Shown here: piece after piece, positions 1 through 64,000 of the stretch | Position numbering within the stretch: the stretch's first letter is position 1 | Layout: each line of letters opens with the position of its first letter | Assembly: GCA_030390025.1 (NCBI GenBank) | Contig: CM059430.1 | Coordinates: 61,256,001 to 61,320,000 of the forward strand | Origin: Squalus acanthias | Lineage: Eukaryota | Direction: 5' to 3' | DNA length: 64,000 nt | The notes under the pieces: generated by a model | What the model was told of the DNA's origin: nothing | The model's database searches: none | Seen by the model: the letters and a program-made list of their open reading frames with translations, nothing else | Made by a program: the position numbers and the translations under genes

Positions 1-9
1 ATCAATCTG

Positions 10-70
10 CGAGGAATTTGAACCCAGATCCCGGAAGAAAAAGGCCAGTGCCTAAACCACTATGGCACCC
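10..70 (-). mobile_element. tRNA-like SINE head fragment
   Basis: Minus strand reads gggtgccatagtggtttaggcactgg...gggttcaaattcctc, with A-box-like and B-box-like Pol III motifs. No intact cloverleaf. Confidence 0.45.
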
Positions 71-304
71 ATTTCCCTGTTTGCTGCAAGCAGTTGATAT
101 CATGATAGGCATGTTGTTTGTGATACTCGTTACACTAGAAATTGGTTGAATATGAAGGAGCCAATCACAAATATCTAGGGGTAATATTACCTATGGGTGA
201 TATTGAATAAGCCGCCCTTTATACACCAAGCCCGATTTTCCTTTTCTTTGAAATCAATTAAAGGGAACATTGGACGTGGCTATAGTGGGCAATCAATTCA
301 ATAT

Positions 305-650
305 CATAGAGTCATAGTCATAGAGTCAGAACGGCACAGAAGGAGGCCATTCGGCTCATCGAGTCCGTGCCGGCTCTCTGTAGAGCAATCCAGTCAGTCC
401 CATTCCCCCGCTCAATCCCCGTAGCCCTGCAAGTTTATTTCCCTCAAGTGCCTATCCAGTCTCCCCTTGAAAACATTGTGTCTCCCCTTCCACCACTTCC
501 GTCGACAGCGAGTTCCAGGTCCTCATCACTCGCTGCGTAAAAAAGTTTTTCCTCACATCCCCCCTATATCTCTTGCCCAAAACCTTAAATCTGTGTCCCC
601 TAGTCCTTGTACCATCAACTAGTGGGAACAGCCTTTCCCCGTCTAACCTT
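305..650 (-). mobile_element. CR1 LINE 3' fragment
   Basis: ORF 452..706 carries the CR1 ORF2 C-terminus (TRGHRFKV...KNFFTQRVMRTWNSL). Tandem catagagt tail at ~305. Confidence 0.85.
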
Positions 651-770
651 GCCAATTTCACACCATCACTCAAAGTTAAAATTACTCCATAGGTCTTTAA
701 ACCCAAGTATTGCAGACAAACTTTTCAATTTAAATAATGAAATACACAGTGTGGAGAAACAAAATGCTAG

Positions 771-1728
771 AGGGGAGACATTTTCTCTGTGCGCTATAGG
801 TAGCGGAATGGTAAGTGCATTACTCCTGGGTGAGAAGCTGGCAGGCTGCCTGCCCAGGAGTCTCAATGGGAGGCCTGGCTGATATTAACGGCCGGGCCTC
901 ATACGCATCCCTGCCGACCAGCTGCCCGCAGGCAGCAAATGGGTGTGAGGAGGTAGTCGCCCGGCTGCCAGCAGGCATAGATCAGGCAGCCCAGAGGCCT
1001 CCTGCTGTCTTTGGTCCGAGTTCCTAGTAAAATTGTAATGTATTCTTTATGATTTAAATAAAATTACCAACCAGAGGAAATCTTTATGACTACGGTTACG
1101 TGGTGCTACACATAAGGATCACAGTAATCCCCACACCCCCCCGTGCATTTTGGCACTGAGCAGCATGCAGTATTTAAAATGGAATTCAGACTGTTTTTCT
1201 GAACTTTTGCCTTTTCATATTAATTTTATCTTTCTGCTTTGTATCACTTTGTGTCTTAGAGACGTGCAAACATAATTAAAATACAAAATTTAGAATCCAT
1301 GTTGACTTGAACATTTTCACAAAACTGGAGTTGGGTTTGGGGGAAGGATTCTACAGGGTCTCGCAGTTGGGAAGTGGGGGTGCTCAGGGCACCAGAGGCC
1401 AAGGCTTTTCTTGTGGGGTCCAGAGGAGCGCTCCTGCTCCTCCTAGCCCAACATAGATAAGTTTAAAACGCTTATTCCCTGGTAGATTTTACTGAGCTGG
1501 GTGCCCACGGTGGGTGCTCTGCTCAGTATTCCGTTAAAATGCCATTGGGGTCCTATGCACATAATTGGATCCTGATTACTGTATATTAACGAGGCTCCTG
1601 TCCAAATTCAGGAGAGAGTCACCCACCGGCAAAAAGGTTAAATGTGCTGTAGAGCGCGATTGGAGCAGCAAATAATAGAGCTGCTCGATTTTAAATCCCG
1701 CTTGGGTAGAGGGAGTTGAAATTCCTCC
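771..1728. mobile_element. Degenerate GC-rich MITE-like element interrupted by an inverted copy of its own flank
   Basis: Ends ggggagacattttc / gttgaaattcctcc resemble the TIR type at 17770. GC-rich halves 800-1005 and 1331-1728. TIR match is weak. Confidence 0.35.
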
Positions 1729-2079
1729 TGTTGTCCTGCTTTAAGGCCACTTACCTCCAGTATTGTGAAAATGTTCGAATCAACATGGATTCTAAATTTT
1801 GTATTTTAATAATGTTTACACGTCTCTGAGACACAAAGTGATTCAAATGAGAAAGATACAATTAATATGAAAAGGTAAAAGTTCAGAAAAACAGTCTGAG
1901 TTCCATTTTAAATACTGCATGCTGCTCAGTGCCAAAATGCACGGGGGGTGTGGGGATTACTGTGATCCTTATGTGTAGCACCACGTAACCGTAGTCATAA
2001 AGATTTCCTCTGGTTGGTAATTCTATTTAAATCATAAAGAATACATTTACAATTTTACTAGGAACCCTGACCAAAGACA
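1006..2079. repeat. Long inverted repeat, arms ~1006-1330 and ~1755-2079
   Basis: The arms align as reverse complements over ~325 bp with scattered substitutions, e.g. ctacggttacgtggtgctacacataaggatcacag vs ctgtgatccttatgtgtagcaccacgtaaccgtag. Confidence 0.95.
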
Positions 2080-2229
2080 ATCTTCAGCCTTGAAGCTATA
2101 CTGTGGGACAGTGTGTAAATGCTTAATGCATTTATATGAAATAGACCTACATGAATGCACTTACAATGTTGCTGCACAGAGCAACCAGCATTGCTCTTCC
2201 TCCATGATCTCCCAACAGCTAAATATATC

Positions 2230-2416
2230 GGTGGTTGAAGCAGAGAGCATTAACACATTTAAGGGGAGGCTTGATGCATACATGAAAGAGTCGGAATAGA
2301 GACATATGGGGCAAGATGGGAAGAGGTAATTCGAGTGGGAAGAGGGTCGTGTGGGGTATAAACACCAGCATAGACTGAATTTGGCCGAATGACCTGTTTC
2401 TGTGCTGTAGATTCTA
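2230..2416 (+). mobile_element. CR1 LINE 3' end fragment
   Basis: VVEAESINTFKGRLD, then ggccgaatgacctgtttctgtgctgtag 3' UTR. Confidence 0.75.
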
Positions 2417-2935
2417 GTCCTGGGTCTTCTACTGTGACCTTATCTGCAACAATGTGCACCAAATGTTGAAATTAGCAATTATTATTCACATTAAAACAAT
2501 ATTCTGGACAAAAAAGGTCTCAGCTAATTCAAAGTTTTTGTTGATCCCAACTAATTCAAATTTTAATGAGCTAAATGTCATATTATTCACAAGTAGATGA
2601 CATTGTTTACCGTTATCATCCAGCTCTCCCTCTCTTATCTGTTCAACAGCAATAGTGCTCAAATGTCCAATGTGTTAGCCTGGACAGTGAGTATCAGGGA
2701 ACATTACAATTAAGCCATTATATCTTGAATGGATGTTCTCAGGTGGACACTTCCACAGGTGCTGCTGGGTAGCAATTTGAAGAATGGGCTGATTTGATTT
2801 TCCCTCCCAAGCACTGGGATGCTGAGCCCAGTTGTTGCCACTCAAGATGACACTGGCCAATCCAGCACAGACCAGAGATTGAAGCAACAAACAATGCATT
2901 CACCCAATGAGCCCTTGGATAATTACATTTTTGTA

Positions 2936-3348
2936 TGAAAGAAAGACTTGCATTTATATAGCGTCTTTCACGACCACTGGACGTCCCAAAGTGCTTTACA
3001 GCCAATGAAGTACTTTTTGAAGGGTAGTCACTGTTGTAATGTAGGAAACACGGCAGCCAATTTGTGCACAGCAAGCTCCCACAAACAACAATGTGATAAT
3101 GACCAGATAATCTGTTTTAGTGATGTTGATTGAGGGATAAATATTGGCTGGGACACCCTGCTCTTCTTCAAAGATAGTGCCATAGGATCTTTTACGCATC
3201 ACTTGAGAGGGCAGACGGGGCTTCAGTTTAAAGTCTCACCTGAAAGACGCCAGTACTGCACCGGAGTGTCAGCCTAGATTTTCTTTGTGCTCAGGTCTCT
3301 GGAGTGGGACCTGAACCCACAACTTTTTGACTCAGAGGTGAGGGTACT
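2936..3348 (-). mobile_element. Deu-domain SINE (SacSINE1/AmnSINE1-like), head truncated
   Basis: Tail gaaagacttgcatttatatagcg, central Deu-like block and B-box (gggttcaggtccc on -). Homologous copies at 5516, 7994 and 14730. Confidence 0.8.
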
Positions 3349-3371
3349 GTCATGTAGGAACAGTGATATGC

Positions 3372-4417
3372 AATAATGCCAAACAGGCAGTGAGTGCAGT
3401 GCTGCTGATTTTACAGAAATTGTGAGCTTGGTGGAGCTGGCTTAGACTGATAGCACTTTGTAGCAGCTGCTGAGCTCAGCGACATGATGTTACACTATTT
3501 TTAAAGGTCACTATTACTAATTTGGTTCCCTTTTTTCTCCTTCTTTCCCGGGTGCACTGTCTCTAGCTGAGATACTGGTTATGAACACACCAAGTTTCTC
3601 TTACTTTATTGCTTATGTCAGAATGTTCTCCTAGTCATCCAAGCTGTGAAATATTAATACAAAGTAATTCACGATCACACCAGCAAGCAGTTTCTATGAA
3701 CTGTGGAGCAGTTAAATATTAATAGTTAAAGCACTACTGCAATATTGTTAAATGATACCAAGAGGAATATATCAGTATATTGTATGCAACATAGAAAATC
3801 AAGAAATTAATTAAAAACATTTTTTTATAGCTTCTCCAAAACCGCTGAAGATTTTGCCAACGCTGTTCACAAATGGTTCTCTAACGTGTTTGTGTAAAAC
3901 GTCTGGGTTCTACCCTGTTGATTATACCATTGCTTGGCGTAAAGATGATCAAGAAGTTGTGACTGGAGTAAGGACATTCAGAGAGCAGAATGCTGAGGGA
4001 CTATATGAAGTTTCCAGTTATTTGGAAGAGACACAGCCTGTTACGATTGGGACTACTTATATCTGTGAGGTATCTCACTCTACCCTCACGGTTCCAACTT
4101 GGGTCAATTATACTGTCAGCATTGCAGGTAGGAACAACACCTAGTTTGGTGTGAAATCGTTGTATACCGCGGTTACACTGCATTTGTAGGACAAGTTTTT
4201 GCACTGTAATAATGCCAAACAGGCAGTGAGTGCAGTGCTGCTGATTTTACAGAAATTGTGAGCTTGGTGGAGCTGGCTTAGACTGATAGCACTTTGTAGC
4301 AGCTGCAGCTGCTGAGCTCAGCGACATGATGTTACACTACTTTTAAAGGTCACTATTACTAATTTGGTTCCCTTTTTTCTCCTTCTTTCCTGGGTGCACT
4401 GTCTCTGGCTGAGATAC
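3372..4417 (+). repeat. Direct repeat pair 3372-3575 and 4208-4417 flanking the Ig C1 exon
   Basis: aataatgccaaacaggcag...ctgagatac occurs twice. The copies differ by 3 substitutions and one 6-nt duplication (agctgc). Confidence 0.95.
3831..4127 (+). CDS. Ig C1-set domain exon of an IgSF type I membrane protein (B7-H6/NCR3LG1-, tapasin- or SIRP-like; orthology not resolvable)
   Basis: Acceptor ttttttatag and donor g|gtagga, 297 nt, phase 1-1. Encodes SPKPLKIL...LCKTSGFYPVDYTIAW...NAEGLYEVSSYL...YICEVSHSTL, with the canonical C1 motifs CxxxGFYP, W and YxCxVxH. Confidence 0.92.
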
Positions 4418-4582
4418 AGTTGCACAGGTGTTGGAAGCCCCATGGTACATCACTTCATTACTCCTTCTTCAAGTGTGATCAGGATGTGGAGATCACCGCA
4501 ACCAAGTCTACTTCTGTTCTCATCCTAGACACACCCATATGCACACAGATTCACAAACACACACGTACAAGTATACACAGGT

Positions 4583-4621
<39 letters not shown>
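4583..4621 (+). repeat. (CA)n microsatellite
   Basis: Uninterrupted CA run within a CA-rich tract. Confidence 0.95.
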
Positions 4622-4624
<3 letters not shown>

Positions 4625-5515
4625 TCACAAACACGCACATACATTCCAGTATCACTGGAAATAAACCAGAAACTTTGGCTGATCTGTTCTTTTGATGAAC
4701 AGCAATGAAGCTACTTGTAGCACCTCAACAGCTACTCTGTCTAGCTAACCTAACACAGGCCAGGAGTTGAACTTGGGACCTTTTGCTCTGTAGGGTTCAG
4801 ATTTGTTACTGAACAACAGTAGTGAAAAAGCAGAAGACAAAAAAAAGGGTAAAAAATAAAATAACACAAACAGACCCAGCAATCCATTGTGATCTCTAGT
4901 CAACAGTGGGTAGATGAACAAGAGGAACCAGAGTCAGATGTCACCCATTGCCCCAGACCACCTGCTTGAGTGGTTGAATTATGGATCTCAGATGATGAGT
5001 ACTGAGGACCACAAGACAGAAATGACATGGTAATTTGTAGATGGTACTTATGAAAGATTAAGGCTAGAGTGAGAGTAACTGGGAAACACAGTTGTCTCAC
5101 TATCCCAACGATTGTTTTCAAACCACTGAAAGTTACTTGTCACTTGGAAGTCAGTGGACGATGCTCCTTCGTGAATTTAAGTGGGTACGCAGAGCTCTGC
5201 CTTCAACATTCTACAGTGACTTGAGCAGGCAGTGAAACCATGCTGATCAGTGGTTTCAGTGTTTGATGTGAATTGGTACTGCACCAACTGTTGCAGGATA
5301 AATGGGTCTTGGACCAATAATAGTCTAATGTGTAAAAAACAGAATGAATTCCCATTGGCAGCAGCCTCATGTTTTCTATGCTTTTTTTAACTAATTTTTT
5401 TCCCCCACCCCTCTTCTGAAGACACCAGCATCTGCCCCACCCCCAGTATCTCATCAATGAGTTTAGAGAGTGACTGTCGCCAATGATTTAACCCATGGGA
5501 GTCGTGCAACTTAGT

Positions 5516-5798
5516 CTGCCCTCTCAGGTGGACGTTAAAGATCCCTTGGCACTTTTCAAAGAAGAGCAGGGTAGGTCTCCCAGTGTCTTGGCCAACATTT
5601 ATCCCTCAACTAACATCACTACAACAGATGAACCGGTCATTTATTTCATTGCTGTTTGTGGGAACTTGCTGTGGACAACTTGGTTGCCGCATTTCTTACA
5701 TTGCAACAGTGACTACACTTCAAAAAGTACTTATTTGGCTGTAAAGCACTTTAGAATGTCCTGAGGTTGTGAAAGACGCTGTATAAATGCAAGTTCTT
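5516..5798 (+). mobile_element. Deu-domain SINE, 5' truncated
   Basis: ctctcaggtggacgttaaagatccc...gctgtataaatgcaag, same family as 2936. Confidence 0.8.
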
Positions 5799-6754
5799 AC
5801 ATTTTGTCTGTCTATCCTGCAAATGAATGATAATAATGCAAATTAGCCATGCGATTTCTGTGTTCAGGGTTCAACATTTGACTACTATAATGTGTGCAAA
5901 CCAAGATACTATTTTGTTGGACTAAAACATATCGTAGTAAAAGTTCAAGTGATGAATGCATTTTAAAGATTTACTCTGTTCAGCATTTCTAGTGAAATTG
6001 TAGATGTGTTCTTTACCAATGTGTTTACAATTTCTTTGGAAAGAGCAGCAAAAGTCTTCCCAAAAACTTTTATGAAGTTGTTGCCATAGATAGCAAATGG
6101 GGGAATTTCCCTCCCCCAATGTATCACTGTTTCAATTTACAATGTTTTATTACTGCTTTATTTTCAAAATAGTTTTTAAATGCATATATTTGGGGGAATT
6201 TTATTTTGAGCTTAACCAAGGCAAGTGCTGTGGAAAAGTACATTTTCCTTGTTTGAGCTCAAACACTCCCAAGTCAAATGTGACGTGGGTAAGATGCAGA
6301 GTAAAACACTCTTAACTCCAACTTCAGAAGAGCACCATCAACTATACCTATGTCAATTTTTCACTCCCATCAGCCAACCTTGTGGATCTTCTAATTGAGA
6401 GCCTATTTATTGCTAATCTGGACTGAATTGTGGACAGTTCTGACCCAAACCAACCAGAAACTGGATTGAGATTCTCAAATCATTACACATAAGGCTCATG
6501 AGGTGTAATTTTATGAGTTTGGCACTTCTGACACCAACCATTAATTCCCAGGAGCATTAAATTGGAATATTGGGTGTGAAGGTTGGTGTGCCGTTTTTGT
6601 GCGGGGAGCTTAAATTCATAATATCACCAGTATGGAGCCACCCGAAAGAGCTGGGGATCTTAGAGGTGAAGGAAAAATGTGCTAACCTGCTGCACCATCA
6701 TTTTCCTTCTGAAAGGGAATGACTTTATTTTTCTGTTTTGTATGTGTCTTGCAG

Positions 6755-6865
6755 ATGATGGTTTCAGTGCCTCTTTTCCTTGGTGGATCTATCTCTGTGG
6801 AGCAATATCTCTACTGCTCCTGATTATTGTACCAGTACTTTGTTGTAAATGCTGTAAACGTAAAG
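6755..6865 (+). CDS. Transmembrane exon of the same IgSF gene
   Basis: Acceptor tgtcttgcag and donor g|gtaagg, 111 nt, phase 1-1, in frame with the C1 exon. Encodes DDGFSASFPWWIYLCGAISLLLLIIVPVLCCKCCKRK. Confidence 0.88.
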
Positions 6866-7313
6866 GTAAGGGAGCCATCTCATTTCATTAACATTGAATA
6901 TAGAAATTATAACAAGCTGAAAGGATAGTGAATTAATCATATTAATCTGAAATAACTAGGCTTCCGGATCAAAACTATTCCCCCAATTTTTTAATGATGT
7001 TTTGTGTGATTTTTCTTTTTGATCTGATCAGGGTGAAAAATGTTAGTGCTGCAGATTGGAACACTTCCATTCTGGGCACTAAGAACTCCCAGATTCGGTG
7101 TAGCACATTTAAAGGCAGAGTAAAGTTCCCCCTTCTCTTCCCAGAGATATGCTTCAGTGCCCATCTCTACAGAGTATCCCCTGCTGCACCTGTGTGACAT
7201 TTTCCAGTTCCCATACCACACATCCTGCAATGAGATTGTCAGTTAATGATTATTATGGAGCAGTTTGTGCTGTGGTACCTCATAACCACTAGGAACTGAA
7301 ATGAGAGTGCCTT

Positions 7314-7910
7314 AATACTGTGGCAACAAGAGCAGGTCAGAGGCTTGGTATTCTGTGGCGAGAGTCTCACCTCCTGACTCCCCAAAACCTTTCCACCATC
7401 TACAAGGCACAAGTAAGGAATGTGATGGAATACTCTCCAGTTGCCTGGATGAGTGCATCTCCAACAACACTCAAGAAGCTCGACACCATCCAGGACAAAG
7501 CAGCCCGCTTGATTGGCACCCCATCCACCACCTGAAACATTTACTCCCTCCACCACCGGTGTACCGTGGCTGCAGTGTGTACCATCTACAAGATGCACTG
7601 CAGCAACTCGCCAAGGCTTCTTCGGCAGCACTTCCCAAACCAGCGACCTCTTCCATCTAGAAGGACAAGGGCAGCAGGCGCATGGGAATACCACCACCTC
7701 CAAGTTCCCCTCCAAGTCACACATCATCCTGACTTGGAAGTATATCGCCGTTCATTCATCGTCACTGGGTCAAAATCCTGCAACTCCCTACCTAACAGTA
7801 CCTTCACAAGGACTGAAGCGGTTCAAGAAGGCGGCTCACCACCACCTTCTCGAGGGCAATTCGGGATGGGCAATAAATGCTGGCCTTGCCCACATCCCAA
7901 CAAAAAAAAA
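7314..7910 (+). mobile_element. CR1-clade LINE (second family) 3' fragment
   Basis: ATRAGQRLGILWR...YKAQVRNVMEYSP. Tail gggcaataaatgctggccttgcc plus poly(A). Same family as 44548-46935. Confidence 0.85.
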
Positions 7911-7993
7911 CTAGTAGGGCTAGGGTACTTGAGTGGCGTTAGGCTCAGATGGCCAGCATCGATCCACCACTGCAAGTAAAACAGTCTCCTTAT

Positions 7994-8410
7994 AGAAAGA
8001 AGGACTTGCATTTATATAGCACCTTTCACAACCACTGGATGTCTCAAAGCGCTTTACAGCCAATGATGTACTTTTTGATGTGGAGTCACTGTTGTGATCT
8101 GGGAAACACGGCAGCCAATTTGCACACAGCAATGCAATAATGACCAGATAATCTGTTTTGTTATGTTGGTTGAGGGGATAACTCCCCTGCTCTTCTTTGA
8201 AATAGTGCCATGGGATCTTTTACGTCCACCTGCGAAAGCAGACGGGGCCTTGATTTAACATCTCTGAAAGACGGCACCTCTGACAGTGCAGCACTCTCTT
8301 AGCACCGCAACGGAGTGTTAGCCTAGCTTTATGTGCTCTGGAGTGGGACTTGAACCCACAACCTTCTGACTCAGAGGTGAGTGTGCTTCCAACTGAGCCA
8401 CAGCTGACAC
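7994..8410 (-). mobile_element. Deu-domain SINE, near full length
   Basis: On -: head gtgtcagctgtggctcagttggaagcac (A box), B box gggttcaagtccc, Deu block and tail. Confidence 0.85.
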
Positions 8411-10065
8411 TTATGTTCCTTTGTGCCCAGTACAACTAACTCTTCTTATCCAATCATAGTGTGACACCCAGAGCTGATGCAAGAGTTTTGAGCATTCATT
8501 CTTCACGCGAATAGTCTCATATTTGGTTAATCTAAAGGGTGTCTTTTATGCTGTCTTTGCAAGTTCGGTTTTGTAGCTGCTATCACACCTTGACCCATGA
8601 CACAGCTTCGCAATAGCAGGAGGCAGCCATAACAGGCTGCAGCAATTAGCTTAGCCGTTGGTTTAATGCCTACTTCTTGAAAAGTTTATCTGGACCTTAA
8701 AACGTCTGATAAACATTAACAATCATATCCTTCAGCAGTAATTGCAGACTTAATGCTCACAAAGCTTGATACATTTTATAATCTCACATCACCCAGTCAC
8801 ATTTTGTGTCCATTATAAATTATTTTCTTCTCCACTCCATACTGCATTCGCCAGCGGAAATGTGAGACTGGTTACCTACTCCAGGAGTCCGCTAATACCA
8901 GTAAAGGCGGTTCTTGAGAACAGCCCAAGTTGAATAACCTTATTTTCCCAGCTCCTAAGGGGCAAACGTCTTGCCCTCCTCTCTCTGCCTTCTGATATGA
9001 AGGCATATCTGAGATTCAGAACAATGCGTTGGCAATCTTGGGTCCTGGCTCATGTTTCTTAATACAATGGGGCCAACTTTCATCTTTTGCTTGTTTTTGG
9101 AGCCACAAATGAGCTAAATTAGATGAAAATCAGCTCTGCATACATTTCTCTTCAGGTCGGGAGTGTGTTCTAGAAGTTCCATTTGAAGCAGGTAAGAGCT
9201 TAATTAGCAGTTTAAAATGGGTGTGTGAAAGTCCCCCATTTCATTTTCTGGTTGGCTGGTGGGCCTGCTGAGCACCAAGTCCAACCCATGCCCAAGAAAC
9301 CAAGCATACATCATTCTATGGGTGACCTTTCAGATATTTAAAGGGCATTGAATGTTTTCAGGCCATTTCTGGGCCATTTAGACAAATTCCTTTTTTGTCT
9401 GTTGGCACTTGTGTTTCCTGAGCCTTTGTGCCACTTGCCCTTAATTCTTAGTGTTTTGCCCCTAGCAACTTTATTGGCACCAATGGGTTTTCCAATGAGA
9501 ATCTTCTGAGCTGATATGTCTGGCAGAAAAGGAATACCTACAGAGGGATGTCTGGCATGTCAGGCTGCCCGAGAGGTACCCAATGCCATACCACCATCTG
9601 CAGTGAGAGGAGAGGTAAAAGTACTTCACTTTGTCAGATGTAGTGCTGGTGGATGATCCTGTTCCCAAATGAAGCTGTGTCAGCAGATGATGCCACTACT
9701 ATATGCTGACTAACTTTTACACTGGATGGCAGGTCATACTTTTATGTAGCACTACATGAAAGAACAAATGGCAAGGTGATCAAGACTTAGCATTGGTTGC
9801 ACCTGCCAAATTGCCAGCAACCTTTCTGCAGGCCTTGGTACACATACCTGGCAATGATTATGGGACCCAGTCTTCTTAAGGTCTGGGCCAACAAAGAGGC
9901 AGATGCAGAGCTCTGCCATCATCTACAAAGACAGCTGCGGAAACCATGCAGCTTAAAACTGGCATGCATAGGGATAGGTAACAGTAATTTGTGGCCTGAA
10001 ATTTGGCTGAACCTCTTTTCAGGTTGACTGCATTGCTGGCCTATGGAGATATGATACCGTGGGAT

Positions 10066-12398
10066 ATCTAGAGAATATAGCCGGGCAAGTGGTAGAAGTG
10101 TCAGTAGGAGAGCATTTTGGTGACAGTGACCATAAGTCGGTGAGATTTTAGGTAGTCATGGAAAAGGACAAAGATGGACCGGAAATAAAGGTTCTAAATT
10201 GGGGGAAGGCCGATTTTAATATGATAAGGCAGGATCTGGCCAAAGTGGATTGGGATAAGCTACTTGTAGGAAAATCCACATTAGAGCAGTGGGAGTCTTT
10301 CAGAAAGGAAATAGAGAAAGTACAACGCCAACATGTTCCCGTAAAGGTCAAGGGTGGGACCAACAAGCCCAGGGAACCCTGGATGTCAAGGGATATACAA
10401 GAATGGATTAGGAAAAAAAGGGATGCTTTTGGCAGATACAAAGGACTAAAAACAGTGGAAGCCCTAGAGGAGTATAGAAAGTGCAGGGGGGTACTTAAAA
10501 AAGAAATTAGGAGAGCGAAAAGGGGGCATGAAAAAACACTGGTGGGTAAAATAAAGGAAAATCCCAAGGTGTTTTATAAGTATATTAAGGGCAAGAGGAT
10601 AACAAGGGAAAGAGTAGGGCCCATTAGGGACCAAAGTGGCAATCTGTGTGTAGAGCTGGAAGATGTGGGTGAGGTTTTAAATGAATATTTTGAATCTGTG
10701 TTCACTATGGAGAAGGACGATTTAGGCATAGAAATCAGGCAGGGGGAATGTGATATACTTGAACAAATTAGTATTGAGAGGGAGGAGGTACTAGCGGTTT
10801 TAGCGGGCTTAAAAGTGGATAAATCCCCAAGCCCAGATGATATATATCCCAGGCTGCTGTGTGAGGCAAGGGAGGAGATTGCAGGGGCTCTGACACAAAT
10901 TTTCAGAACCTCTCTGGCCACAGGGGAGGTGCCAGAGGACTGGAGGACAGCTAACGTAGTACCATTATTCAAGAAGGGTAGTAGGGATAAACCAGGGAAT
11001 TACAGGCCAGTGAGCCTAACATCAGTTGTAGGGAAATTATTGGAAAAATTCTGAGGGACTGAATTAGTCTTCACTTGGAGAGGCAAGGATTAATCAAGGA
11101 TAGTCAGCATGGCTTTGTCAGGGGGAGATCATGTCTAACCAATTTGATTGCATTTTTCGAGGGGGTGACTCGGTGTGTGGATGAGGGTAGTGCAGTTGAT
11201 GTAGTCTACATGGACTTCAATAAGGCTTTTGACAAAGTCCCGCATGGGAGACTGGTCAAGAAGGTAAGAGCCCATGGGATCCAGGGCAATTTGGCACATT
11301 GGATTCAAAATTGGCTTAGTGGCAGGAGGCAGAGGGTGATGGTCGAAGGTTGTTTTTGTGACTGGAAGCCTGTGTCCAGTGGTGTACCGCAGGGATCGGT
11401 GCTGGGTCCTTTGCTGTTTGTAGTATACATTAATGATTTAGATATGAATGTAGGAGGTATGATCAATAAGTTCGCAGATGACACGAAAATTGGTGTGGTG
11501 GTAAATAGTGAGGAGGGAAGCCTCAGGCTACAGGACAATATAGACGGGTTGGTCAGATAGGCAGAACAGTGGCAAATGGAATTTAACCCTGAAAAATGTG
11601 AGGTGTTGCATTTTGGGAGGACTAACAAGGCAAGGGAATACACAATGAATGGTAGGATCCTAGGAAGGACAGAGGATCAGAGGGACCTTGGTGTGCATGT
11701 ACATAGATCCCTGAAGGCAGCAGAACAGGTAGATAAGGTGGTTAAAAAGGCATATGGGATACTTGCCTTCATTAGCTGAGGCATAGAATATAAGAGCAGG
11801 GAGCTTATGATGGAGCTGTACAAAACGCTAGTTAGGCCACAGCTGGAATACTGTGTGCCGTTCTGGTCGCCACACTATAGGAAGGATGTGATTGCATTGG
11901 AGAGGGTGCAGAGGAGATTCACCAGGATATTACCTGGGCTGGAGTGCTTCAACTATGAAGAGAGACTGGACAGGCTGGGGTTGTTTTCCTTAGAGCAGAG
12001 AAGGCTGAGGGGGGACCTGATTGAGGTGTACAAAATTATGAGGGGCATAGATAGGGTAGATAGAAAGGAACTTTTTCCCTTAGTAGAGGGGTCAATAACC
12101 AGGGGGCATAGTTTCAAGGTAAGGGGCTGGAGGTTTCGAGGGGATTTGAGGAAAAACTTTTTTACCCAGAGGGTGGTTGGAATCTGGAACTCACTGCCTG
12201 AAAGGGTGGTAGAGGCAGGAACCCTCAAAACATTAAAGAAGCATTTAGATGAGCACTTGAAACGCCATAGCATACAAGGCTACGGACCGAGTGCTGGAAA
12301 ATGGGATTAGAATAGATAGGGCTTGATGGCCAGTGCGGACACGATGGACCGAAGGGCCTCTTTCTGTGCTGTATAAATCTATGACTCTATGACTCTAT
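10066..12398 (+). mobile_element. CR1 LINE, 5' truncated, disrupted ORF2 (RT)
   Basis: ORFs 10158-11054, 11075-11560, 11576-11779 and 11807-12310 with [20 protein letters not shown] and FADD. (ctatgact)n tail. Intronic, sense to the host gene. Confidence 0.95.
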
Positions 12399-13742
12399 GG
12401 ATTGGTACAGAGGCCAACCACCTCACAAGCATCTTAAGCAGTACCACCACAAGTTACGCAGCCATCATACAGGAGGTTGGGTGTCGTGGTCTGCAAGCTC
12501 ATGCCTACACCTTTCCATTTATTTTTGCAGACTATTTCTTAATCCCCTCTCCATTCAGTTTTAGGAAAAGTTGCTAAGGGCTTAAGATGGCTTTTGAGCT
12601 CTCCAAAGGCTTTCTGAATTTTTGTCGCCTATTGTGAAACTGCCTTTAATTGTCCCCACCCCTTTAAGTCTGATTTACACAAAATTTTCCTCTCCCTCCA
12701 TTACTGTCCTTTCTAGACCTGTCTGACTCTGCGCCTTGTCCTGTAAATAATTATGCAAATAAGTTTACAACAGAACATTCAGTGCAACAAAAATCTTAGT
12801 TTTTTTTCAATTCTTTAAAGGCAGTTTCTATAAGTTGCTTGGAAATAAACCAACAAGTATCACCCCTTATTGTTTGTTCCATCTTTAGTCCTTCACCCAC
12901 TGAACTCGTTGTCTTTGTTATCTCTCTTTATCTCAGCTGAAACTCCTATATCTCCACCACTAAATGTTGCCTCCAAGAAGCTTGACTTCCCCTTTAATGC
13001 CAAACACTCGTTCTACATTCAGCAGTTCTTTGTTTTCACTAAAACCCATGACTTAAATTCTGTTGCTATATCTAGAGAGGCTCTCCTACGACCAATCTCA
13101 GTCCTATCTGTAAGGGTGATCCTTCTCTCACTTCTTGTCTCCAACTCCTCTCTCTCCATTGCACCTTTTCTAATTTTATTTTAAAGATACTACAATGGTC
13201 AGTTATCTATTGAATTTTCCTCATTTGTTTCTAAGTTCCAAATAAGTCATCGTACACACTATACCTCCTTCCTATAACCTCACTTTGTTGAAATGAAGAC
13301 TCATGGCACTGTCTTGAACGTTTCTTTCCCAAAACTTCAAACTGCAGAACTCCTTACCTCCTCCAGACTTCACTTTCACCTACAACCTACAGGCATTTGA
13401 AACCCAAGCTTGGCATTGACTAATTACTACTTCCTGAATTACATTGTCTTCTCTTTTACTCTCTTCAACTTTAGTTGTACCCTACTCTGAGAGCTTTGGT
13501 CCTTAATATAGTTTCCTCAATTGAGAAATAAATCTGTCTGCTCTCACAGTATAGTTATAAATTGTATTTTATGGTCTTTTAAATTATGAAACAAAAATCG
13601 CTTTAAGTGAGCATTTCTTTTAACTGAGTAAAAATGGAAACCAGATCCCATATGTTTGTCTGTCATTGCAACTGAATTATTTCAGCTGTAAGTTCATTTT
13701 CAGTAAGAAGCTGGTCCATTCGCAAAATATCAGAAGCTCCAA

Positions 13743-14549
13743 GAGGGAAAAATTCGGTATCGCCCATTTTGGGACGTTAATATCGGCCGGGTGCAAAGTT
13801 TAGCGCCTGGCGCTAATTATCACCTCCGACTGCAAAATTCGCCTCTATCGCCCCTGGAGGTGATTTGAGCGCTAAATCAGGCGCAAACGTCGGGGAGCGG
13901 GGCGCTATCTCAGAACACTACCGAAGCGCAGGCGATGTCAATTACCATGGAAGCCAGACAGACTGGCGCTGTCCAGTTCCTAAAGGGGAGGGGCCATCTT
14001 GCTGGCCAGCCTCACCCTGCTCATTGCAGCCTTGAATCTCGGCCTGGAGAGACCTCTAAAGCAATTGTGTTGGAAGCACTAATGGATAGGCCCAGGGAAA
14101 GAGCTCGGCGCTTAGGAACCTCAAAAGTGGTGCTGAGGGTCAAAACTCCTTAGGACAGCGCTAAATCTCTCCAGACATCTCTCTCCCTCTCTTACCTGCG
14201 TGTACCAAAAATTTTGCTGACAAGAAGGCAGGAAGCGCCCGCCTTTAAATAGTGCTCCCCCAGCCCCTTCCCGAAAACGTTTCCCTCTAGCTGTCGTTCC
14301 TAGCGGCAGGCGCTAAGGCAGGTGGCGCGACTCAATATCCGGTCCGGGGCGCTACCGGGGCGTTGCACGCTCGACTGACATCATGATCTGCGGGCGCAGG
14401 AGATTAGTGTTTAGCGCTGCCGCAAAACGACTAGTCAATTTTGCGAGCGGCGCTAAAATTGCCGTGCGAGCGGTGCTAAATTCCTAGCGCCCCATTAGCA
14501 CCCCCTGGAGGCGCTAACGGGAGGCGCTAACCAACCGAATTTTTCCCCC
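13743..14549. mobile_element. Harbinger-type MITE, family A
   Basis: TIRs gagggaaaaattcggt / accgaatttttccccc, 3-bp TSD CAA, many tagcgc/gcgcta subterminal motifs. Homologous to 41921-42817. Confidence 0.85.
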
Positions 14550-14729
14550 CAAGTGTCTTTGGCCCATACCTTAACTGTCCCAATTTAATTAGTAAGTTCT
14601 GATTCTGATTGTGAGTCATTTTTGCATCTAATTTTTCCCCTGAGTCGATTGCAACTTCTAGGAATTCCTTTTGGAGTTATGGGAGTTGCTGGATGAAGAA
14701 AGTCTGATAAGTGCTTAACTGCAATTCTT

Positions 14730-15090
14730 GAGACTTGAGCACATAATCTCACACTCCAGTGCGAGGGAGTGCTGCACTGTCGGAGATGCCGTCTTTTGGA
14801 TGAGGCGTTAAACCGAGGCTCTGTCTGCCCTCTCGGGTGGACGTACAAGATCCCACAGTGCTATTCCAACAAGAGCAGGGGGGTTCTCCGGTGCTCCGGC
14901 CAATATTTATCCCTGAATCAACATCATTAAAACAGATTATCTGGCCATAATCTCGTTGCTGTTCATGGGACATTGCTGTGGGCAAATTGGCTGTTTTACA
15001 TCACAACAGTGACTATACTTCTAAAAGTACTTCATTGGCTGTGGAGCGCTTTGGGACGTTGTGAAAGGTGCTATATAAATGCAACTTCTC
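14730..15090 (+). mobile_element. Deu-domain SINE
   Basis: ggatgaggcgttaaaccgagg...ggtgctatataaatgcaa. Confidence 0.8.
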
Positions 15091-15561
15091 CTTAGAAAAC
15101 GATTCATTCAATAATTGACAAAACACGCATGAACTTTAAAGCTTTGCATTGCAGTCTGGAAATCACAGCAAGGAGGCATAATCTTTGCATGTGCTTCTTC
15201 ATAATCTTTGCATGTGTTTCTTCCAAATTGCCGTTCTTTATTTGTAAGGCTAGCCAAGCCATTAAGCTGTGGGAGGCAGCTTCTGATCCTGCTGTAACCT
15301 GATTTTTCACACGTGCACTTTGTAACAGTAATGACAGCAATGGAAATTCTGCCTGACGTTCCCACTTCCTAGCCCATGGGTGCGGAGGGCAATTTCAGTG
15401 GTCCTACCAGCACCTTGGTGAGATTACAACATAAATCTTCCTGTTCAACATGGTTCCGCACCACACCGTGCAATAAATTTACTGACACATCAGGGACATT
15501 CAAGCATCATATTTTTCAACAAACATTTTGTCCCTTAAATTTCATGCTGTTTTTCTTACAG

Positions 15562-15764
15562 CTCGTGAAGACAACATTGAAATGAGGCCTTGCGTACGCT
15601 GCTCTGATCCAATAACGGCAAACCGCAAAGGCAAAGAAGCGGGAGCAAAAAAAGGCAACACCCAGACACCACCGAAGAACCCAAGCAGAGTAGCAAACGT
15701 TAACGGCACCGCACCAAAGCCCAAGAAACACCGTAAGAGAGACAGGGACCCTACGTGTGCCTGA
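15562..15764 (+). CDS. Probable terminal (cytoplasmic tail) exon of the IgSF gene
   Basis: Acceptor gtttttcttacag. Phase-1 join to the TM exon gives K-A-REDNIEMRPCVRCSDP...PKPKKHRKRDRDPTCA*. AATAAA at 16177. Small intervening exons cannot be excluded. Confidence 0.7.
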
Positions 15765-16089
15765 TCTCGTGGTAAAACAAATCTGAAAAGCATTTTATAA
15801 TAATCATAGTATCTCTTTAAAGAATGCCTTGAAAGTATATGTGCAGCATACACCATAAGTGAGTCAATAAGAGAATCCCAGGGAGTCAGCGAGGTCATTA
15901 GATTACTGTATTTTTCCACTTAGTAAAAAATAATTTCTGTTCTCTGTACTAATATTTCTGAATTGATAATATTCTTTTCTCTGACCGTTTTTGGTGTTAG
16001 GACACAGGTCTTCAGAAGGATGTTCATATTTTACTGGTGATCTCTGTGAATGCATTATTTTTTGAAGGGGTCCCACACATAGGAAATTG

Positions 16090-16720
16090 TGATAAACACA
16101 AACCTAACCCAATTCCAGTGCTCCAGCCACACACAATGTATTGAATTTTTGTGTCCCATTCACTTGCATTTTGTAGAATAAATTGTCTCATTCACATCCA
16201 GTATACAGAATTTGAGTTCATTGACACCCAGTACATATAATTTCAGTCTCCATCCATACCCTTTGTATGGAATTCAGGGCCTTATTCGCACCCACTAGGG
16301 GTAATTTTGAGTTTGTTTGTTAGTGTAAAATGGATGATAGTGAATCGACAGGCCGTTTTACATCTCTCCGATTCTTATTTCTGTTGCAGTCAATTACCCC
16401 CACTATATGAAATTTTAGTGTCCATTTCCATCCAGTATGTAGAATTGTATTGCCTCCTTCACATGCAGTGTATAGAATTTAACTGCTTATTCAGATGCTG
16501 TACATTGCATAAAATTTCAGTGCCCTAGTCACACCCACTGTGTTGAATGTCAATTTCCTTTTTACACTCAGTGGATTGAATCCATTGCCCATTCACACCA
16601 TGTGTACAGAATTCTAGCACACATTCAAAAATACTGTGCAGAATTCTAGCACCCATTCAAATTCTCTGTACACAATTCTAATACCATTTATATCTGGTGT
16701 GCAGGACTCCAATGCTCCAT
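16090..16720 (+). repeat. Degenerate ~31-33 nt minisatellite
   Basis: Recurring unit close to gaattttagtgcccattcacacccagtgtata. Confidence 0.7.
16298..16400. mobile_element. 103-bp mini-MITE inside the minisatellite
   Basis: Ends ggggtaatt / aattacccc, flanked on both sides by cacta. Confidence 0.55.
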
Positions 16721-18049
16721 TTTAGCTATCAATTTCTGTCGATACTTCACCAAAACTACACATTTGATCACATTCTAAATCTACATTACACAAGTGCTTA
16801 CATAGTTATGTTAAATCAAGTTATAAAACTATGCTAACTTAAAAGTGATAACAGTTGTGATGGATAACATTCTGAGTAATATTTTCATATTCCTGTGAAT
16901 GTGTCAGTAGTAAGCCTGCTATTTATGCTGTTATCCTGCACCAAACACCATTTGATACAATGGACTGTATTCCAAGTATGTACTTTTGTCTAATGCTGTT
17001 ATGGTTACTGAGTTTAATATAATAAAAATATAACTAACTCCTTTTTGTTTTAAAAATGTGTAAATGATGCAGTACAGTACAAAAAGCTGCATGAGCTTAT
17101 TGTTTGCATTCATTAGTCCCTCAGAGGCTTTTGCAGCTTCTTATTTTGGGATATTGACCAGACACTGGAAATCAATGAGTAATTTATTAACCTATAATTT
17201 ACACAAGAAAAGCTATTTTCATTTTTAAAACATACTTGTTGAAAACCGACGTTAAGCACTATTTTTCATCCACTCTTTTTCTGTTCTATCTCATGCTGCA
17301 GTAAGACCTGCGGGCGCTGGTTACCAGTCATCTCTGCGACCTCACCCTAGTGGTGGAATTTTCATCACGAAGCCTATTTCACCGTGAGTGGCATCGCAGC
17401 TGATGTACATAGACGTGCATTTTCTAGCAGGGGGTCAGCCTATAACGATTGGCAGAGAACCCTTGTCTATTGTTTAACCACTCTGGAGCCTGGAAATGCT
17501 GAGACAAATTGTAGGTGACGTTAGCGAACACAGCACAAACCAGTGATTGAATCTGGGAGCTTCCTGTCCTGCACGGGTCGCCACCACACTATTTGATTTA
17601 TATCTCAGTTATATACATCGTTACAAAACAAGAGCATAGTTTCTCATTCAACTGCCTTCCTAATTAGTAACATCTACTTATTTGCTAGTTGCACAAGCTC
17701 CGAGTTCCAGCCTTATTCCCGATGCTGCTTGTGTTAGTGTAAAAGTGTGCTTTTCCCTGTGTAAATATTGGGAGGGATTTTCAACTGCTAGCTGCCAGTT
17801 TCTCACATGAAAATTGAGGGATGCACCTCGGCTGCCCCATTGATGCACAAGCCCTGCCCAATATGATTTTCAGGCGGGCTTGTAAATGAGCGAGCTGCCC
17901 GTTTTTGGTCGGAGGCTTCTTAAATATGCAAATTGTGGTCGTGTGCTGATCCGAGGATCTCGATCATAATTTTCTGGTGCAAATGGGTGGAGCGGCATCG
18001 CACGGACTCCGCACAATCATACCACACTTTGAATGGCCTTAAAAGGTCA

Positions 18050-21000
18050 TAAGAACATAAGATATAGGAGCAGGAGTAGGCCACTTGGCCCCTCGAGCCT
18101 GCTCCGCCATTCAATAAGATCATGGCTGATCTTGGGCTCAAAGCCACTTCCCTGCCCGCTCCCCATAACCCTTCACTCCCTTATCTTGCAAAAATCTGTC
18201 TATCTCCACCTTAAGTGTATTTAATGACCCAGCCTCCACGGCTCTCTGGGGCAGAGAATTGCACAGATTTACGACCCTCTGAGAGAAGAAATTCCGCCTC
18301 ATCTCAGTTCTAAAAGGGTGACCCTTTATTCTGAAACTATGCCCCCGAGTTCTAGATTTCCCCATGAGGGGAAACATCCTCTCTGCATTTACCTTGTTGA
18401 GCCCCCTCAGTATCTTATATGTTTCAATAAGATCACCTCTCATTCTTCTAAATTCCAGTGAGTATAGGCCCAGCCTGCTCAACCTTTCTTCATAAGTCAA
18501 CCCCCTCATCTCTGGAATTAACGTAGTGAATTGTCTCTGAACTGCCTCCAATGCAAGTATATCCTTCCTTAAATAAGGAGACCAAAACTGTACGCAGTAC
18601 TCATGGTGTGGTCTCACCAATACCCTGTACAGTTGTAGCAGGACTTCCCTGCTTTTATGCTCCAACCCCCTTGCAATAAAGGCCAACATTCCATTTGCCT
18701 TTTTGATTACTTGCTGTACCTGCATGCTAACTTTTTGTTTTTCATGCACAAGGACCCCCAGGTCCCTCTGAACTGTAGCATTTTGTAATCTTTCTCCATT
18801 TAAATAATAATTTGCTTTTTTATTTTTCTTGCCAAAGTGGATAACCTCGCACTTTCCCACATTATACTCCATCTGCCAAATGTTTGCCCACTCACCTAGC
18901 CTGTCTATATCCCTTTGAAGATTCTTTGAGTCCTCTGCTCAACTTGCTTTCCCACCCATTTTTGTATCGTCCGCAAACTTGGCTACATTACACTCGGTCC
19001 CTTCATCCAAGTCATTAATGTAGATTGTAAATAGTTGAGGCCCCAGCACCGATCCCTGTGGCACCCCACTAGTTACCGTTTGCCAACCAGAAAATGACCC
19101 ATTTATCCCGACTCTCTGCTTTCTGTTAGTTAGCCAATTCTCTATCCATGCTAATATAGTACCCCCAACTCCGTGAGCTCTTATCTTATGCAGTAACCTT
19201 TTATGTGGCACATAGAAACATAAAAGATAGGAGCAGGAGTAGGCCATTCGGCCCCTTGAGCCTGCTCCACCATTTAATGAGATCATGGCTGATCATCCAA
19301 ATTCAGTACCCTGTCCCTGCTTTCTCCCCATATCCCTTGATCCCTTTAGCCTTAAGAAATATATCTAACTCCTTCTTGAATATATTTAATGAATTGACCT
19401 CAACTGCCTTTTGTGGTAGAGAATTCCACAGGTCCACCACTCTCTGGGTGAAGAAATTCCTCCTCATCTCTGTCCTAAATGGCTTACCCCTTATCTTTAG
19501 ACTGTGACCCATGGTTCTGGACTCCCCCGCCATCGGGAACATCCTTCCTGCATCTAGTCTGTCTAGTCCTGTTAGAATTTTATAAGTTTCAATGAGATCC
19601 CCTCTCATTCTTCTAAACTCCAGCGAATATAAGTCCAATCGACCCAATCTCTCCTCATACAGCATTCCTGCCATCCCAGGTATCAGTCTGGTGAATCTTC
19701 GCTGCACTCCCTCCATGGCAAGAACATCCTTCCTCAGGTAAGGTGACCAAAATTGCACACAATACTCAAGGTGTGGTCTCACCAAGGCCCTGTACAACTG
19801 CAGCAATACATCCTTGCTCCTGTACTCGAATCCTCTCGCTATGAAGGCCAACATACCATTTGCCTTCTTAACCGCCTGCTGCACCTGCATGCTTACTTTC
19901 AGCGACTGGTGCACAAGGACACCCAGGTCTCGTTGCGCTTCCCCTTCTCCCAATCTATTGCCGTTCAGATAATAATCTGCCTTCCTGTTTTTGCCACCAA
20001 AGTGGATAACCTCGCATTTATCCACATTATACTGCATCTGCCATGCATCTGCCCAATCACCCAACCTGTCCAAATCATACAGGAGATTCTCAGCATCCTC
20101 TTCACAGCACACATGCCCACCCAGCTTTGTGTCATCTGCCATCTTGGAGATATATCTAGTTCCCTCATCTAGATCATTAATATATATTGTGAATAGCTGG
20201 AGTCCTAGCACCGATCCGTGCGGTACCCCACTAGTCACTGCCTGCCACTCGGAAAAAGACCCGTTTATTCCAACTCTTTGCTTCCTGTCTGCCAACCAGT
20301 TCTCTATCCAAGTCAGTACCTTACCCCCAATCCCATGTGCTTTAACTTTACACGCTAATGCGGGACCTTATCGAAAGCCTTCTGAAAGTCCAAATACACC
20401 ATATCCACTGGTTCTCCCTTGTCTATTCTACCAGTTACATCCTCAAAAAATTCCAGTAAATTATTCAAGCAAGATTTCCCTTTTGTAAATCCATGTTGAC
20501 TTTGTCCGATCCTGTCACTGTTTTCCAAGTGCTCTGCTATTACATCTTTTATAATGGACTCTAGCATTTTCCCACTACCGATGTCAGGCTTACCGGCCTA
20601 TAATTCACCGTTTTCTCTCTACCACCTTTTTTAAATAGTGGGGTTACATTAGCTACTCTCCAATCCATGGGAACTGTGCCAGAGTCTATAGAATTTTGGA
20701 AGATGACCAGCAATGCATCTACTATTTCTAGGGCCACTTCCTTAAGTACCCTAGGATGTAGATTATCAGGCCCTGGGAATTTATCGGCCTTCAATCCCGT
20801 CAATTTCCCTAACACCATTTCCCTACAAATACTGATTTCATTCAGTTCCTCCCTCTCATTAGACCCTATGGTCCCCGACATCTCTGGGAGGTTATTTGTG
20901 TCCTCCTTTGTGAAGACAGAACCAAAGTATGTATTTAATTGGTCAGCCATTTCTTTGTTCCCCATTATAAATTCCCCTGATTCTGACTGCAAGGGACCTA

Positions 21001-24000
21001 CGCTTGACTTCACCAATCTTTTTCTCTTCACATATCTATAGAAGCTTTTACAGTCAGTTTTTATGTTCCCTGAAAGCTTACTCTCATACTCTATTTTCCC
21101 CCTCTTAATTAATCCTTTTGTCCTCCTTTGCTGAATCCTAAACTGCTCCCAATCCTCAGATTTGCTGCTTTTTCTGGCCAATTTATATGTCCTCTCCTTG
21201 GATCTTATGCTATCCCTAATTTCCCTTGTTAGCCACGGTTGCGCCACCTTTTTTGTTTTATTTTTATGCCAGACAGGGATGAACAAATTCTGTAGTTCAT
21301 CCATGCGATCTTTAAATGTTTGCCATTGCCTATCCACCGTCAACCCTTTAAGTAACGTTCTCCAATCCATCCTAGCCAACTCGCGCCTCATACCATCGTA
21401 GTTTCCTTTATTTAAATTCAGGACCCTAGTCTCTGAGTCAACTACTTCACTCTCCATCTTAATGAAGAATTCTATCATATTATGATCGCTCCTCCCCAAG
21501 AGGCCTCGGACAACAAGATTGCTAATCAATCCTTTCTCATTACATAATACCCAGTCTAAGATGGCCTGATCTCTAGTTGGTTCCTCGACATATTGGTCCA
21601 CGCAACCATCCCGTATACAATCTAGGAATTCCTCCTCCACAGCATTGTTACTAATTTGGTTAGCCCAATCTATATGTAGATTAAAGTCACCCATGATAAC
21701 TGCTGTGCCCTTATTGCATGCATCTCTAATTTCCTGTTTAATGCCATCCCCAACCTCAGCATTACCGTTTGGGGGTCTGTATACAACTCCCACTAATGTT
21801 TTCTGCCCCTTGGTATTGCTCAGCTCTACCCATACAGATTTCACATCATCAAAGCTAATATCCTTCCTTACTATTGTGTTAATCTCTTTAACCAGCAATG
21901 CTACCCCACCTCCTTTTCCTTTTTGCCTGTCCTTCCTGAATATTGAATACCCCTGGATGTTGAATTCCCAGCCTTGGTCACCCTGGAGCCATGTCTGCAT
22001 AATCCGAATTATATCATATCCGTTTACATCTATTTATGCAGCTAATTCATCCACCTTATTACGAATGCTCCTCGCATTAAGACACAAAGCCTTCAGGCTT
22101 GTTTTTTTAACACTCTTAGTCCTTTTAGAATTATTATTTACTGTGGCCCTGTTTTATTTACACACTTGATTTCTCTGCCTTCCACTTTTGCTTTTCTCCT
22201 TCCTGTCTTTTGCTTCTATCCTTGCTTCCCTTTCTCTGTCTCCCTGCACAGGTTCCCAAACCCCTGCCATTTTAGTTTAAACCCTCCGCAGCAGCACTAG
22301 CAAACACTCCCCCAGGACATCGGTCCCAGTCCTGCCCAGGTGCAAACCGTCCAGTTTGTACTGGTCCCACCTCCCCCAGAACCAGTTTCAATGTCCCAGG
22401 AATTTGAATCCCTCCCCTTTGCACCATTCTTCTAGCTACGTATTGATCTGAAATATCCTTCTATTTCTACTCTGACTAGCATGTGGCACTGGTAGTAATC
22501 CTGAGATTACTACCTTTGAGGTCCTATTTTTTAATTTACCTCCTAACTCCCTATATTCAGCTTTTAGGACCTCATCCCGTTTTTTACCTATATTGTTGAT
22601 ACCTATATGTACCACGACAGCTGGCTGTTCACCCTCCCCCTCCAGAATGCCCTGCAGCCGCTCCGAGACATCCTTGACCCTTGCACCAGGGAGTCAACAT
22701 ACCATCCTGAAGTCTCATTTGCGGCCACAGAAATGCCTATCTATTCCCTTTACAATAGAATCCCCTATCACTATAGTTCTCCCGCTCTTTTTCCTCCCAT
22801 CCTGTGCAGCAGAACCACCCATGGTGCCAGGAAGTTGGCTACTGCTGCCTTCCCCCGATAAGCCATCTCCCCCAACAATATCCAAAGCGGTATATCTGTT
22901 TGAGAGGGGGATGGCCACAGGGGTCCCCTGCACTACCTGCCTGTGCCTACTACTCTGCCTGGCGGTCACCCATTCCCTTCCTGCCTGTGCAGCCTTTACC
23001 TGCAGCGTGACCAACTCGTGACTAAACGTGCTATCCACGATGTCCTCAGCATTGCGAATGCTCCAGTATGTATCCATTCGCAGCTCCAGCGCCGCAATGC
23101 GGTCTGCCAGTAGCTGCAGCTGGATACACTTCCCGCACACATGGTCGTCAGGGACACAGGGAGTGTCCCTGATTTCCCACATAGTGCAGGAGGAGCATGC
23201 CACGGGGCCGAGCTGTGCTGCCATGACTTACCCTTTAATTAATTCAAATTAAATTAAATCAAATCAATACCACTAATTACACTACAATTAAATGCTATAC
23301 TCAAGGGCCCTTGTTCACTAGCACTCCCTGCTACACAACAGAGACCCTAGAAACTATAAACCACAAAATTTAAGTTTGGAAAAAAGCGAGAAAAAGAGAA
23401 ATACTCACCATCCAATCACTTACCTGCTTTCTGGTGACGTCACACTTCGATTACTTTTTACTTCTCTCTCGCCCCGCTCCTTAAATCCTCGGTCTCTGCG
23501 CTCAGTCTCCACCCAGGGCCACTCTCACTGCTGCCGCCGGTGAGTCTGGAGTGCTCTCTCTCTCCCCGCTCCTTAAATCCTCGGTCTCTGCGCTCAGTCT
23601 CCACCCAGGGCCACTCTCGCTGCTGCCGCCGGTGCGTCTTATCGAATGCCTTCTGGAAATCCAAATACACCACATCCACTGGCTCAACTTTGTCCACCTT
23701 GCTCGTTACATCCTCAAAGAACTCCAGCAAATTTGTTAAACATGATTTCCCTTTCATAAAACCATGCTGACTCTGCTTGACTGCATTATGATTTCCAAAT
23801 GCCCTGCTACTGCTTCCTTAATGAAGGACTCCAGCATTTTCCCAACGACAGATGTTAGGCTAACTGGTCTATAGTTTCCTGCTTTCTGTCTCCCTCCTTT
23901 CTTAAATAGGGGTGTTACATTTGCGGTTTTCCAATCCGCTGGGACCTCTCCAGAGTCCAGGGAATTTTGGTATATTGCAACCAATGCATCCACTATCTCT

Positions 24001-24123
24001 GCAGCCACTTCCTTTGAGACCCTGGGATGCAGGCCATCTGGTCCAGGGGACTTGTCGTCTTTTAGTCCCATGATTTTACCAAGTAGATTTTCCTTAGTGA
24101 TAGTGATTGTCTTTAGTTCCCCC
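18050..24123 (-). mobile_element. Outer CR1 LINE (pieces 18050-19211 and 23638-24123)
   Basis: RT ORFs 18138-18872, 18939-~19210 and 23754-24071. ttttatgtggcac|cttatcgaatgcc is contiguous in the copy at 41641 but split here. Confidence 0.92.
19212..23637 (-). mobile_element. Near full-length CR1 LINE nested in a CR1: 5' UTR, ORF1, ORF2 (APE endonuclease + RT), disrupted
   Basis: ORF1 starts at 23224 (CSSC..HVCGKC zinc finger, then IVIGDSIV esterase-like motif). ORF2 pieces 20561-22000 (GVVYRPP, GDFN, SDH), 20355-20567 and 19303-20295. Confidence 0.95.
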
Positions 24124-25014
24124 AGGTCAGCTGGAGGCCGCTGAAAAAGGGGCCAAAGAAGTTTCTAATTTTTTTGCGGGCCCAGGAGTTGCAGATGTGC
24201 ACCTCCTATGCCCACAAAAAACTCCATCCCTCTGCCGGCCATGTGAGTACCTCCCCATCACCCCCTGGCTCCGGGTTCATCTTCACCGCTTCCGAGGCCC
24301 AACCTGCCAGCTGGCTCAGCCCAGGAGCCGGCCGATTTCCTAACCTTCCACAACTGGCGAGCTGCTGCGAGGCTCCCGTTTGGTGCCCACAGCTCGCCAC
24401 TGGCATCTAACTAAGGCTTGAGCCCAAAGATTTTTGCAGAGGTCGAAGATTGCCCCCGTTGCATTTCTGCTGGCCTCTTGTCGCTCTAGTGCACTTCACC
24501 TGCCTGTTAACTACTGCAGATTTTGGTCTTGTTCCATTTTTACATTTACTATTCCCAACCCCTTATCCAGTTTCCTCAATCATAGTTTTTTGTGTTTTCA
24601 CCCAAATCTATGTTGATTAAATTAAAGTCGACCCAATCTCAGGTAACCAGGTCTACTCTCAAACCTTTGAGCAACGTAAATCATGAGTTTTGTGTATACT
24701 TGAAAACGTCTTGTGTTGGAACTAAACTGTGTACTGGTCAGTTGGCTGAAGTTGGTCTTGAGAGCCAGTTGACCATGTAACTGAACAATTGGACATCAGG
24801 AGCTCAAGGTGCCAAAATCTTACCCCCAGATGGATACATTTTACAAAGCAGATGCTAAGCCTAGAAATAATTGTGTGATATTATGCTACAACATTAATTG
24901 CTTTGTTAATAACCACACTAAACCGTTTACAGTAAGTAGGCTAATAACCTCATTCATATAGCAGACATAGAAGTATGTCATCTTTCTTTAGCCTATGAAA
25001 AGTTAAGAGTCATT

Positions 25015-27545
25015 GGAAGTTTCTCCTCTCCTCTGCGGGAGAAGCTGACGTGTAGGGATAAGATTCCACAGGCCCCGGCTACCAGCCATAACCTTATCGA
25101 AGTGGTCATTCTTCAGGACTGAATGTAGATGGTGAATATCAAAAAGCATCTCCATCGTGGGTAGCATCATGGCTAATTCTGATCCTGTTCTCACCCAAAT
25201 ATTTTGGCAGAATGAAAAATTTATTGCTGTGCTGGGTAGTTTGAGACATGTTTGTGTTGCAACTAAGCTAAACCGTGTGATTATTTCCTGGGTTGTTGTT
25301 TGAATTTGGTGGCACGAGAGATTGTGCAATTGAAGTTGATAGCATGAGAGATTGTGCAACTGAACAATTGTAGGTCAGGAGACGAAGTTGCTGTTTCCTG
25401 CCACTCAGAACCATAGTCTAAGAGGCGTAAATTCAATAAAGCCTATTTCTAACCTAGAAGGGTGTACAACACTATTTTGTCATTATTTTAATGGCGACAC
25501 TTGTTACATCCTGGGTTAATTTGTGTGTAAAGTGAATATGATTGTATGCTTCAAGATTAACATTCTACCTTGTATCATTGGAGTATATACTAGAAGTAGC
25601 TGTATACTCCTGACCTCTCTGATGAGCTGAAAAACACCATAGCATCAGATCATATATTTCAGGCTGAAATAGGAGTTCTGTTTGTTTTGAGATCCAATTT
25701 CATACAGAAGGAAAATAAACCACCAGATCAAGAGCAAAAGGGGTACTGAACTTTCACCCATACTCAGGACCATTTTCTGAAGCTAAAATAACAGTTTCTC
25801 AATTCTTGAGTCTGCAAATTGAGCCTTTGATATTCTATGTCGAATATACCTTTGTCCTCGGAGAGTGGGATCTCACCGCTATGATGTGAAAATACAGGAG
25901 AACTGAGTGAACTCAAGAGTCCAGGACTGCTCTCCCCAGCTATACCTCAGTTCCTTTGAAATACAGGCAGGTTCTTTGAAGAATAACCCCACCCCTGACA
26001 AAGCAAATTACAGGTGTGTCACAGGTGTTCTCTGCAGACAACTACCACCTTCCGAGCACTGATGGTCAACTATTACAGATGACGTTTCTGTCTCCTTCTC
26101 TGCAAACTTGAGTTCATTCTCTGAGGTGTTGGTCAATCAATTTTGATGTGATGGAGGCTGTCTGTAGACATTGGCTTGGATTTTGTGTAAAGAATAATGG
26201 TGAGGCTAACAGTGCTCACCATTGTTGTGGAGTAAATCGGATAGCAACTTCTGGAGTCCACAAATGCGCAGTTAAACGCAGAAATCCGGAAGTTGCTGCC
26301 CTGCCCCTCCACGAACATCGCTACACCAGTACCTCGCCAATAGACTGCATTGAAATCCATGTAAGGGTGTGACGTTTCTGTACTTGCCCACTGAACATGC
26401 CAGTTAGGGCTTGTGCATTCAGGTATAAGTGAATTTTTAATGGTGTGATAATCTTAAATACTGGCAAACAACCTATCTGGCACTGAAAATTAAATTTTAC
26501 AAGTGTGGCATCTCATTCCTTCAGAACTTAATTATAATTGGAGATTTAAAAAAATTAAAATGATTTTTTTTTTAACTTTCCCTTTCTGTCTCTTATCTTT
26601 CTTAATCCCATCCGTCTTTACATCACTTTATTTTGCTTTCTGTATAGAATTGTACAATGAATATGCTAATTTATGCTTCCTGCTATAGACTCTGCTTGTC
26701 TCAGTGAGGATTCGTCAATCTGATTGGTTGAGGAGCCACGCTGTTGCTTGACCCGCTCACACACACCACAGGCCCCTGTAGAGGGCGCTGCACTGGATCA
26801 GACTCCTGCTGACAGCAAATTGCCACTCAAAAGCCTGTGAAAATTCCGTGGGTAGCTGCAAGTGTAGTGAACGGCGTGTGCCGTTCCTTCACCGCTGACC
26901 GCTAAATCTGGGCCATAAATGTAAACAAAGGTGGGCTGCGCTCTTTGAACCTTGAATGTTGAGACAACAGCTGTGGATTAGTTACACTCAGGCTCTCACT
27001 TCAAGACAAACAGCAATTCTTCCAGAAACATCAGACACCGCTGCATTTGAAAACCAATCAATTGGTCAAGTAACAGGTTGACATAAACAGATTCATAACA
27101 GAAAAGTACTTTATATAAGAATAGATACCACTACCCCTTTCAGCACTGTGAACAACTCCATTCAAGTGGTGCACAAAGTAACATCATACAAACCTGTAAA
27201 ATTCTGAAATTAGTTTCTGGGGTCTAAACACAGTCAGCGGCAGTATCCTCTGCCAATGTTCTCTCCTCTCCTTCAGGAGTTGACATATCCAGGGGGAAGT
27301 TCCCACAGGCACCGGCCATCTTCCACTACCTTTGCTAGGTGGTCACTATTTAAGGCTTAATATAGATGGTGCATATCATCAAACTATTGGATTGTGGAGG
27401 AAATAGCCATTCTAATCTTGTTCTCACCTGAGTTTTTATTTGGCAGAATGAATAATTTCCTGTTGTGACGAATATTTTGAAACATATCTTACATTAGAAC
27501 TAAACTGTGTATCTGTTTCTTGTGTAATTGTCTGAAGTTGGTAAA
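25015..27545 (+). repeat. Old diverged direct repeat, ~25015-25310 and ~27255-27545
   Basis: Colinear shared blocks (ccacaggc, gtggtca, tagatggtg, tgttctcacc, tttggcagaatgaa). Confidence 0.6.
26131..26914. mobile_element. Old MITE-like element
   Basis: Right end gctaaatctgggcc resembles the TIRs of families B/C. GC-rich ends, AT-rich core. Left end uncertain. Confidence 0.4.
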
Positions 27546-27704
27546 ATGATAGTGTCACATCCAAGTCCAAGGTCACTGAGGTCAATTATAGCACCTACTC
27601 TGGTTGAGATAAGTTAACTCAAGAGTTTAACTTGGGACCTTTTTGTTCCATGTGGCTCAGTTTTAATGGATAGTTACCAACTGAACCATGGGAGAAGTGA
27701 GTGA

Positions 27705-27977
27705 ATGAATTCTAAGCTGGTATCAGTAGAAGTGACCATGAAGCTGTTAGACTATCCTTATCTAGTCTGGCCTATATATGACTCCAGTCCTACACCATCG
27801 CGGTTGACTCTTAATTGCTCTCTTACGTGGCCTAGCAAGCCATTTTGTTGTATCAAACTGCTACAGAGAATTCCAGTGGTTCAAGAAGACAGACCATCAC
27901 TTTCCCAGGGCAACTAGGGATGTGCAATAAATGCCAGTCTTGCTAGCAAAGCCCACATCTCGAGAATGAATAAAAAA
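27705..27977 (+). mobile_element. CR1-clade LINE tail fragment
   Basis: gggcaactagggatgtgcaataaatgcc...gcccacatctcgagaatgaataaaaaa. Confidence 0.65.
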
Positions 27978-28057
27978 TTGCATGGCAGTTCCTCCTCATC
28001 ACTAGATTTTATATTACTGTGTAAGTTCCCATTAATGGTCAACACCATAAACCTTAT

Positions 28058-28776
28058 GGGGGAGAAATTCCCCTAGAGGGCCATTTGGGGCGCTAAGTCA
28101 AAAATGTTTGAAAAGTTAGCGCCAGCCGCTAACCTTTTCAAATATTTGAGAAATTCCCATTTTTTGCTCCAAGCGGGAAGTGAGCGCTAAATCAAGCTTT
28201 CCACCTGCCTCTTGGAGTGCAAGAGGCGGGGAATGTCCCGATCCAGGGCAATGTGCTCAGCAGCGCAACAAGTGGCCAAGCGTGGCACTGCCGCGTTGCA
28301 GGGGCTCTTCCCTCAATTAAAGGGAAGGTCTCCCCGCTGCGAGCTCTGCATTTTTTTTGGCATCTGCTGGAGCACCAGGGTGCGGGAGTGCCGGGCTGAC
28401 CGATCGCGGCACTCAGCCCGCGTCCGGTGCTCGGAATTTTTTTTTAAATCGGCGATTTTTTTCATGTCGGCCGGCCACCGCGCCTTTAAATGGCTCCCCC
28501 GGGAGCGGCCGGCCTCACTGTTTGCGACCCCTGCAGCAGTCGGTAACATCGCCCGGTGCTGCTGCGGGGCGCGAGGGGGAATATTTCTCCTGAGGCGCTA
28601 CCAGTGCGCTGCGCCCAGAGATGACATCATGATCTCTGGGTGCAGAAGATCGGGGTGATACCCAGTAGCGCCGCTGCTAACGCAGAATATTGTGGGAGGC
28701 CTAGCGCCTCGGGGGGGTGGGGGGCAGCCATTTGTGCCCCGTTAGCGCCTCCCACCGAGATGGGAATTTCGTCCCC
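28058..28776. mobile_element. Harbinger-type MITE related to family A
   Basis: TIRs gggggagaaattccc / gggaatttcgtcccc, flanks TAT/TTT, gcgcta motifs, and the tgacatcatgatct motif shared with family A. Confidence 0.75.
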
Positions 28777-30073
28777 TTTCACTTTAACTGTTTTTTTTGG
28801 GTAATGAAAGGGTTAAATGTTAAGATATACTACCCTTACTGTTTAAACTGAAATTAAACTGAAATTTACCAAAAGGAGGAAGCAGCTGCAGTTTCTACTT
28901 CAATATATGTGGTTTGTATTATACTCCAGGGGCCTTCTCGCTGTTCATACCTATTGTTTGGAGATAATTATCTCAGGGTAAGAAAGGAAATGATTTTGTG
29001 GCTACTCAGCTTTGAGCAGATGGTCAACTATTTAGGTCACTGTGTTGCAACATAGTGCAAAATATTGCATGCTCAATGGCCTTTGCTAATATCTCCATGG
29101 CTCAATATATATGCAGCAACACAGTTGAGTCAACCTAAAGCAAGGATGTCCAACCTTTTGGAGATTGGGCCCAAATTGTCCTGTCAAATGTGAATAAAGT
29201 AAGCCCCGATCACACAGAAAATTCAAATCCCTATACACAAAAATCGCAAGACCACATACATGAAAATCAGGAGCTCCATCACACAAAAAGTCAGACTCCT
29301 GACTCAAACGAGAAACCGTCCTGCAAAGAAGCCCTAACACAAAAATTCCAAGCCCCAAATACAAAATATTCAAGCCCTCCTCAGTTCCTATCAGCCTCAC
29401 CCTCATCTTTTCCCCCTATCCTGCCCCTCCATTGATACCTTAAAATTGGGAAGATTCAGTGACATGGAATTTCCACCATGGGTGCAACCCAGAAGTTTGA
29501 CCTGGATATGCGCCCATTCCTGTGCCCATACAGCTGATGTCAAGTTATGTTCAAATTCCCTGCCAATCTCATTAGAAGTTCCCCAAACATAAAAATGGAC
29601 ATAAATCAGTGTGAACAATTGAGGCCCAAGGAAAGCACTAAACTCACTATTCCTTCTTCAAGTATGCACATTAGGCACCACATATTTAAGAACCTGCAAT
29701 CGGGGAGCTGATCAATTTTTAATGTGACTTCTACTTATGACATAAAAATGCACTGAAGAAACAGAAAATACATTGCAGGTCTCAGTGAGGATAAATAAAA
29801 AAAAAAAAATTGCAATAAAACACCAAAAAAATGACTTTATTTCCTGCTGCACCTGAAATCTAGTTATAATTTCACGAGAGTCTCTAAGCAAGCACAATTG
29901 CAGGAAACTCATATATAAGGCTTTTGTAACTTGGGGACACAGCCAGTTTTATGGACGGGGATACGTTCGGGCGGAGGGATTGATAGGTGATCGTAAAATT
30001 TTGAGGAGAGTTGGGTGTACTGTAGTTACGCACGTAACTCACAAGTCCAAAGTGATCTTTAAAGTCATATAAT

Positions 30074-30785
30074 GGCCCTGAATTTGCGGTCGGTGGCGTA
30101 CCTCCGAAGTACACCTCTGACCAACGAAACATCTATGAACTTACCTTCTGGCTTCAAAGCTACAGAGAGTTCTGGTCCTTCCCCTCCAGGCGTACGCCTG
30201 CATAAAGGCCCATGGATCCCAGGGACACAGGCGGTTCAGAAGCGTCCCTGGGATGATGTAGGCCAGGTCCTCCAATGAGAAAGGAGGATTCCATTTCCGA
30301 ACGGAATCCCCTATAAACCCTATTGGAATCTCCAAATAATTAAACAAGTTAGACAACTCTAATAAATATAAATGTTCTGATTTTCAAATTTAATTAAAAG
30401 TCCCTTCATTACAGCAAATACAATAAAATTGTAATTTTTTGAAAAATAATTTTAAGCATTTTAATCTGGGTCAATATTTGCATAAACTAATTTTAAGTGT
30501 TTGTGCATCATTTTTTATTTTTAATACGCCTGGTTTTACCAGCTGTAAGAGTTTTGTGGGCAATCGCTGGGCAGTAGTTTGGCAAATAGCCCAAGTCTGC
30601 ACCAGTGAAAGTGATTTTCCAGTCGGTTCGGATGATGTGTCAAGGCGTACTTTGACAGATCGCAAGTTCCGGGTTTTCACACATGTGCAGCACATTCGGA
30701 AACCCGGAACTTGCGGGGCTTTTCAGTAGGCTTACAACAGCATATTCTGAGCATACGCCGTCGAAGACACCATAAATTCTGGCCC
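30074..30785. mobile_element. Harbinger-type MITE, family B
   Basis: TIRs ggccctgaattt / aaattctggccc, TSD AAT. Inverted homolog at 50581-51282. Confidence 0.8.
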
Positions 30786-31452
30786 AATTGGTCTGCGACC
30801 AGGTTACACGGGTCTCTGAGCGCAAATATGGAGGAAATTCAAGACCCACCTCTTTAAAATTCCTGGGCTGGTGCACTGATTGGTGCAAGAAGGCTGCTTC
30901 ATGATTGGTCTTAATCCACCAATGAGGGAGCAAACTTATCTTGTCTCCAGGCCAGGAAATTTAAATGGCTGCACCTGACCCATTCATCTGGCTCACCCTT
31001 CCCGTGTTAAGCACACAAAGCCGACTTCAGCTACAGTTCATTTCAGTTCACAAAGAAATCAAATTTATGCATTTAGTACAGGAAGTGGGAGCCCAATGAA
31101 AGTAGCTTGTGGCCTAAAGTTGGCTGGCTGGTTGCCTATCGAACACTGCTGACTTAAAGGCCAGAATTTTCCTTATCGAGTCGGGCCGGGTGTGTGCAGG
31201 CCGCATGGCGGGTTGGAACTGCGTTGTATTGATCAGCCCGCTCCTCAGAGTGACTTTCAGTTAATGGCTCCTATTACGGCAGACATGCGCGTTTCCCGGC
31301 CCTATTAAATGGTGCGGGTCTGATGATGTCATTGATGACTCATTTCCAGTGGGAATATTTAAAGCAGCCTTGGCCACATTGCATCTGAAGATTCGTGTAG
31401 GAGTGTGCAGCGAGGATATTGCCGGATCTTCTTCTTGCTCAGACTTCAAAAC

Positions 31453-33357
31453 ATGACTTCCCAAAGACAGAGGGCTGCACCTCGCTTTTCCGATGACTCC
31501 CTACATATTCTTGTGGAGGGAGTCAGAACACGCAAGGAGGTCCTCTTCCCTGCTGATGGGCGGAAGAGACCTCCCCAAGACACAAAAAGAGCCTGGCTCC
31601 AAATTGCTGAGGAGGTCAACAGCAGGGATGTGGTAAGGCGGACCTGGGCGCAGTGCCGGAAGCGCTTCAATGATCTGATGAGATCAGGAAAGGTGAGTGC
31701 AAAGCCACACTCACCTTCATCCTGCTGTGCCTGTCACCACATCCCCATCACTCTGCCTTCTCAAGCCTACTCCTGCACATCATTCCTCACACCAACATAC
31801 CTTACAGCTCCACCCATCCCTCTCTATGTACATACTCACATACCCCTCTGACTAACCACCCCTCACACTCACCCTCATCCTAATGCAATCATACCAAGTA
31901 ACACCACACAAGGAGGCCATTTGGCATTGTCACTTTGGCATTGGCACCACACTCCCTCATAGTCACTCTCTACAGATGTAACCCACACATTCCATACAGT
32001 CATGCCATCAGTCTCACGCAAACTTCTCTTTTTTCCCTCCTTGCAGGAGAAACGAGCGCACAACAAGAGAAGAATAGAACCGGAGGTTGCCCTCCATCCT
32101 TTATCACTTTAACTCCAGCAGAGAAGGTCGCCTTGGAGGTGTCAAGAGTTGCGGAGCTGCTGGCGGTGGGAGACGGAGAGAGGGGGACCTCTCAGCAACT
32201 TGGTGACAGAGTTACATCTCATACAGCCACATGGCATACAGCAGTCACTCATCTGGTGACTGATGTCAGCAGCCAGTGAATGTTCATCATGTGCATAATG
32301 GCATCGTTACCCATTCTTGATATAACATTTCGAAATCATCTCTTTACTCTGCCACAGGTCCATAAAGAGCCCCCACCCCACTGTCCAGCCGGAGGAGGAA
32401 GACGACTCTTCAGAGGAGCCTCCAGCCTCTAAGGGAGCATCGTCACCAGGTCTAAGCGCACCCAGCACCAGCACAGGTACGCACACCTCGGTGGGTCCTA
32501 TGCGAGATAGAGTAATGTTGTCACCTGCTGTTGTCACCAGTCACAAGAGAGCAAGAGCAGATGGTGGAGACAGGGACAGCAGTGGAGACTCCTCGCTGGA
32601 GGGTGCAGGATGCTCCCAGCTCTGATCAGCTGCATGCAGATGCTGAGCCTCGGGGGGTGGGGGGTGGGGGTGGTGGGGCCATCGAGAAAGTGGGTGATCC
32701 TGGAGGTGCAGGAAGAAGTGCAGGAGGCTCTGACAGGTTTAGTGAGCGCGATGTCTGCAAATGTGCAAAGAAGGGAGGAGTCCATCTCCAACATGAGCAC
32801 CACCATATCGCAGGCGATGAGGACGGTATGCTCTTCCATGGAAAGGATGGCCACCTGCATGGAGCAGCTAATACGCCACTTGCATGAACACCTGCTATCT
32901 CTGGACAACAGATGGCAAAGGTTCATAGACCTCCTCTCTAGGAGGGATGTAAACGTAGACCTGGGTCCTCATGGCCCCACTGCTGTGCAGCAAGGTGCTC
33001 TCCAGCTCCTTGCTAGCATGGAAGTGCAGGTGGCCCATGAGAGGGATGATGATGAGAGGGGACATGGAAGTGGGGGCTCCTCTCAAAGCACTCACACTTC
33101 TCCCCCATTGCCCCCCCCCTCCTCAGTCAGAGCCCCAGATGCCTCCTGGGATCACGATGGCCGAGTCTGTCCCTACACGGTCGCAGGAGCAGCAGACTTT
33201 GGCGGGGCCATCACAGGCTCCAAGACCCAGAGGACATCCACCAAAAGTGACTACGCAGTCGCAGCAGGGAAGTGAGCAGGCTGCCTCTACCTCTGCTGAA
33301 GCCTCAGAGTTTGTACCTCGTAGAAGCACACATAAACAAAAAATGACACAGAAGTAG
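31453..33357 (+). pseudogene. Harbinger Myb/SANT-like DNA-binding gene, 3 exons (31453-31692, 32047-32202, 32358-33357)
   Basis: RAAPRFSDDSLHILVEGV...AWLQIAEEVNS...RTWAQCRKRFNDL. GT-AG sites are conserved with the other two copies. 4-nt deletion in exon 2, stop and frameshifts in exon 3. Confidence 0.88.
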
Positions 33358-33655
33358 ATGCACAAGGGTAAGCACATGGTAAGCACAAGAAGTGTTATTG
33401 TTACGGTTCCGTTACTGTTATGACACATATAAAACTATTTAATTTCACCACTTTCTGTTCATGCCCATTTTTGTCTGCTACTTTGGAAGTGGCTTAGTGA
33501 GTTGGAGTGAATGGTGAGACATAACGTTACCTCCAGCAATGGGGGTCAGTGTGAAAGGAATGGCTTGATCATTGTAGGGATGCTTTAAGGTGTTGTTGAG
33601 GGGAGAGGGGAACCTGGCACAGCATGTGGCAGCCATATGGGTGTAATGCAGGAAG

Positions 33656-34875
33656 TTAAGTAAATCTAGCCATGATGAGGCCATCCCTGGCCTCCCCGGC
33701 AGCAATGTGCTCCGGTGCTGCTGGACTCTGGACCGCAGGTTCCTCCTGCTCCTCCTCCTCATCTTCCAGCTGATGCTCCTCCTCCTCCTCTGAAGAGGAT
33801 GTGAGCTCTGTGCCTTGCTCCTCATGCAGCGCTAATCCTCGCTGCTGCGCTATGTTGTACAGCGCGCAGCAGAGAACGACGATTCTAGAGACCCTGGCTG
33901 GTGCATCCTGAAGGGCTCCTCCAGATCTGTCAAGGCATTTGAAGTACATCTTCAGCATGTCTATTGTTTGCTCTATGGCACCTCTGGTGGACATGCAGTT
34001 TTCATTATAGCACTCCTGAGCCTCATTGCTTGGCCTCCTCAAGGGTGTCATGAGCCATGTCTTCAGTGGATAGCCCTGGTCTCCAATCAGCCAGCTGGTA
34101 AGTGTGTTTGGCGGCGCAAAGAGCTGAGGGAGGGTGGACTGGCGCATGACAGCTGCCAGGGAATTTGGCGCACACATGCATGATGATCTTTTTATGGTTG
34201 CAGATGAGCTGTACATTGAGGGAGTAGAAGCCCTTGCGGTTCACAAACACTCCTGGGTTATGATGGGGTGCCCTGATGGCCACATGTGTGCAGTCCATGA
34301 CGCCCTGCACCCATGGGAAGATAGCCAGAGCGGCAAAGCCGAGCGCTTGCTCAGTAACACTGGCTTCATCAGTGGCAAAGTTCACATAATTGGCTGACTT
34401 GTCAAACATGGCATCAGTGACCTGTGTGATGCATCTGTGGGCAGCCAACTGCGAGATGCTGCAAATGTCTGCTGCAGATCCCTGGAACGAGCTTGACGCG
34501 AAGAAGTTGAGGGTGATGGTGACTTTGACAACTACTGCTAAGGCGTGTCCACCCTCTCCTCTGGGTTACAGGTCTTGTTCCAGCGAGCTGCAAATGTCAG
34601 CGACGACCTGGCGATATAGCCTGAGCCTCCTTTGGCACTGCTGCTCAGTCATGTTGAGGAAGCTCATCCTCTGCCTGTATACCCTGTGTTGGGGGTATTG
34701 CCTCCGGCGCAGTACAGCCCTGCGTTGATGCCCTCTGTCCTGTGGAGCATCAGGTTGTTGAGGAGAAGGTTGGTGTTGTTGCTGCTGCTGCTGGTGTGCC
34801 TGCTGCTGCTGGTGTTGGGGCTCATCGTGGTCCGATTCTGAGGACCAAGGTGAGACAGTATAAACGGCCTCTGTC
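33656..34875 (-). pseudogene. HARBI1-like DDE transposase, frameshifted
   Basis: [41 protein letters not shown] and TRGAIEQTI are spread over ORFs 34566-34961, 34023-34448 and 33656-34216. Confidence 0.92.
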
Positions 34876-35221
34876 GTTCGGGTCGGTGGTGGGCTGGCAA
34901 ATGCACCCGAGTTAAAGGCGTGAGGAGGTGGGATGACGGCGCTTTCCTGATGCGCTCCCATTTTCTGCGACTTTTACTACCGACCCGCCTCCAAACCCAC
35001 ATGCACGGCAGCGGGAACATTCCGGCCAAAGGATCAGTGAACTTATATGCTGTATAATGCCTAATTAAGTTAAAGTGATATGTTTGAATACTTATGTTCC
35101 TTCACAGGGATTAATTCAAAAGACAAAATTGCGTCCCTGTAAAGAACTGAGCGCAAAGTTCTGTTGGGTGCCGTGAAGTACTTCTTGAGCGCACGCATGC
35201 ACTGTTGCCTTGATTTAGCCA

Positions 35222-35890
35222 AATCATAGAATCTTACAGCACAGAAGGAGGCCATTTGGCCGATCGTGCCTGTGCTGGCTCTTTGAAAGAGTTGTTGAAT
35301 TTAATCCCACACCCCAGTTTATTCCCCATAATCCTGCAAATTAGTCTTCGGCAAGTACATGTCCAATTGCCTTTTGAAAGTTCCCATGGAATCTGCTTCC
35401 ACCATACTTACAGGTAGTGCATTCCAGATCTTAACAACGCTCTGTGTGAAAACAATTCTCCTAATTTGCCAATTATTTTAAATCTATGACCTCTGCTTAC
35501 AAACCCACTTGCCAGAGGAAACAGTTTCTGCCTAACCTGCTCTAGCAAGACCCCTCATAATGTTAAATATCTCTAATAGGTCTTACCTTAAACTTCTCTG
35601 CTTTAAAGAGAACAATCCAGCTTCTCTAAGCTCTCCAAATAACTGAAGTTCCTCATCCCTGGTATCATCCTGGTAAACCTCCTCTGTACCCTCTCCAAAG
35701 CTTTGACATCCTTCCTAATGTGTGGTGCCCATACTCCAGCTGAGCCATAGCCAGTGATTTGTAAAGGTCTAGTATGACTTCTTTGTTTTTGTATTAAATG
35801 CCCCTATTTATAAAGTCAAGTATCCCATACACTTTCTTAACTGCCTTATCAACTTGCCCTGCCGCATTGAAAGATTTGTGAATATTCACC
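35222..35890 (-). mobile_element. Old CR1 3' fragment
   Basis: Tail catagaatcttacagcacagaagg and degenerate ORF2 C-terminus. Confidence 0.8.
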
Positions 35891-36231
35891 CCTTGTGCAT
35901 ATGTGCTCCCCTCCCCCAAATAAACCAGGCAATTGGGTAACAATGGAAACTGAACCAATCACAGCACTGCTCCCACTGGCCATTGATGATGTCTTTCTGG
36001 TGTTTTTTTTTAATGGTGTTGAACTGCTGGATAAAAGGTAGCCTGAGAGCAGACAATATGAGCAATGTTTGTAGTTTCGATGCTGGCAGCACATATCAGG
36101 AACTTGCAGGCATGCTGCCCATTTGGATGGAAAATTGTGAGCAGAGTGGCCACGACTTCTCAATATATGTTACTGGCAAATGAGGCTCCCCGTCAGCAAG
36201 CAAACTCAAATACTTAACTCAAAAGTAGAGG

Positions 36232-36585
36232 TCCCCACTCATAAAACTGGTTCTAATGTATATAAATCTCCCCATTCAGAAAATCAATCGTATTGTGTAT
36301 AGTGCTCCGCACCTCACAGAATTGCTTCTAATATATAAAGCTCCTCCATTCAGAAATTCAATCCAAAGGTGTGTAGCGATTCCCCCATTCAGAAAGTCAG
36401 TCCTAAAGTGTATAGAGTTCCCTCACTCACAGAATTGGTTTTAATGTGGATAGTGCTCCCTATTCAGAAAATCAGTCCTAATGTGTGTAGCGATTCGCCC
36501 ATTCAGAAAATCAGTCCTAATGTGTGTAGCGATTCGCCCATTCAGAAAATCAGTCCTAATCAGAGCTTTCCCACTCAGAATCCTT
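36232..36585 (+). repeat. 39-nt minisatellite, about 9 copies
   Basis: Unit cccattcagaaaatcagtcctaatgtgtgtagcgattcg, near-perfect at 36459-36560 and degenerate to the left. Confidence 0.9.
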
Positions 36586-38372
36586 GAATCAATCCTAAAA
36601 TCATGTACCTATCATCACCTCCATCTATGGTCTGCCTGATGACACTTGGGGTTGACTGCATCTCATGGCATCCAAGGAGCATTCTTACTTTTTACATTTA
36701 TCTTAACATAGAGGGCAGCCCATAAGATAGCAAGATGTGTTGACTATAGCTGTGAGGCCTACAACCTCTACCCTCTCATCCCTATGTGGAGAAAGCTTTG
36801 AAACTCCTGGCAACCATCCTTGTGACTTACCCATCAAACGAAGTTAGAAATGGGGAACCAGGAGGACAGGTGCAAGCAGCAGCTTTATGACATTCTGTGC
36901 ATCTTCCTTCTGATGCTATGGTATCATATGTCACCTGTCAGCAAACTAGATCATGAAATGCTCATATCTCTGCTTCTACTGAAAGACACCTTTGAACTCT
37001 GCTCCTTAATAACTCATTCTCACTTCTCTTCTCTTCCTCGTCTAGATGTAACACAGCAAGAAGAGACAGAAGATGATGATATCCACAGCCTTACTTCTTC
37101 TGGCCCTGCTAGCACTTCATTGCACTCATTGTCTCCATACAAAGCACCAGCCCAGAGACATCCACCCAAGGGCATTAGAGAATGATTCTGAGGGCGATGC
37201 CCAGAGAACATAAGAACATAAGAAACAGGAGCAGGAGTAGGCCAGTCGGCTCCTCGAGCCTGCTCCGCCATTCAATAAGATCATGGCTGATCCAATCTTG
37301 TCCTCAACACCACTTTCCTGCTTTCTCCCCATACCCCTTGACTCCCTTGTAGTTCAAATGTCTGTCAATCTCTGCCTTGAATATATTCAATGACTCAACC
37401 TCCACAGCTCTCTGGGGTAGAGAATTCTAAAGATTCACAACCCCCTGAGAGAAGAAATTCCTCCTCATCTCCATCTTAAATGGGAGACCCCTTATTCAGA
37501 AACTATGCCCCCTAGTTCTAGATACCCCCACTAGGGGAAACATCCTCTCAGCATCCACCCTGTCAATCCCCCTCAGAATCTTATATGTTTCAATAAAATC
37601 ACCTCTCATTCTTCTAAACTCCAATGAGTATAGGCCCAACCTGCTCAACCTTTCGTCATATGTCAACCCCTTCATCCCAGGAATCAACCTAGTGAACCTT
37701 CTCTGCACTGCCTCCAATGCAAGTATATCCTTCCTTAAATATGGAGACCAAAGCTGTACGCAGTACTCCAGGTGCGGTCTCACCAACGCCCTGTACAGTT
37801 GCAACAGGACTTCCCTACTTTTATACTCCATTCCCTTTGCAATAAAGGCCAACATTCCATTAGCCTTCCTAATTACTTGCTGTACCTGCATGCTAAGTTT
37901 TTGTGTTTCATGTACTAGGACCCCCAGATCCCTTTGTACCGCAGCATTTTGTAGTCTCACTCCATTTAAATAATAATTTGCTTTTTCATTCTTCCTTCCA
38001 AAGTGGTAACCTCACATTTTCCCACATTATACTCCATCTGCCAAATTTTTGCCCAATCACTTAACCTATCTATATCCCTTTGCAGACTCTTTGGGCTCGA
38101 TTTTGCCAGTGTGGGCGGGCTGGGGCGTGTCAGGTGGCATTCGTGTCAGGACCCCGACTCTGATGTGAAGTGGGGAAAAAGTGCGATTTTCCCCTAATTG
38201 GACACTTGATTTCCAGCGTGTGGGAACCCCTGGCCCAATGTGTCTTTTCATCCAGAAAGTCGCCTCCGATGACGTCATCAATGCTGCTGGATTTAAGGCC
38301 TGCAAGCAGCCTTGCCTCTTCTGGAGACTGCAAACTTTATGGTGATTGTAGTAAGGACTTCATTGATTGACT

Positions 38373-40366
38373 ATGTCCACCAGCAGGCAAAAGTGTGCTC
38401 CACGCTTCGATGAGCCCTCCCTCCAAGCTCTGGTGGAGGGAGCAAGATCGAATAAGGAGGTGCACTTCCCTTCCTCAGGGAGAAAAAAGCCACCCCAGCA
38501 GACTAAAGCTGTGTGGCTGCAAGTGGCCCAGGAGGTCAAGTCCATATCGATGAGCCGCAGAACCTGGCTGCAATGCAGGAAGAGGTTTCATGACCTTCTC
38601 TGCACAGGAAAAGTGAGTATGACTTTCCCATCTCCCTCAATCTGATCCCCATCGCCTCTCCTCACCAGCATACTGCTTTGCTAACCTCTTCCTCCACATC
38701 CCACTTGACACTTACATCCCTGCACCCTTACCCATTGCCTCTCTCTCTATGGTCACATTCACTTAACTATTCGACCATGTAGCCCTCACACTCCCTATCA
38801 CTGTGATGCAACAACAACAACAACTTACAACACACATGGAGGGCCCTTTGTCTCTTTCTAAGCGTCTATGCTATGCATTCTCTACACTCACTCCTTCATT
38901 CTCACTCAAACTCCACTTGTGTCCCTCATTGCAGGAAAAGAGAGCCCACAATAAGAGGGAAAGAGCCATGACAGGAGGAGGGCCACCCTCAGTAGCCCAG
39001 CTCACCACCTGGGAGGAGGTGGCCCTGGCAATCGCCTGGGTCGAGGAGGATTCCCAAGTGGGGGACGGACAGACGGGCGCATCACAGCAAGCTGGTGACA
39101 GAATAGTTTGGCATCTCTATCATTGACATTGCATGAGTCACTGATAATGAATCTGATGCTCTAACAGATTGACTTATGATCATCTGCACTATTCAATGTG
39201 CATGTAACCTTGGCCTCACATCTCTTACTCTTTCCTTTATTTCCCCACAGGACCATCGAAAGCCCCCGTCTCCACTGTCCAGGAGGTAGAGCCTGAGCTT
39301 CCAGACTCCTCAGAGGAATCTGCAACCTCTGAGGGCGCAGTGTCAGCAGAATTCAGCGCACCCAACACCCAGCACCAGCGCAGACACTCACACCTTGGTG
39401 GGACCTTCGCAAGATAGAGTAGTGTCGGCACCTGGTGTATCACAGCTCACAAGTGAGCATCAGCAGATGGTGGAGACAGGGACAGCAGTGGAGAGTCCTC
39501 GTCGGAGGGCGCAGGACTCTGCCAGCTCGGCTCAGCTGCATGTCGACCTTGTGCCTCCAGGTCCATCCAGATGGAGAGTGGTGCTGGAACTCCAGGAACA
39601 GGTGCAGGAGTCTCTGGCAGGTTATGTCTCCAGGGTCGCTGCGAGTGTGGAGCGAATGGAGGAGTCCATCGCGAACATGAGCAGAGCCTTTGTGGAGGCA
39701 TTGGCGCATGAACACATCACCGCGGAAAGGATGGCAACCTCCGTGGAAAGGATGGCTAACTCCGTGGTAAGGCTGGCTACCGTAGAGGAGAGGATGGCTA
39801 CGGTAGAGGAGAGGAAGGCTATGGCCATAGAGGAGCTTAGTCGCCAGGGTCTTGAAAACATGGTCATTGTTCAGAATAGAATGACATCTCTTGAGGAGCG
39901 ATGGTCAGCTATTGAGCATAGAAACCAGACCTTCATGGAAGTCCTCTGGAGTAGGACTTCCAGTGCAGAAACTGGTCCTCATGGCCCCCCTGAGGTGCAG
40001 CAAGGTGCTGTCAAGCCACTTGCTAGCTCTGAGGTGGGGCTGACCCATGAGAGGGATGTTGGTGGCAGACAACAAGGAAGTGCGGGCTCCTCTCCAAGCG
40101 CTCACAAGACCATGCCACTGCAAAGCCCTCGGTCAGAGCCCCACCAGAGTCCTCACCCAACTGAGATGGGCGTCTCAGCCCCTGCACAGCTGCAGGAGCA
40201 GCAGACTGTTGCCAAGCCCTCACAGGCTCGCAACCCCAGAGGACGCCCGCCAAAAGCGTCGAGGCAGGAGCAGCAAGAATGTGAGCAAGGGGCCACCACA
40301 TCTGCTGAAGCCACAGGGGAAGCACCACGTAGGAGCATGCGTAAGAGGAAGATAATGCACAAGTAG
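38373..40366 (+). pseudogene. Harbinger Myb/SANT-like gene, 3 exons (38373-38612, 38935-39094, 39251-40366)
   Basis: KCAPRFDEPSLQALVEG...WLQVAQEV...RTWLQCRKRFHDL, then EKRAHNKRERAMTGGGP. The only lesion seen is a 7-nt duplication near 39361 that shifts exon 3. Confidence 0.88.
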
Positions 40367-40623
40367 TTACAAGGGTAGTCACTTGGGTGCTGTGCTGTAT
40401 CGTATTTGGACCACCCATCCTTGTCATGGTATCATATACAGATTTGATGGCAAACTGTTGAAGTTGTGGCCTGTGTCATTTCACAAATGGAACTTTCACA
40501 TTGAGGGCTTAGGGCGACTTGCAATTGTCAGTATGGTGGTCAGAGTGATAGGAATCCGCAGGTTCTTGTCCATTGTCGATGGTCTGGTAAGAAGGTGTGA
40601 GATAAAAGTGTTTGATTGTGTAG

Positions 40624-40851
40624 GCTAAGCAAATCTGGCCAGAATGAGTGCGTCCCTTGCATCCCGGGCAGCAATGTGGTCGCGCTCTGGCGCCTTCTGG
40701 CCTGTGCAGTTTCAGGTGGGTGAGCAACAGCTTGGCGCTCCTGTTGTTGCTCCTGCTGTTGGTGCTGCTGTTGTTCAAGATTCTGCTGCTGCCGAGGCTG
40801 GTCTTCGTCCGAATCTGATGTCCAGGAGGAAAGGAAATAAATGGTTCCCAT
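40624..40851 (-). pseudogene. Internally deleted HARBI1-like remnant
   Basis: MGTIYFLSSWTSDSDEDQ+polyQ matches the nuclease N-terminus near 34875 (EAVYTVSPWSSESD). DHIAARDARDALILARFA* matches its C-terminus ([18 protein letters not shown]). Confidence 0.75.
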
Positions 40852-41920
40852 GCTTCTGCTATATACCTCAGTTGAGGAAGCACTCAGTCAAGGTGGGGAG
40901 AGGGGTTTCCCAGGAGGTCACACTGGAGATGGGTGTCAGGCTCCAAACTTCCACAACAATGAGTATGCCTGCTAAAAGTTCCCCCAGACCTGAGACAACA
41001 AAGTTCTGCCACCTGCAAATGATGATTGCTGAAAACTCCTTTTTAATGGTGGAGCTGCAACTGTTACTAAGCAATCCACTTGTGAGGCCGCCAGGATTAC
41101 CTGGCGTGTTCCAGAGGAGGCGTGTAGGATGGGGGAAATGTCTAAAAATCAGAAAGGCCTCTCAAAATTAGATTATAGAGGCAATTAAGTGGTTGTTAAG
41201 CACCTTAAGGGCCTAGCGGGATGGAAATGGGATCTAAAACCCCGATTCTGGGAAAATTGCTTGGAGGCGGGATGGAGGTGGGATCGGGCCTGCATGCCAT
41301 TTTTTGCGATTTTAACACCTCACACACCTCCAATCCCACCTCCTCGGGCCTGGGAAAATCGAGCCCTTTGTGTCCTCCTCACAACTTACTAACCCACCTA
41401 TCTTTGTATCATCAGCAAATTTGGCTACAGTACACTCGGTCCCTTCATCCAAGTCATTAATATAGATTGTAAATAGTTGAGGCCCCAGCACTGATCCCTG
41501 TGGCACCCCACTAGTTACTGGTTGCCAACCGGAAAATTACCCATTTATCCCGACTCTCTGTTTTCTGTTAGTTAGCCACTCCCCTAACCATGCTAATATA
41601 TTACCCCCAACTCTGGGCGCTCTTATCTTGTGCAGTAACCTTTTATGTGGCACCTTATCGAATGCCTTCTGGAAATCCAAATACACGACACCTAGAGGAG
41701 CAGGGGGTGGAGGATAATATGACTGAACAGAGGATCTGGCGTCATCACCCTTGGTCACATGTTCCTCAGATAATCCTACTTTCACATTTGTAAAAACTTG
41801 TGCAATATAGTTAGTAGGTATCTGTGCCATTCTCTCACTGCCAATTACCAAATGCCTCCTTTGTTGCTAAGGAACCCAGCCCTTCTTTAACTATCCTTTT
41901 ACTTCTTATAAAAGCACTAG

Positions 41921-42817
41921 GGGGGAAAAATTCAGTATCGCCCCATTTGGGGCGCAATTATCGGCCGGGTGCAAAGATTAGCGCCTGGCGCTAATTATCG
42001 CCTGCGACTGCAAACTTAGCTTTTATCGCCCCTGGAGGTGATTGGAGCGCTAAATCAGGCACTTCACACCTGACTTAAGGCGCAAAGGCCGAGGAGCGAG
42101 GTGCTACCTCAGAGCGCTGGCGAAGCTCATGTGATGTCAGTCAGCAATGGAACAGAGACACAATGGCGCCGGCCAGTTCTTAAAGGGGAGGGTTGATCTT
42201 GCTCTCCATCCACATCCTGCTCATTGCAGCCTTGAATCTCGGCCTGGAGAGACCTGTACATCAAATCTGCTGGAAAGAACAATGGAGAGAACCAGGGAAA
42301 GAGCTCAGAGTGCAGCCCCCACAGTCTCTTCTAAATAGATGCAAGGAAGGGCAAATCAAAATGAACCTGCAAAGTGCTGCTCAGTACCCAAAACTCCTTC
42401 ACACAGTGTTGAATCTCTCCAGAAGTCTCTCTCTCTCTCTCTCTCTCAGAATGCGTGTTGCAAAAATGTCACCAACAAAAAAAGGCAGGAAGTGTTCGCC
42501 TTTAAGTAGCGCTCCCCCAGTCCCTTCCTGACTGCAAAATGCTTCCCTCAACATGTCGTTGCTAGCAGCAGGTGGTAAGGCAGGGGGCGCCACTCAATAT
42601 CCGCTCCGGGGCGCTACCGGGGCGTTGCGCACTCGACTGACGTCATGATCTGCTGGCGCAGGAGATCGTGGCGGTAGTGTTTAGCGCCGCCGCAAAATGT
42701 CTAGTTAATTTCGCGAGCGGCGCAAACATCGCCGCGCCCGAGCGCTAGTTGGTTTGCGCCCCATTAGCGCCCTCTTAAGGCGCTAACGGGAGGCGCAACC
42801 AACTGAATTTTTCCCCC
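41921..42817. mobile_element. Harbinger-type MITE, family A
   Basis: TIRs gggggaaaaattcagt / actgaatttttccccc, TSD TAG. Colinear with 13743-14549. Confidence 0.88.
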
Positions 42818-42849
42818 TAGTTAATTTCCCTTTATGTTGACCATCAGTC

Positions 42850-44545
42850 TTTTAAAGTCTCTTATAGCCTTCCTAGTTGGAAATCTAGTGGACTGGGAGA
42901 GCTATGAGAAGCAACAAAGGGATACAAAGAAAATAACAAGAGCTGCCAAATGGGTGTATGGAAAAAAACTTGTAAGGAATATCAAAACTAACAGTAAAAT
43001 CTTTTCAAAATAATAATGTTGAGAAAGTGAATGTTGAGGGAGAATGTGGTCCCATTAAAGACAGATGCAGGTGAGACTGTAATGGATAATAGGTAAATGG
43101 CAGACTTGTTAAATGAATACTTTGTATCCATTTTCACACTAGAGGAAGAGAACAAAATACCAGTGGTACAAGGGAACCTAAAAATAAGTCAAGGAGAGGA
43201 ACATAATGGATTTAATATCAGTAAAAAAAATGGTAATGATGAATGAGACTTAAGATAGACAAATCTCTAACACCTGATGGTTTCCACCAATATTAAAAGA
43301 AACAGGTGATGAAATTGCAGATGCATTAGTCATAATTTTCCAAAGCTTTCTAGATTTGGGAATTGTGCCTTTGGTTTAGAAAATGGCAAATGTCACTCCA
43401 TTATTTAAGAGGGGAGGGAGAAACTGAGAAATTACAGACCTTTGAGTTTAACGTCAAATATGGGGAAGTTACTAAAATCTGCCATGAGGGACAAAGTGAC
43501 TGAGCACTTGAGTGTGTGCTGCGAGGAGGATACCGAGAAACTCCAGGATGTTTTGGACAGGTTGGGTGAGTGGGCAGAAGCGTGGCAGATGCAATATAAC
43601 ATGGATAAATGCGAGGTTATCCACTTTGGTGTCAAAAACAGAAAGGCAGACTATTATCTGAATGGCAATAGATTGGGAGAAGGGGAAGTGCAACGAGACC
43701 TGGGTGTCCTTGTGCACCAGTCGCTGAAGGCAAGCATGCAGGTGCAGCAGGCGGTGAAGAAGGCAAATGGTATGTTGGCCTTCATAGCGAAAGGGTTTGA
43801 GTATAGGAACAGGGATGTCCTGCTGCAGTTGTACAGGGCCTTGGTGAGACCACACCTTGAGTATTGTGTGCAGTTTTGGTCGCCTTATCTGAGGAAGGAT
43901 GTTCTTGCCATGGAGGGAGTTCAGCGAAGATTCACAAGGCTGATACCTGGGATGGCAGGAATGACATATGAGGAGAGATTGGATCGATTGGGCTTATACT
44001 CGCTGGAGTATAGAAGAATGAGAGGGGATCTCATCGAAACATATAAAATTCTGACAGGTCTGGACAAACTAGATGCAGGAAGAATGTTCCCGATGGTCGG
44101 AGAGTCCAGAACCAGGGGTCATAATCTAAGGATAAGGGGTAAGCCATTTAGGACAGAAATGAGGAGGAATTTCTTCACCCAGAGAGTGGTGAACCTGTGG
44201 AATTCTCTACTACAGAAGGTAGTTGAGGCCAAGTCATTAAATATATTCAAGAATGAGTTTGATATATTTCTTAAAGCTAAAGGTATCAAGGGATATGGGG
44301 AGAAGGCAGGTACAGGGCACTGAGTTTGGATGATCAGCCATGATCTCATCGAATGGCGGAGCAGGCTCGAGGGGCCGAATGGCCTACTCCTGCTCCTATC
44401 TTCTATGTTTCTATAATGTATAAGCTGATCAAAGGGTGTCAGCAGGATTCGTGAAGTGTAAGTCATGTCTGACTAAGCTAGCTGAATTTTTTGATGAGGT
44501 CAGTAATGTGGTTGACTTGGGAGTGTCTCTGGCTGTTGTCTATAT
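42850..44545 (+). mobile_element. Old CR1 (42850-43512, 44414-44545) containing a younger 5'-truncated CR1 (43513-44413)
   Basis: ORF 43442-44323 is chimeric. The young part matches the 19303-20295 subfamily and ends in ctatgtttctat. Confidence 0.85.
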
Positions 44546-44547
44546 AT

Positions 44548-46935
44548 TTTTTAATTAATTCACGGGATGTGGGCGTCGCTGGCAAGGCCAGCATTTATTG
44601 CCCATCCCTAATTGCCTTTGAGAAGGTGGTGGTGAGCCGCCTTCTTGAACTGCTGCAGTCCGTGTAGTGAAGGTACTCCCACAGTGCTATTAAGTACGGA
44701 GTTCCAGGATTTTGATCCAGCAACAATGAAGGAATGGCGATATACTTCCAAGTCAAGATGGTGTGTGACTTGGAGGGGAACTTGGAGGTAGTAGTGTTCC
44801 CATGTGTCTGCTGCCCTTGTCCTTCTATGTGGTAGAGGTCGCGGGTTTGGGAGGTGCTGTCGAAGAAGCCTTGGTGAGTTGCTGCAGTGCATCTTGTAGA
44901 TGGTACACACTGCAGGTACAGTGCACTGGTGGTGGAGTGAGTAAATATTTAAGGTGATGGATGTGTTGCCAATCAAGTGGGCTGCTTTGTCTTGGATGGT
45001 GTAGAGCTTCTTGAGTGTTGTTGGAGCTGCACTCATCCAGGCAAGTGGAGAGTATTCCATCACACTCCTGACTTGTGCCTTGTAGTTGGTGGAAAGGCTT
45101 TGGGGAGTCAGGAGGTGAGTTACTCGCCACAGATTACCCAGCCTCTGGCATGCCCTTGTAGCCACAGTATATATGTGTTTGGTCCAGTTAAGTTTCTGCT
45201 CAATGGATGTTAATGGTGGGTGATTCGATGATGGTAGTGCCATTGAATGTCAACAGGAGGTGATTAAGCCTTATCTTCTTTGTGATTGTCATTGCCTGGC
45301 ACTTGTGTGGTGTGAATGTTACTTGCCATTTACCAGCCCAAGCCTGAATGTTGTCCAGGTCTTGCTGCATGTGGGAATGGACTGCTTCATTATCTGGGAA
45401 GTTGTGAGTGGAACTGAACACTACAATCATCAGCGAACAACCCCAGTTCTGACCTCATGATGAAGGGAAGTTCATTGATGAAACAGTTGAAGATGGTTGG
45501 GTCTAGGACACTGCGCTGAGAAACTCCTGCAGCAATGTCCTGGGGCTGAGATGATTGGCCTCCAACAACCAGAACCATCTTTCTTTGTGCCAGGTATGAT
45601 TCCCGCCAGTGGAGTTTTCCCCCTGATTCCCATTGACTTCAATTTTCCTAGGGCTCCTCGATGCCACACTCGGTCAAATGCTGCCTTGATGTCAAGGGCA
45701 GTTACTCTCACCTCGCCTCTGTAATTCAGCTCTTTTGTCCATGTTTGGACCAAGGCTGTAATGAGGTCTGGAGCCGAGTAGTCCTGGTGGAGCCCTAACT
45801 GAGCATCAGTGAGCAGATTATTGGTGAGTAAGTGTTGCTTTATTGCACTGTCGCTGACACCTTCCATCACTTTGCTGATGATTAAAAGTAGGCTGATTGG
45901 GCAGAAATTTCCCAGATTGGATTTGTCCTACTTTTTTGTGGACTGGGCAGTTTTTCACTTTGTTGGGTGGATGCCAGTGTTGTAGCTGTACTGGAACCAC
46001 TTGGCAAGAGCCGCGGCTAGTTCTGGTGCACAAGTCTTCAATACTGCAGCCAGGATATTTTCGAGGACCAGAGCCTTTGCTGTATCCAGTGCGCTCAGCC
46101 ATTTCTTGATATCACGTGGAGTGAATTGAATTGGCTGAAGACTTGCATCTGTGATGGTGGGGACCTCAGGTGGAGGCCGAGATGGATCATCCACTTGGCA
46201 CTTCTAGCGGAAGATGAATGTTTCAGCCGTGTTTTTTGCACTCACATGCTGGGCTCCGCCATTGTTGAGGATGGGGATGTTCATGGTGCCTCCTCCTCCC
46301 AGTAGTTGTTTAATTATCCGCCACAATTCATGACTGGATCTGGCAGGACTACAGAGCTTTGATATGATCTGTTGGTTGTGGGATCACTTGGCTCTGTCTA
46401 TATCATGTTGCTTCATCAGGTTGGCACCTCATTTACAGGCAGCACTGGTACTGCTCCTGGCATGCTCTTCGACACTCCTCATTGAACCAGGGGTGGTCGC
46501 CTAGCTTGATGGTAATCATTTAGTGAGAGATATGCCGGGCCATGATTTTACAGATTGTGTTGAAATACAATTCTGCTGCTGCAGGTGGCCCTGCAGCGCC
46601 TCCTGGATGCTCACTTTGGAGCTGCTAGATCTGTTCTGAAACTATCACATTAAGTAGCACCACACAACACGATGAAGGATGTCCTCAGTATGAAGATGGG
46701 ACTTCGTCTCCACAAGGACTGTGCAGTGGTTACTCCTAGCAGTACTGTCATGGACAGATGCATCTGCAACAGGTCTACTGGTGAGGACGAGGTCAAGTAG
46801 GTTTTTACCTCATGTTGGTTCTCTCACCAACTGCCGCAAGCCTAGTCTGGCAGCTATGTCCGTCAGGACTCAGCCAGCTCGGTAAGTAGTGGTGCTACAG
46901 AGCCACTCTTGGGAATGGACACTGAAGTCCCTCAT
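44548..46935 (-). mobile_element. CR1-clade LINE (second family), disrupted ORF2
   Basis: ALDIKAAFDRVWH, FADD and YKAQVRSVMEYSP across ORFs 44608-46194. 3' tail at 44548-44610. Confidence 0.9.
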
Positions 46936-47275
46936 CCAGTTTACAGCCAGCTATTGTAACCAACACTAGCAGGTCCACTGAAATACCTCATGTCTATAAA
47001 TTACCCATTCTAGACATTCTACAAGGAGCAGGGCATTTTATATTTTTTCTGTTCTTATCCGTTTAACAGCATTTTTCTGGATTGCAACACCAGTACCTTT
47101 CTTAAACTCAGTGATCGACTCGCAATTATAAAATGCTGTTTTATACACAGGAATCAGAGAAGCAAGTGAACCACTTTCAAACAGGATGGCATGTTGACTC
47201 AATATAATGTTGTTTCTCTAAAGCCGAGAGGTTCTGATGACCTTAATGAATCAGAAGCCTACCCATAGACATTTA

Positions 47276-47915
47276 CATAGAAATAAGTGGTCACAATAGG
47301 AAACAGGCCATTCGGCCCAACCAGTCCCTGTTGGCTTTACCCTCCACACCAGCAAATTTAACCGTCCTGTTCCCATAACCATTCTTCCCTTTTTCCTTCA
47401 TCCACCAATCCAATCCTCTCTTGAATGTTGACAGTTTCTGCCTTAACATCTAACCCTGGAAATGAATCCCACAGCCTCAAACACTCTGTGTAAAGAGGTT
47501 TATCCTGCCCAATGTTCTAAATCTCTTGCATTTAATCTTGTATCTATGGCCTCTTATTCTTGATTCCACCATTACTGGGAAAAAACTCGGTTTCTACCTA
47601 CCCTGAAATCCTTTCATAATTTTAAACATTTCTATCACAGTACCCCGTAATTTGGTTGTTCTAAAACAAAAAATGAGCCAATTTTCCAAGTCTGTCTTGG
47701 TATTTGTATTTTCTCATTCCAGGCTGCATCTTAGTAAATCTGACCTGTACCAGCTCAATATGCTTCCTACAGTCTGGAGCCCAATACTGCTTGAAGTACA
47801 CGAACTGGGGGCTTTTTGAGGTATTATATAGACTCATTACCTCTTGGTTTTTATATTCTATAATATTTTATATTCTAAACCTTTTGTGATAAAACCTACA
47901 ATTCCATTAGCTTTT
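47276..47915 (-). mobile_element. Old CR1 3' fragment
   Basis: ggccattcggccc tail and degenerate ORF2 end. Confidence 0.7.
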
Positions 47916-48474
47916 TACTGGTAGAATCAGCTGTGATTTCCATGAACACACTTCAAATCCCAATCTGATTTTATTCTCTGTGTAGAATGAAATAACAATG
48001 GGACTGGGCAGTAATGGACATCAGCCACAGTGCAAGTTAATTTATTGCAATACAATGTTGATAAAATAATACATATGCCTCAAAATCTACCGGGTCCTTG
48101 ATAGCCGAGCTCCCCATCTGCATGTTATAGACATTGTTTATACAAAATGTTCAATATTCATCAAATATAAGAAAATTAACATGAATACAAAGAATGGCAT
48201 GAAAATATATGGAAGTCAAGGATGAGAAAACGCCATTGAGCCCGACCTAGCTCATCCCTCTATTGCATTAAGTAGTGTTTTGAGTTTCTTTGTAATGTGG
48301 GGCGCGTTGCTGCTCCCAATCTCCACATAAAACCTATGGTTCAAATCATACAATTTAAATGAACGGTTTAATATGGACAGAACTATTATCAGAAACATCC
48401 CATAACAGTCAACTACAAGAAAAGGCTATGAACTCACTCTTTAACGGTGCTAGCTCATGCAGCCCAGTGTCCAC

Positions 48475-48746
48475 CTGCATTTGAACTTTGCTTGGGTGGG
48501 ACCAGGAGAGACGGGAGATACCAGACATGTATAAACATCCCCGATCTGGGCAGGCTGGATTTTCAACAAGTTCCCTCGGAGCTCTGCTGTTTAATAGTAC
48601 GCGTGGCGATCAGAATGTCATCATCATTATACCAAGAAATGGACATTTTCTCCGGATAAAATTCTGCCGTTTGACACACAAGCGATAGAGAGGCAGATGG
48701 ACCGTCTTCAGGTACTGAGGAGAACACCTTCAGTGGAATTGGGGAG
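48475..48746 (-). pseudogene. Ig C1-set pseudo-exon, paralog of exon 3831-4127
   Basis: On -: acceptor ttttaaatctccatcag, then SPIPLKVFSS...SLVCQTAEFYPEKMSISWYNDD...KQQSSEG, then a frameshift/deletion, then QPAQIGDVYTCLVS. Donor tgcag|gtggac is at the homologous position. Confidence 0.85.
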
Positions 48747-48767
48747 CTGATGGAGATTTAAAATAAC

Positions 48768-49529
48768 AGGCCAGAAATTCAGCTTTCCGGCTTCCTGCGG
48801 GTGCAAGCATTGCGCGCGTACTTGCCTACCGCGCCTGCAGTTGTGCTTTGGGCCCATGAGGACTTCGGGTCCAGGGCCTCCTGCAGCTGCCGGCGTGCAG
48901 TGCTTGTGTATCCCAGGGGCGCAGTTAGTTCGAAGCGTCCCCTGGGATCACGTGGGCCATTGAGAGCCAATCCTAGCAGGGCATTTTCATTCATAGATTT
49001 GACAGGAAGACCTATCAAATCTATGAATAGAGATCGGCCCCAAAACTACACTTAAACTTCAAATAAATTTAAAAAAAAATCACATTTTTAAAATAACTAT
49101 AAGTTAAATAAATTAACTACTTTAAACAAAAATTTAAATTTAAAAAAAAATTAATTATACTTTGTAACGGTGCTAAAAATAAACTTACCTTTCTTTAAAG
49201 TATCTAAAAAAGATAAACCTGTTGAAATTTTTTTTACATTGTAATTAATTAACCACTTACCTTGTTAAAAACAGGCCTTGCGCCTCCTTTTTAAAAGCGC
49301 AGCTTCTTCATACTTACCTTCCCGGAGAAACCTGAAAAAAAATCAAAGTTCGCTGTGTGCGCGCAGCCTCTCCCGCACACGCGTTCGACTTCTGAACCCC
49401 TCCCTTCAGGGGAACGGAAGTTCCGGTTTCCTGCGCATGCGCAGTGCATGCAGGAAACCGGCACTTCAGATGGCCTTACGGGTGAGTACACAGCGCATAG
49501 TCACCCGACAACAGCCGAATTTCTGGCCC
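48768..49529. mobile_element. Harbinger-type MITE, family C
   Basis: TIRs aggccagaaattc / gaatttctggccc. Inverted homolog at 51563-52311. TSD unclear. Confidence 0.8.
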
Positions 49530-49986
49530 CTACACCCCATTCCTTTATGTGCTCGAATATATCTTCAGGTTAGCTTTCAACATAATTTATCGAAAATCTT
49601 TTAATTTGTCTTCTTTGTAGTTTATTTTATAAGTTAAAACCTTCCAAGCCTTTCCTTCATAGAGTCCATTATGTGATATCGAAACACGTCTGTCTCTTAC
49701 AATCATACGTTAAATACGCGAAAGAATTGGATGGGCAAAATTTTGGCGCGGCTCGTCCCTCCCAGCACGACTTTCTACCTGGCTGAATTCATCCTCAGCG
49801 GGAAAACCACCCACATTTCAGGTCATCTCACTTTGACATAGGCGCTTTTGGTTTTGACTTATATGTAATCGAGGGCATTCGTTTAAAAAAAACTTTTGTG
49901 AACCTTACACTGTCAGAAATGTTAAAACGGGAGAAAAACTGATTCATCGTTTGGAAAAATCTAGACAAATTTCCTTTTGAGCAACC

Positions 49987-50240
49987 TTAGAATCTTACAG
50001 CACAGAAGGAAGCCATTCGGCCCATCACGTCTGTGCCGGCTCTTTGCAAGAGTGATCCAATTAGTCCCACTCCCCTGCTCTTTCTCCCTAGCCCTGCAAT
50101 GTTTTCATTTACAAGTATATATCCCATTCCCGACTGAAAGTTACTACTGAATCTGCTTCTACCACCCTTTCAGGCAGTGCATTCCAGATTACAAAAACTC
50201 GCTGCGTAAAAACAAATTCTCCTCGTCTCCCCTCTGGTTC
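49987..50240 (-). mobile_element. CR1 3' end fragment
   Basis: tagaatcttacagcacagaagg...ccattcggccc tail. Confidence 0.75.
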
Positions 50241-50580
50241 TATAACTATAAATCGTTAACTTATCCTCTCTTCCTATTCCACCTTAACCTTTTAGCATGT
50301 ATTTACAAACCAGGCATAGTCACTGGGCAGGAGTTCCCAATAATTGTAAATAATGGAAATAAGGAGAGTGGGAAGTGACAATGGGGCGAACGTTGCTGAT
50401 GAAGTGAAGGGATTTGGTCAGTGCAATGTGTGATCGGAGATTGTAAACACACCAGACTTTACTGGTACTGGAGCGGTATCTGCTGGCTAATTCGTGTTAG
50501 CGCGTAGATTGAGCTCAGTCTGACATGCAGCCACAACCTGCTTTAAAGAGGATACGCTCCCTGAGTAGTTAAATTTCATT

Positions 50581-51282
50581 TGCCCGGATTTTGCGCTCTT
50601 GATGACGTAAGCCATCAGAAAGGCCTCACAAGTTCCAGGTTTCCGCATGCGCTGCACATGCGCGAAAACCCAGAATTTGCGATCTGTCAAGATACGCCTT
50701 GACAGATCTACCGCACCGACCCAAAAATCACTTTACTTGACGCAAAGTTGGGCAACTACTGCCCAGAAAATCCCCACAAAACCCTTACAGCTGGTAAAAC
50801 AGCGTAAGAGTTAATATAAATCTTAAATTAAAAAATTAATAAAAAGTCATTGACATTTAAAATCAGTTTATGTAACTTTTAGCCCAAGATTAAAATGTTT
50901 AAAATTATTCTTCAAAAAAATTATTTTTTATTGTATATACTTTATTGAAAGGACTTTTAAATTAAATTTGAAAATGGGAACTTTTATTTTGATTCCAGTT
51001 GTATAAATTATTTAATTATTTGGGGATTCCATTCGTAAATGGAATCCCCAGAAGCACATTAGGAATCCTCCTTTCTGATTGGAGGACCTGGCCCACGTGA
51101 TCCCAGGGACGCTCCGAACTGTCTGCGTCCTTGGGATCCGTGCGCCTTTACACAGGCGAACGCCTGCAGGCCCAGGACCCGAAGTCTCTGAAGCCCGGGA
51201 GCCTGAAGGTAGGTGCAGAGTTTTTTTTAATCGGGTCGGAGGCGTACTCCGGAGGTACGCCTCTGACCACAAATTCTGGGCC
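50581..51282. mobile_element. Harbinger-type MITE, family B (inverted relative to 30074)
   Basis: Colinear with the reverse complement of 30074-30785. Right TIR aaattctgggcc. Confidence 0.8.
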
Positions 51283-51562
51283 AACGTTAGAAGAATGGGA
51301 GAGAGTGAAGGGGCATTGATTCATTGCTGTAGATTCTGCGTGAAGTCTTCAGAAGTTCAATGGGATACTTGGGCACTATTAAATTGCAGCTTCCGACCAC
51401 AGTCAAGTTATACTGCAGACGGTGTGTATCAAACTACCCGAAAACAATTTTATAAAAACGCTGAAAAAGTGCTGGCAGTGGTTATGGGGAATTACAAAGC
51501 CAAGAATCCAATACGTTTTTTAACTGCCTCATCAACTTACCCTGCCACTTTCAGCTTGAAAT

Positions 51563-52311
51563 GAAATTCGGGTCTCCATGGGTGAGTACGCGCTGTGTAC
51601 TCACCCGTAGACACAACGAAAGTGCCGGTTTCGCGCATGCACTGTGCATGCGTGGAAACCGGAACTTCCGTTCCCTTGAAGGAAGGGGTTCGGAGGTCAA
51701 ATGTGTGCGCCGGAGAAGCAGCGCGCATGCATCGAACTTCCGCTTTTTTTTCAGGTTTCCCCGTGAGGGTAAGTCCCTGGCAGCTGCGCGGGGAAAAAGC
51801 AGGTGCAAGGCCTGCTTTTAACAAGGTAAGTGGTGAATTAAGTGAAAGTTAAACATTTTTGCCACAGGTTTATCTTTTTTAAATACTTTAAAGAAAGGTA
51901 AGTTTATTTTTAGCCCTGTTAAAAACTGTAATTAATTTTTTCAAAAATTTAAATATTTGCTTAAAATAGTTAATTTATGTAATTTATAGTTATTTTAAAA
52001 ATGAGATTTAAAAAAAAAATTTATTTGAAGTTTTAGTAAGGTTTTGGGGGGTGATCTCTATTCATAGATTTGACAGGTCTTCCTGTCAAATCTATGAATG
52101 GAGATTCCCTGCTTCGATTGGCTCTCCATGGCCCACGTGATCTCAGGAGACGCTTCGAACTAACTGCGCCTCTGGGATACGCAAGCACTGCACACTGGCA
52201 GCTGGAGGAGGCCCAGGACCGGAATACCACGCGGGCCCACAGCACAACGGCAGGCGCGCTAGGTAAGTGAAGGTCGGGGGCTTGCACCCGCGGGAACCGA
52301 ATTTCTGGCCC
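51563..52311. mobile_element. Harbinger-type MITE, family C, left TIR clipped
   Basis: Right TIR gaatttctggccc. Left end retains only gaaattcgg. Confidence 0.8.
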
Positions 52312-52404
52312 AAGAAGTGGAAGAATAGTGTCGCTTAATTTAATTGGAGGGGGAGACTTGTGCCAGGTTGGATTAACACGGAGAGAATTGCCATATGAAG
52401 TGAA

Positions 52405-53091
52405 TGTAAGATTATCATGGATTTGCTGGTTTCTAGAATACTTGTTTTAATATCTTATAATCATTAATATCTTCTAATCATTAGTATCTTATAATCAGCA
52501 GAAATGGATTTATAATCGCGTGTAAGAACTAAAAGTAGAAGTCTGTAATCATCAATTGTACGCAATGATAACCTGAATTATATATGACATGTAACCCTTT
52601 TGCTTATAATTAAAAGACTGTGAGTAAGTGGTATCCCAGACAGCCTGGGGTGAGAAAGTGAACTTCTACAGCGTGAGTCTCCGTGGATCCCGAGGCAGAA
52701 GGCAAGTTCGTAGATTTTTGCCGGTCGGAGGCATTCACCCGTGGGAAGCCTCCGACCGCAAATTCAGGCTCCATAGGTTTCGAATGAGAGTAAGGGTATA
52801 AGAAGGGGGGCTCAACAGCCACAAGATGTAGAAGATTTCAGGAAGAATCAAGGAGACACCTGAGAGACAAAGAGTGAAGATGGACAAGAGACACAGGGTG
52901 CAGTTTACTTACGATTGCGGCTTCTACCCAGAGGTTAACGGGGTAATGTAAGTCTGAATTATGCTGTGTAAACTGCTACATGAATATTGTAATGTATTAA
53001 GTCCTGTTTGTGCTGAATAATGTTAAATCACAGTCCCCAATATGTGTCAACCTCGAATCATTTGGGACTATGGACCCTCTGGGATCTTACA
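52405..53091 (+). mobile_element. LTR of an LTR retroelement (contains a family-B MITE end at 52672-52771)
   Basis: Inverted termini TGTAAGAT...ATCTTACA, TATA-like box at 52797, PBS 3 nt downstream. Confidence 0.75.
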
Positions 53092-53094
53092 AAT

Positions 53095-53114
53095 TGGCGA
53101 GCCTTAGCCAGGAG
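53095..53114 (+). promoter_or_regulatory. Primer binding site, tRNA-Arg(ACG)-type
   Basis: tggcgagcc(tt)agccaggag is the complement of the tRNA-Arg(ACG) 3' end (TGGCGAGCCAGCCAGGAG) with a 2-nt insertion. Confidence 0.75.
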
Positions 53115-53601
53115 GTTGATTGACAGTTGATTCTTTTATAAACTATTTGTGGCAAGCAAGAGCCTAGGACTGACGTGGCTGATCACCTAGTCAGTTAAGG
53201 AAGGAAAACATTTGGGGTGTGTAGGACACTGCGACCTACCAATAGACATAGCAACGAGTTAGTAGAAATGGTGGGCTTGACAGAAGTTGAGCATGCCAGG
53301 GATAAAGTGTTCGGAAAATGAAGTGTAACTGATTTAGTATTGTTTCTGATGAGTGCGGAAGGAAACTCATATCAGAAGGTGACAGAGTGGGTCCAGAGCC
53401 AAGTGTCTCTGGGAAAGGTCAAATTAGACAAAGGAAAGTGTTTGTTAGGCTATGCAGCTGATTTGTGTGTGCAGCGCGGTGAAGTACGGGAAGAGAAACA
53501 TTTAGGAGCACAGGGAATAAAAGAAGGGGAACATTTGGAAACACAGAAAATAATAATGAGAAGTTCGCACAACACCAGGTTATAGTCCAACAGATTTATT
53601 T

Positions 53602-53646
53602 AATTTTACAAGCTTTCGGAGCTGTCGCTCCTTCGTCAGGTAAGTT
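53602..53646 (-). ncRNA. Minimal type I hammerhead ribozyme motif (minus arm)
   Basis: Exact reverse complement of 58561-58605. Confidence 0.75.
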
Positions 53647-53883
53647 AGCAATGAGAGAATCTCCCAGAATTCACAATTTAAACCCAGACAAAATCTATTC
53701 ACATTATTCGCTACAACAAAGAGCACAGCCAAGACAATGAGATGTGTCCCAGGGGGTCCAACGTGTCAAACCACCTGCTGGCTGCATATCCTGTCAATTT
53801 GTGTTCTTGTGTTAGCCTTTTTAAAAAAAAACAAAAAAAAACAAAAAAAAAAAAAAACACCTGGGAAGACCGGCCATGTCAAG

Positions 53884-55973
53884 TCACGTTCTGTATCGTG
53901 ACATGAACCCGATATCGCGATTGAGGCCATCCTCATGAGTGCGGAACTTGGCTATCAGTTTCTGCTCTATGATTTTGCGCTGTCGTGTATCTCGAAGGCC
54001 GCCTTGGAGAACGCTTACCCGCAGATCCGAGGCTGAATGCCCCTGGCTGCTGAAGTGTTCCCCGACTGGGAGGCAACCCTCCTGCCTGGCGATTGTTGCG
54101 CGGTGTCCGTTCATACGTTGTCTCAGTGTCTGCATGGTCTCGCCGATGTACCATGCTCTGGAGCATCCTTTACTGCAACGTATCAGGTAGACAACGTTGG
54201 CCGAGTCACATGAGTATGTACCGTGTACCTGGTGGGTAGTGTCCTCACGTGTAATGATGGTATCTGTGTCCATGATTTGGCATGTCTTGCAGAGGTTGCC
54301 GTGGCAGGGTTGTGTGGTGTCTTGGTTGCTGTTCTCCTGAAAGATGGGTAATCTGCTGCGAACGATGGTACTTTTGAGGTTAGGCGGCTGCTTGAAGGCG
54401 AGTAGTGGAGGCGTGGGGATGGCCTTAGCAAGGTGTTCGTCGTCATCGATGACATGTTGAAGGCTGCGAAGAACATGGCGTAGTTTTTCCGCTCCGGGGA
54501 AGTACTGGACGACGTAGGGTACTCTGTTGGTTGTGTCCCGTGTTCGTCTTCTGAGGAGGTCTATGCGGTTTTTCGCTGTGGCCCGTCGGAACTGTCGATC
54601 GACGAGTCGAGCGTCATATCCCGTTCTTACGAGAGCGTCTTTCAGTGTCCGTAGGTGTCCATCGCGTTCCTCCTCGTCTGAGCAGATCCTGTGTATTCGC
54701 AGGGCTTGTCCATAGGGGATGGCTTCTTTAACGTGGTTAGGGTGGAAGCTGGAGAAGTGGAGCATCGTGAGGTTGTCCGTGGGCTTGCGGTAGAGTGAAG
54801 TGCTGAGGCGTCCGTCTTTGATGGAGATTCGTGTGTCCAAGAATGAAACCGATTCTGAGGAGTAGTCCATGGTGAGTTTGATGGTGGGATGGAACCTGTT
54901 GATGCTATCGTGTAGTCCTTTCAGTGATCCTTCGCCGTGGGTCCAAAGGAAGAAGATGTCGTCGATGTATCTGGTGTACAGCGTTGGTTGGAGGTCCTGT
55001 GCAGCGAAGAAGTCTTGCTCGAACTTGTGCATGAAGATGTTGGCGTATTGGGGTGCGAATTTGGTCCCCATGGCTGTTCCGTGTGTTTGGGTGAAAAAAT
55101 GGTTGTCGAAGGTGAAGACATTGTGGTCAAGGATGAAGCGGATGAGTTGTAAGATGGCGTCCGGAGATTGGCTGTTGTTGGTGTTGAGTACTGAGGCTGT
55201 CGCAGCGATGCCGTCATTGTGGGGGATATTGGTGTAGAGTGCCGATACGTCCATTGTGACGAGGAGTGTTCCTGGTTCAACTGGTCCATGGGTGCTGAGT
55301 TTCTGCAAGAAGTCTGTAGTGTCGCGACAGAAGCTGGGGGTTCCCTGTACGATGGGTTTCAGGATGCCCTCGACGTACCCAGAGAGGTTCTCACACAGGG
55401 TTCCGTTGCCTGATACGATAGGACGTCCGGGTGTGTTGGCTTTGTGTATCTTTGGGAGGCAGTAAAAGTCTCCTACGCGGGGAGTACGTGGGATGAGAGC
55501 GCGTAGGATGTTTTGAAGGTCTGGATCGAAGGTCTTGATCAGTCTATTGAGTTGGCGGGTGTGTTCTTTGGTCGGATCTGCGGGTAGCTGTCTGTAGTGT
55601 TCCTGGTTGTCCAGTTGTCGGTATGCTTCTTTGCAATAGTCCGTTCTGTTCTGTATGACGATGGCTCCTCCTTTGTCCGCTGGTTTGATGACGATGTTGC
55701 GGTTGGTCTTGAGTGCGTGGATGGCGTTGCGTTGTGCTCGGGTGACATTCTGGACTGTCTTGTGAGTACGGCTGATGAATCTGGCGTTGATGCATTTCCT
55801 GACAGCTTGAGCATACATGTCAAGCTTAGGGTTGCGACCCTCCGGAGGGGTCCAATTTGACTCTTTCTTCCTCGGTTGCAGCACTGCGGTTCCCTCTGTC
55901 TGCTGTTCCAGATCATTGATTGTCCCATTAGGAATGTTGCTGACATCTTGGGATTTGTGGTAGTATTCCCGGA
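53884..55973 (-). CDS. Penelope-like RT + GIY-YIG endonuclease ORF, 5' truncated inverted copy
   Basis: Open frame of >666 aa with two visible amino-acid differences from the + copy. Confidence 0.9.
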
Positions 55974-58340
55974 GACACCGCCAAACAGACGAGGCAACGG
56001 AACTACGCTACCTACATGCGCATCAAGAACAGGAAGCTTGAGAAACTCGGCGTAACCACCAGCTACAACCAAGCCTCCCCCGGTACCACGGTTGCAACCA
56101 CAGGGAAGTCCATCGTCAACCTGTCGGACCACACCCTTCAACCAGACGAAATCGAAGTTCTCGCCCTAGGGCTCAAGTTCTGCCCCACCACCAAAATGGA
56201 CCCCATCGGTCTCGCGGCGGACACAGAGGAATTCATCAGGAGAATGAGGATCCGGGAATACTACCACAAATCCCAAGATGTCAGCAACATTCCTAATGGG
56301 ACAATCAATGATCCGGAACAGCAGACAGAGGGAACTGCAGTGCTGCAACCGAGGAAGAAAGAGTCAAATTGGACCCTTCCGGAGGGTCGCAACCCTAAGC
56401 TTGACATGTATGCTCAAGCTGTCAGGAAATGCATCAACGCCAGATTCATCAGCCGTACTCACAAGACAGTCCAGAATGTCACCCGAGCACAACGCAACGC
56501 CATCCACGCACTCAAGACCAACCGCAACATCGTCATCAAACCAGCGGACAAAGGAGGAGCCATCGTCATACAGAACAGAACGGACTATTGCAAAGAAGCA
56601 TACCGACAACTGGACAACCAGGAACACTACAGACAGCTACCCGCAGATCCGACCAAAGAACACACCCGCCAACTCAATAGACTGATCAAGACCTTCGATC
56701 CAGACCTTCAAAACATCCTACGCGCTCTCATCCCACGTACTCCCCGCGTAGGAGACTTTTACTGCCTCCCAAAGATACACAAAGCCAACACACCCGGACG
56801 TCCTATCGTATCAGGCAACGGAACCCTGTGTGAGAACCTCTCTGGGTACGTCGAGGGCATCCTGAAACCCATCGTACAGGGAACCCCCAGCTTCTGTCGC
56901 GACACTGCAGACTTCTTGCAGAAACTCAGCACCCATGGACCAGTTGAACCAGGAACACTCCTCGTCACAATGGACGTATCGGCACTCTACACCAATATCC
57001 CCCACAATGACGGCATCGCTGCGACAGCCTCAGTACTCAACACCAACAACAGCCAATCTCCGGACGCCATCTTACAACTCATCCGCTTCATCCTTGACCA
57101 CAATGTCTTCACCTTCGACAACCATTTTTTCACCCAAACACATGGAACAGCCATGGGGACCAAATTCGCACCCCAATACGCCAACATCTTCATGCACAAG
57201 TTCGAGCAAGACTTCTTCGCTGCACAGGACCTCCAACCAACGCTGTACACCAGATACATCGACGACATCTTCTTCCTTTGGACCCACGGCGAAGGATCAC
57301 TGAAAGGACTACACGATAGCATCAACAGGTTCCATCCCACCATCAAACTCACCATGGACTACTCCTCAGAATCGGTTTCATTCTTGGACACACGAATCTC
57401 CATCAAAGACGGACGCCTCAGCACTTCACTCTACCGCAAGCCCACGGACAACCTCACGATGCTCCACTTCTCCAGCTTCCACCCTAACCACGTTAAAGAA
57501 GCCATCCCCTATGGACAAGCCCTGCGAATACACAGGATCTGCTCAGACGAGGAGGAACGCGATGGACACCTACGGACACTGAAAGACGCTCTCGTAAGAA
57601 CGGGATATGACGCTCGACTCGTCGATCGACAGTTCCGACGGGCCACAGCGAAAAACCGCATAGACCTCCTCAGAAGACGAACACGGGACACAACCAACAG
57701 AGTACCCTACGTCGTCCAGTACTTCCCCGGAGCGGAAAAACTACGCCATGTTCTTCGCAGCCTTCAACATGTCATCGATGACGACGAACACCTTGCTAAG
57801 GCCATCCCCACGCCTCCACTACTCGCCTTCAAGCAGCCGCCTAACCTCAAAAGTACCATCGTTCGCAGCAGATTACCCATCTTTCAGGAGAACAGCAACC
57901 AAGACACCACACAACCCTGCCACGGCAACCTCTGCAAGACATGCCAAATCATGGACACAGATACCATCATTACACGTGAGGACACTACCCACCAGGTACA
58001 CGGTACATACTCATGTGACTCGGCCAACGTTGTCTACCTGATACGTTGCAGTAAAGGATGCTCCAGAGCATGGTACATCGGCGAGACCATGCAGACACTG
58101 AGACAACGTATGAACGGACACCGCGCAACAATCGCCAGGCAGGAGGGTTGCCTCCCAGTCGGGGAACACTTCAGCAGCCAGGGGCATTCAGCCTCGGATC
58201 TGCGGGTAAGCGTTCTCCAAGGCGGCCTTCGAGATACACGACAGCGCAAAATCATAGAGCAGAAACTGATAGCCAAGTTCCGCACTCATGAGGATGGCCT
58301 CAATCGCGATATCGGGTTCATGTCACGATACAGAACGTGA
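55974..58340 (+). CDS. Penelope-like RT + GIY-YIG endonuclease ORF, 5' truncated but uninterrupted
   Basis: IKPADKGG, LPKIHK..PGRPIVS, DVSALYT, GTAMG, RYIDD. Linker CX4CX2C. VVYLIRC..C..WYIGET plus two His. Frame is open from the junction (first ATG 56016). Confidence 0.95.
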   Translation, partial: DTAKQTRQRNYATYMRIKNRKLEKLGVTTSYNQASPGTTVATTGKSIVNLSDHTLQPDEIEVLALGLKFCPTTKMDPIGLAADTEEFIRRMRIREYYHKSQDVSNIPNGTINDPEQQTEGTAVLQPRKKESNWTLPEGRNPKLDMYAQAVRKCINARFISRTHKTVQNVTRAQRNAIHALKTNRNIVIKPADKGGAIVIQNRTDYCKEAYRQLDNQEHYRQLPADPTKEHTRQLNRLIKTFDPDLQNILRALIPRTPRVGDFYCLPKIHKANTPGRPIVSGNGTLCENLSGYVEGILKPIVQGTPSFCRDTADFLQKLSTHGPVEPGTLLVTMDVSALYTNIPHNDGIAATASVLNTNNSQSPDAILQLIRFILDHNVFTFDNHFFTQTHGTAMGTKFAPQYANIFMHKFEQDFFAAQDLQPTLYTRYIDDIFFLWTHGEGSLKGLHDSINRFHPTIKLTMDYSSESVSFLDTRISIKDGRLSTSLYRKPTDNLTMLHFSSFHPNHVKEAIPYGQALRIHRICSDEEERDGHLRTLKDALVRTGYDARLVDRQFRRATAKNRIDLLRRRTRDTTNRVPYVVQYFPGAEKLRHVLRSLQHVIDDDEHLAKAIPTPPLLAFKQPPNLKSTIVRSRLPIFQENSNQDTTQPCHGNLCKTCQIMDTDTIITREDTTHQVHGTYSCDSANVVYLIRCSKGCSRAWYIGETMQTLRQRMNGHRATIARQEGCLPVGEHFSSQGHSASDLRVSVLQGGLRDTRQRKIIEQKLIAKFRTHEDGLNRDIGFMSRYRT

Positions 58341-58560
58341 CTTGACATCATGGCCGGTCTTCCCAGGTGTTTTTTTTTTTTTTTAAAAAGGCTAACACAA
58401 GAACACAAATTGACAGGATATGCAGCCAGCAGGTGGTTTGACACGTTGGACCCCCTGGGACACATCTCATTGTCTTGGCTGTGCTCTTTGTTGTAGCGAA
58501 TAATGTGAATAGATTTTGTCTGGGTTTAAATTGTGAATTCTGGGAGATTCTCTCATTGCT

Positions 58561-58605
58561 AACTTACCTGACGAAGGAGCGACAGCTCCGAAAGCTTGTA
58601 AAATT
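58561..58605 (+). ncRNA. Minimal type I hammerhead ribozyme motif (plus arm)
   Basis: ttac-CTGACGA-a-ggagc(gaca)gctcc-GAAA-gctt-gtaa: core boxes, stem II, palindromic AAGCTT stem III and stem I ttac/gtaa. Penelope-like elements are known to carry such motifs. Confidence 0.75.
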
Positions 58606-58975
58606 AAATAAATCTGTTGGACTATAACCTGGTGTTGTGCGACTTCTCATTTTTGTCCACCCCAGTCCAACGCCGGCATCTCCACATCAGAAAATAATAG
58701 AGAGGGAGAAGGAATGCCAGCAACTAGAAACCAGGAATCTGGGAACTCAGCAAATGAAGGAAAAAAAACAAGGAGTTAGAGAACCAAAACAAGCTGCTGA
58801 GACGACAGTTCAAAATGCAAAAGAAAAGGAACTGAAAGTTGAAAGCAGAACTGAAGTTGTTGGTAAATGCTGTCAACTTCTGTGCCGAGAAAAACAAAAC
58901 ACAAAAATTACTGAGTGAAAGGAAGCTGAAAGGATGCTGGAATTTAACTTTGTGTGAAAGTGTGAAAGTGTGAAA

Positions 58976-59005
58976 CCCTAACCCTAACCCTAACCCTAAC
59001 CCTAA
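58976..59005 (-). repeat. Interstitial telomeric repeat (TTAGGG)5
   Basis: Five perfect ccctaa units preceded by (gtgtgaaa)3. Confidence 0.9.
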
Positions 59006-59357
59006 AGTTTGGAACTTTTCCTGACTATGAATGTTTAAGAAGTCATAGCATTTCTTTTGTCTGAAAGTCTGTCTTTAGAAAGTGTCTGCTATGTTTGTTT
59101 TAGCGCCACCCACAGTTCTGTGCACTGAGCCATTCTACCCTTTGTAGTCTTGTTTCTCATGTTGGAAGTATTAAGCATTTGTAATTAATGTCTTTCTTAA
59201 CGTGTGCTGTTTTAAGTTTGTTAATTGATTTATTGTATGTATACACATGTGTATTATTTGTGAGATATTTGAGTCATGTTTTTGGTTTTTGAACTGATTC
59301 AAACTTTGTGAACAGGCTCGCAACCTGGGATTATCAGGAAAAAAATCAGCACTCTTG

Positions 59358-60597
59358 TGCGTTACCCAGCCCAATTAAATGGTGCGGGTCTGGTGACGTC
59401 ATTGATGACATGTTTTCAGCTGGGATATTTAAAGGAGCCATGGCCACATTGCATTTGAAGGTTCATCTAGGAGTGTGCAGGTCGTGCACTTCATTATTCC
59501 ACTGCTGCACACACCACCAGAAATGACTGCACAGAGGCAGAGGGCTGCACCCAGGTTCTCCGATGACTCCCTCCATATGCTTGTGGAAGGAGTCAGAGCA
59601 CACAGGGATGTCCTCTTCTTTGCTGATGGGAGGAAGAGACCTCCTAAGCAGAGCAAAGTAGCCTGGCTCCAAATAGCAGAGCAGGTGAATGGCAGGGATG
59701 TCATACTGAGGACCTGGCTGCAATGCTTTAAATGCGTCAACGATCTTGTTAGATCCAGAAAGGTGAGTACAAAGCCACACTTACCTTCATCCTGCTGTGC
59801 CTCTCATCACATCCCCATCACTCTGCCTTCCCAACCCTACTGCTGCACATCCTTACTCACACCAACATACCTTGCACCTCCACCCATCCCTCTCTCTCTA
59901 TCTACATTATCACATCCCCATCTTACTCATCACCACTCACACTCACCCTCATCCTAATGCAATCATGCTAACTAACAACACACAAGGAGGCCACTTGGAA
60001 TTGCCACCCCAATCCATTCTCGTCACCCTCTACAGAGGTAACCCATCCATTTCCTACACTCATTCCATCACACTCACTCAACCTTCTCTTCTTTCCCTCC
60101 TTGCAGAAAAGAGAGTCCACAATAAGAGTGAGAGGGAGAGAACTGGTGGTGGAGCCCAATCAGTGGTCACCATGACCACAGCAGAGGAGGCTGCCTTAGA
60201 GATGGCGGGAGTCGCCAAGCACCCAGAGGTGGGAAACAGAGAGAGGGGGACATCTCAGCAACCTGGGGACAGAATTACATATCATACAGCTACATGGCAC
60301 ACATCAGTCACTCATATGTGGGCTGATGTCAGCAGCCATTGAGTGGTCATTATGTGTATAAGGTCTCTGTACCCAATCTACATATGAGATATTTAACTCA
60401 TCTCTTTACTCTTCCACAGGTCCATCAAGAGCCACCACCACTGTCCAGGAGCAAGAGGAAGGCGACTCCTTAGAGGAGCCTCCAGCCTCTGAGGGCGCAC
60501 CATCACCAGACAGAAGCGCACCCAGCACCAGCGCAGATACTCACACCTTGGTGGGTTCCTCGCGAGATAGAGTAGTGTTGTCACCTGGTGTGTCACA
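59358..60597 (+). mobile_element. Truncated Harbinger fragment with Myb/SANT pseudogene (exons 59523-59762, ~60107-60265, 60420-60597)
   Basis: Colinear with 31288-32537. RAAPRFSDDSLHMLVEGV...RTWLQC. Exon-2 donor mutated, no TIRs. Confidence 0.88.
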
Positions 60598-60610
60598 AAT
60601 CACAACCGAA

Positions 60611-60891
60611 CCACATGAAGTGAATGTAAGATTATCATGGATTTGCTGGTTTCTAGAATACTTGTTTTAATATCTTATAATCATTAATATCATATAATCA
60701 ACAGTATCTTATAATCAGCACAAATGGATTTATAATCGCGTGTAAGAACTAAAAGTAGAAGTCTGTAATCATCAATTGTACGCAATGATAACCTGAATTA
60801 TATATGACATGTAACCCTTTTGCTTATAATTAAAAGACTGTGAGTAAGTGGTATCCCAGACAGCCTGGGGTGAGAAAGTGAACTTCTACAG
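60611..60891 (+). repeat. Second copy of 52391-52671 (14 nt of flank plus first 267 nt of the LTR)
   Basis: Near-identical direct repeat at offset 8220. Confidence 0.92.
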
Positions 60892-61242
60892 TCAAATAGG
60901 GAAGCTGTGGGTAAAAGTTGGATATTAGCCAACAGTAAGGATGAGGCACAGAGTGCAGCTAGACTGGGAACGAACATTTCAAATTATTGGAATGTTATGA
61001 TTTTCTGCAGTGAGTTAAAAACAGAGGCCTTTCACAGGACCAGCAAGGCAGTGTATCTCTACAGTATGGAGACATGTTCTTTTGTGTTGCCATAACTGCC
61101 CCAGATATGAGTCTTGATGGTCAAAAACAGATGATGTAAGGGGGGTCATAAGACTAGAACCTGCGCAAGCCAAGATGCTGCAGATGTGGCATCTTTTAGA
61201 TTGGATTTTGGATTTTAGGTTTTGGGTCTAAGCCAGTGATTG

Positions 61243-63006
61243 AACATAAGAAATAGGAGCAGGAGTCGGCCATTCGGCCCCTCGAGCCTGCTCCGCCATT
61301 CAATAAGATCATGGCTGATCTGATCTTGGCCTCAACTCCTTCCCTGGCTGTTCCCCATAACCCTTGACTCCCCTGTAGCTCAAATATCTGTCTATCTCCG
61401 CCTTGAATATATTCACTGACTCAGCCTCCACAGCTCTGTGGGGTAGAGAATTCCAAAGATTCACGACCCTCTGAGAGAAGAAATTCATTCTCATCTCCAT
61501 CTTAAATGGGCGACCCCTTATCCTGAAACTATGCCCCCTAGTTCTAGATTTCCCTGACGAGGGAAAAACATATTCTCAGCATCTACCCTGACAAGCCCCC
61601 TCCGAATTTTATATGTTTCAATAAGATCACCTCTCATTCTTCTAAACTCCAATGAGTATAGGCTTTCATCTCAGGAATCAACCTAGTGAACCTTCGTTGA
61701 ACACCCTCCAATGCAAGTATATCACTCCTTAATTAAGATGACCAAAACTGTACACAGCACTCCAGGTGTGGTCTCACCAATGCCCTGTACATTTTATCCT
61801 CCATCCCCCTAGCCATGAAGGCCAACATTCCAATTGCCTTCCTAATTACTTGTTGTACCTGCATGCTTACTTTTTGTGTTTCATGTATGAGGACACCCAG
61901 ATCCATCTGTACCACAGCATTCTGTAGTCTCGCCCCATTTAAATAATATTTTGCTTTTCTATTCTTCCTACCAAAGTGAATAACCTCACATTTTCCCACA
62001 TTATACTGCATCTGCCAAATTTTTGCCCAGTCAATTAACCTATCTATATCCCCTTGCAGACTCTTTGGGCTGGATTTTTACAGCCCTGGAGAGGTGTGTT
62101 TGGAGGCGGGACTGCCGGGAAAATGGCAGAATTTGGGGGCGGGTGCCCAACCCACCCCCAAACCGCCACCATACCATCTTGCCAGGAAGCGGGTAGCAGT
62201 CCCGCGCCGGGTCCCGTCTCCTTGGATGCGGCAAGGGATTACAGCCACGTAACTGCCATTTAACAGGTAGTTAACAGGCAGAAAATAGGATTATCACCAT
62301 TTTGCCCACACAAGTGTGGGCTTCCCGAAGGCTCCGAAACTCGCCAGGGTCACAGAGGCAAGTAGTGGGACTTCGGGGATCGGAGGGGTCCAAAAGTGTG
62401 CTTTGGAGGTGAGTGATGGGTGCAAGTGTGGAGAAGTGAGTATCTGAGGCAAGTGCAAAGTGTTAGAAAAAGTGTACTTACCTTTTTTTTCTTCCTGCAG
62501 GCTTCAATCAGTGGGTATGCAGAGAGTCTCACACCGCTGCGGTAGAGAGGACAGATGGCCATTGCATTCTCCAATGCAGCAACCATCTAATTTCTACAAA
62601 AGAAAGAGGTTTGATGAGGTCTTGAATTCAAGAACTCATAAAACTACAGAGAATGTCAATGTTTGACAGTTTCACAGAGCTGTCAAACGATGACAATTCA
62701 TCTGGCAAAACATTTTGACAGATGAAACGTCATACGTTGACATTCTCTGTAACCGGCTTTCCCTTAATTGGCCTGCTATGCCCGCTGGGCGGGCTTAACA
62801 AGGTCAATCAAGGGAAAATAGCGTGGGTGGGCCAGAAGTTGATGGAGGCGGGACTGAAACCCGACAAGTGGGAGTCCTGCCTCCAAAAGCACCCCATTGG
62901 CAAAATCCAGGCCTTTGTGTCCTCATCAATACTTGCTTTCCTACCTATCTTTGTATCGTCAGCAAATTTGGCTACAGTACACCCTGTGGCACCCCGCTAG
63001 TTACAG
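61243..63006 (-). mobile_element. CR1 LINE split by a MITE (pieces 61243-62066 and 62914-63006)
   Basis: ORFs 61309-61500 and 61733-62011. Rejoins as gcagactc-TTT-gtgtcctc. Confidence 0.9.
62067..62913. mobile_element. Harbinger-type MITE related to the 38093 element, opposite orientation
   Basis: TIRs gggctggatttt / aaaatccaggcc, TSD TTT. Confidence 0.88.
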
Positions 63007-63094
63007 TATGCCTGAAGGGATAATTACAAGTCCCAGCCCTTTTCGGGCTACCCCAGATCAGGCTTATTCCCCAGACGTTCACCTTCAACTAAAG

Positions 63095-64000
63095 TTTGCA
63101 GGGAAATGGTGTTAGGGAAATTGACGGGATTGAAGGCCGATAAATCCCCAGGGCCTGATAATCTACATCCTAGGGTACTTAAGGAAGTGGCCCTAGAAAT
63201 AGTAGATGCATTGCTGATCATCTTCCAACATTCGATGGAATCTGGAACTGTACCCATGGATTGGAGGGTAGCTAATGTTACCCCACTATTCAAAAAGGGT
63301 GGTAGAGAGAAAGCGGGGAATTACAGACCGGTAAGCCTGACATCGGTAGTGGGGAAAATGCTAGAGTCCATTATAAAGGATGTAATAGCTGAGCACTTGA
63401 AAAACAGTGACAGGATCGGACAAAGTTAACATGGATTTACAAAAGGTAAATCGTGCTTGACTAATCTACTGGAATTTTTTGAGAATGTAACTGGGAAGAT
63501 AGATAAGGGAGAACCAGTAGATGTGGTGTATTTGTACTTTCAAAAGGCTTTCGATAAGGTCCCGCATAAGAGATTAGCGTGTAAAGTTAAGGCACATGGG
63601 ATTGGGGGCAAGGTATTGGCTTGGATAGAGAACTGGTTGGCGGACTGAAAGCAAAGAGTAGGATTAATGGGTCTTTTTCCGAGTGGCAAGCAGTGACTAG
63701 TGGGGTACCGCAGGGATCGGTCCTTGGACCCCAGCTATTCACAACATACATTAATGATCTAGATAAAGGGAACTAAATGTAATATCTCCAAGTTTGCAGA
63801 TGACACAAAGCTGGGTGGCAGTGTGTGCTGCAAGGAGGATACTGAGAAACTCCAGTATGATTTGGACAGGTTGGGAGAGTGGGCAGAAGCGTGGCAGATG
63901 CAATATAACGTGGATACATGTGAGGTTATCCACTTTGGTGTCAAAAACAGAAAGGCAGACTATTATCTGAATGGCAATAGATTGGGAGAAGGGGAAGTGC
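63095..64000 (+). mobile_element. CR1 ORF2 fragment running off the window end
   Basis: KSPGPDNLHPRVLKE, NYRPVSLTSV, FQKAFDKVPH. Same subfamily as 19212-23637. Confidence 0.92.

What the first reader, a model, noticed from the sequence alone, without database searches (positions are those of the whole stretch)
38082..62924. Two different Harbinger elements hit the identical nucleotide of two CR1 copies, in opposite orientations
Seen: the 3274-bp element (38093-41366) and the 847-bp element (62067-62913) both sit in gcagactc-[TTT]-gtgtcctc within the RT region of minus-strand CR1 copies, each duplicating TTT. A third copy is empty there (agattc-TTT-gagtcc, 18925-18927). The left end of the small element resembles the reverse complement of the right end of the large one and vice versa, so orientations are opposite, which argues against copying of one ancestral insertion. 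Known: Harbingers make 3-bp TSDs, and zebrafish Harbinger3_DR prefers a ~15-bp palindromic target (recalled as AAACACCWGGTCTTT). Inference: this DNA transposon lineage uses a high-copy LINE as a recurrent landing pad, which gives it a safe harbour and breaks the CR1 RT frame at each hit.
Basis: partly seen in the sequence, partly recalled or inferred. Interest (0 to 1): 0.85.

Follow-up and report, generated by a model that had tools for sequence, protein, structure and literature searches.

The report
Two Harbingers hit one CR1 site
Two different cut-and-paste (Harbinger-type) transposons landed independently, in opposite orientations, at exactly the same nucleotide of two old LINE copies in a cartilaginous-fish genome, most likely because this transposon family chooses a long specific target sequence that the LINE happens to carry in many copies.

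Summary
E1 (38093-41366) and E2 (62067-62913) have GGSCTSGATTTT inverted ends. Each is flanked by a duplicated TTT at the same nucleotide of two minus-strand CR1-type LINE copies. A third copy (18925-18927) is empty.

The two hits are independent and inverted:
- The LINE copies are separate retrotransposition products, with the same octamer tail but different 5' truncations.
- E1 and E2 share only about 127 nt at one end, and that end lies on opposite sides.

E1 is a Harbinger that kept its Myb gene and lost the DDE core. E2 is a non-coding MITE. A relative, E3 (31159-35027; Myb plus frameshifted DDE_Tnp_4), made an AAA/TTT duplication in unique DNA with a partly similar flank.

Best reading: this is the ordinary extended, near-palindromic target choice of PIF/Harbinger, with the target carried by a high-copy LINE. 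'Safe harbour' and 'breaks the RT frame' are not supported. The copies were already 5'-truncated, and same-site hits can only be noticed inside repeats.

Other first-stage notes on other pieces of this genome report similar CR1 hits; I did not check them.

The parts
37209..38089 (-). CR1-type LINE copy A, 3' part (downstream of the insertion in LINE sense), ending in a (TTCTTATG)n tail
   Evidence: It is 86.0% identical over 885 bp to copy C and 83.0% over 882 bp to copy B. The tail was read. A 154-aa ORF at 37496-37960 has 1287 relatives at E<=1e-10, including bird CR1-like proteins at about 50%.
38090..38092 (.). TTT target-site duplication, left copy, of E1
   Evidence: The empty paralogue has a single TTT.
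38093..41366 (+). E1: 3274-bp non-autonomous Harbinger. It has TIRs GGGCTCGATTTT (15 of 16 end bases match) and a Myb/SANT ORF at 38367-38645, and the DDE core is deleted.
   Evidence: TIR and TSD scan. Pfam Myb_DNA-bind_5 at 6.4e-8. The Myb exon is 59% identical to that of E3. E1 aligns to E3 on both sides of E3 33713-34729, with only 10 bp in between.
41367..41369 (.). TTT target-site duplication, right copy, of E1
41370..41694 (-). LINE copy A, upstream part (RT region), 5'-truncated at about 41694
   Evidence: Homology to three other copies stops at 41653-41694. P0023 aa 3-79 aligns to 41596-41366.
61242..62063 (-). LINE copy B, 3' part
62064..62066 (.). TTT duplication, left copy, of E2
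62067..62913 (-). E2: 847-bp non-coding MITE with TIRs GGGCTGGATTTT / GGCCTGGATTTT, inverted relative to E1. Its left end is homologous to the right ends of E1 and E3.
   Evidence: There is no similarity to E1 or E3 outside the ends. Its interior is multi-copy in four public runs.
62914..62916 (.). TTT duplication, right copy, of E2
   Evidence: Contig joints that skip exactly 850 = 847+3 bases are, table 5.
62917..62982 (-). LINE copy B, upstream part, 5'-truncated at 62982
18048..19211 (-). LINE copy C, with the empty site at 18925-18927
31159..35027 (+). E3: 3869-bp two-gene Harbinger of a related family. It has TIRs GGCCAGAATTTT / GGCCGGAATGTT and an AAA duplication at 31156-58 and 35028-30. 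The Myb ORF is at 31405-31851 (+). The DDE_Tnp_4 transposase is in frameshifted pieces at 33656-34448 (-), plus an N-terminal piece at 34566-34961 (-). It lies in unique DNA.
   Evidence: (DDE_Tnp_4 at 1.7e-15 and 3.1e-10; Myb_DNA-bind_5 at 1.8e-12).
41263..41271 (+). GGAGGCGGG subterminal box in E1. The same box occurs at 62102-62110 and 62844-62852 in E2 and at 34984-34992 in E3. It is a candidate binding site for the Myb protein.
   Evidence: All 4 of the 4 window matches lie within about 105 bp of an element end. 0.28 matches are expected, and 0 of 100 shuffles reach 4. The boxes line up in the end alignment.

Best explanation
Two separate transposition events put two different non-autonomous members of one PIF/Harbinger lineage into the same target sequence. 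That sequence is present by descent in many copies of one CR1-type LINE subfamily.

Inferred mechanism:
- The Myb-like ORF1 protein binds subterminal boxes (TTTGGAGGCGGGAC-like, about 30-45 bp from the ends) and brings in the DDE transposase.
- The complex recognises a near-palindromic target (half-sites of the type GAC-C on either side of TTT), cuts it with a 3-nt stagger and duplicates the TTT.
- Because the half-sites are nearly symmetric, either orientation is possible.
- The LINE is hit repeatedly because it multiplies the motif across the genome, not necessarily because it is a LINE.

Shown: identity of the site, the duplication, independence of the events, inverted orientation, family membership, and shared subterminal boxes.

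Inferred: which protein reads the target, the exact extent of the motif, and trans-mobilisation of E1 and E2.
For: - The same nucleotide and the same TTT duplication occur at both sites, and a paralogue is empty.
- The LINE copies are independent retrotranspositions. They share one 3' end with a (TTCTTATG)n tail but have 5' ends 328, 69 and 287 bp upstream of the site.
- The E1 and E2 interiors are unrelated, and the one homologous end lies on opposite sides.
- Copy A is closer to the empty copy C (86.0%) than to filled copy B (83.0%).
- Harbinger identity rests on Myb_DNA-bind_5 in E1 and E3 and DDE_Tnp_4 in E3, with HARBI1-family neighbours in the Atlas.
- The GGAGGCGGG box is confined to element ends.
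- Six LINE copies in the window cover the position. Three carry TTT, and 2 of those are filled. Three from another subfamily carry TCA or TCG, and 0 are filled.
- E3's unique-DNA site shares 9 of 20 flanking positions with the LINE site, including GA at -5/-4 and GTC at +3 to +5.
- Chance is about 2e-5 to 2e-4.
- In public runs, one 216-nt contig (X1, record 6, 81% identity, no gap) bridges a paralogous LINE into an E2-like end at the same junction. Contigs that skip exactly 850 bases show empty sites: 4 in X2, 1 in X15, 0 in X1 and X16.
- Literature passages state that PIF/Harbinger has extended target preferences of 9 bp in plants and 15 bp in vertebrates, that excision is precise and that ORF1 binds the ends. 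Another passage says Harbinger3_DR is 'highly specialized' for a 15-bp palindrome.
Against: - Only two distinct target sequences are available (the LINE site and E3's site), so the motif is a guess. 9 of 20 shared positions is only weakly above the 5 expected.
- The degenerate pattern GAYNY-TTT-RNRTC was derived from the occupied sites, so its rarity (2 intact matches, 0.52 expected) is circular. One of those two matches is the empty copy C, which fits yet is unoccupied.
- 2 of 3 against 0 of 3 is not significant.
- No genome-wide flank census could be made.
- The only transposase gene in the window (E3) is frameshifted, and its ends differ from those of E1 and E2 at 4 of 12 terminal bases.
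- A TTT duplication departs from the TWA given for the PIF/Harbinger group.
- One contig (X16, record 24) ends its match 3 nt before E2's right end and runs on 409 letters unaligned. Some family members therefore may sit in other contexts, or in LINE copies below the 80% threshold.
Confidence: 0.8

Rival explanations
1. Evolved LINE specialist. The lineage has become a true target-specific transposon whose niche is fixed positions of CR1. Its target recognition is kept matched to the LINE because landing in dead repeats is harmless (a safe harbour), in the manner of Dada in tRNA/snRNA genes or Pokey in rDNA.
For: - 2 of 3 TTT-bearing copies in 64 kb are occupied.
- A third filled paralogue appears in a public run (record 6).
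- Five unchecked first-stage notes on other pieces of this genome report Harbinger or MITE hits at identical nucleotides of CR1 copies or tails.
- The concept is established for other DNA transposons (passages of PMC8869645).
Against: - E3 sits in unique DNA.
- Ascertainment: same-site hits are visible only in repeats.
- The occupancy of motif instances outside CR1 is unknown.
- The notes report several different CR1 positions, which fits a short motif recurring in an abundant repeat as well as it fits specialisation.
- Nothing was measured genome-wide.
Confidence: 0.15
2. One ancestral filled LINE copy was duplicated, either as DNA or by retrotransposition of a LINE carrying the insert, and gave rise to both filled sites.
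For: The 8 bases on each side of the TTT are identical at the two sites.
Against: - The inserts are not homologous apart from the ends, and they are inverted.
- The LINE copies have different 5' truncation points.
- Copy A is closer to the empty copy C than to copy B.
Confidence: 0.02
3. Coincidence under a weak preference for TTT or AT-rich DNA only.
For: PHIS-superfamily elements share a preference for AT-rich targets (passages).
Against: With 3414 TTT/AAA triplets in the window, the chance of such a pair is about 2e-4. A further filled paralogue exists in a public run.
Confidence: 0.03

Closest known systems
Harbinger3_DR / Harbinger3N_DR of zebrafish (Sinzelle et al. 2008; seen only through passages of PMC3016246 and PMC2836001, because the paper itself is not held)
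   Same: Both are two-gene vertebrate Harbingers (Myb-like ORF1 plus DDE transposase) with non-autonomous derivatives, a 3-bp duplication and a long palindrome-like target. In Harbinger3_DR, ORF1 binds the ends.
   Different: The target and duplication differ: CWG at the centre of AAACACCWGGTCTTT there, TTT between GAC-C-type half-sites here. Here the target sits inside a LINE. No activity has been shown here.
Maize PIF / mPIF and rice Ping/Pong/mPing
   Same: All show an extended target preference beyond the 3-bp duplication, MITEs that share TIRs and subterminal sequence with the autonomous element, and precise excision (passages). Repeated hits at one site of the maize r locus are known to me only from the title of Walker et al. 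1997 in reference lists and from recall.
   Different: Those are plant elements with a TTA/TAA duplication and a 9-bp target. Their target is not carried by a LINE.
Dada (tRNA/snRNA genes), Pokey (28S rDNA) and CryptonV (microsatellites): target-specific DNA transposons (PMC8869645, abstract and passages)
   Same: DNA transposons that repeatedly enter the same nucleotide of a multicopy sequence. The safe-harbour logic is the same.
   Different: They belong to different superfamilies. Their exclusivity for the target is documented genome-wide, whereas here it is untested and E3 shows a non-LINE site.
Spy elements (PHIS superfamily; PMC4122938, abstract and passages)
   Same: They are related to the PIF/Harbinger transposases, and AAA/TTT is involved at the target. 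The 'paralogous empty site' logic is the same as used here.
   Different: Spy inserts between AAA and TTT without any duplication. Here a single TTT at the empty site becomes TTT on both sides.

Membership tests
PIF/Harbinger superfamily | DDE transposase of the DDE_Tnp_4 / Plant_tran type | tested here: met
   E3 pieces score 1.7e-15 and 3.1e-10 against PF13359, and their Atlas neighbours are HARBI1-family clusters. The gene is frameshifted. E1 has the core deleted and E2 has no such gene.
PIF/Harbinger superfamily | Second gene with a Myb/SANT-like DNA-binding domain | tested here: met
   Myb_DNA-bind_5 scores 6.4e-8 in E1 and 1.8e-12 in E3. The two are 59% identical.
PIF/Harbinger superfamily | 3-bp target-site duplication | tested here: met
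   TTT lies on both sides of E1 and E2, AAA on both sides of E3, and a single TTT in the empty paralogue. Contig joints skip 850 = 847+3 bases.
PIF/Harbinger group in the narrow sense of the PHIS paper (PMC4482050) | Duplication of sequence TWA | tested here: not met
   The duplication here is TTT/AAA. The passages list TWA, ANT (Pangu), CWG (NuwaI), TNA (NuwaII), AT (ISL2EU) and none (Spy). The paper's supplementary family tables could not be seen and may hold exceptions.
PIF/Harbinger superfamily | Extended target preference beyond the duplication | tested here: inconclusive
   Only two distinct targets are available. They share 9 of 20 flanking positions.
Tourist-like MITE (E2) | Short, non-coding and multi-copy, with TIR, TSD and subterminal sequence shared with a Harbinger | tested here: met
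   E2 is 847 bp, which is longer than the 100-500 bp quoted, and has no Pfam-bearing ORF region. Its ends are homologous to those of E1 and E3. In each of four runs, 32 to at least 128 distinct contigs carry variants at interior positions (table 3).
NuwaI / Harbinger3_DR-like | CWG duplication | tested here: not met
   The duplication is TTT.
Spy | Insertion between AAA and TTT with no duplication | tested here: not met
   The empty site has one TTT and no AAATTT.
CR1-clade LINE (the host repeat) | RT-encoding non-LTR element with 5'-truncated copies and a short (8-nt) repeat tail instead of poly(A) | tested here: met
   The RT frame with its FADD box is aligned to P0023, P0006 and P0106, which carry PF00078. 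The tails are (TTCTTATG)n. The 5' ends vary. That the octamer tail marks CR1 is recalled, not looked up.
CR1-clade LINE (the host repeat) | Phylogenetic placement of the RT within CR1 rather than L2 or Rex1 | not tested
   The only evidence is about 50% identity to heron and crane proteins, which the sources name merely 'hypothetical protein' or 'reverse transcriptase'.
Target-specific transposon in the strict sense (Dada/Pokey/R2-like) | Nearly all copies in one multicopy target | tested here: inconclusive
   2 of 3 complete elements in the window are in the LINE site and 1 of 3 is in unique DNA. A genome-wide count was not possible.

The most novel reading that the evidence does not exclude
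A shark Harbinger lineage with an unusual TTT duplication is a true LINE specialist. Most of its thousands of copies sit at a few fixed nucleotides of CR1, in both orientations, and its target recognition has tracked the LINE sequence. That would make it the first PIF/Harbinger example of the niche strategy known from Dada, Pokey and R2, and a natural DNA transposase with a roughly 15-20-bp address.
Probability: 0.15. Interest if true: 0.65.

Novelty: new member of a known kind. Interest (0 to 1): 0.35.

Why it matters
Long, specific integration targets are rare among eukaryotic DNA transposases and are sought as tools. [quoted passage not shown]

A lineage with a new address (TTT between GAC-C half-sites) would be a compact system for asking which of the two Harbinger proteins reads the target. 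It comes with a built-in natural experiment: thousands of LINE copies carry variant versions of the site, some filled and some empty. It also shows how one repeat family shapes where another accumulates.

As it stands, the window documents one clean instance of a property already known for this superfamily.

Tried and rejected
Dead ends:
1. I tried to gather more copies through proteins. The 323-aa E1 ORF found 0 relatives. An E2-to-LINE junction ORF of 92 aa found 0.
2. The search for related loci on metagenome contigs gave 80 loci at 34-73% protein identity, mostly from one sample. None has DNA similarity to E1, E2 or E3, and the only LINE-site matches are 28-44-nt scraps. They were useless for the question.
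3. I looked in the 120 stored LINE proteins for a TIR-derived peptide in front of the site. 8 of the 120 reach the site and 0 of those 8 carry it.
4. Read laying gave only the best-supported rows (24 of 4405 loose ends, 32 of 214483 pieces). The fraction of family ends that abut the LINE therefore could not be counted. No loose end at the two junctions is among the rows shown, which proves nothing.
5. The search of earlier findings by sequence returned nothing.
6. The fragment at 59356-60605 (78.7% identical to E3) has no recognisable ends, so it gives no fourth site.
7. I rejected a candidate element at 48875-52213 with a 'CAG duplication'. Its flanks continue the inverted repeat, so CAG is not a duplication.
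8. Four papers are not held: PMC2290759, PMC60043, PMC139471 and PMC1208007. Two searches listed no paper whose title or abstract start describes Harbinger-in-CR1 targeting in cartilaginous fish or a TTT duplication in Harbingers; I did not open those papers. Supplementary files were not opened because they are closed. The family tables of PMC4482050 may bear on the TTT point.

Full report
OBSERVATION.
- E1 (38093-41366, 3274 bp) begins GGGCTCGATTTT and ends with its reverse complement. TTT stands at 38090-92 and again at 41367-69, between gcagactc and gtgtcctc.
- E2 (62067-62913, 847 bp) begins GGGCTGGATTTT and ends AAAATCCAGGCC. TTT stands at 62064-66 and 62914-16, between the same two octamers.
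- A third copy of the host repeat reads gattc-TTT-gagtcc at 18925-27 with nothing inserted.
- A scan for GGSC...GSCC ends with at least 12 of 16 matching bases and an identical 3-nt flank returned five pairs. Three of them are E1, E2 and a third element, E3.
- The window has no N.

THE HOST REPEAT. The flanks are copies of one LINE family on the minus strand.
- Copy A is 37209-38092 plus 41367 to about 41694. Copy B is 61242-62066 plus 62914-62982. Copy C (empty) is 18048-19211.
- All three end at the same 3' point in a (TTCTTATG)n tail. They start at different points, 328, 69 and 287 bp upstream of the site. They are therefore separate, 5'-truncated retrotransposition products.
- Identities over about 880 bp are A-C 86.0%, A-B 83.0% and B-C 78.7%.
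- A 154-aa ORF of copy A has 1287 relatives at E<=1e-10. The best named ones come from Chiloscyllium (68%) and Callorhinchus (78% over 75% of the query). Heron and crane proteins match at about 50% over 99%. This is a CR1-type LINE of a cartilaginous fish; I did not build a tree.
- The Callorhinchus RT-domain protein P0023 aligns unbroken over the empty copy (aa 6-241) and is split at about aa 79 at both filled sites, some 15 codons after FADD. The site is in the RT frame, 884 bp from the LINE's 3' end.
- Both hit copies lacked most of the RT and everything upstream before or regardless of the hit. 'Breaking the frame' therefore has no consequence for them.

THE INSERTS.
- E3 (31159-35027) has ends GGCCAGAATTTT / GGCCGGAATGTT, and AAA on both sides (31156-58, 35028-30). 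Its Myb_DNA-bind_5 ORF is on the plus strand (1.8e-12). Its DDE_Tnp_4 transposase is on the minus strand in two overlapping frameshifted pieces (1.7e-15, 3.1e-10). Atlas neighbours are HARBI1-family clusters. It is a two-gene Harbinger, but not an intact one.
- E1 aligns to E3 at 66-80% identity in five blocks. It skips E3's 33713-34729, the DDE core, with 10 bp in its place. Its Myb exon (Pfam 6.4e-8) is 59% identical to E3's. E1 is an internally deleted, non-autonomous relative from another family.
- E2 has no similarity to E1 or E3 except at the ends. It is a MITE.
- The three elements share more than the terminal 12 nt. E1-right, E2-left and E3-right align over about 70 nt (48/70, 48/70 and 44/70 identical), including a TTTGGAGGCGGGAC-like box.
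- The core GGAGGCGGG occurs 4 times in the window, each within about 105 bp of an end of E1, E2 or E3. 0.28 matches are expected, and 0 of 100 shuffles reach 4.

INDEPENDENCE AND ORIENTATION.
- E2 1-127 matches E1 3274-3149 on the opposite strand (68%, E 5e-5).
- End-against-end scores give z=13.4 for E1-right versus E2-left and z=11.0 for E2-left versus E3-right. E1-left versus E2-left gives z=2.4 and E1-right versus E2-right gives z=3.9.
- So E2 is inverted relative to E1.
- The interiors are unrelated, the LINE truncation points differ, and copy A is closer to the empty copy than to copy B. Together these rule out descent from one filled ancestor.

CHANCE. With three such elements and six LINE copies covering the position in 64,000 nt, a same-nucleotide pair has a probability of about 2e-5 under uniform insertion. 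If only the 3414 TTT/AAA triplets are eligible, it is about 2e-4 (a rough model of my own).

THE TARGET.
- The two filled sites are identical for 8 nt on each side of the TTT. The left octamer and the reverse complement of the right one agree at 5 of 8 positions (G..GAC.C), which makes a loose palindrome (read).
- Six LINE copies in the window cover the position. A, B and C carry TTT, and 2 of these are filled. D, E and F belong to a younger subfamily (90-95% identical to each other); they carry TCA or TCG, and 0 are filled. The numbers are too small for significance.
- E3 lies in DNA that is unique in the window for about 190 bp on the right and at least 370 bp on the left. Its flanks, read on the TTT strand, share 9 of 20 positions with the LINE site, where 5 are expected. 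The shared positions include GA at -5/-4, C at -1 and GTC at +3 to +5.
- A degenerate pattern drawn from the occupied sites has 2 intact matches in the window against 0.52 expected. One is the empty copy C. This is circular and only shows that the pattern is rare.

BEYOND THE WINDOW.
- Twenty public runs hold parts of 61600-63100, all as Logan contigs. I laid four of them (coded organisms A, A, D and E) at 80% likeness: 33670, 42414, 68826 and 68974 records were laid.
- E2's interior is covered by many distinct contigs in all four runs, so the MITE family is multi-copy and shared by these organisms.
- At 29 of the 40 listed variant positions that fall inside E2, nearly all the depth carries another letter than the window copy. 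This copy is therefore not young.
- Joints that skip exactly 850 bases (E2 plus one TTT) occur in 4 contigs of X2 and 1 of X15, and in none of X1 or X16. Further joints carry the intact target with variant right flanks. Empty sites with this target therefore exist.
- One contig (X1, record 6, 216 nt) runs from the LINE flank (128 nt) into an E2-like end (79 nt) without a gap at 81% identity. This is a third, paralogous filled site in E2's orientation. I cannot say whether it is an independent hit or an old duplicate.
- One contig (X16, record 24) stops matching 3 nt before E2's right end and runs on for 409 letters. It is a family member in another context, or in a LINE copy below the threshold.
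- The output lists only the best-supported rows, so no fraction can be given.
- Every other route to more copies failed or was closed.
- Five first-stage notes on other pieces of this genome report Harbinger or MITE hits at identical nucleotides of CR1 copies or tails, and one proposes a SWC-WWW-GWN site. The LINE site here fits that pattern (CTC-TTT-GTG), while E3's site does not fit fully. These notes are unchecked leads, and I saw only their titles.

MECHANISM.
- Most likely (0.8), the Myb-like protein binds the subterminal boxes and recruits the DDE transposase. The complex picks a near-symmetric target, cuts it with a 3-nt stagger at TTT and inserts in either orientation. E1 and E2 are moved in trans.
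- The roles of the two proteins are taken by analogy from passages on Harbinger3_DR and Ping/Pong. They were not tested here.
- The LINE matters because it copies the motif across the genome at a position close enough to its 3' end to survive 5' truncation.
- A stronger version holds that the lineage is an evolved LINE specialist. It stays open at about 0.15.

COMPARISON AND NOVELTY.
- Extended target preference (9 bp in plants, 15 bp in vertebrates), MITEs that share ends with autonomous elements, and precise excision are stated features of PIF/Harbinger.
- Using a paralogous empty site inside another repeat is standard practice.
- Two things are less usual. First, the duplication is TTT; the passages I saw list TWA, ANT, CWG, TNA, AT or none for the PHIS groups. 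Second, the target is carried by a LINE.
- Two searches listed no paper whose title or abstract start describes either point for cartilaginous fish. Repbase and the supplementary tables could not be consulted.
- I therefore file it as a new member of a known kind.

LIMITS.
- There are only two distinct target sequences, no genome-wide census and no intact transposase in the window.
- The species is not identified beyond 'cartilaginous fish', and the CR1 clade assignment is not tested by phylogeny.

Noticed in passing
window 30074-30785: A 712-bp MITE-like element with ends GGCCCTGAATTT / GGGCCAGAATTT (12 of 16 matching) is flanked by AAT on both sides, 370 bp upstream of E3. Its ends resemble E3's, but the duplication differs and would fit the ANT type listed for Pangu elements. 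A similar internal sequence seems to recur near 51012-51284, judged by eye from ORF translations.
   Followed up: partly
window 48840-52250: A long inverted repeat has arms of at least about 130 nt: the first 16 bases match at 15 of 16, and the similarity runs on both inside and outside 48875/52213. It encloses about 3.3 kb that holds other repeats. The apparent 'CAG duplication' is part of the arms. The true ends were not found.
   Followed up: partly
window 59356-60605: A fragment of a fourth Harbinger, 78.7% identical to E3 positions 128-1388 (the Myb-gene side), has no recognisable ends. It lies 640 bp from LINE copy B.
   Followed up: partly
window 62609-62751 (inside E2): Two adjacent internal palindromic stretches lie at 62609-62644 (89% self-complementary) and 62645-62751 (70%). 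Another first-stage note on this genome speaks of hairpins in a Harbinger MITE family.
   Followed up: no
window 60611-60891 and 52391-52671: A 281-bp direct repeat is 97.9% identical, far younger than the LINE copies around it.
   Followed up: no
window 19211-20852, 43513-44414, 63095-64000: Three copies of a second, younger CR1-type subfamily are 90-95% identical to each other and about 72% to copies A-C. Their sequence at the homologous position is TCA or TCG instead of TTT, and all are empty there. Copy D starts exactly where copy C ends (19211).
   Followed up: partly
window 36233-36560: A tandem repeat of roughly 113 nt (73-90% between units) lies just outside LINE copy A. One frame gives a repetitive ORF (SPNVCSDSPIQKI...).
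   Followed up: no

Follow-up and report, generated by a model that had tools for sequence, protein, structure and literature searches.

A recent, polymorphic Penelope-like insertion of two head-to-head truncated copies in Squalus acanthias

The long palindrome described here, found within a 64,000 nt window of Squalus acanthias DNA (the whole stretch analysed, whose coordinates are used throughout), is real, polymorphic and young, and represents a long but unexceptional case of an insertion layout already published. We consider it very probable that it represents one recent, polymorphic insertion of two 5′-truncated copies of a Penelope-like element (PLE), likely generated by two-ended priming at a staggered cut and likely inert.

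Structure and age of the insertion

The structure is a head-to-head pair of 5′-truncated copies of one Penelope-like element, with arms of ~2.4 kb and a spacer of 277 nt (Table 1). The main inverted repeat (53876-55973 and 56251-58348) is 2098 nt long, with a distance of 277 nt between its arms, and is accompanied by a second block of 273 nt (53565-53837 and 58370-58642). Alignment of the full arms (53556-55973 against 56251-58651) gave 2392 matching and 30 non-matching columns, the latter mostly within one poly-T tract, with a longest perfect run of 1202 nt. The changes between the arms are five substitutions, three of them at CpG, plus a 3 nt deletion and a 1 nt insertion in the left arm, in which the poly-T tract is also longer. 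A first-pass annotation of the window had described a ~2.4 kb palindrome with a 277 nt loop, a handful of arm differences with several at CpG, and an inverted arm without the last ~36 nt; the inverted repeat, the arm alignment and the absence of the tail from the left arm bear out each of these points.

When the copies are placed on a natural 3022 nt tandem unit of the element (from locus L026), the right one starts at unit position 310 and the left one at 588, with a 2 nt overlap at the centre; the spacer is therefore additional 5′ sequence belonging to the right copy, and not foreign DNA. Microhomology of 1–2 nt is found at all three joints. Both ORFs had been called uninterrupted, and the two frames are stop-free from stop to stop (798 and 707 aa), but as the starting points in the unit imply, both lack the N-terminus (~103 codons in the right copy and ~196 in the left), the full ORF of the unit being 892 aa in five of the nine loci checked. 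Because both copies are without the ORF start and the upstream pLTR, which together with a full ORF would mark a source copy, neither copy would serve as a source.

The reverse transcriptase (RT) of the element matches Pfam RVT_1 (E 2.7e-08) and has DKG and YIDD motifs, and a PDB sequence search with the element gave no matches at E<=1. A C-terminal GIY-YIG endonuclease (EN) is recognizable by motif only (YLI-x-C-x3-C ... YIG, with two downstream His), and Pfam returned nothing above cut-off for this part. The terminal repeat contains a hammerhead core that folds with stems I and II, a putative ribozyme by its fold; the hammerhead was not detected by Rfam, which gave only a chance microRNA match (E 0.66). 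A linker finger, CX2-5CxxC, between RT and EN marks the Neptune and Nematis clades and is absent from Penelope and Poseidon, according to the available text of PMC8557442. A CX4CxxC linker is present in this element, which would make it a Neptune-type PLE, and the Penelope/Poseidon clade was ruled out by the same zinc finger. The element shares a DKG RT, the linker and, at the C-terminus, a GIY-YIG domain with two core cysteines with the Neptune and Nematis EN+ PLEs in that text; it differs from them in that the target here is AT-rich LTR-internal DNA, and its clade is assigned by linker motif and not by a tree.

A 12 nt duplication brackets both copies. Eighteen paralogues of the host LTR element, all of them non-local, were examined: most cross the 12 nt site once into the right flank, and the rest diverge there. 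An empty allele was found in one contig each from runs X1 and X3 (one sample), which match 53419-53555 without a difference and continue into 18 letters of the right flank. As the paralogues cross the site once and an empty allele exists, the 12 nt repeat is a true target duplication. The proposal of a single event is upheld by this one duplication and the single site in the empty allele, which also rule out two independent insertions. In another sample, a contig of run X5 runs from the left flank into the tail-less arm; with the empty allele in one sample and the filled left junction in another, the insertion is polymorphic.

The contigs compared come from five of the 24 listed sequencing runs, and they speak to two points that the first-pass annotation had wanted checked. 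The empty site is seen in the contigs of runs X1 and X3, and, on the question of a fold-back artefact, the independent X5 contig shows the left junction, and the left junction only, to be real. The centre and right junction are bridged by none of the contigs listed and the whole structure is spanned by none, which leaves some room for the second arm to be an assembly or read fold-back artefact, as do the missing extra base at 53565 in run X5 and an X5 flank that is unlike the assembly at four places. An artefact is nevertheless extremely improbable in view of the asymmetric tail, the target duplication, the private CpG differences and the independent contig that connects the left flank with the tail-less arm. 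Over 53410-53564 the X5 filled allele departs from the assembly at these places, whereas the X1/X3 empty allele equals the assembly flank at 137/137 positions; the X5 mismatch could be accounted for if the assembly combined two haplotypes in mosaic fashion or if recombination had taken place next to the insertion.

In ~33–41 other long copies the five substitutions are rare or missing, and elsewhere both arms carry the family majority at every compared site, with no shared non-majority sites. The substitutions therefore date from the insertion or later, the arms have not been homogenized, and an old age masked by arm homogenization was ruled out. At the epaulette-shark mutation rate of 7e-10 (given in the accessible part of PMC10587355), two non-CpG changes in ~4,500 sites correspond to ~10^5–10^6 generations, or less if RT or assembly errors contribute. 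The description ‘very young’ thus holds in that the insertion is recent, but its youth is relative.

Table 1. Features at and around the insertion, in window coordinates
Feature	Position	Strand	Remarks
Upstream LTR of old LTR element	52405..53091	+	TG...CA ends, short inverted termini, middle rearranged
TATA-like box in upstream LTR	52797		
Primer-binding-site (PBS)-like sequence right behind LTR	53095..53114	+	Position conserved in paralogues L032-L050
Host LTR element leader/broken gag-like region	53092..53555	+	‘Gag-like’ by position; stops in three frames
AATAAA in host leader	53516	+	
Target-site duplication, left copy, 12 nt	53544..53555	+	Last base common to element
Inverted, tail-less, 5′-truncated Penelope-like copy	53556..55973	-	Unit 588 to ~2986; open frame
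Left-arm minimal hammerhead-ribozyme motif (putative)	53606..53643	-	Same sequence as right motif
Head-to-head junction microhomology, 2 nt	55972..55973		
Spacer, 277 nt, extra 5′ part of direct copy	55974..56250	+	
Direct, tailed, 5′-truncated copy	55972..58689	+	Unit positions 310-3022
Direct-copy motifs	56547; 57255; 57918; 58035-58082		RT DKG; YIDD; CX4CxxC linker; GIY-YIG/CCHH region
Right-arm minimal hammerhead-ribozyme motif (putative)	58564..58601	+	Stem I, core, stem II; by fold and the description in the available part of PMC4209133
One-sided tail, 36 nt	58652..58687	+	
Target-site duplication, right copy	58688..58699	+	First two bases common to element’s tail end

Frequency of the layout in the genome

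The tail junction of the family has 16,067 exact matches in the genome, whereas a reversed control pattern has none, which excludes a chance origin of the junction. Sixty of the first 61 tail sites among the matches listed were sampled, the one dropped lying 470 nt from the previous site. A tail-less inverted arm is present in 39 of the 60 insertions, where target duplications are mostly 11–14 nt, and is the commonest layout in the family. In agreement with the earlier expectation that inverted arms are usually short, their length in these 39 insertions ranges from 31 to 1134 nt, with a median of 99 nt and a single example above 1 kb.

An adjacent inverted, 5′-truncated copy with a one-sided tail is typical of EN+ PLEs in the available portions of PMC8557442 and PMC3846280, and the hallmarks of an inverted 5′-truncated copy, a one-sided 30–40 nt tail and a target duplication are all found at our locus. 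The insertion units in these sources, including Pen2a_Av (PMC3846280), are like the present one in their head-to-head inverted copy, one-sided 30–40 bp tail, target duplication, 5′ truncation and hammerhead in the terminal repeat; they differ in the inverted arm, which is 2.4 kb here and pLTR-sized in the units described there. Our literature search, in which few subscription papers were covered, returned nothing specific on long shark PLE palindromes, vertebrate PLE insertion polymorphism or Penelope twin priming.

Long arms are a minority, yet there are tens of them in this genome. For a marker ~2.3 kb from the 3′ end, 1862 matches were counted; in the first 100 of them, which are on contig C1 only, four head-to-head pairs occur, and every one was confirmed. 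Their arms measure 2903, 2369, ~2490 and ~2340 nt, and the two pairs named last have no spacer. At four pairs per 100 matches, the genome would be expected to contain some 75 palindromes whose arms are 2.3 kb or longer, with a wide error of ~20–190, an estimate that lends no support to the rarity that had been attributed to the long-arm structure. A second marker, at ~1.3 kb, gave four complete pairs in the first 100 of its 2494 matches, and the three new ones were confirmed.

Several other loci were notable in their own right. L113 (874-5859; G000:C1 ~141.34 Mb) is a spacer-less palindrome of a second subfamily, 94.7% identical to the unit, with arms of ~2.5 kb, four mismatched columns in 4986, a one-sided tail and a ~12 nt duplication. 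L114 (1123-5801; G000:C1 ~148.85 Mb) is nearly spacer-less, with arms of ~2.3 kb at 99.6% identity that have 11 variants in common, five of which are private. L117 (G000:C9 ~59.34 Mb) and L126 (G000:C1 ~137.58 Mb) are complex inverted arrangements of multiple copies; their arms, at 99.9% identity, are at least 3976 and at least 2373 nt long, respectively, and both structures run past the stretch retrieved. In many short insertions of older subfamilies (among L051-L110), both arms end at ~2892-2899 of the unit, just 5′ of the hammerhead core.

Origin of the inverted copies

Our preferred model is one in which the GIY-YIG endonuclease would cut the AT-rich target with a 12 nt stagger. One 3′ end would prime at the end of the tail, using 2 nt of microhomology, and so give rise to the right copy, and the other would prime ~36 nt further in, at the base of the tail, using 1 nt, to give the left copy. 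The two cDNAs would stop at different points and be joined via 2 nt at the centre, the LTR being merely the target hit by the insertion. According to the accessible text of PMC11167929, both strands of AT-rich DNA are cut and extended by a purified PLE protein, which starts at two sites, one on either side of the tail. This protein, PAc (Poseidon, from the green anole), parallels our locus in its two start points a tail apart, the extension of both strands, and an AT-rich target whose bottom strand carries ATT; it differs in clade, ours being Neptune-type by its linker, and a complete inverted insertion was not reconstituted in the experiments described there.

The sampled insertions allow the two arms to be compared. 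In the 31 that were mappable, the 5′ reach of the tail-less arm exceeds that of the tailed arm by more than 10 nt in seven, the reverse holds in three, and the arms end within 10 nt of each other in 21. The seven cannot derive from copying back of the tailed strand, because their tail-less arm outreaches the tailed arm. The 21 near-equal cases exceed the expectation for independent stops, many ending at one fixed place in older subfamilies, and show that something often equalizes the arms, either a shared RNA end or, in some of the cases, fold-back.

Fold-back could also have produced the insertion studied here, if the first cDNA primed itself through the 2 nt microhomology and copied back to the tail boundary, a route that we regard as possible but doubtful. 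It fits the geometry of this locus equally well, since the tail-less arm is the shorter one, and self-priming is proposed in the available part of PMC3846280. Near-symmetric centres are frequent (21/31), L113 and L114 are without a spacer, and the arms of other long palindromes share variants that are rare elsewhere (11 in L114, five of them private); however, such shared variants indicate one source element, not one cDNA, and neither the seven insertions with the longer tail-less arm nor the extension of both strands in vitro (PMC11167929, in the text available) favours copying back. The arms at our locus share no private variant, and one template and two are not told apart; nor are one and two source elements, because none of the five substitutions is common in other copies. 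Beyond this locus, the family census, with its lopsided arms and spacer-less palindromes of 2.3–2.5 kb, bears on how Penelope-like elements form inverted copies.

The upstream LTR, hairpin RNA and fragility

The LTR ends at 53091, 464 nt upstream of the insertion, and its inverted termini, the PBS-like site behind it and the position of AATAAA in family copies show that it points into the palindrome, as had been stated for an LTR ~460 nt upstream. We take the PBS-like sequence to resemble a tRNA-Arg site; ARAGORN found no tRNA in the 64,000 nt window. The LTR is an old, rearranged copy: it is 687 nt long as against ~930–950 nt in the family, it is 80–89% identical to the best copies beyond the locus and one duplicated fragment, and its middle has been replaced (95 nt as against ~365 nt in family copies) just upstream of a TATA-like box that is common to one of two paralogues. 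Family copies have AATAAA 75 nt before their end, whereas this LTR has none of its own. Pfam returned nothing above cut-off for the host leader, and four paralogue stretches of the host element offered no clear long internal ORF for classification.

Pieces of this element occur elsewhere. Within the window, a 281 nt segment made up of the LTR start and 14 nt of flank occurs twice, at 98% identity (52391-52671 and 60611-60891), and on contig C3 there is a 98% inverted copy of 60548-61167 (L135 4495-5114), which amounts to recent copying of pieces of the old LTR element. A diverged duplicate of the host element (L123, G000:C6:61331212-61338182; 90–97%) lies ~20 kb downstream and has a deletion over the insertion site. 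Further along the window, 59433-59957 is a Myb/SANT-like ORF (Pfam Myb_DNA-bind_5, E 1.5e-06), which we take to be a likely Harbinger-type element, with related copies at 31286-32546 and 38873-39452 and a short run of telomere-like hexamers ahead of it at ~58975-59005.

The locus has the long, near-perfect inverted arms of a hairpin-RNA locus, and the first-pass annotation had envisaged LTR read-through over both arms. We regard it as highly improbable that such read-through yields a 2.4 kb hairpin RNA which undergoes dicing or A-to-I editing and exerts a measurable repression on the family in carriers. The inward LTR with its TATA-like box and lost AATAAA would suit it, as would the fact that neither AATAAA nor ATTAAA occurs on the + strand in the left arm or the spacer, and contigs of run X6 (from a related organism; RNA only by guess) cover 52814-53434 at a depth of 4–7, starting just past the TATA-like box. 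Against this, the LTR is old and rearranged, an AATAAA stands 40 nt ahead of the insertion, and the X6 leader contig departs from the window sequence at 53434, short of the insertion. Contigs of run X9 (same organism label; RNA by guess) do not cover 53002-53469, a hole that is uninformative as the sample may lack the insertion. In contigs of the compared runs guessed as RNA, the arms are swamped by family copies and no link from LTR to arms was found, and the few A-to-G differences in X6 and X9 contigs are indistinguishable from alleles. None of these contigs connects an RNA with this allele. The further claim of family silencing is weakened by Drosophila melanogaster, in which inverted Penelope copies yield siRNAs that are inefficient at silencing (PMC3681739, in the portion available); those rearranged copies resemble ours in their long inverted repeats and as a possible source of dsRNA, but their siRNAs were measured, whereas our locus is known from sequence alone. 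With ~75 palindromes of comparable length expected in the genome, any special role for this locus is diluted; if transcribed, it would still be one among dozens of such hairpins.

It is similarly improbable that a polymorphic hairpin behind a firing LTR provides the host with a dsRNA trap against a family of 16,000 copies, with the lopsided arms recording two-ended priming in vivo. Were the LTR to feed a silencing hairpin, the locus would stand as a rare example in vertebrates of an active retroelement that had made its own RNAi trap, and comparing carriers with non-carriers would amount to a natural experiment on how a vertebrate Penelope-like element is controlled by endo-siRNA or ADAR. Because the insertion is polymorphic and has private marker bases, read-through and small-RNA output are testable in carriers versus non-carriers.

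The palindrome had also been called a fragile, cruciform-prone site, a proposal that the spacer undermines. Cruciform extrusion goes with an absent or very short spacer, and that here is 277 nt. In work cited in the available part of PMC7999016, 6 kb inverted Ty arms with a 280 bp spacer are stable in wild-type yeast and fragile only at low polymerase alpha, and a 52 bp spacer abolishes fork stalling in eukaryotic cells. The arms are long and 99.8% identical, and widely spaced repeats turn unstable in long single-stranded DNA (PMC10164571, in the text accessible), but there is no sign of homogenization, with no non-majority site shared between the arms. A cruciform-extruding fragile site is therefore highly improbable, and with a spacer of 277 nt the locus is at most a conditional one. 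L113 and L114 are better candidates for cruciform extrusion and fragility than this locus, L113 far better.
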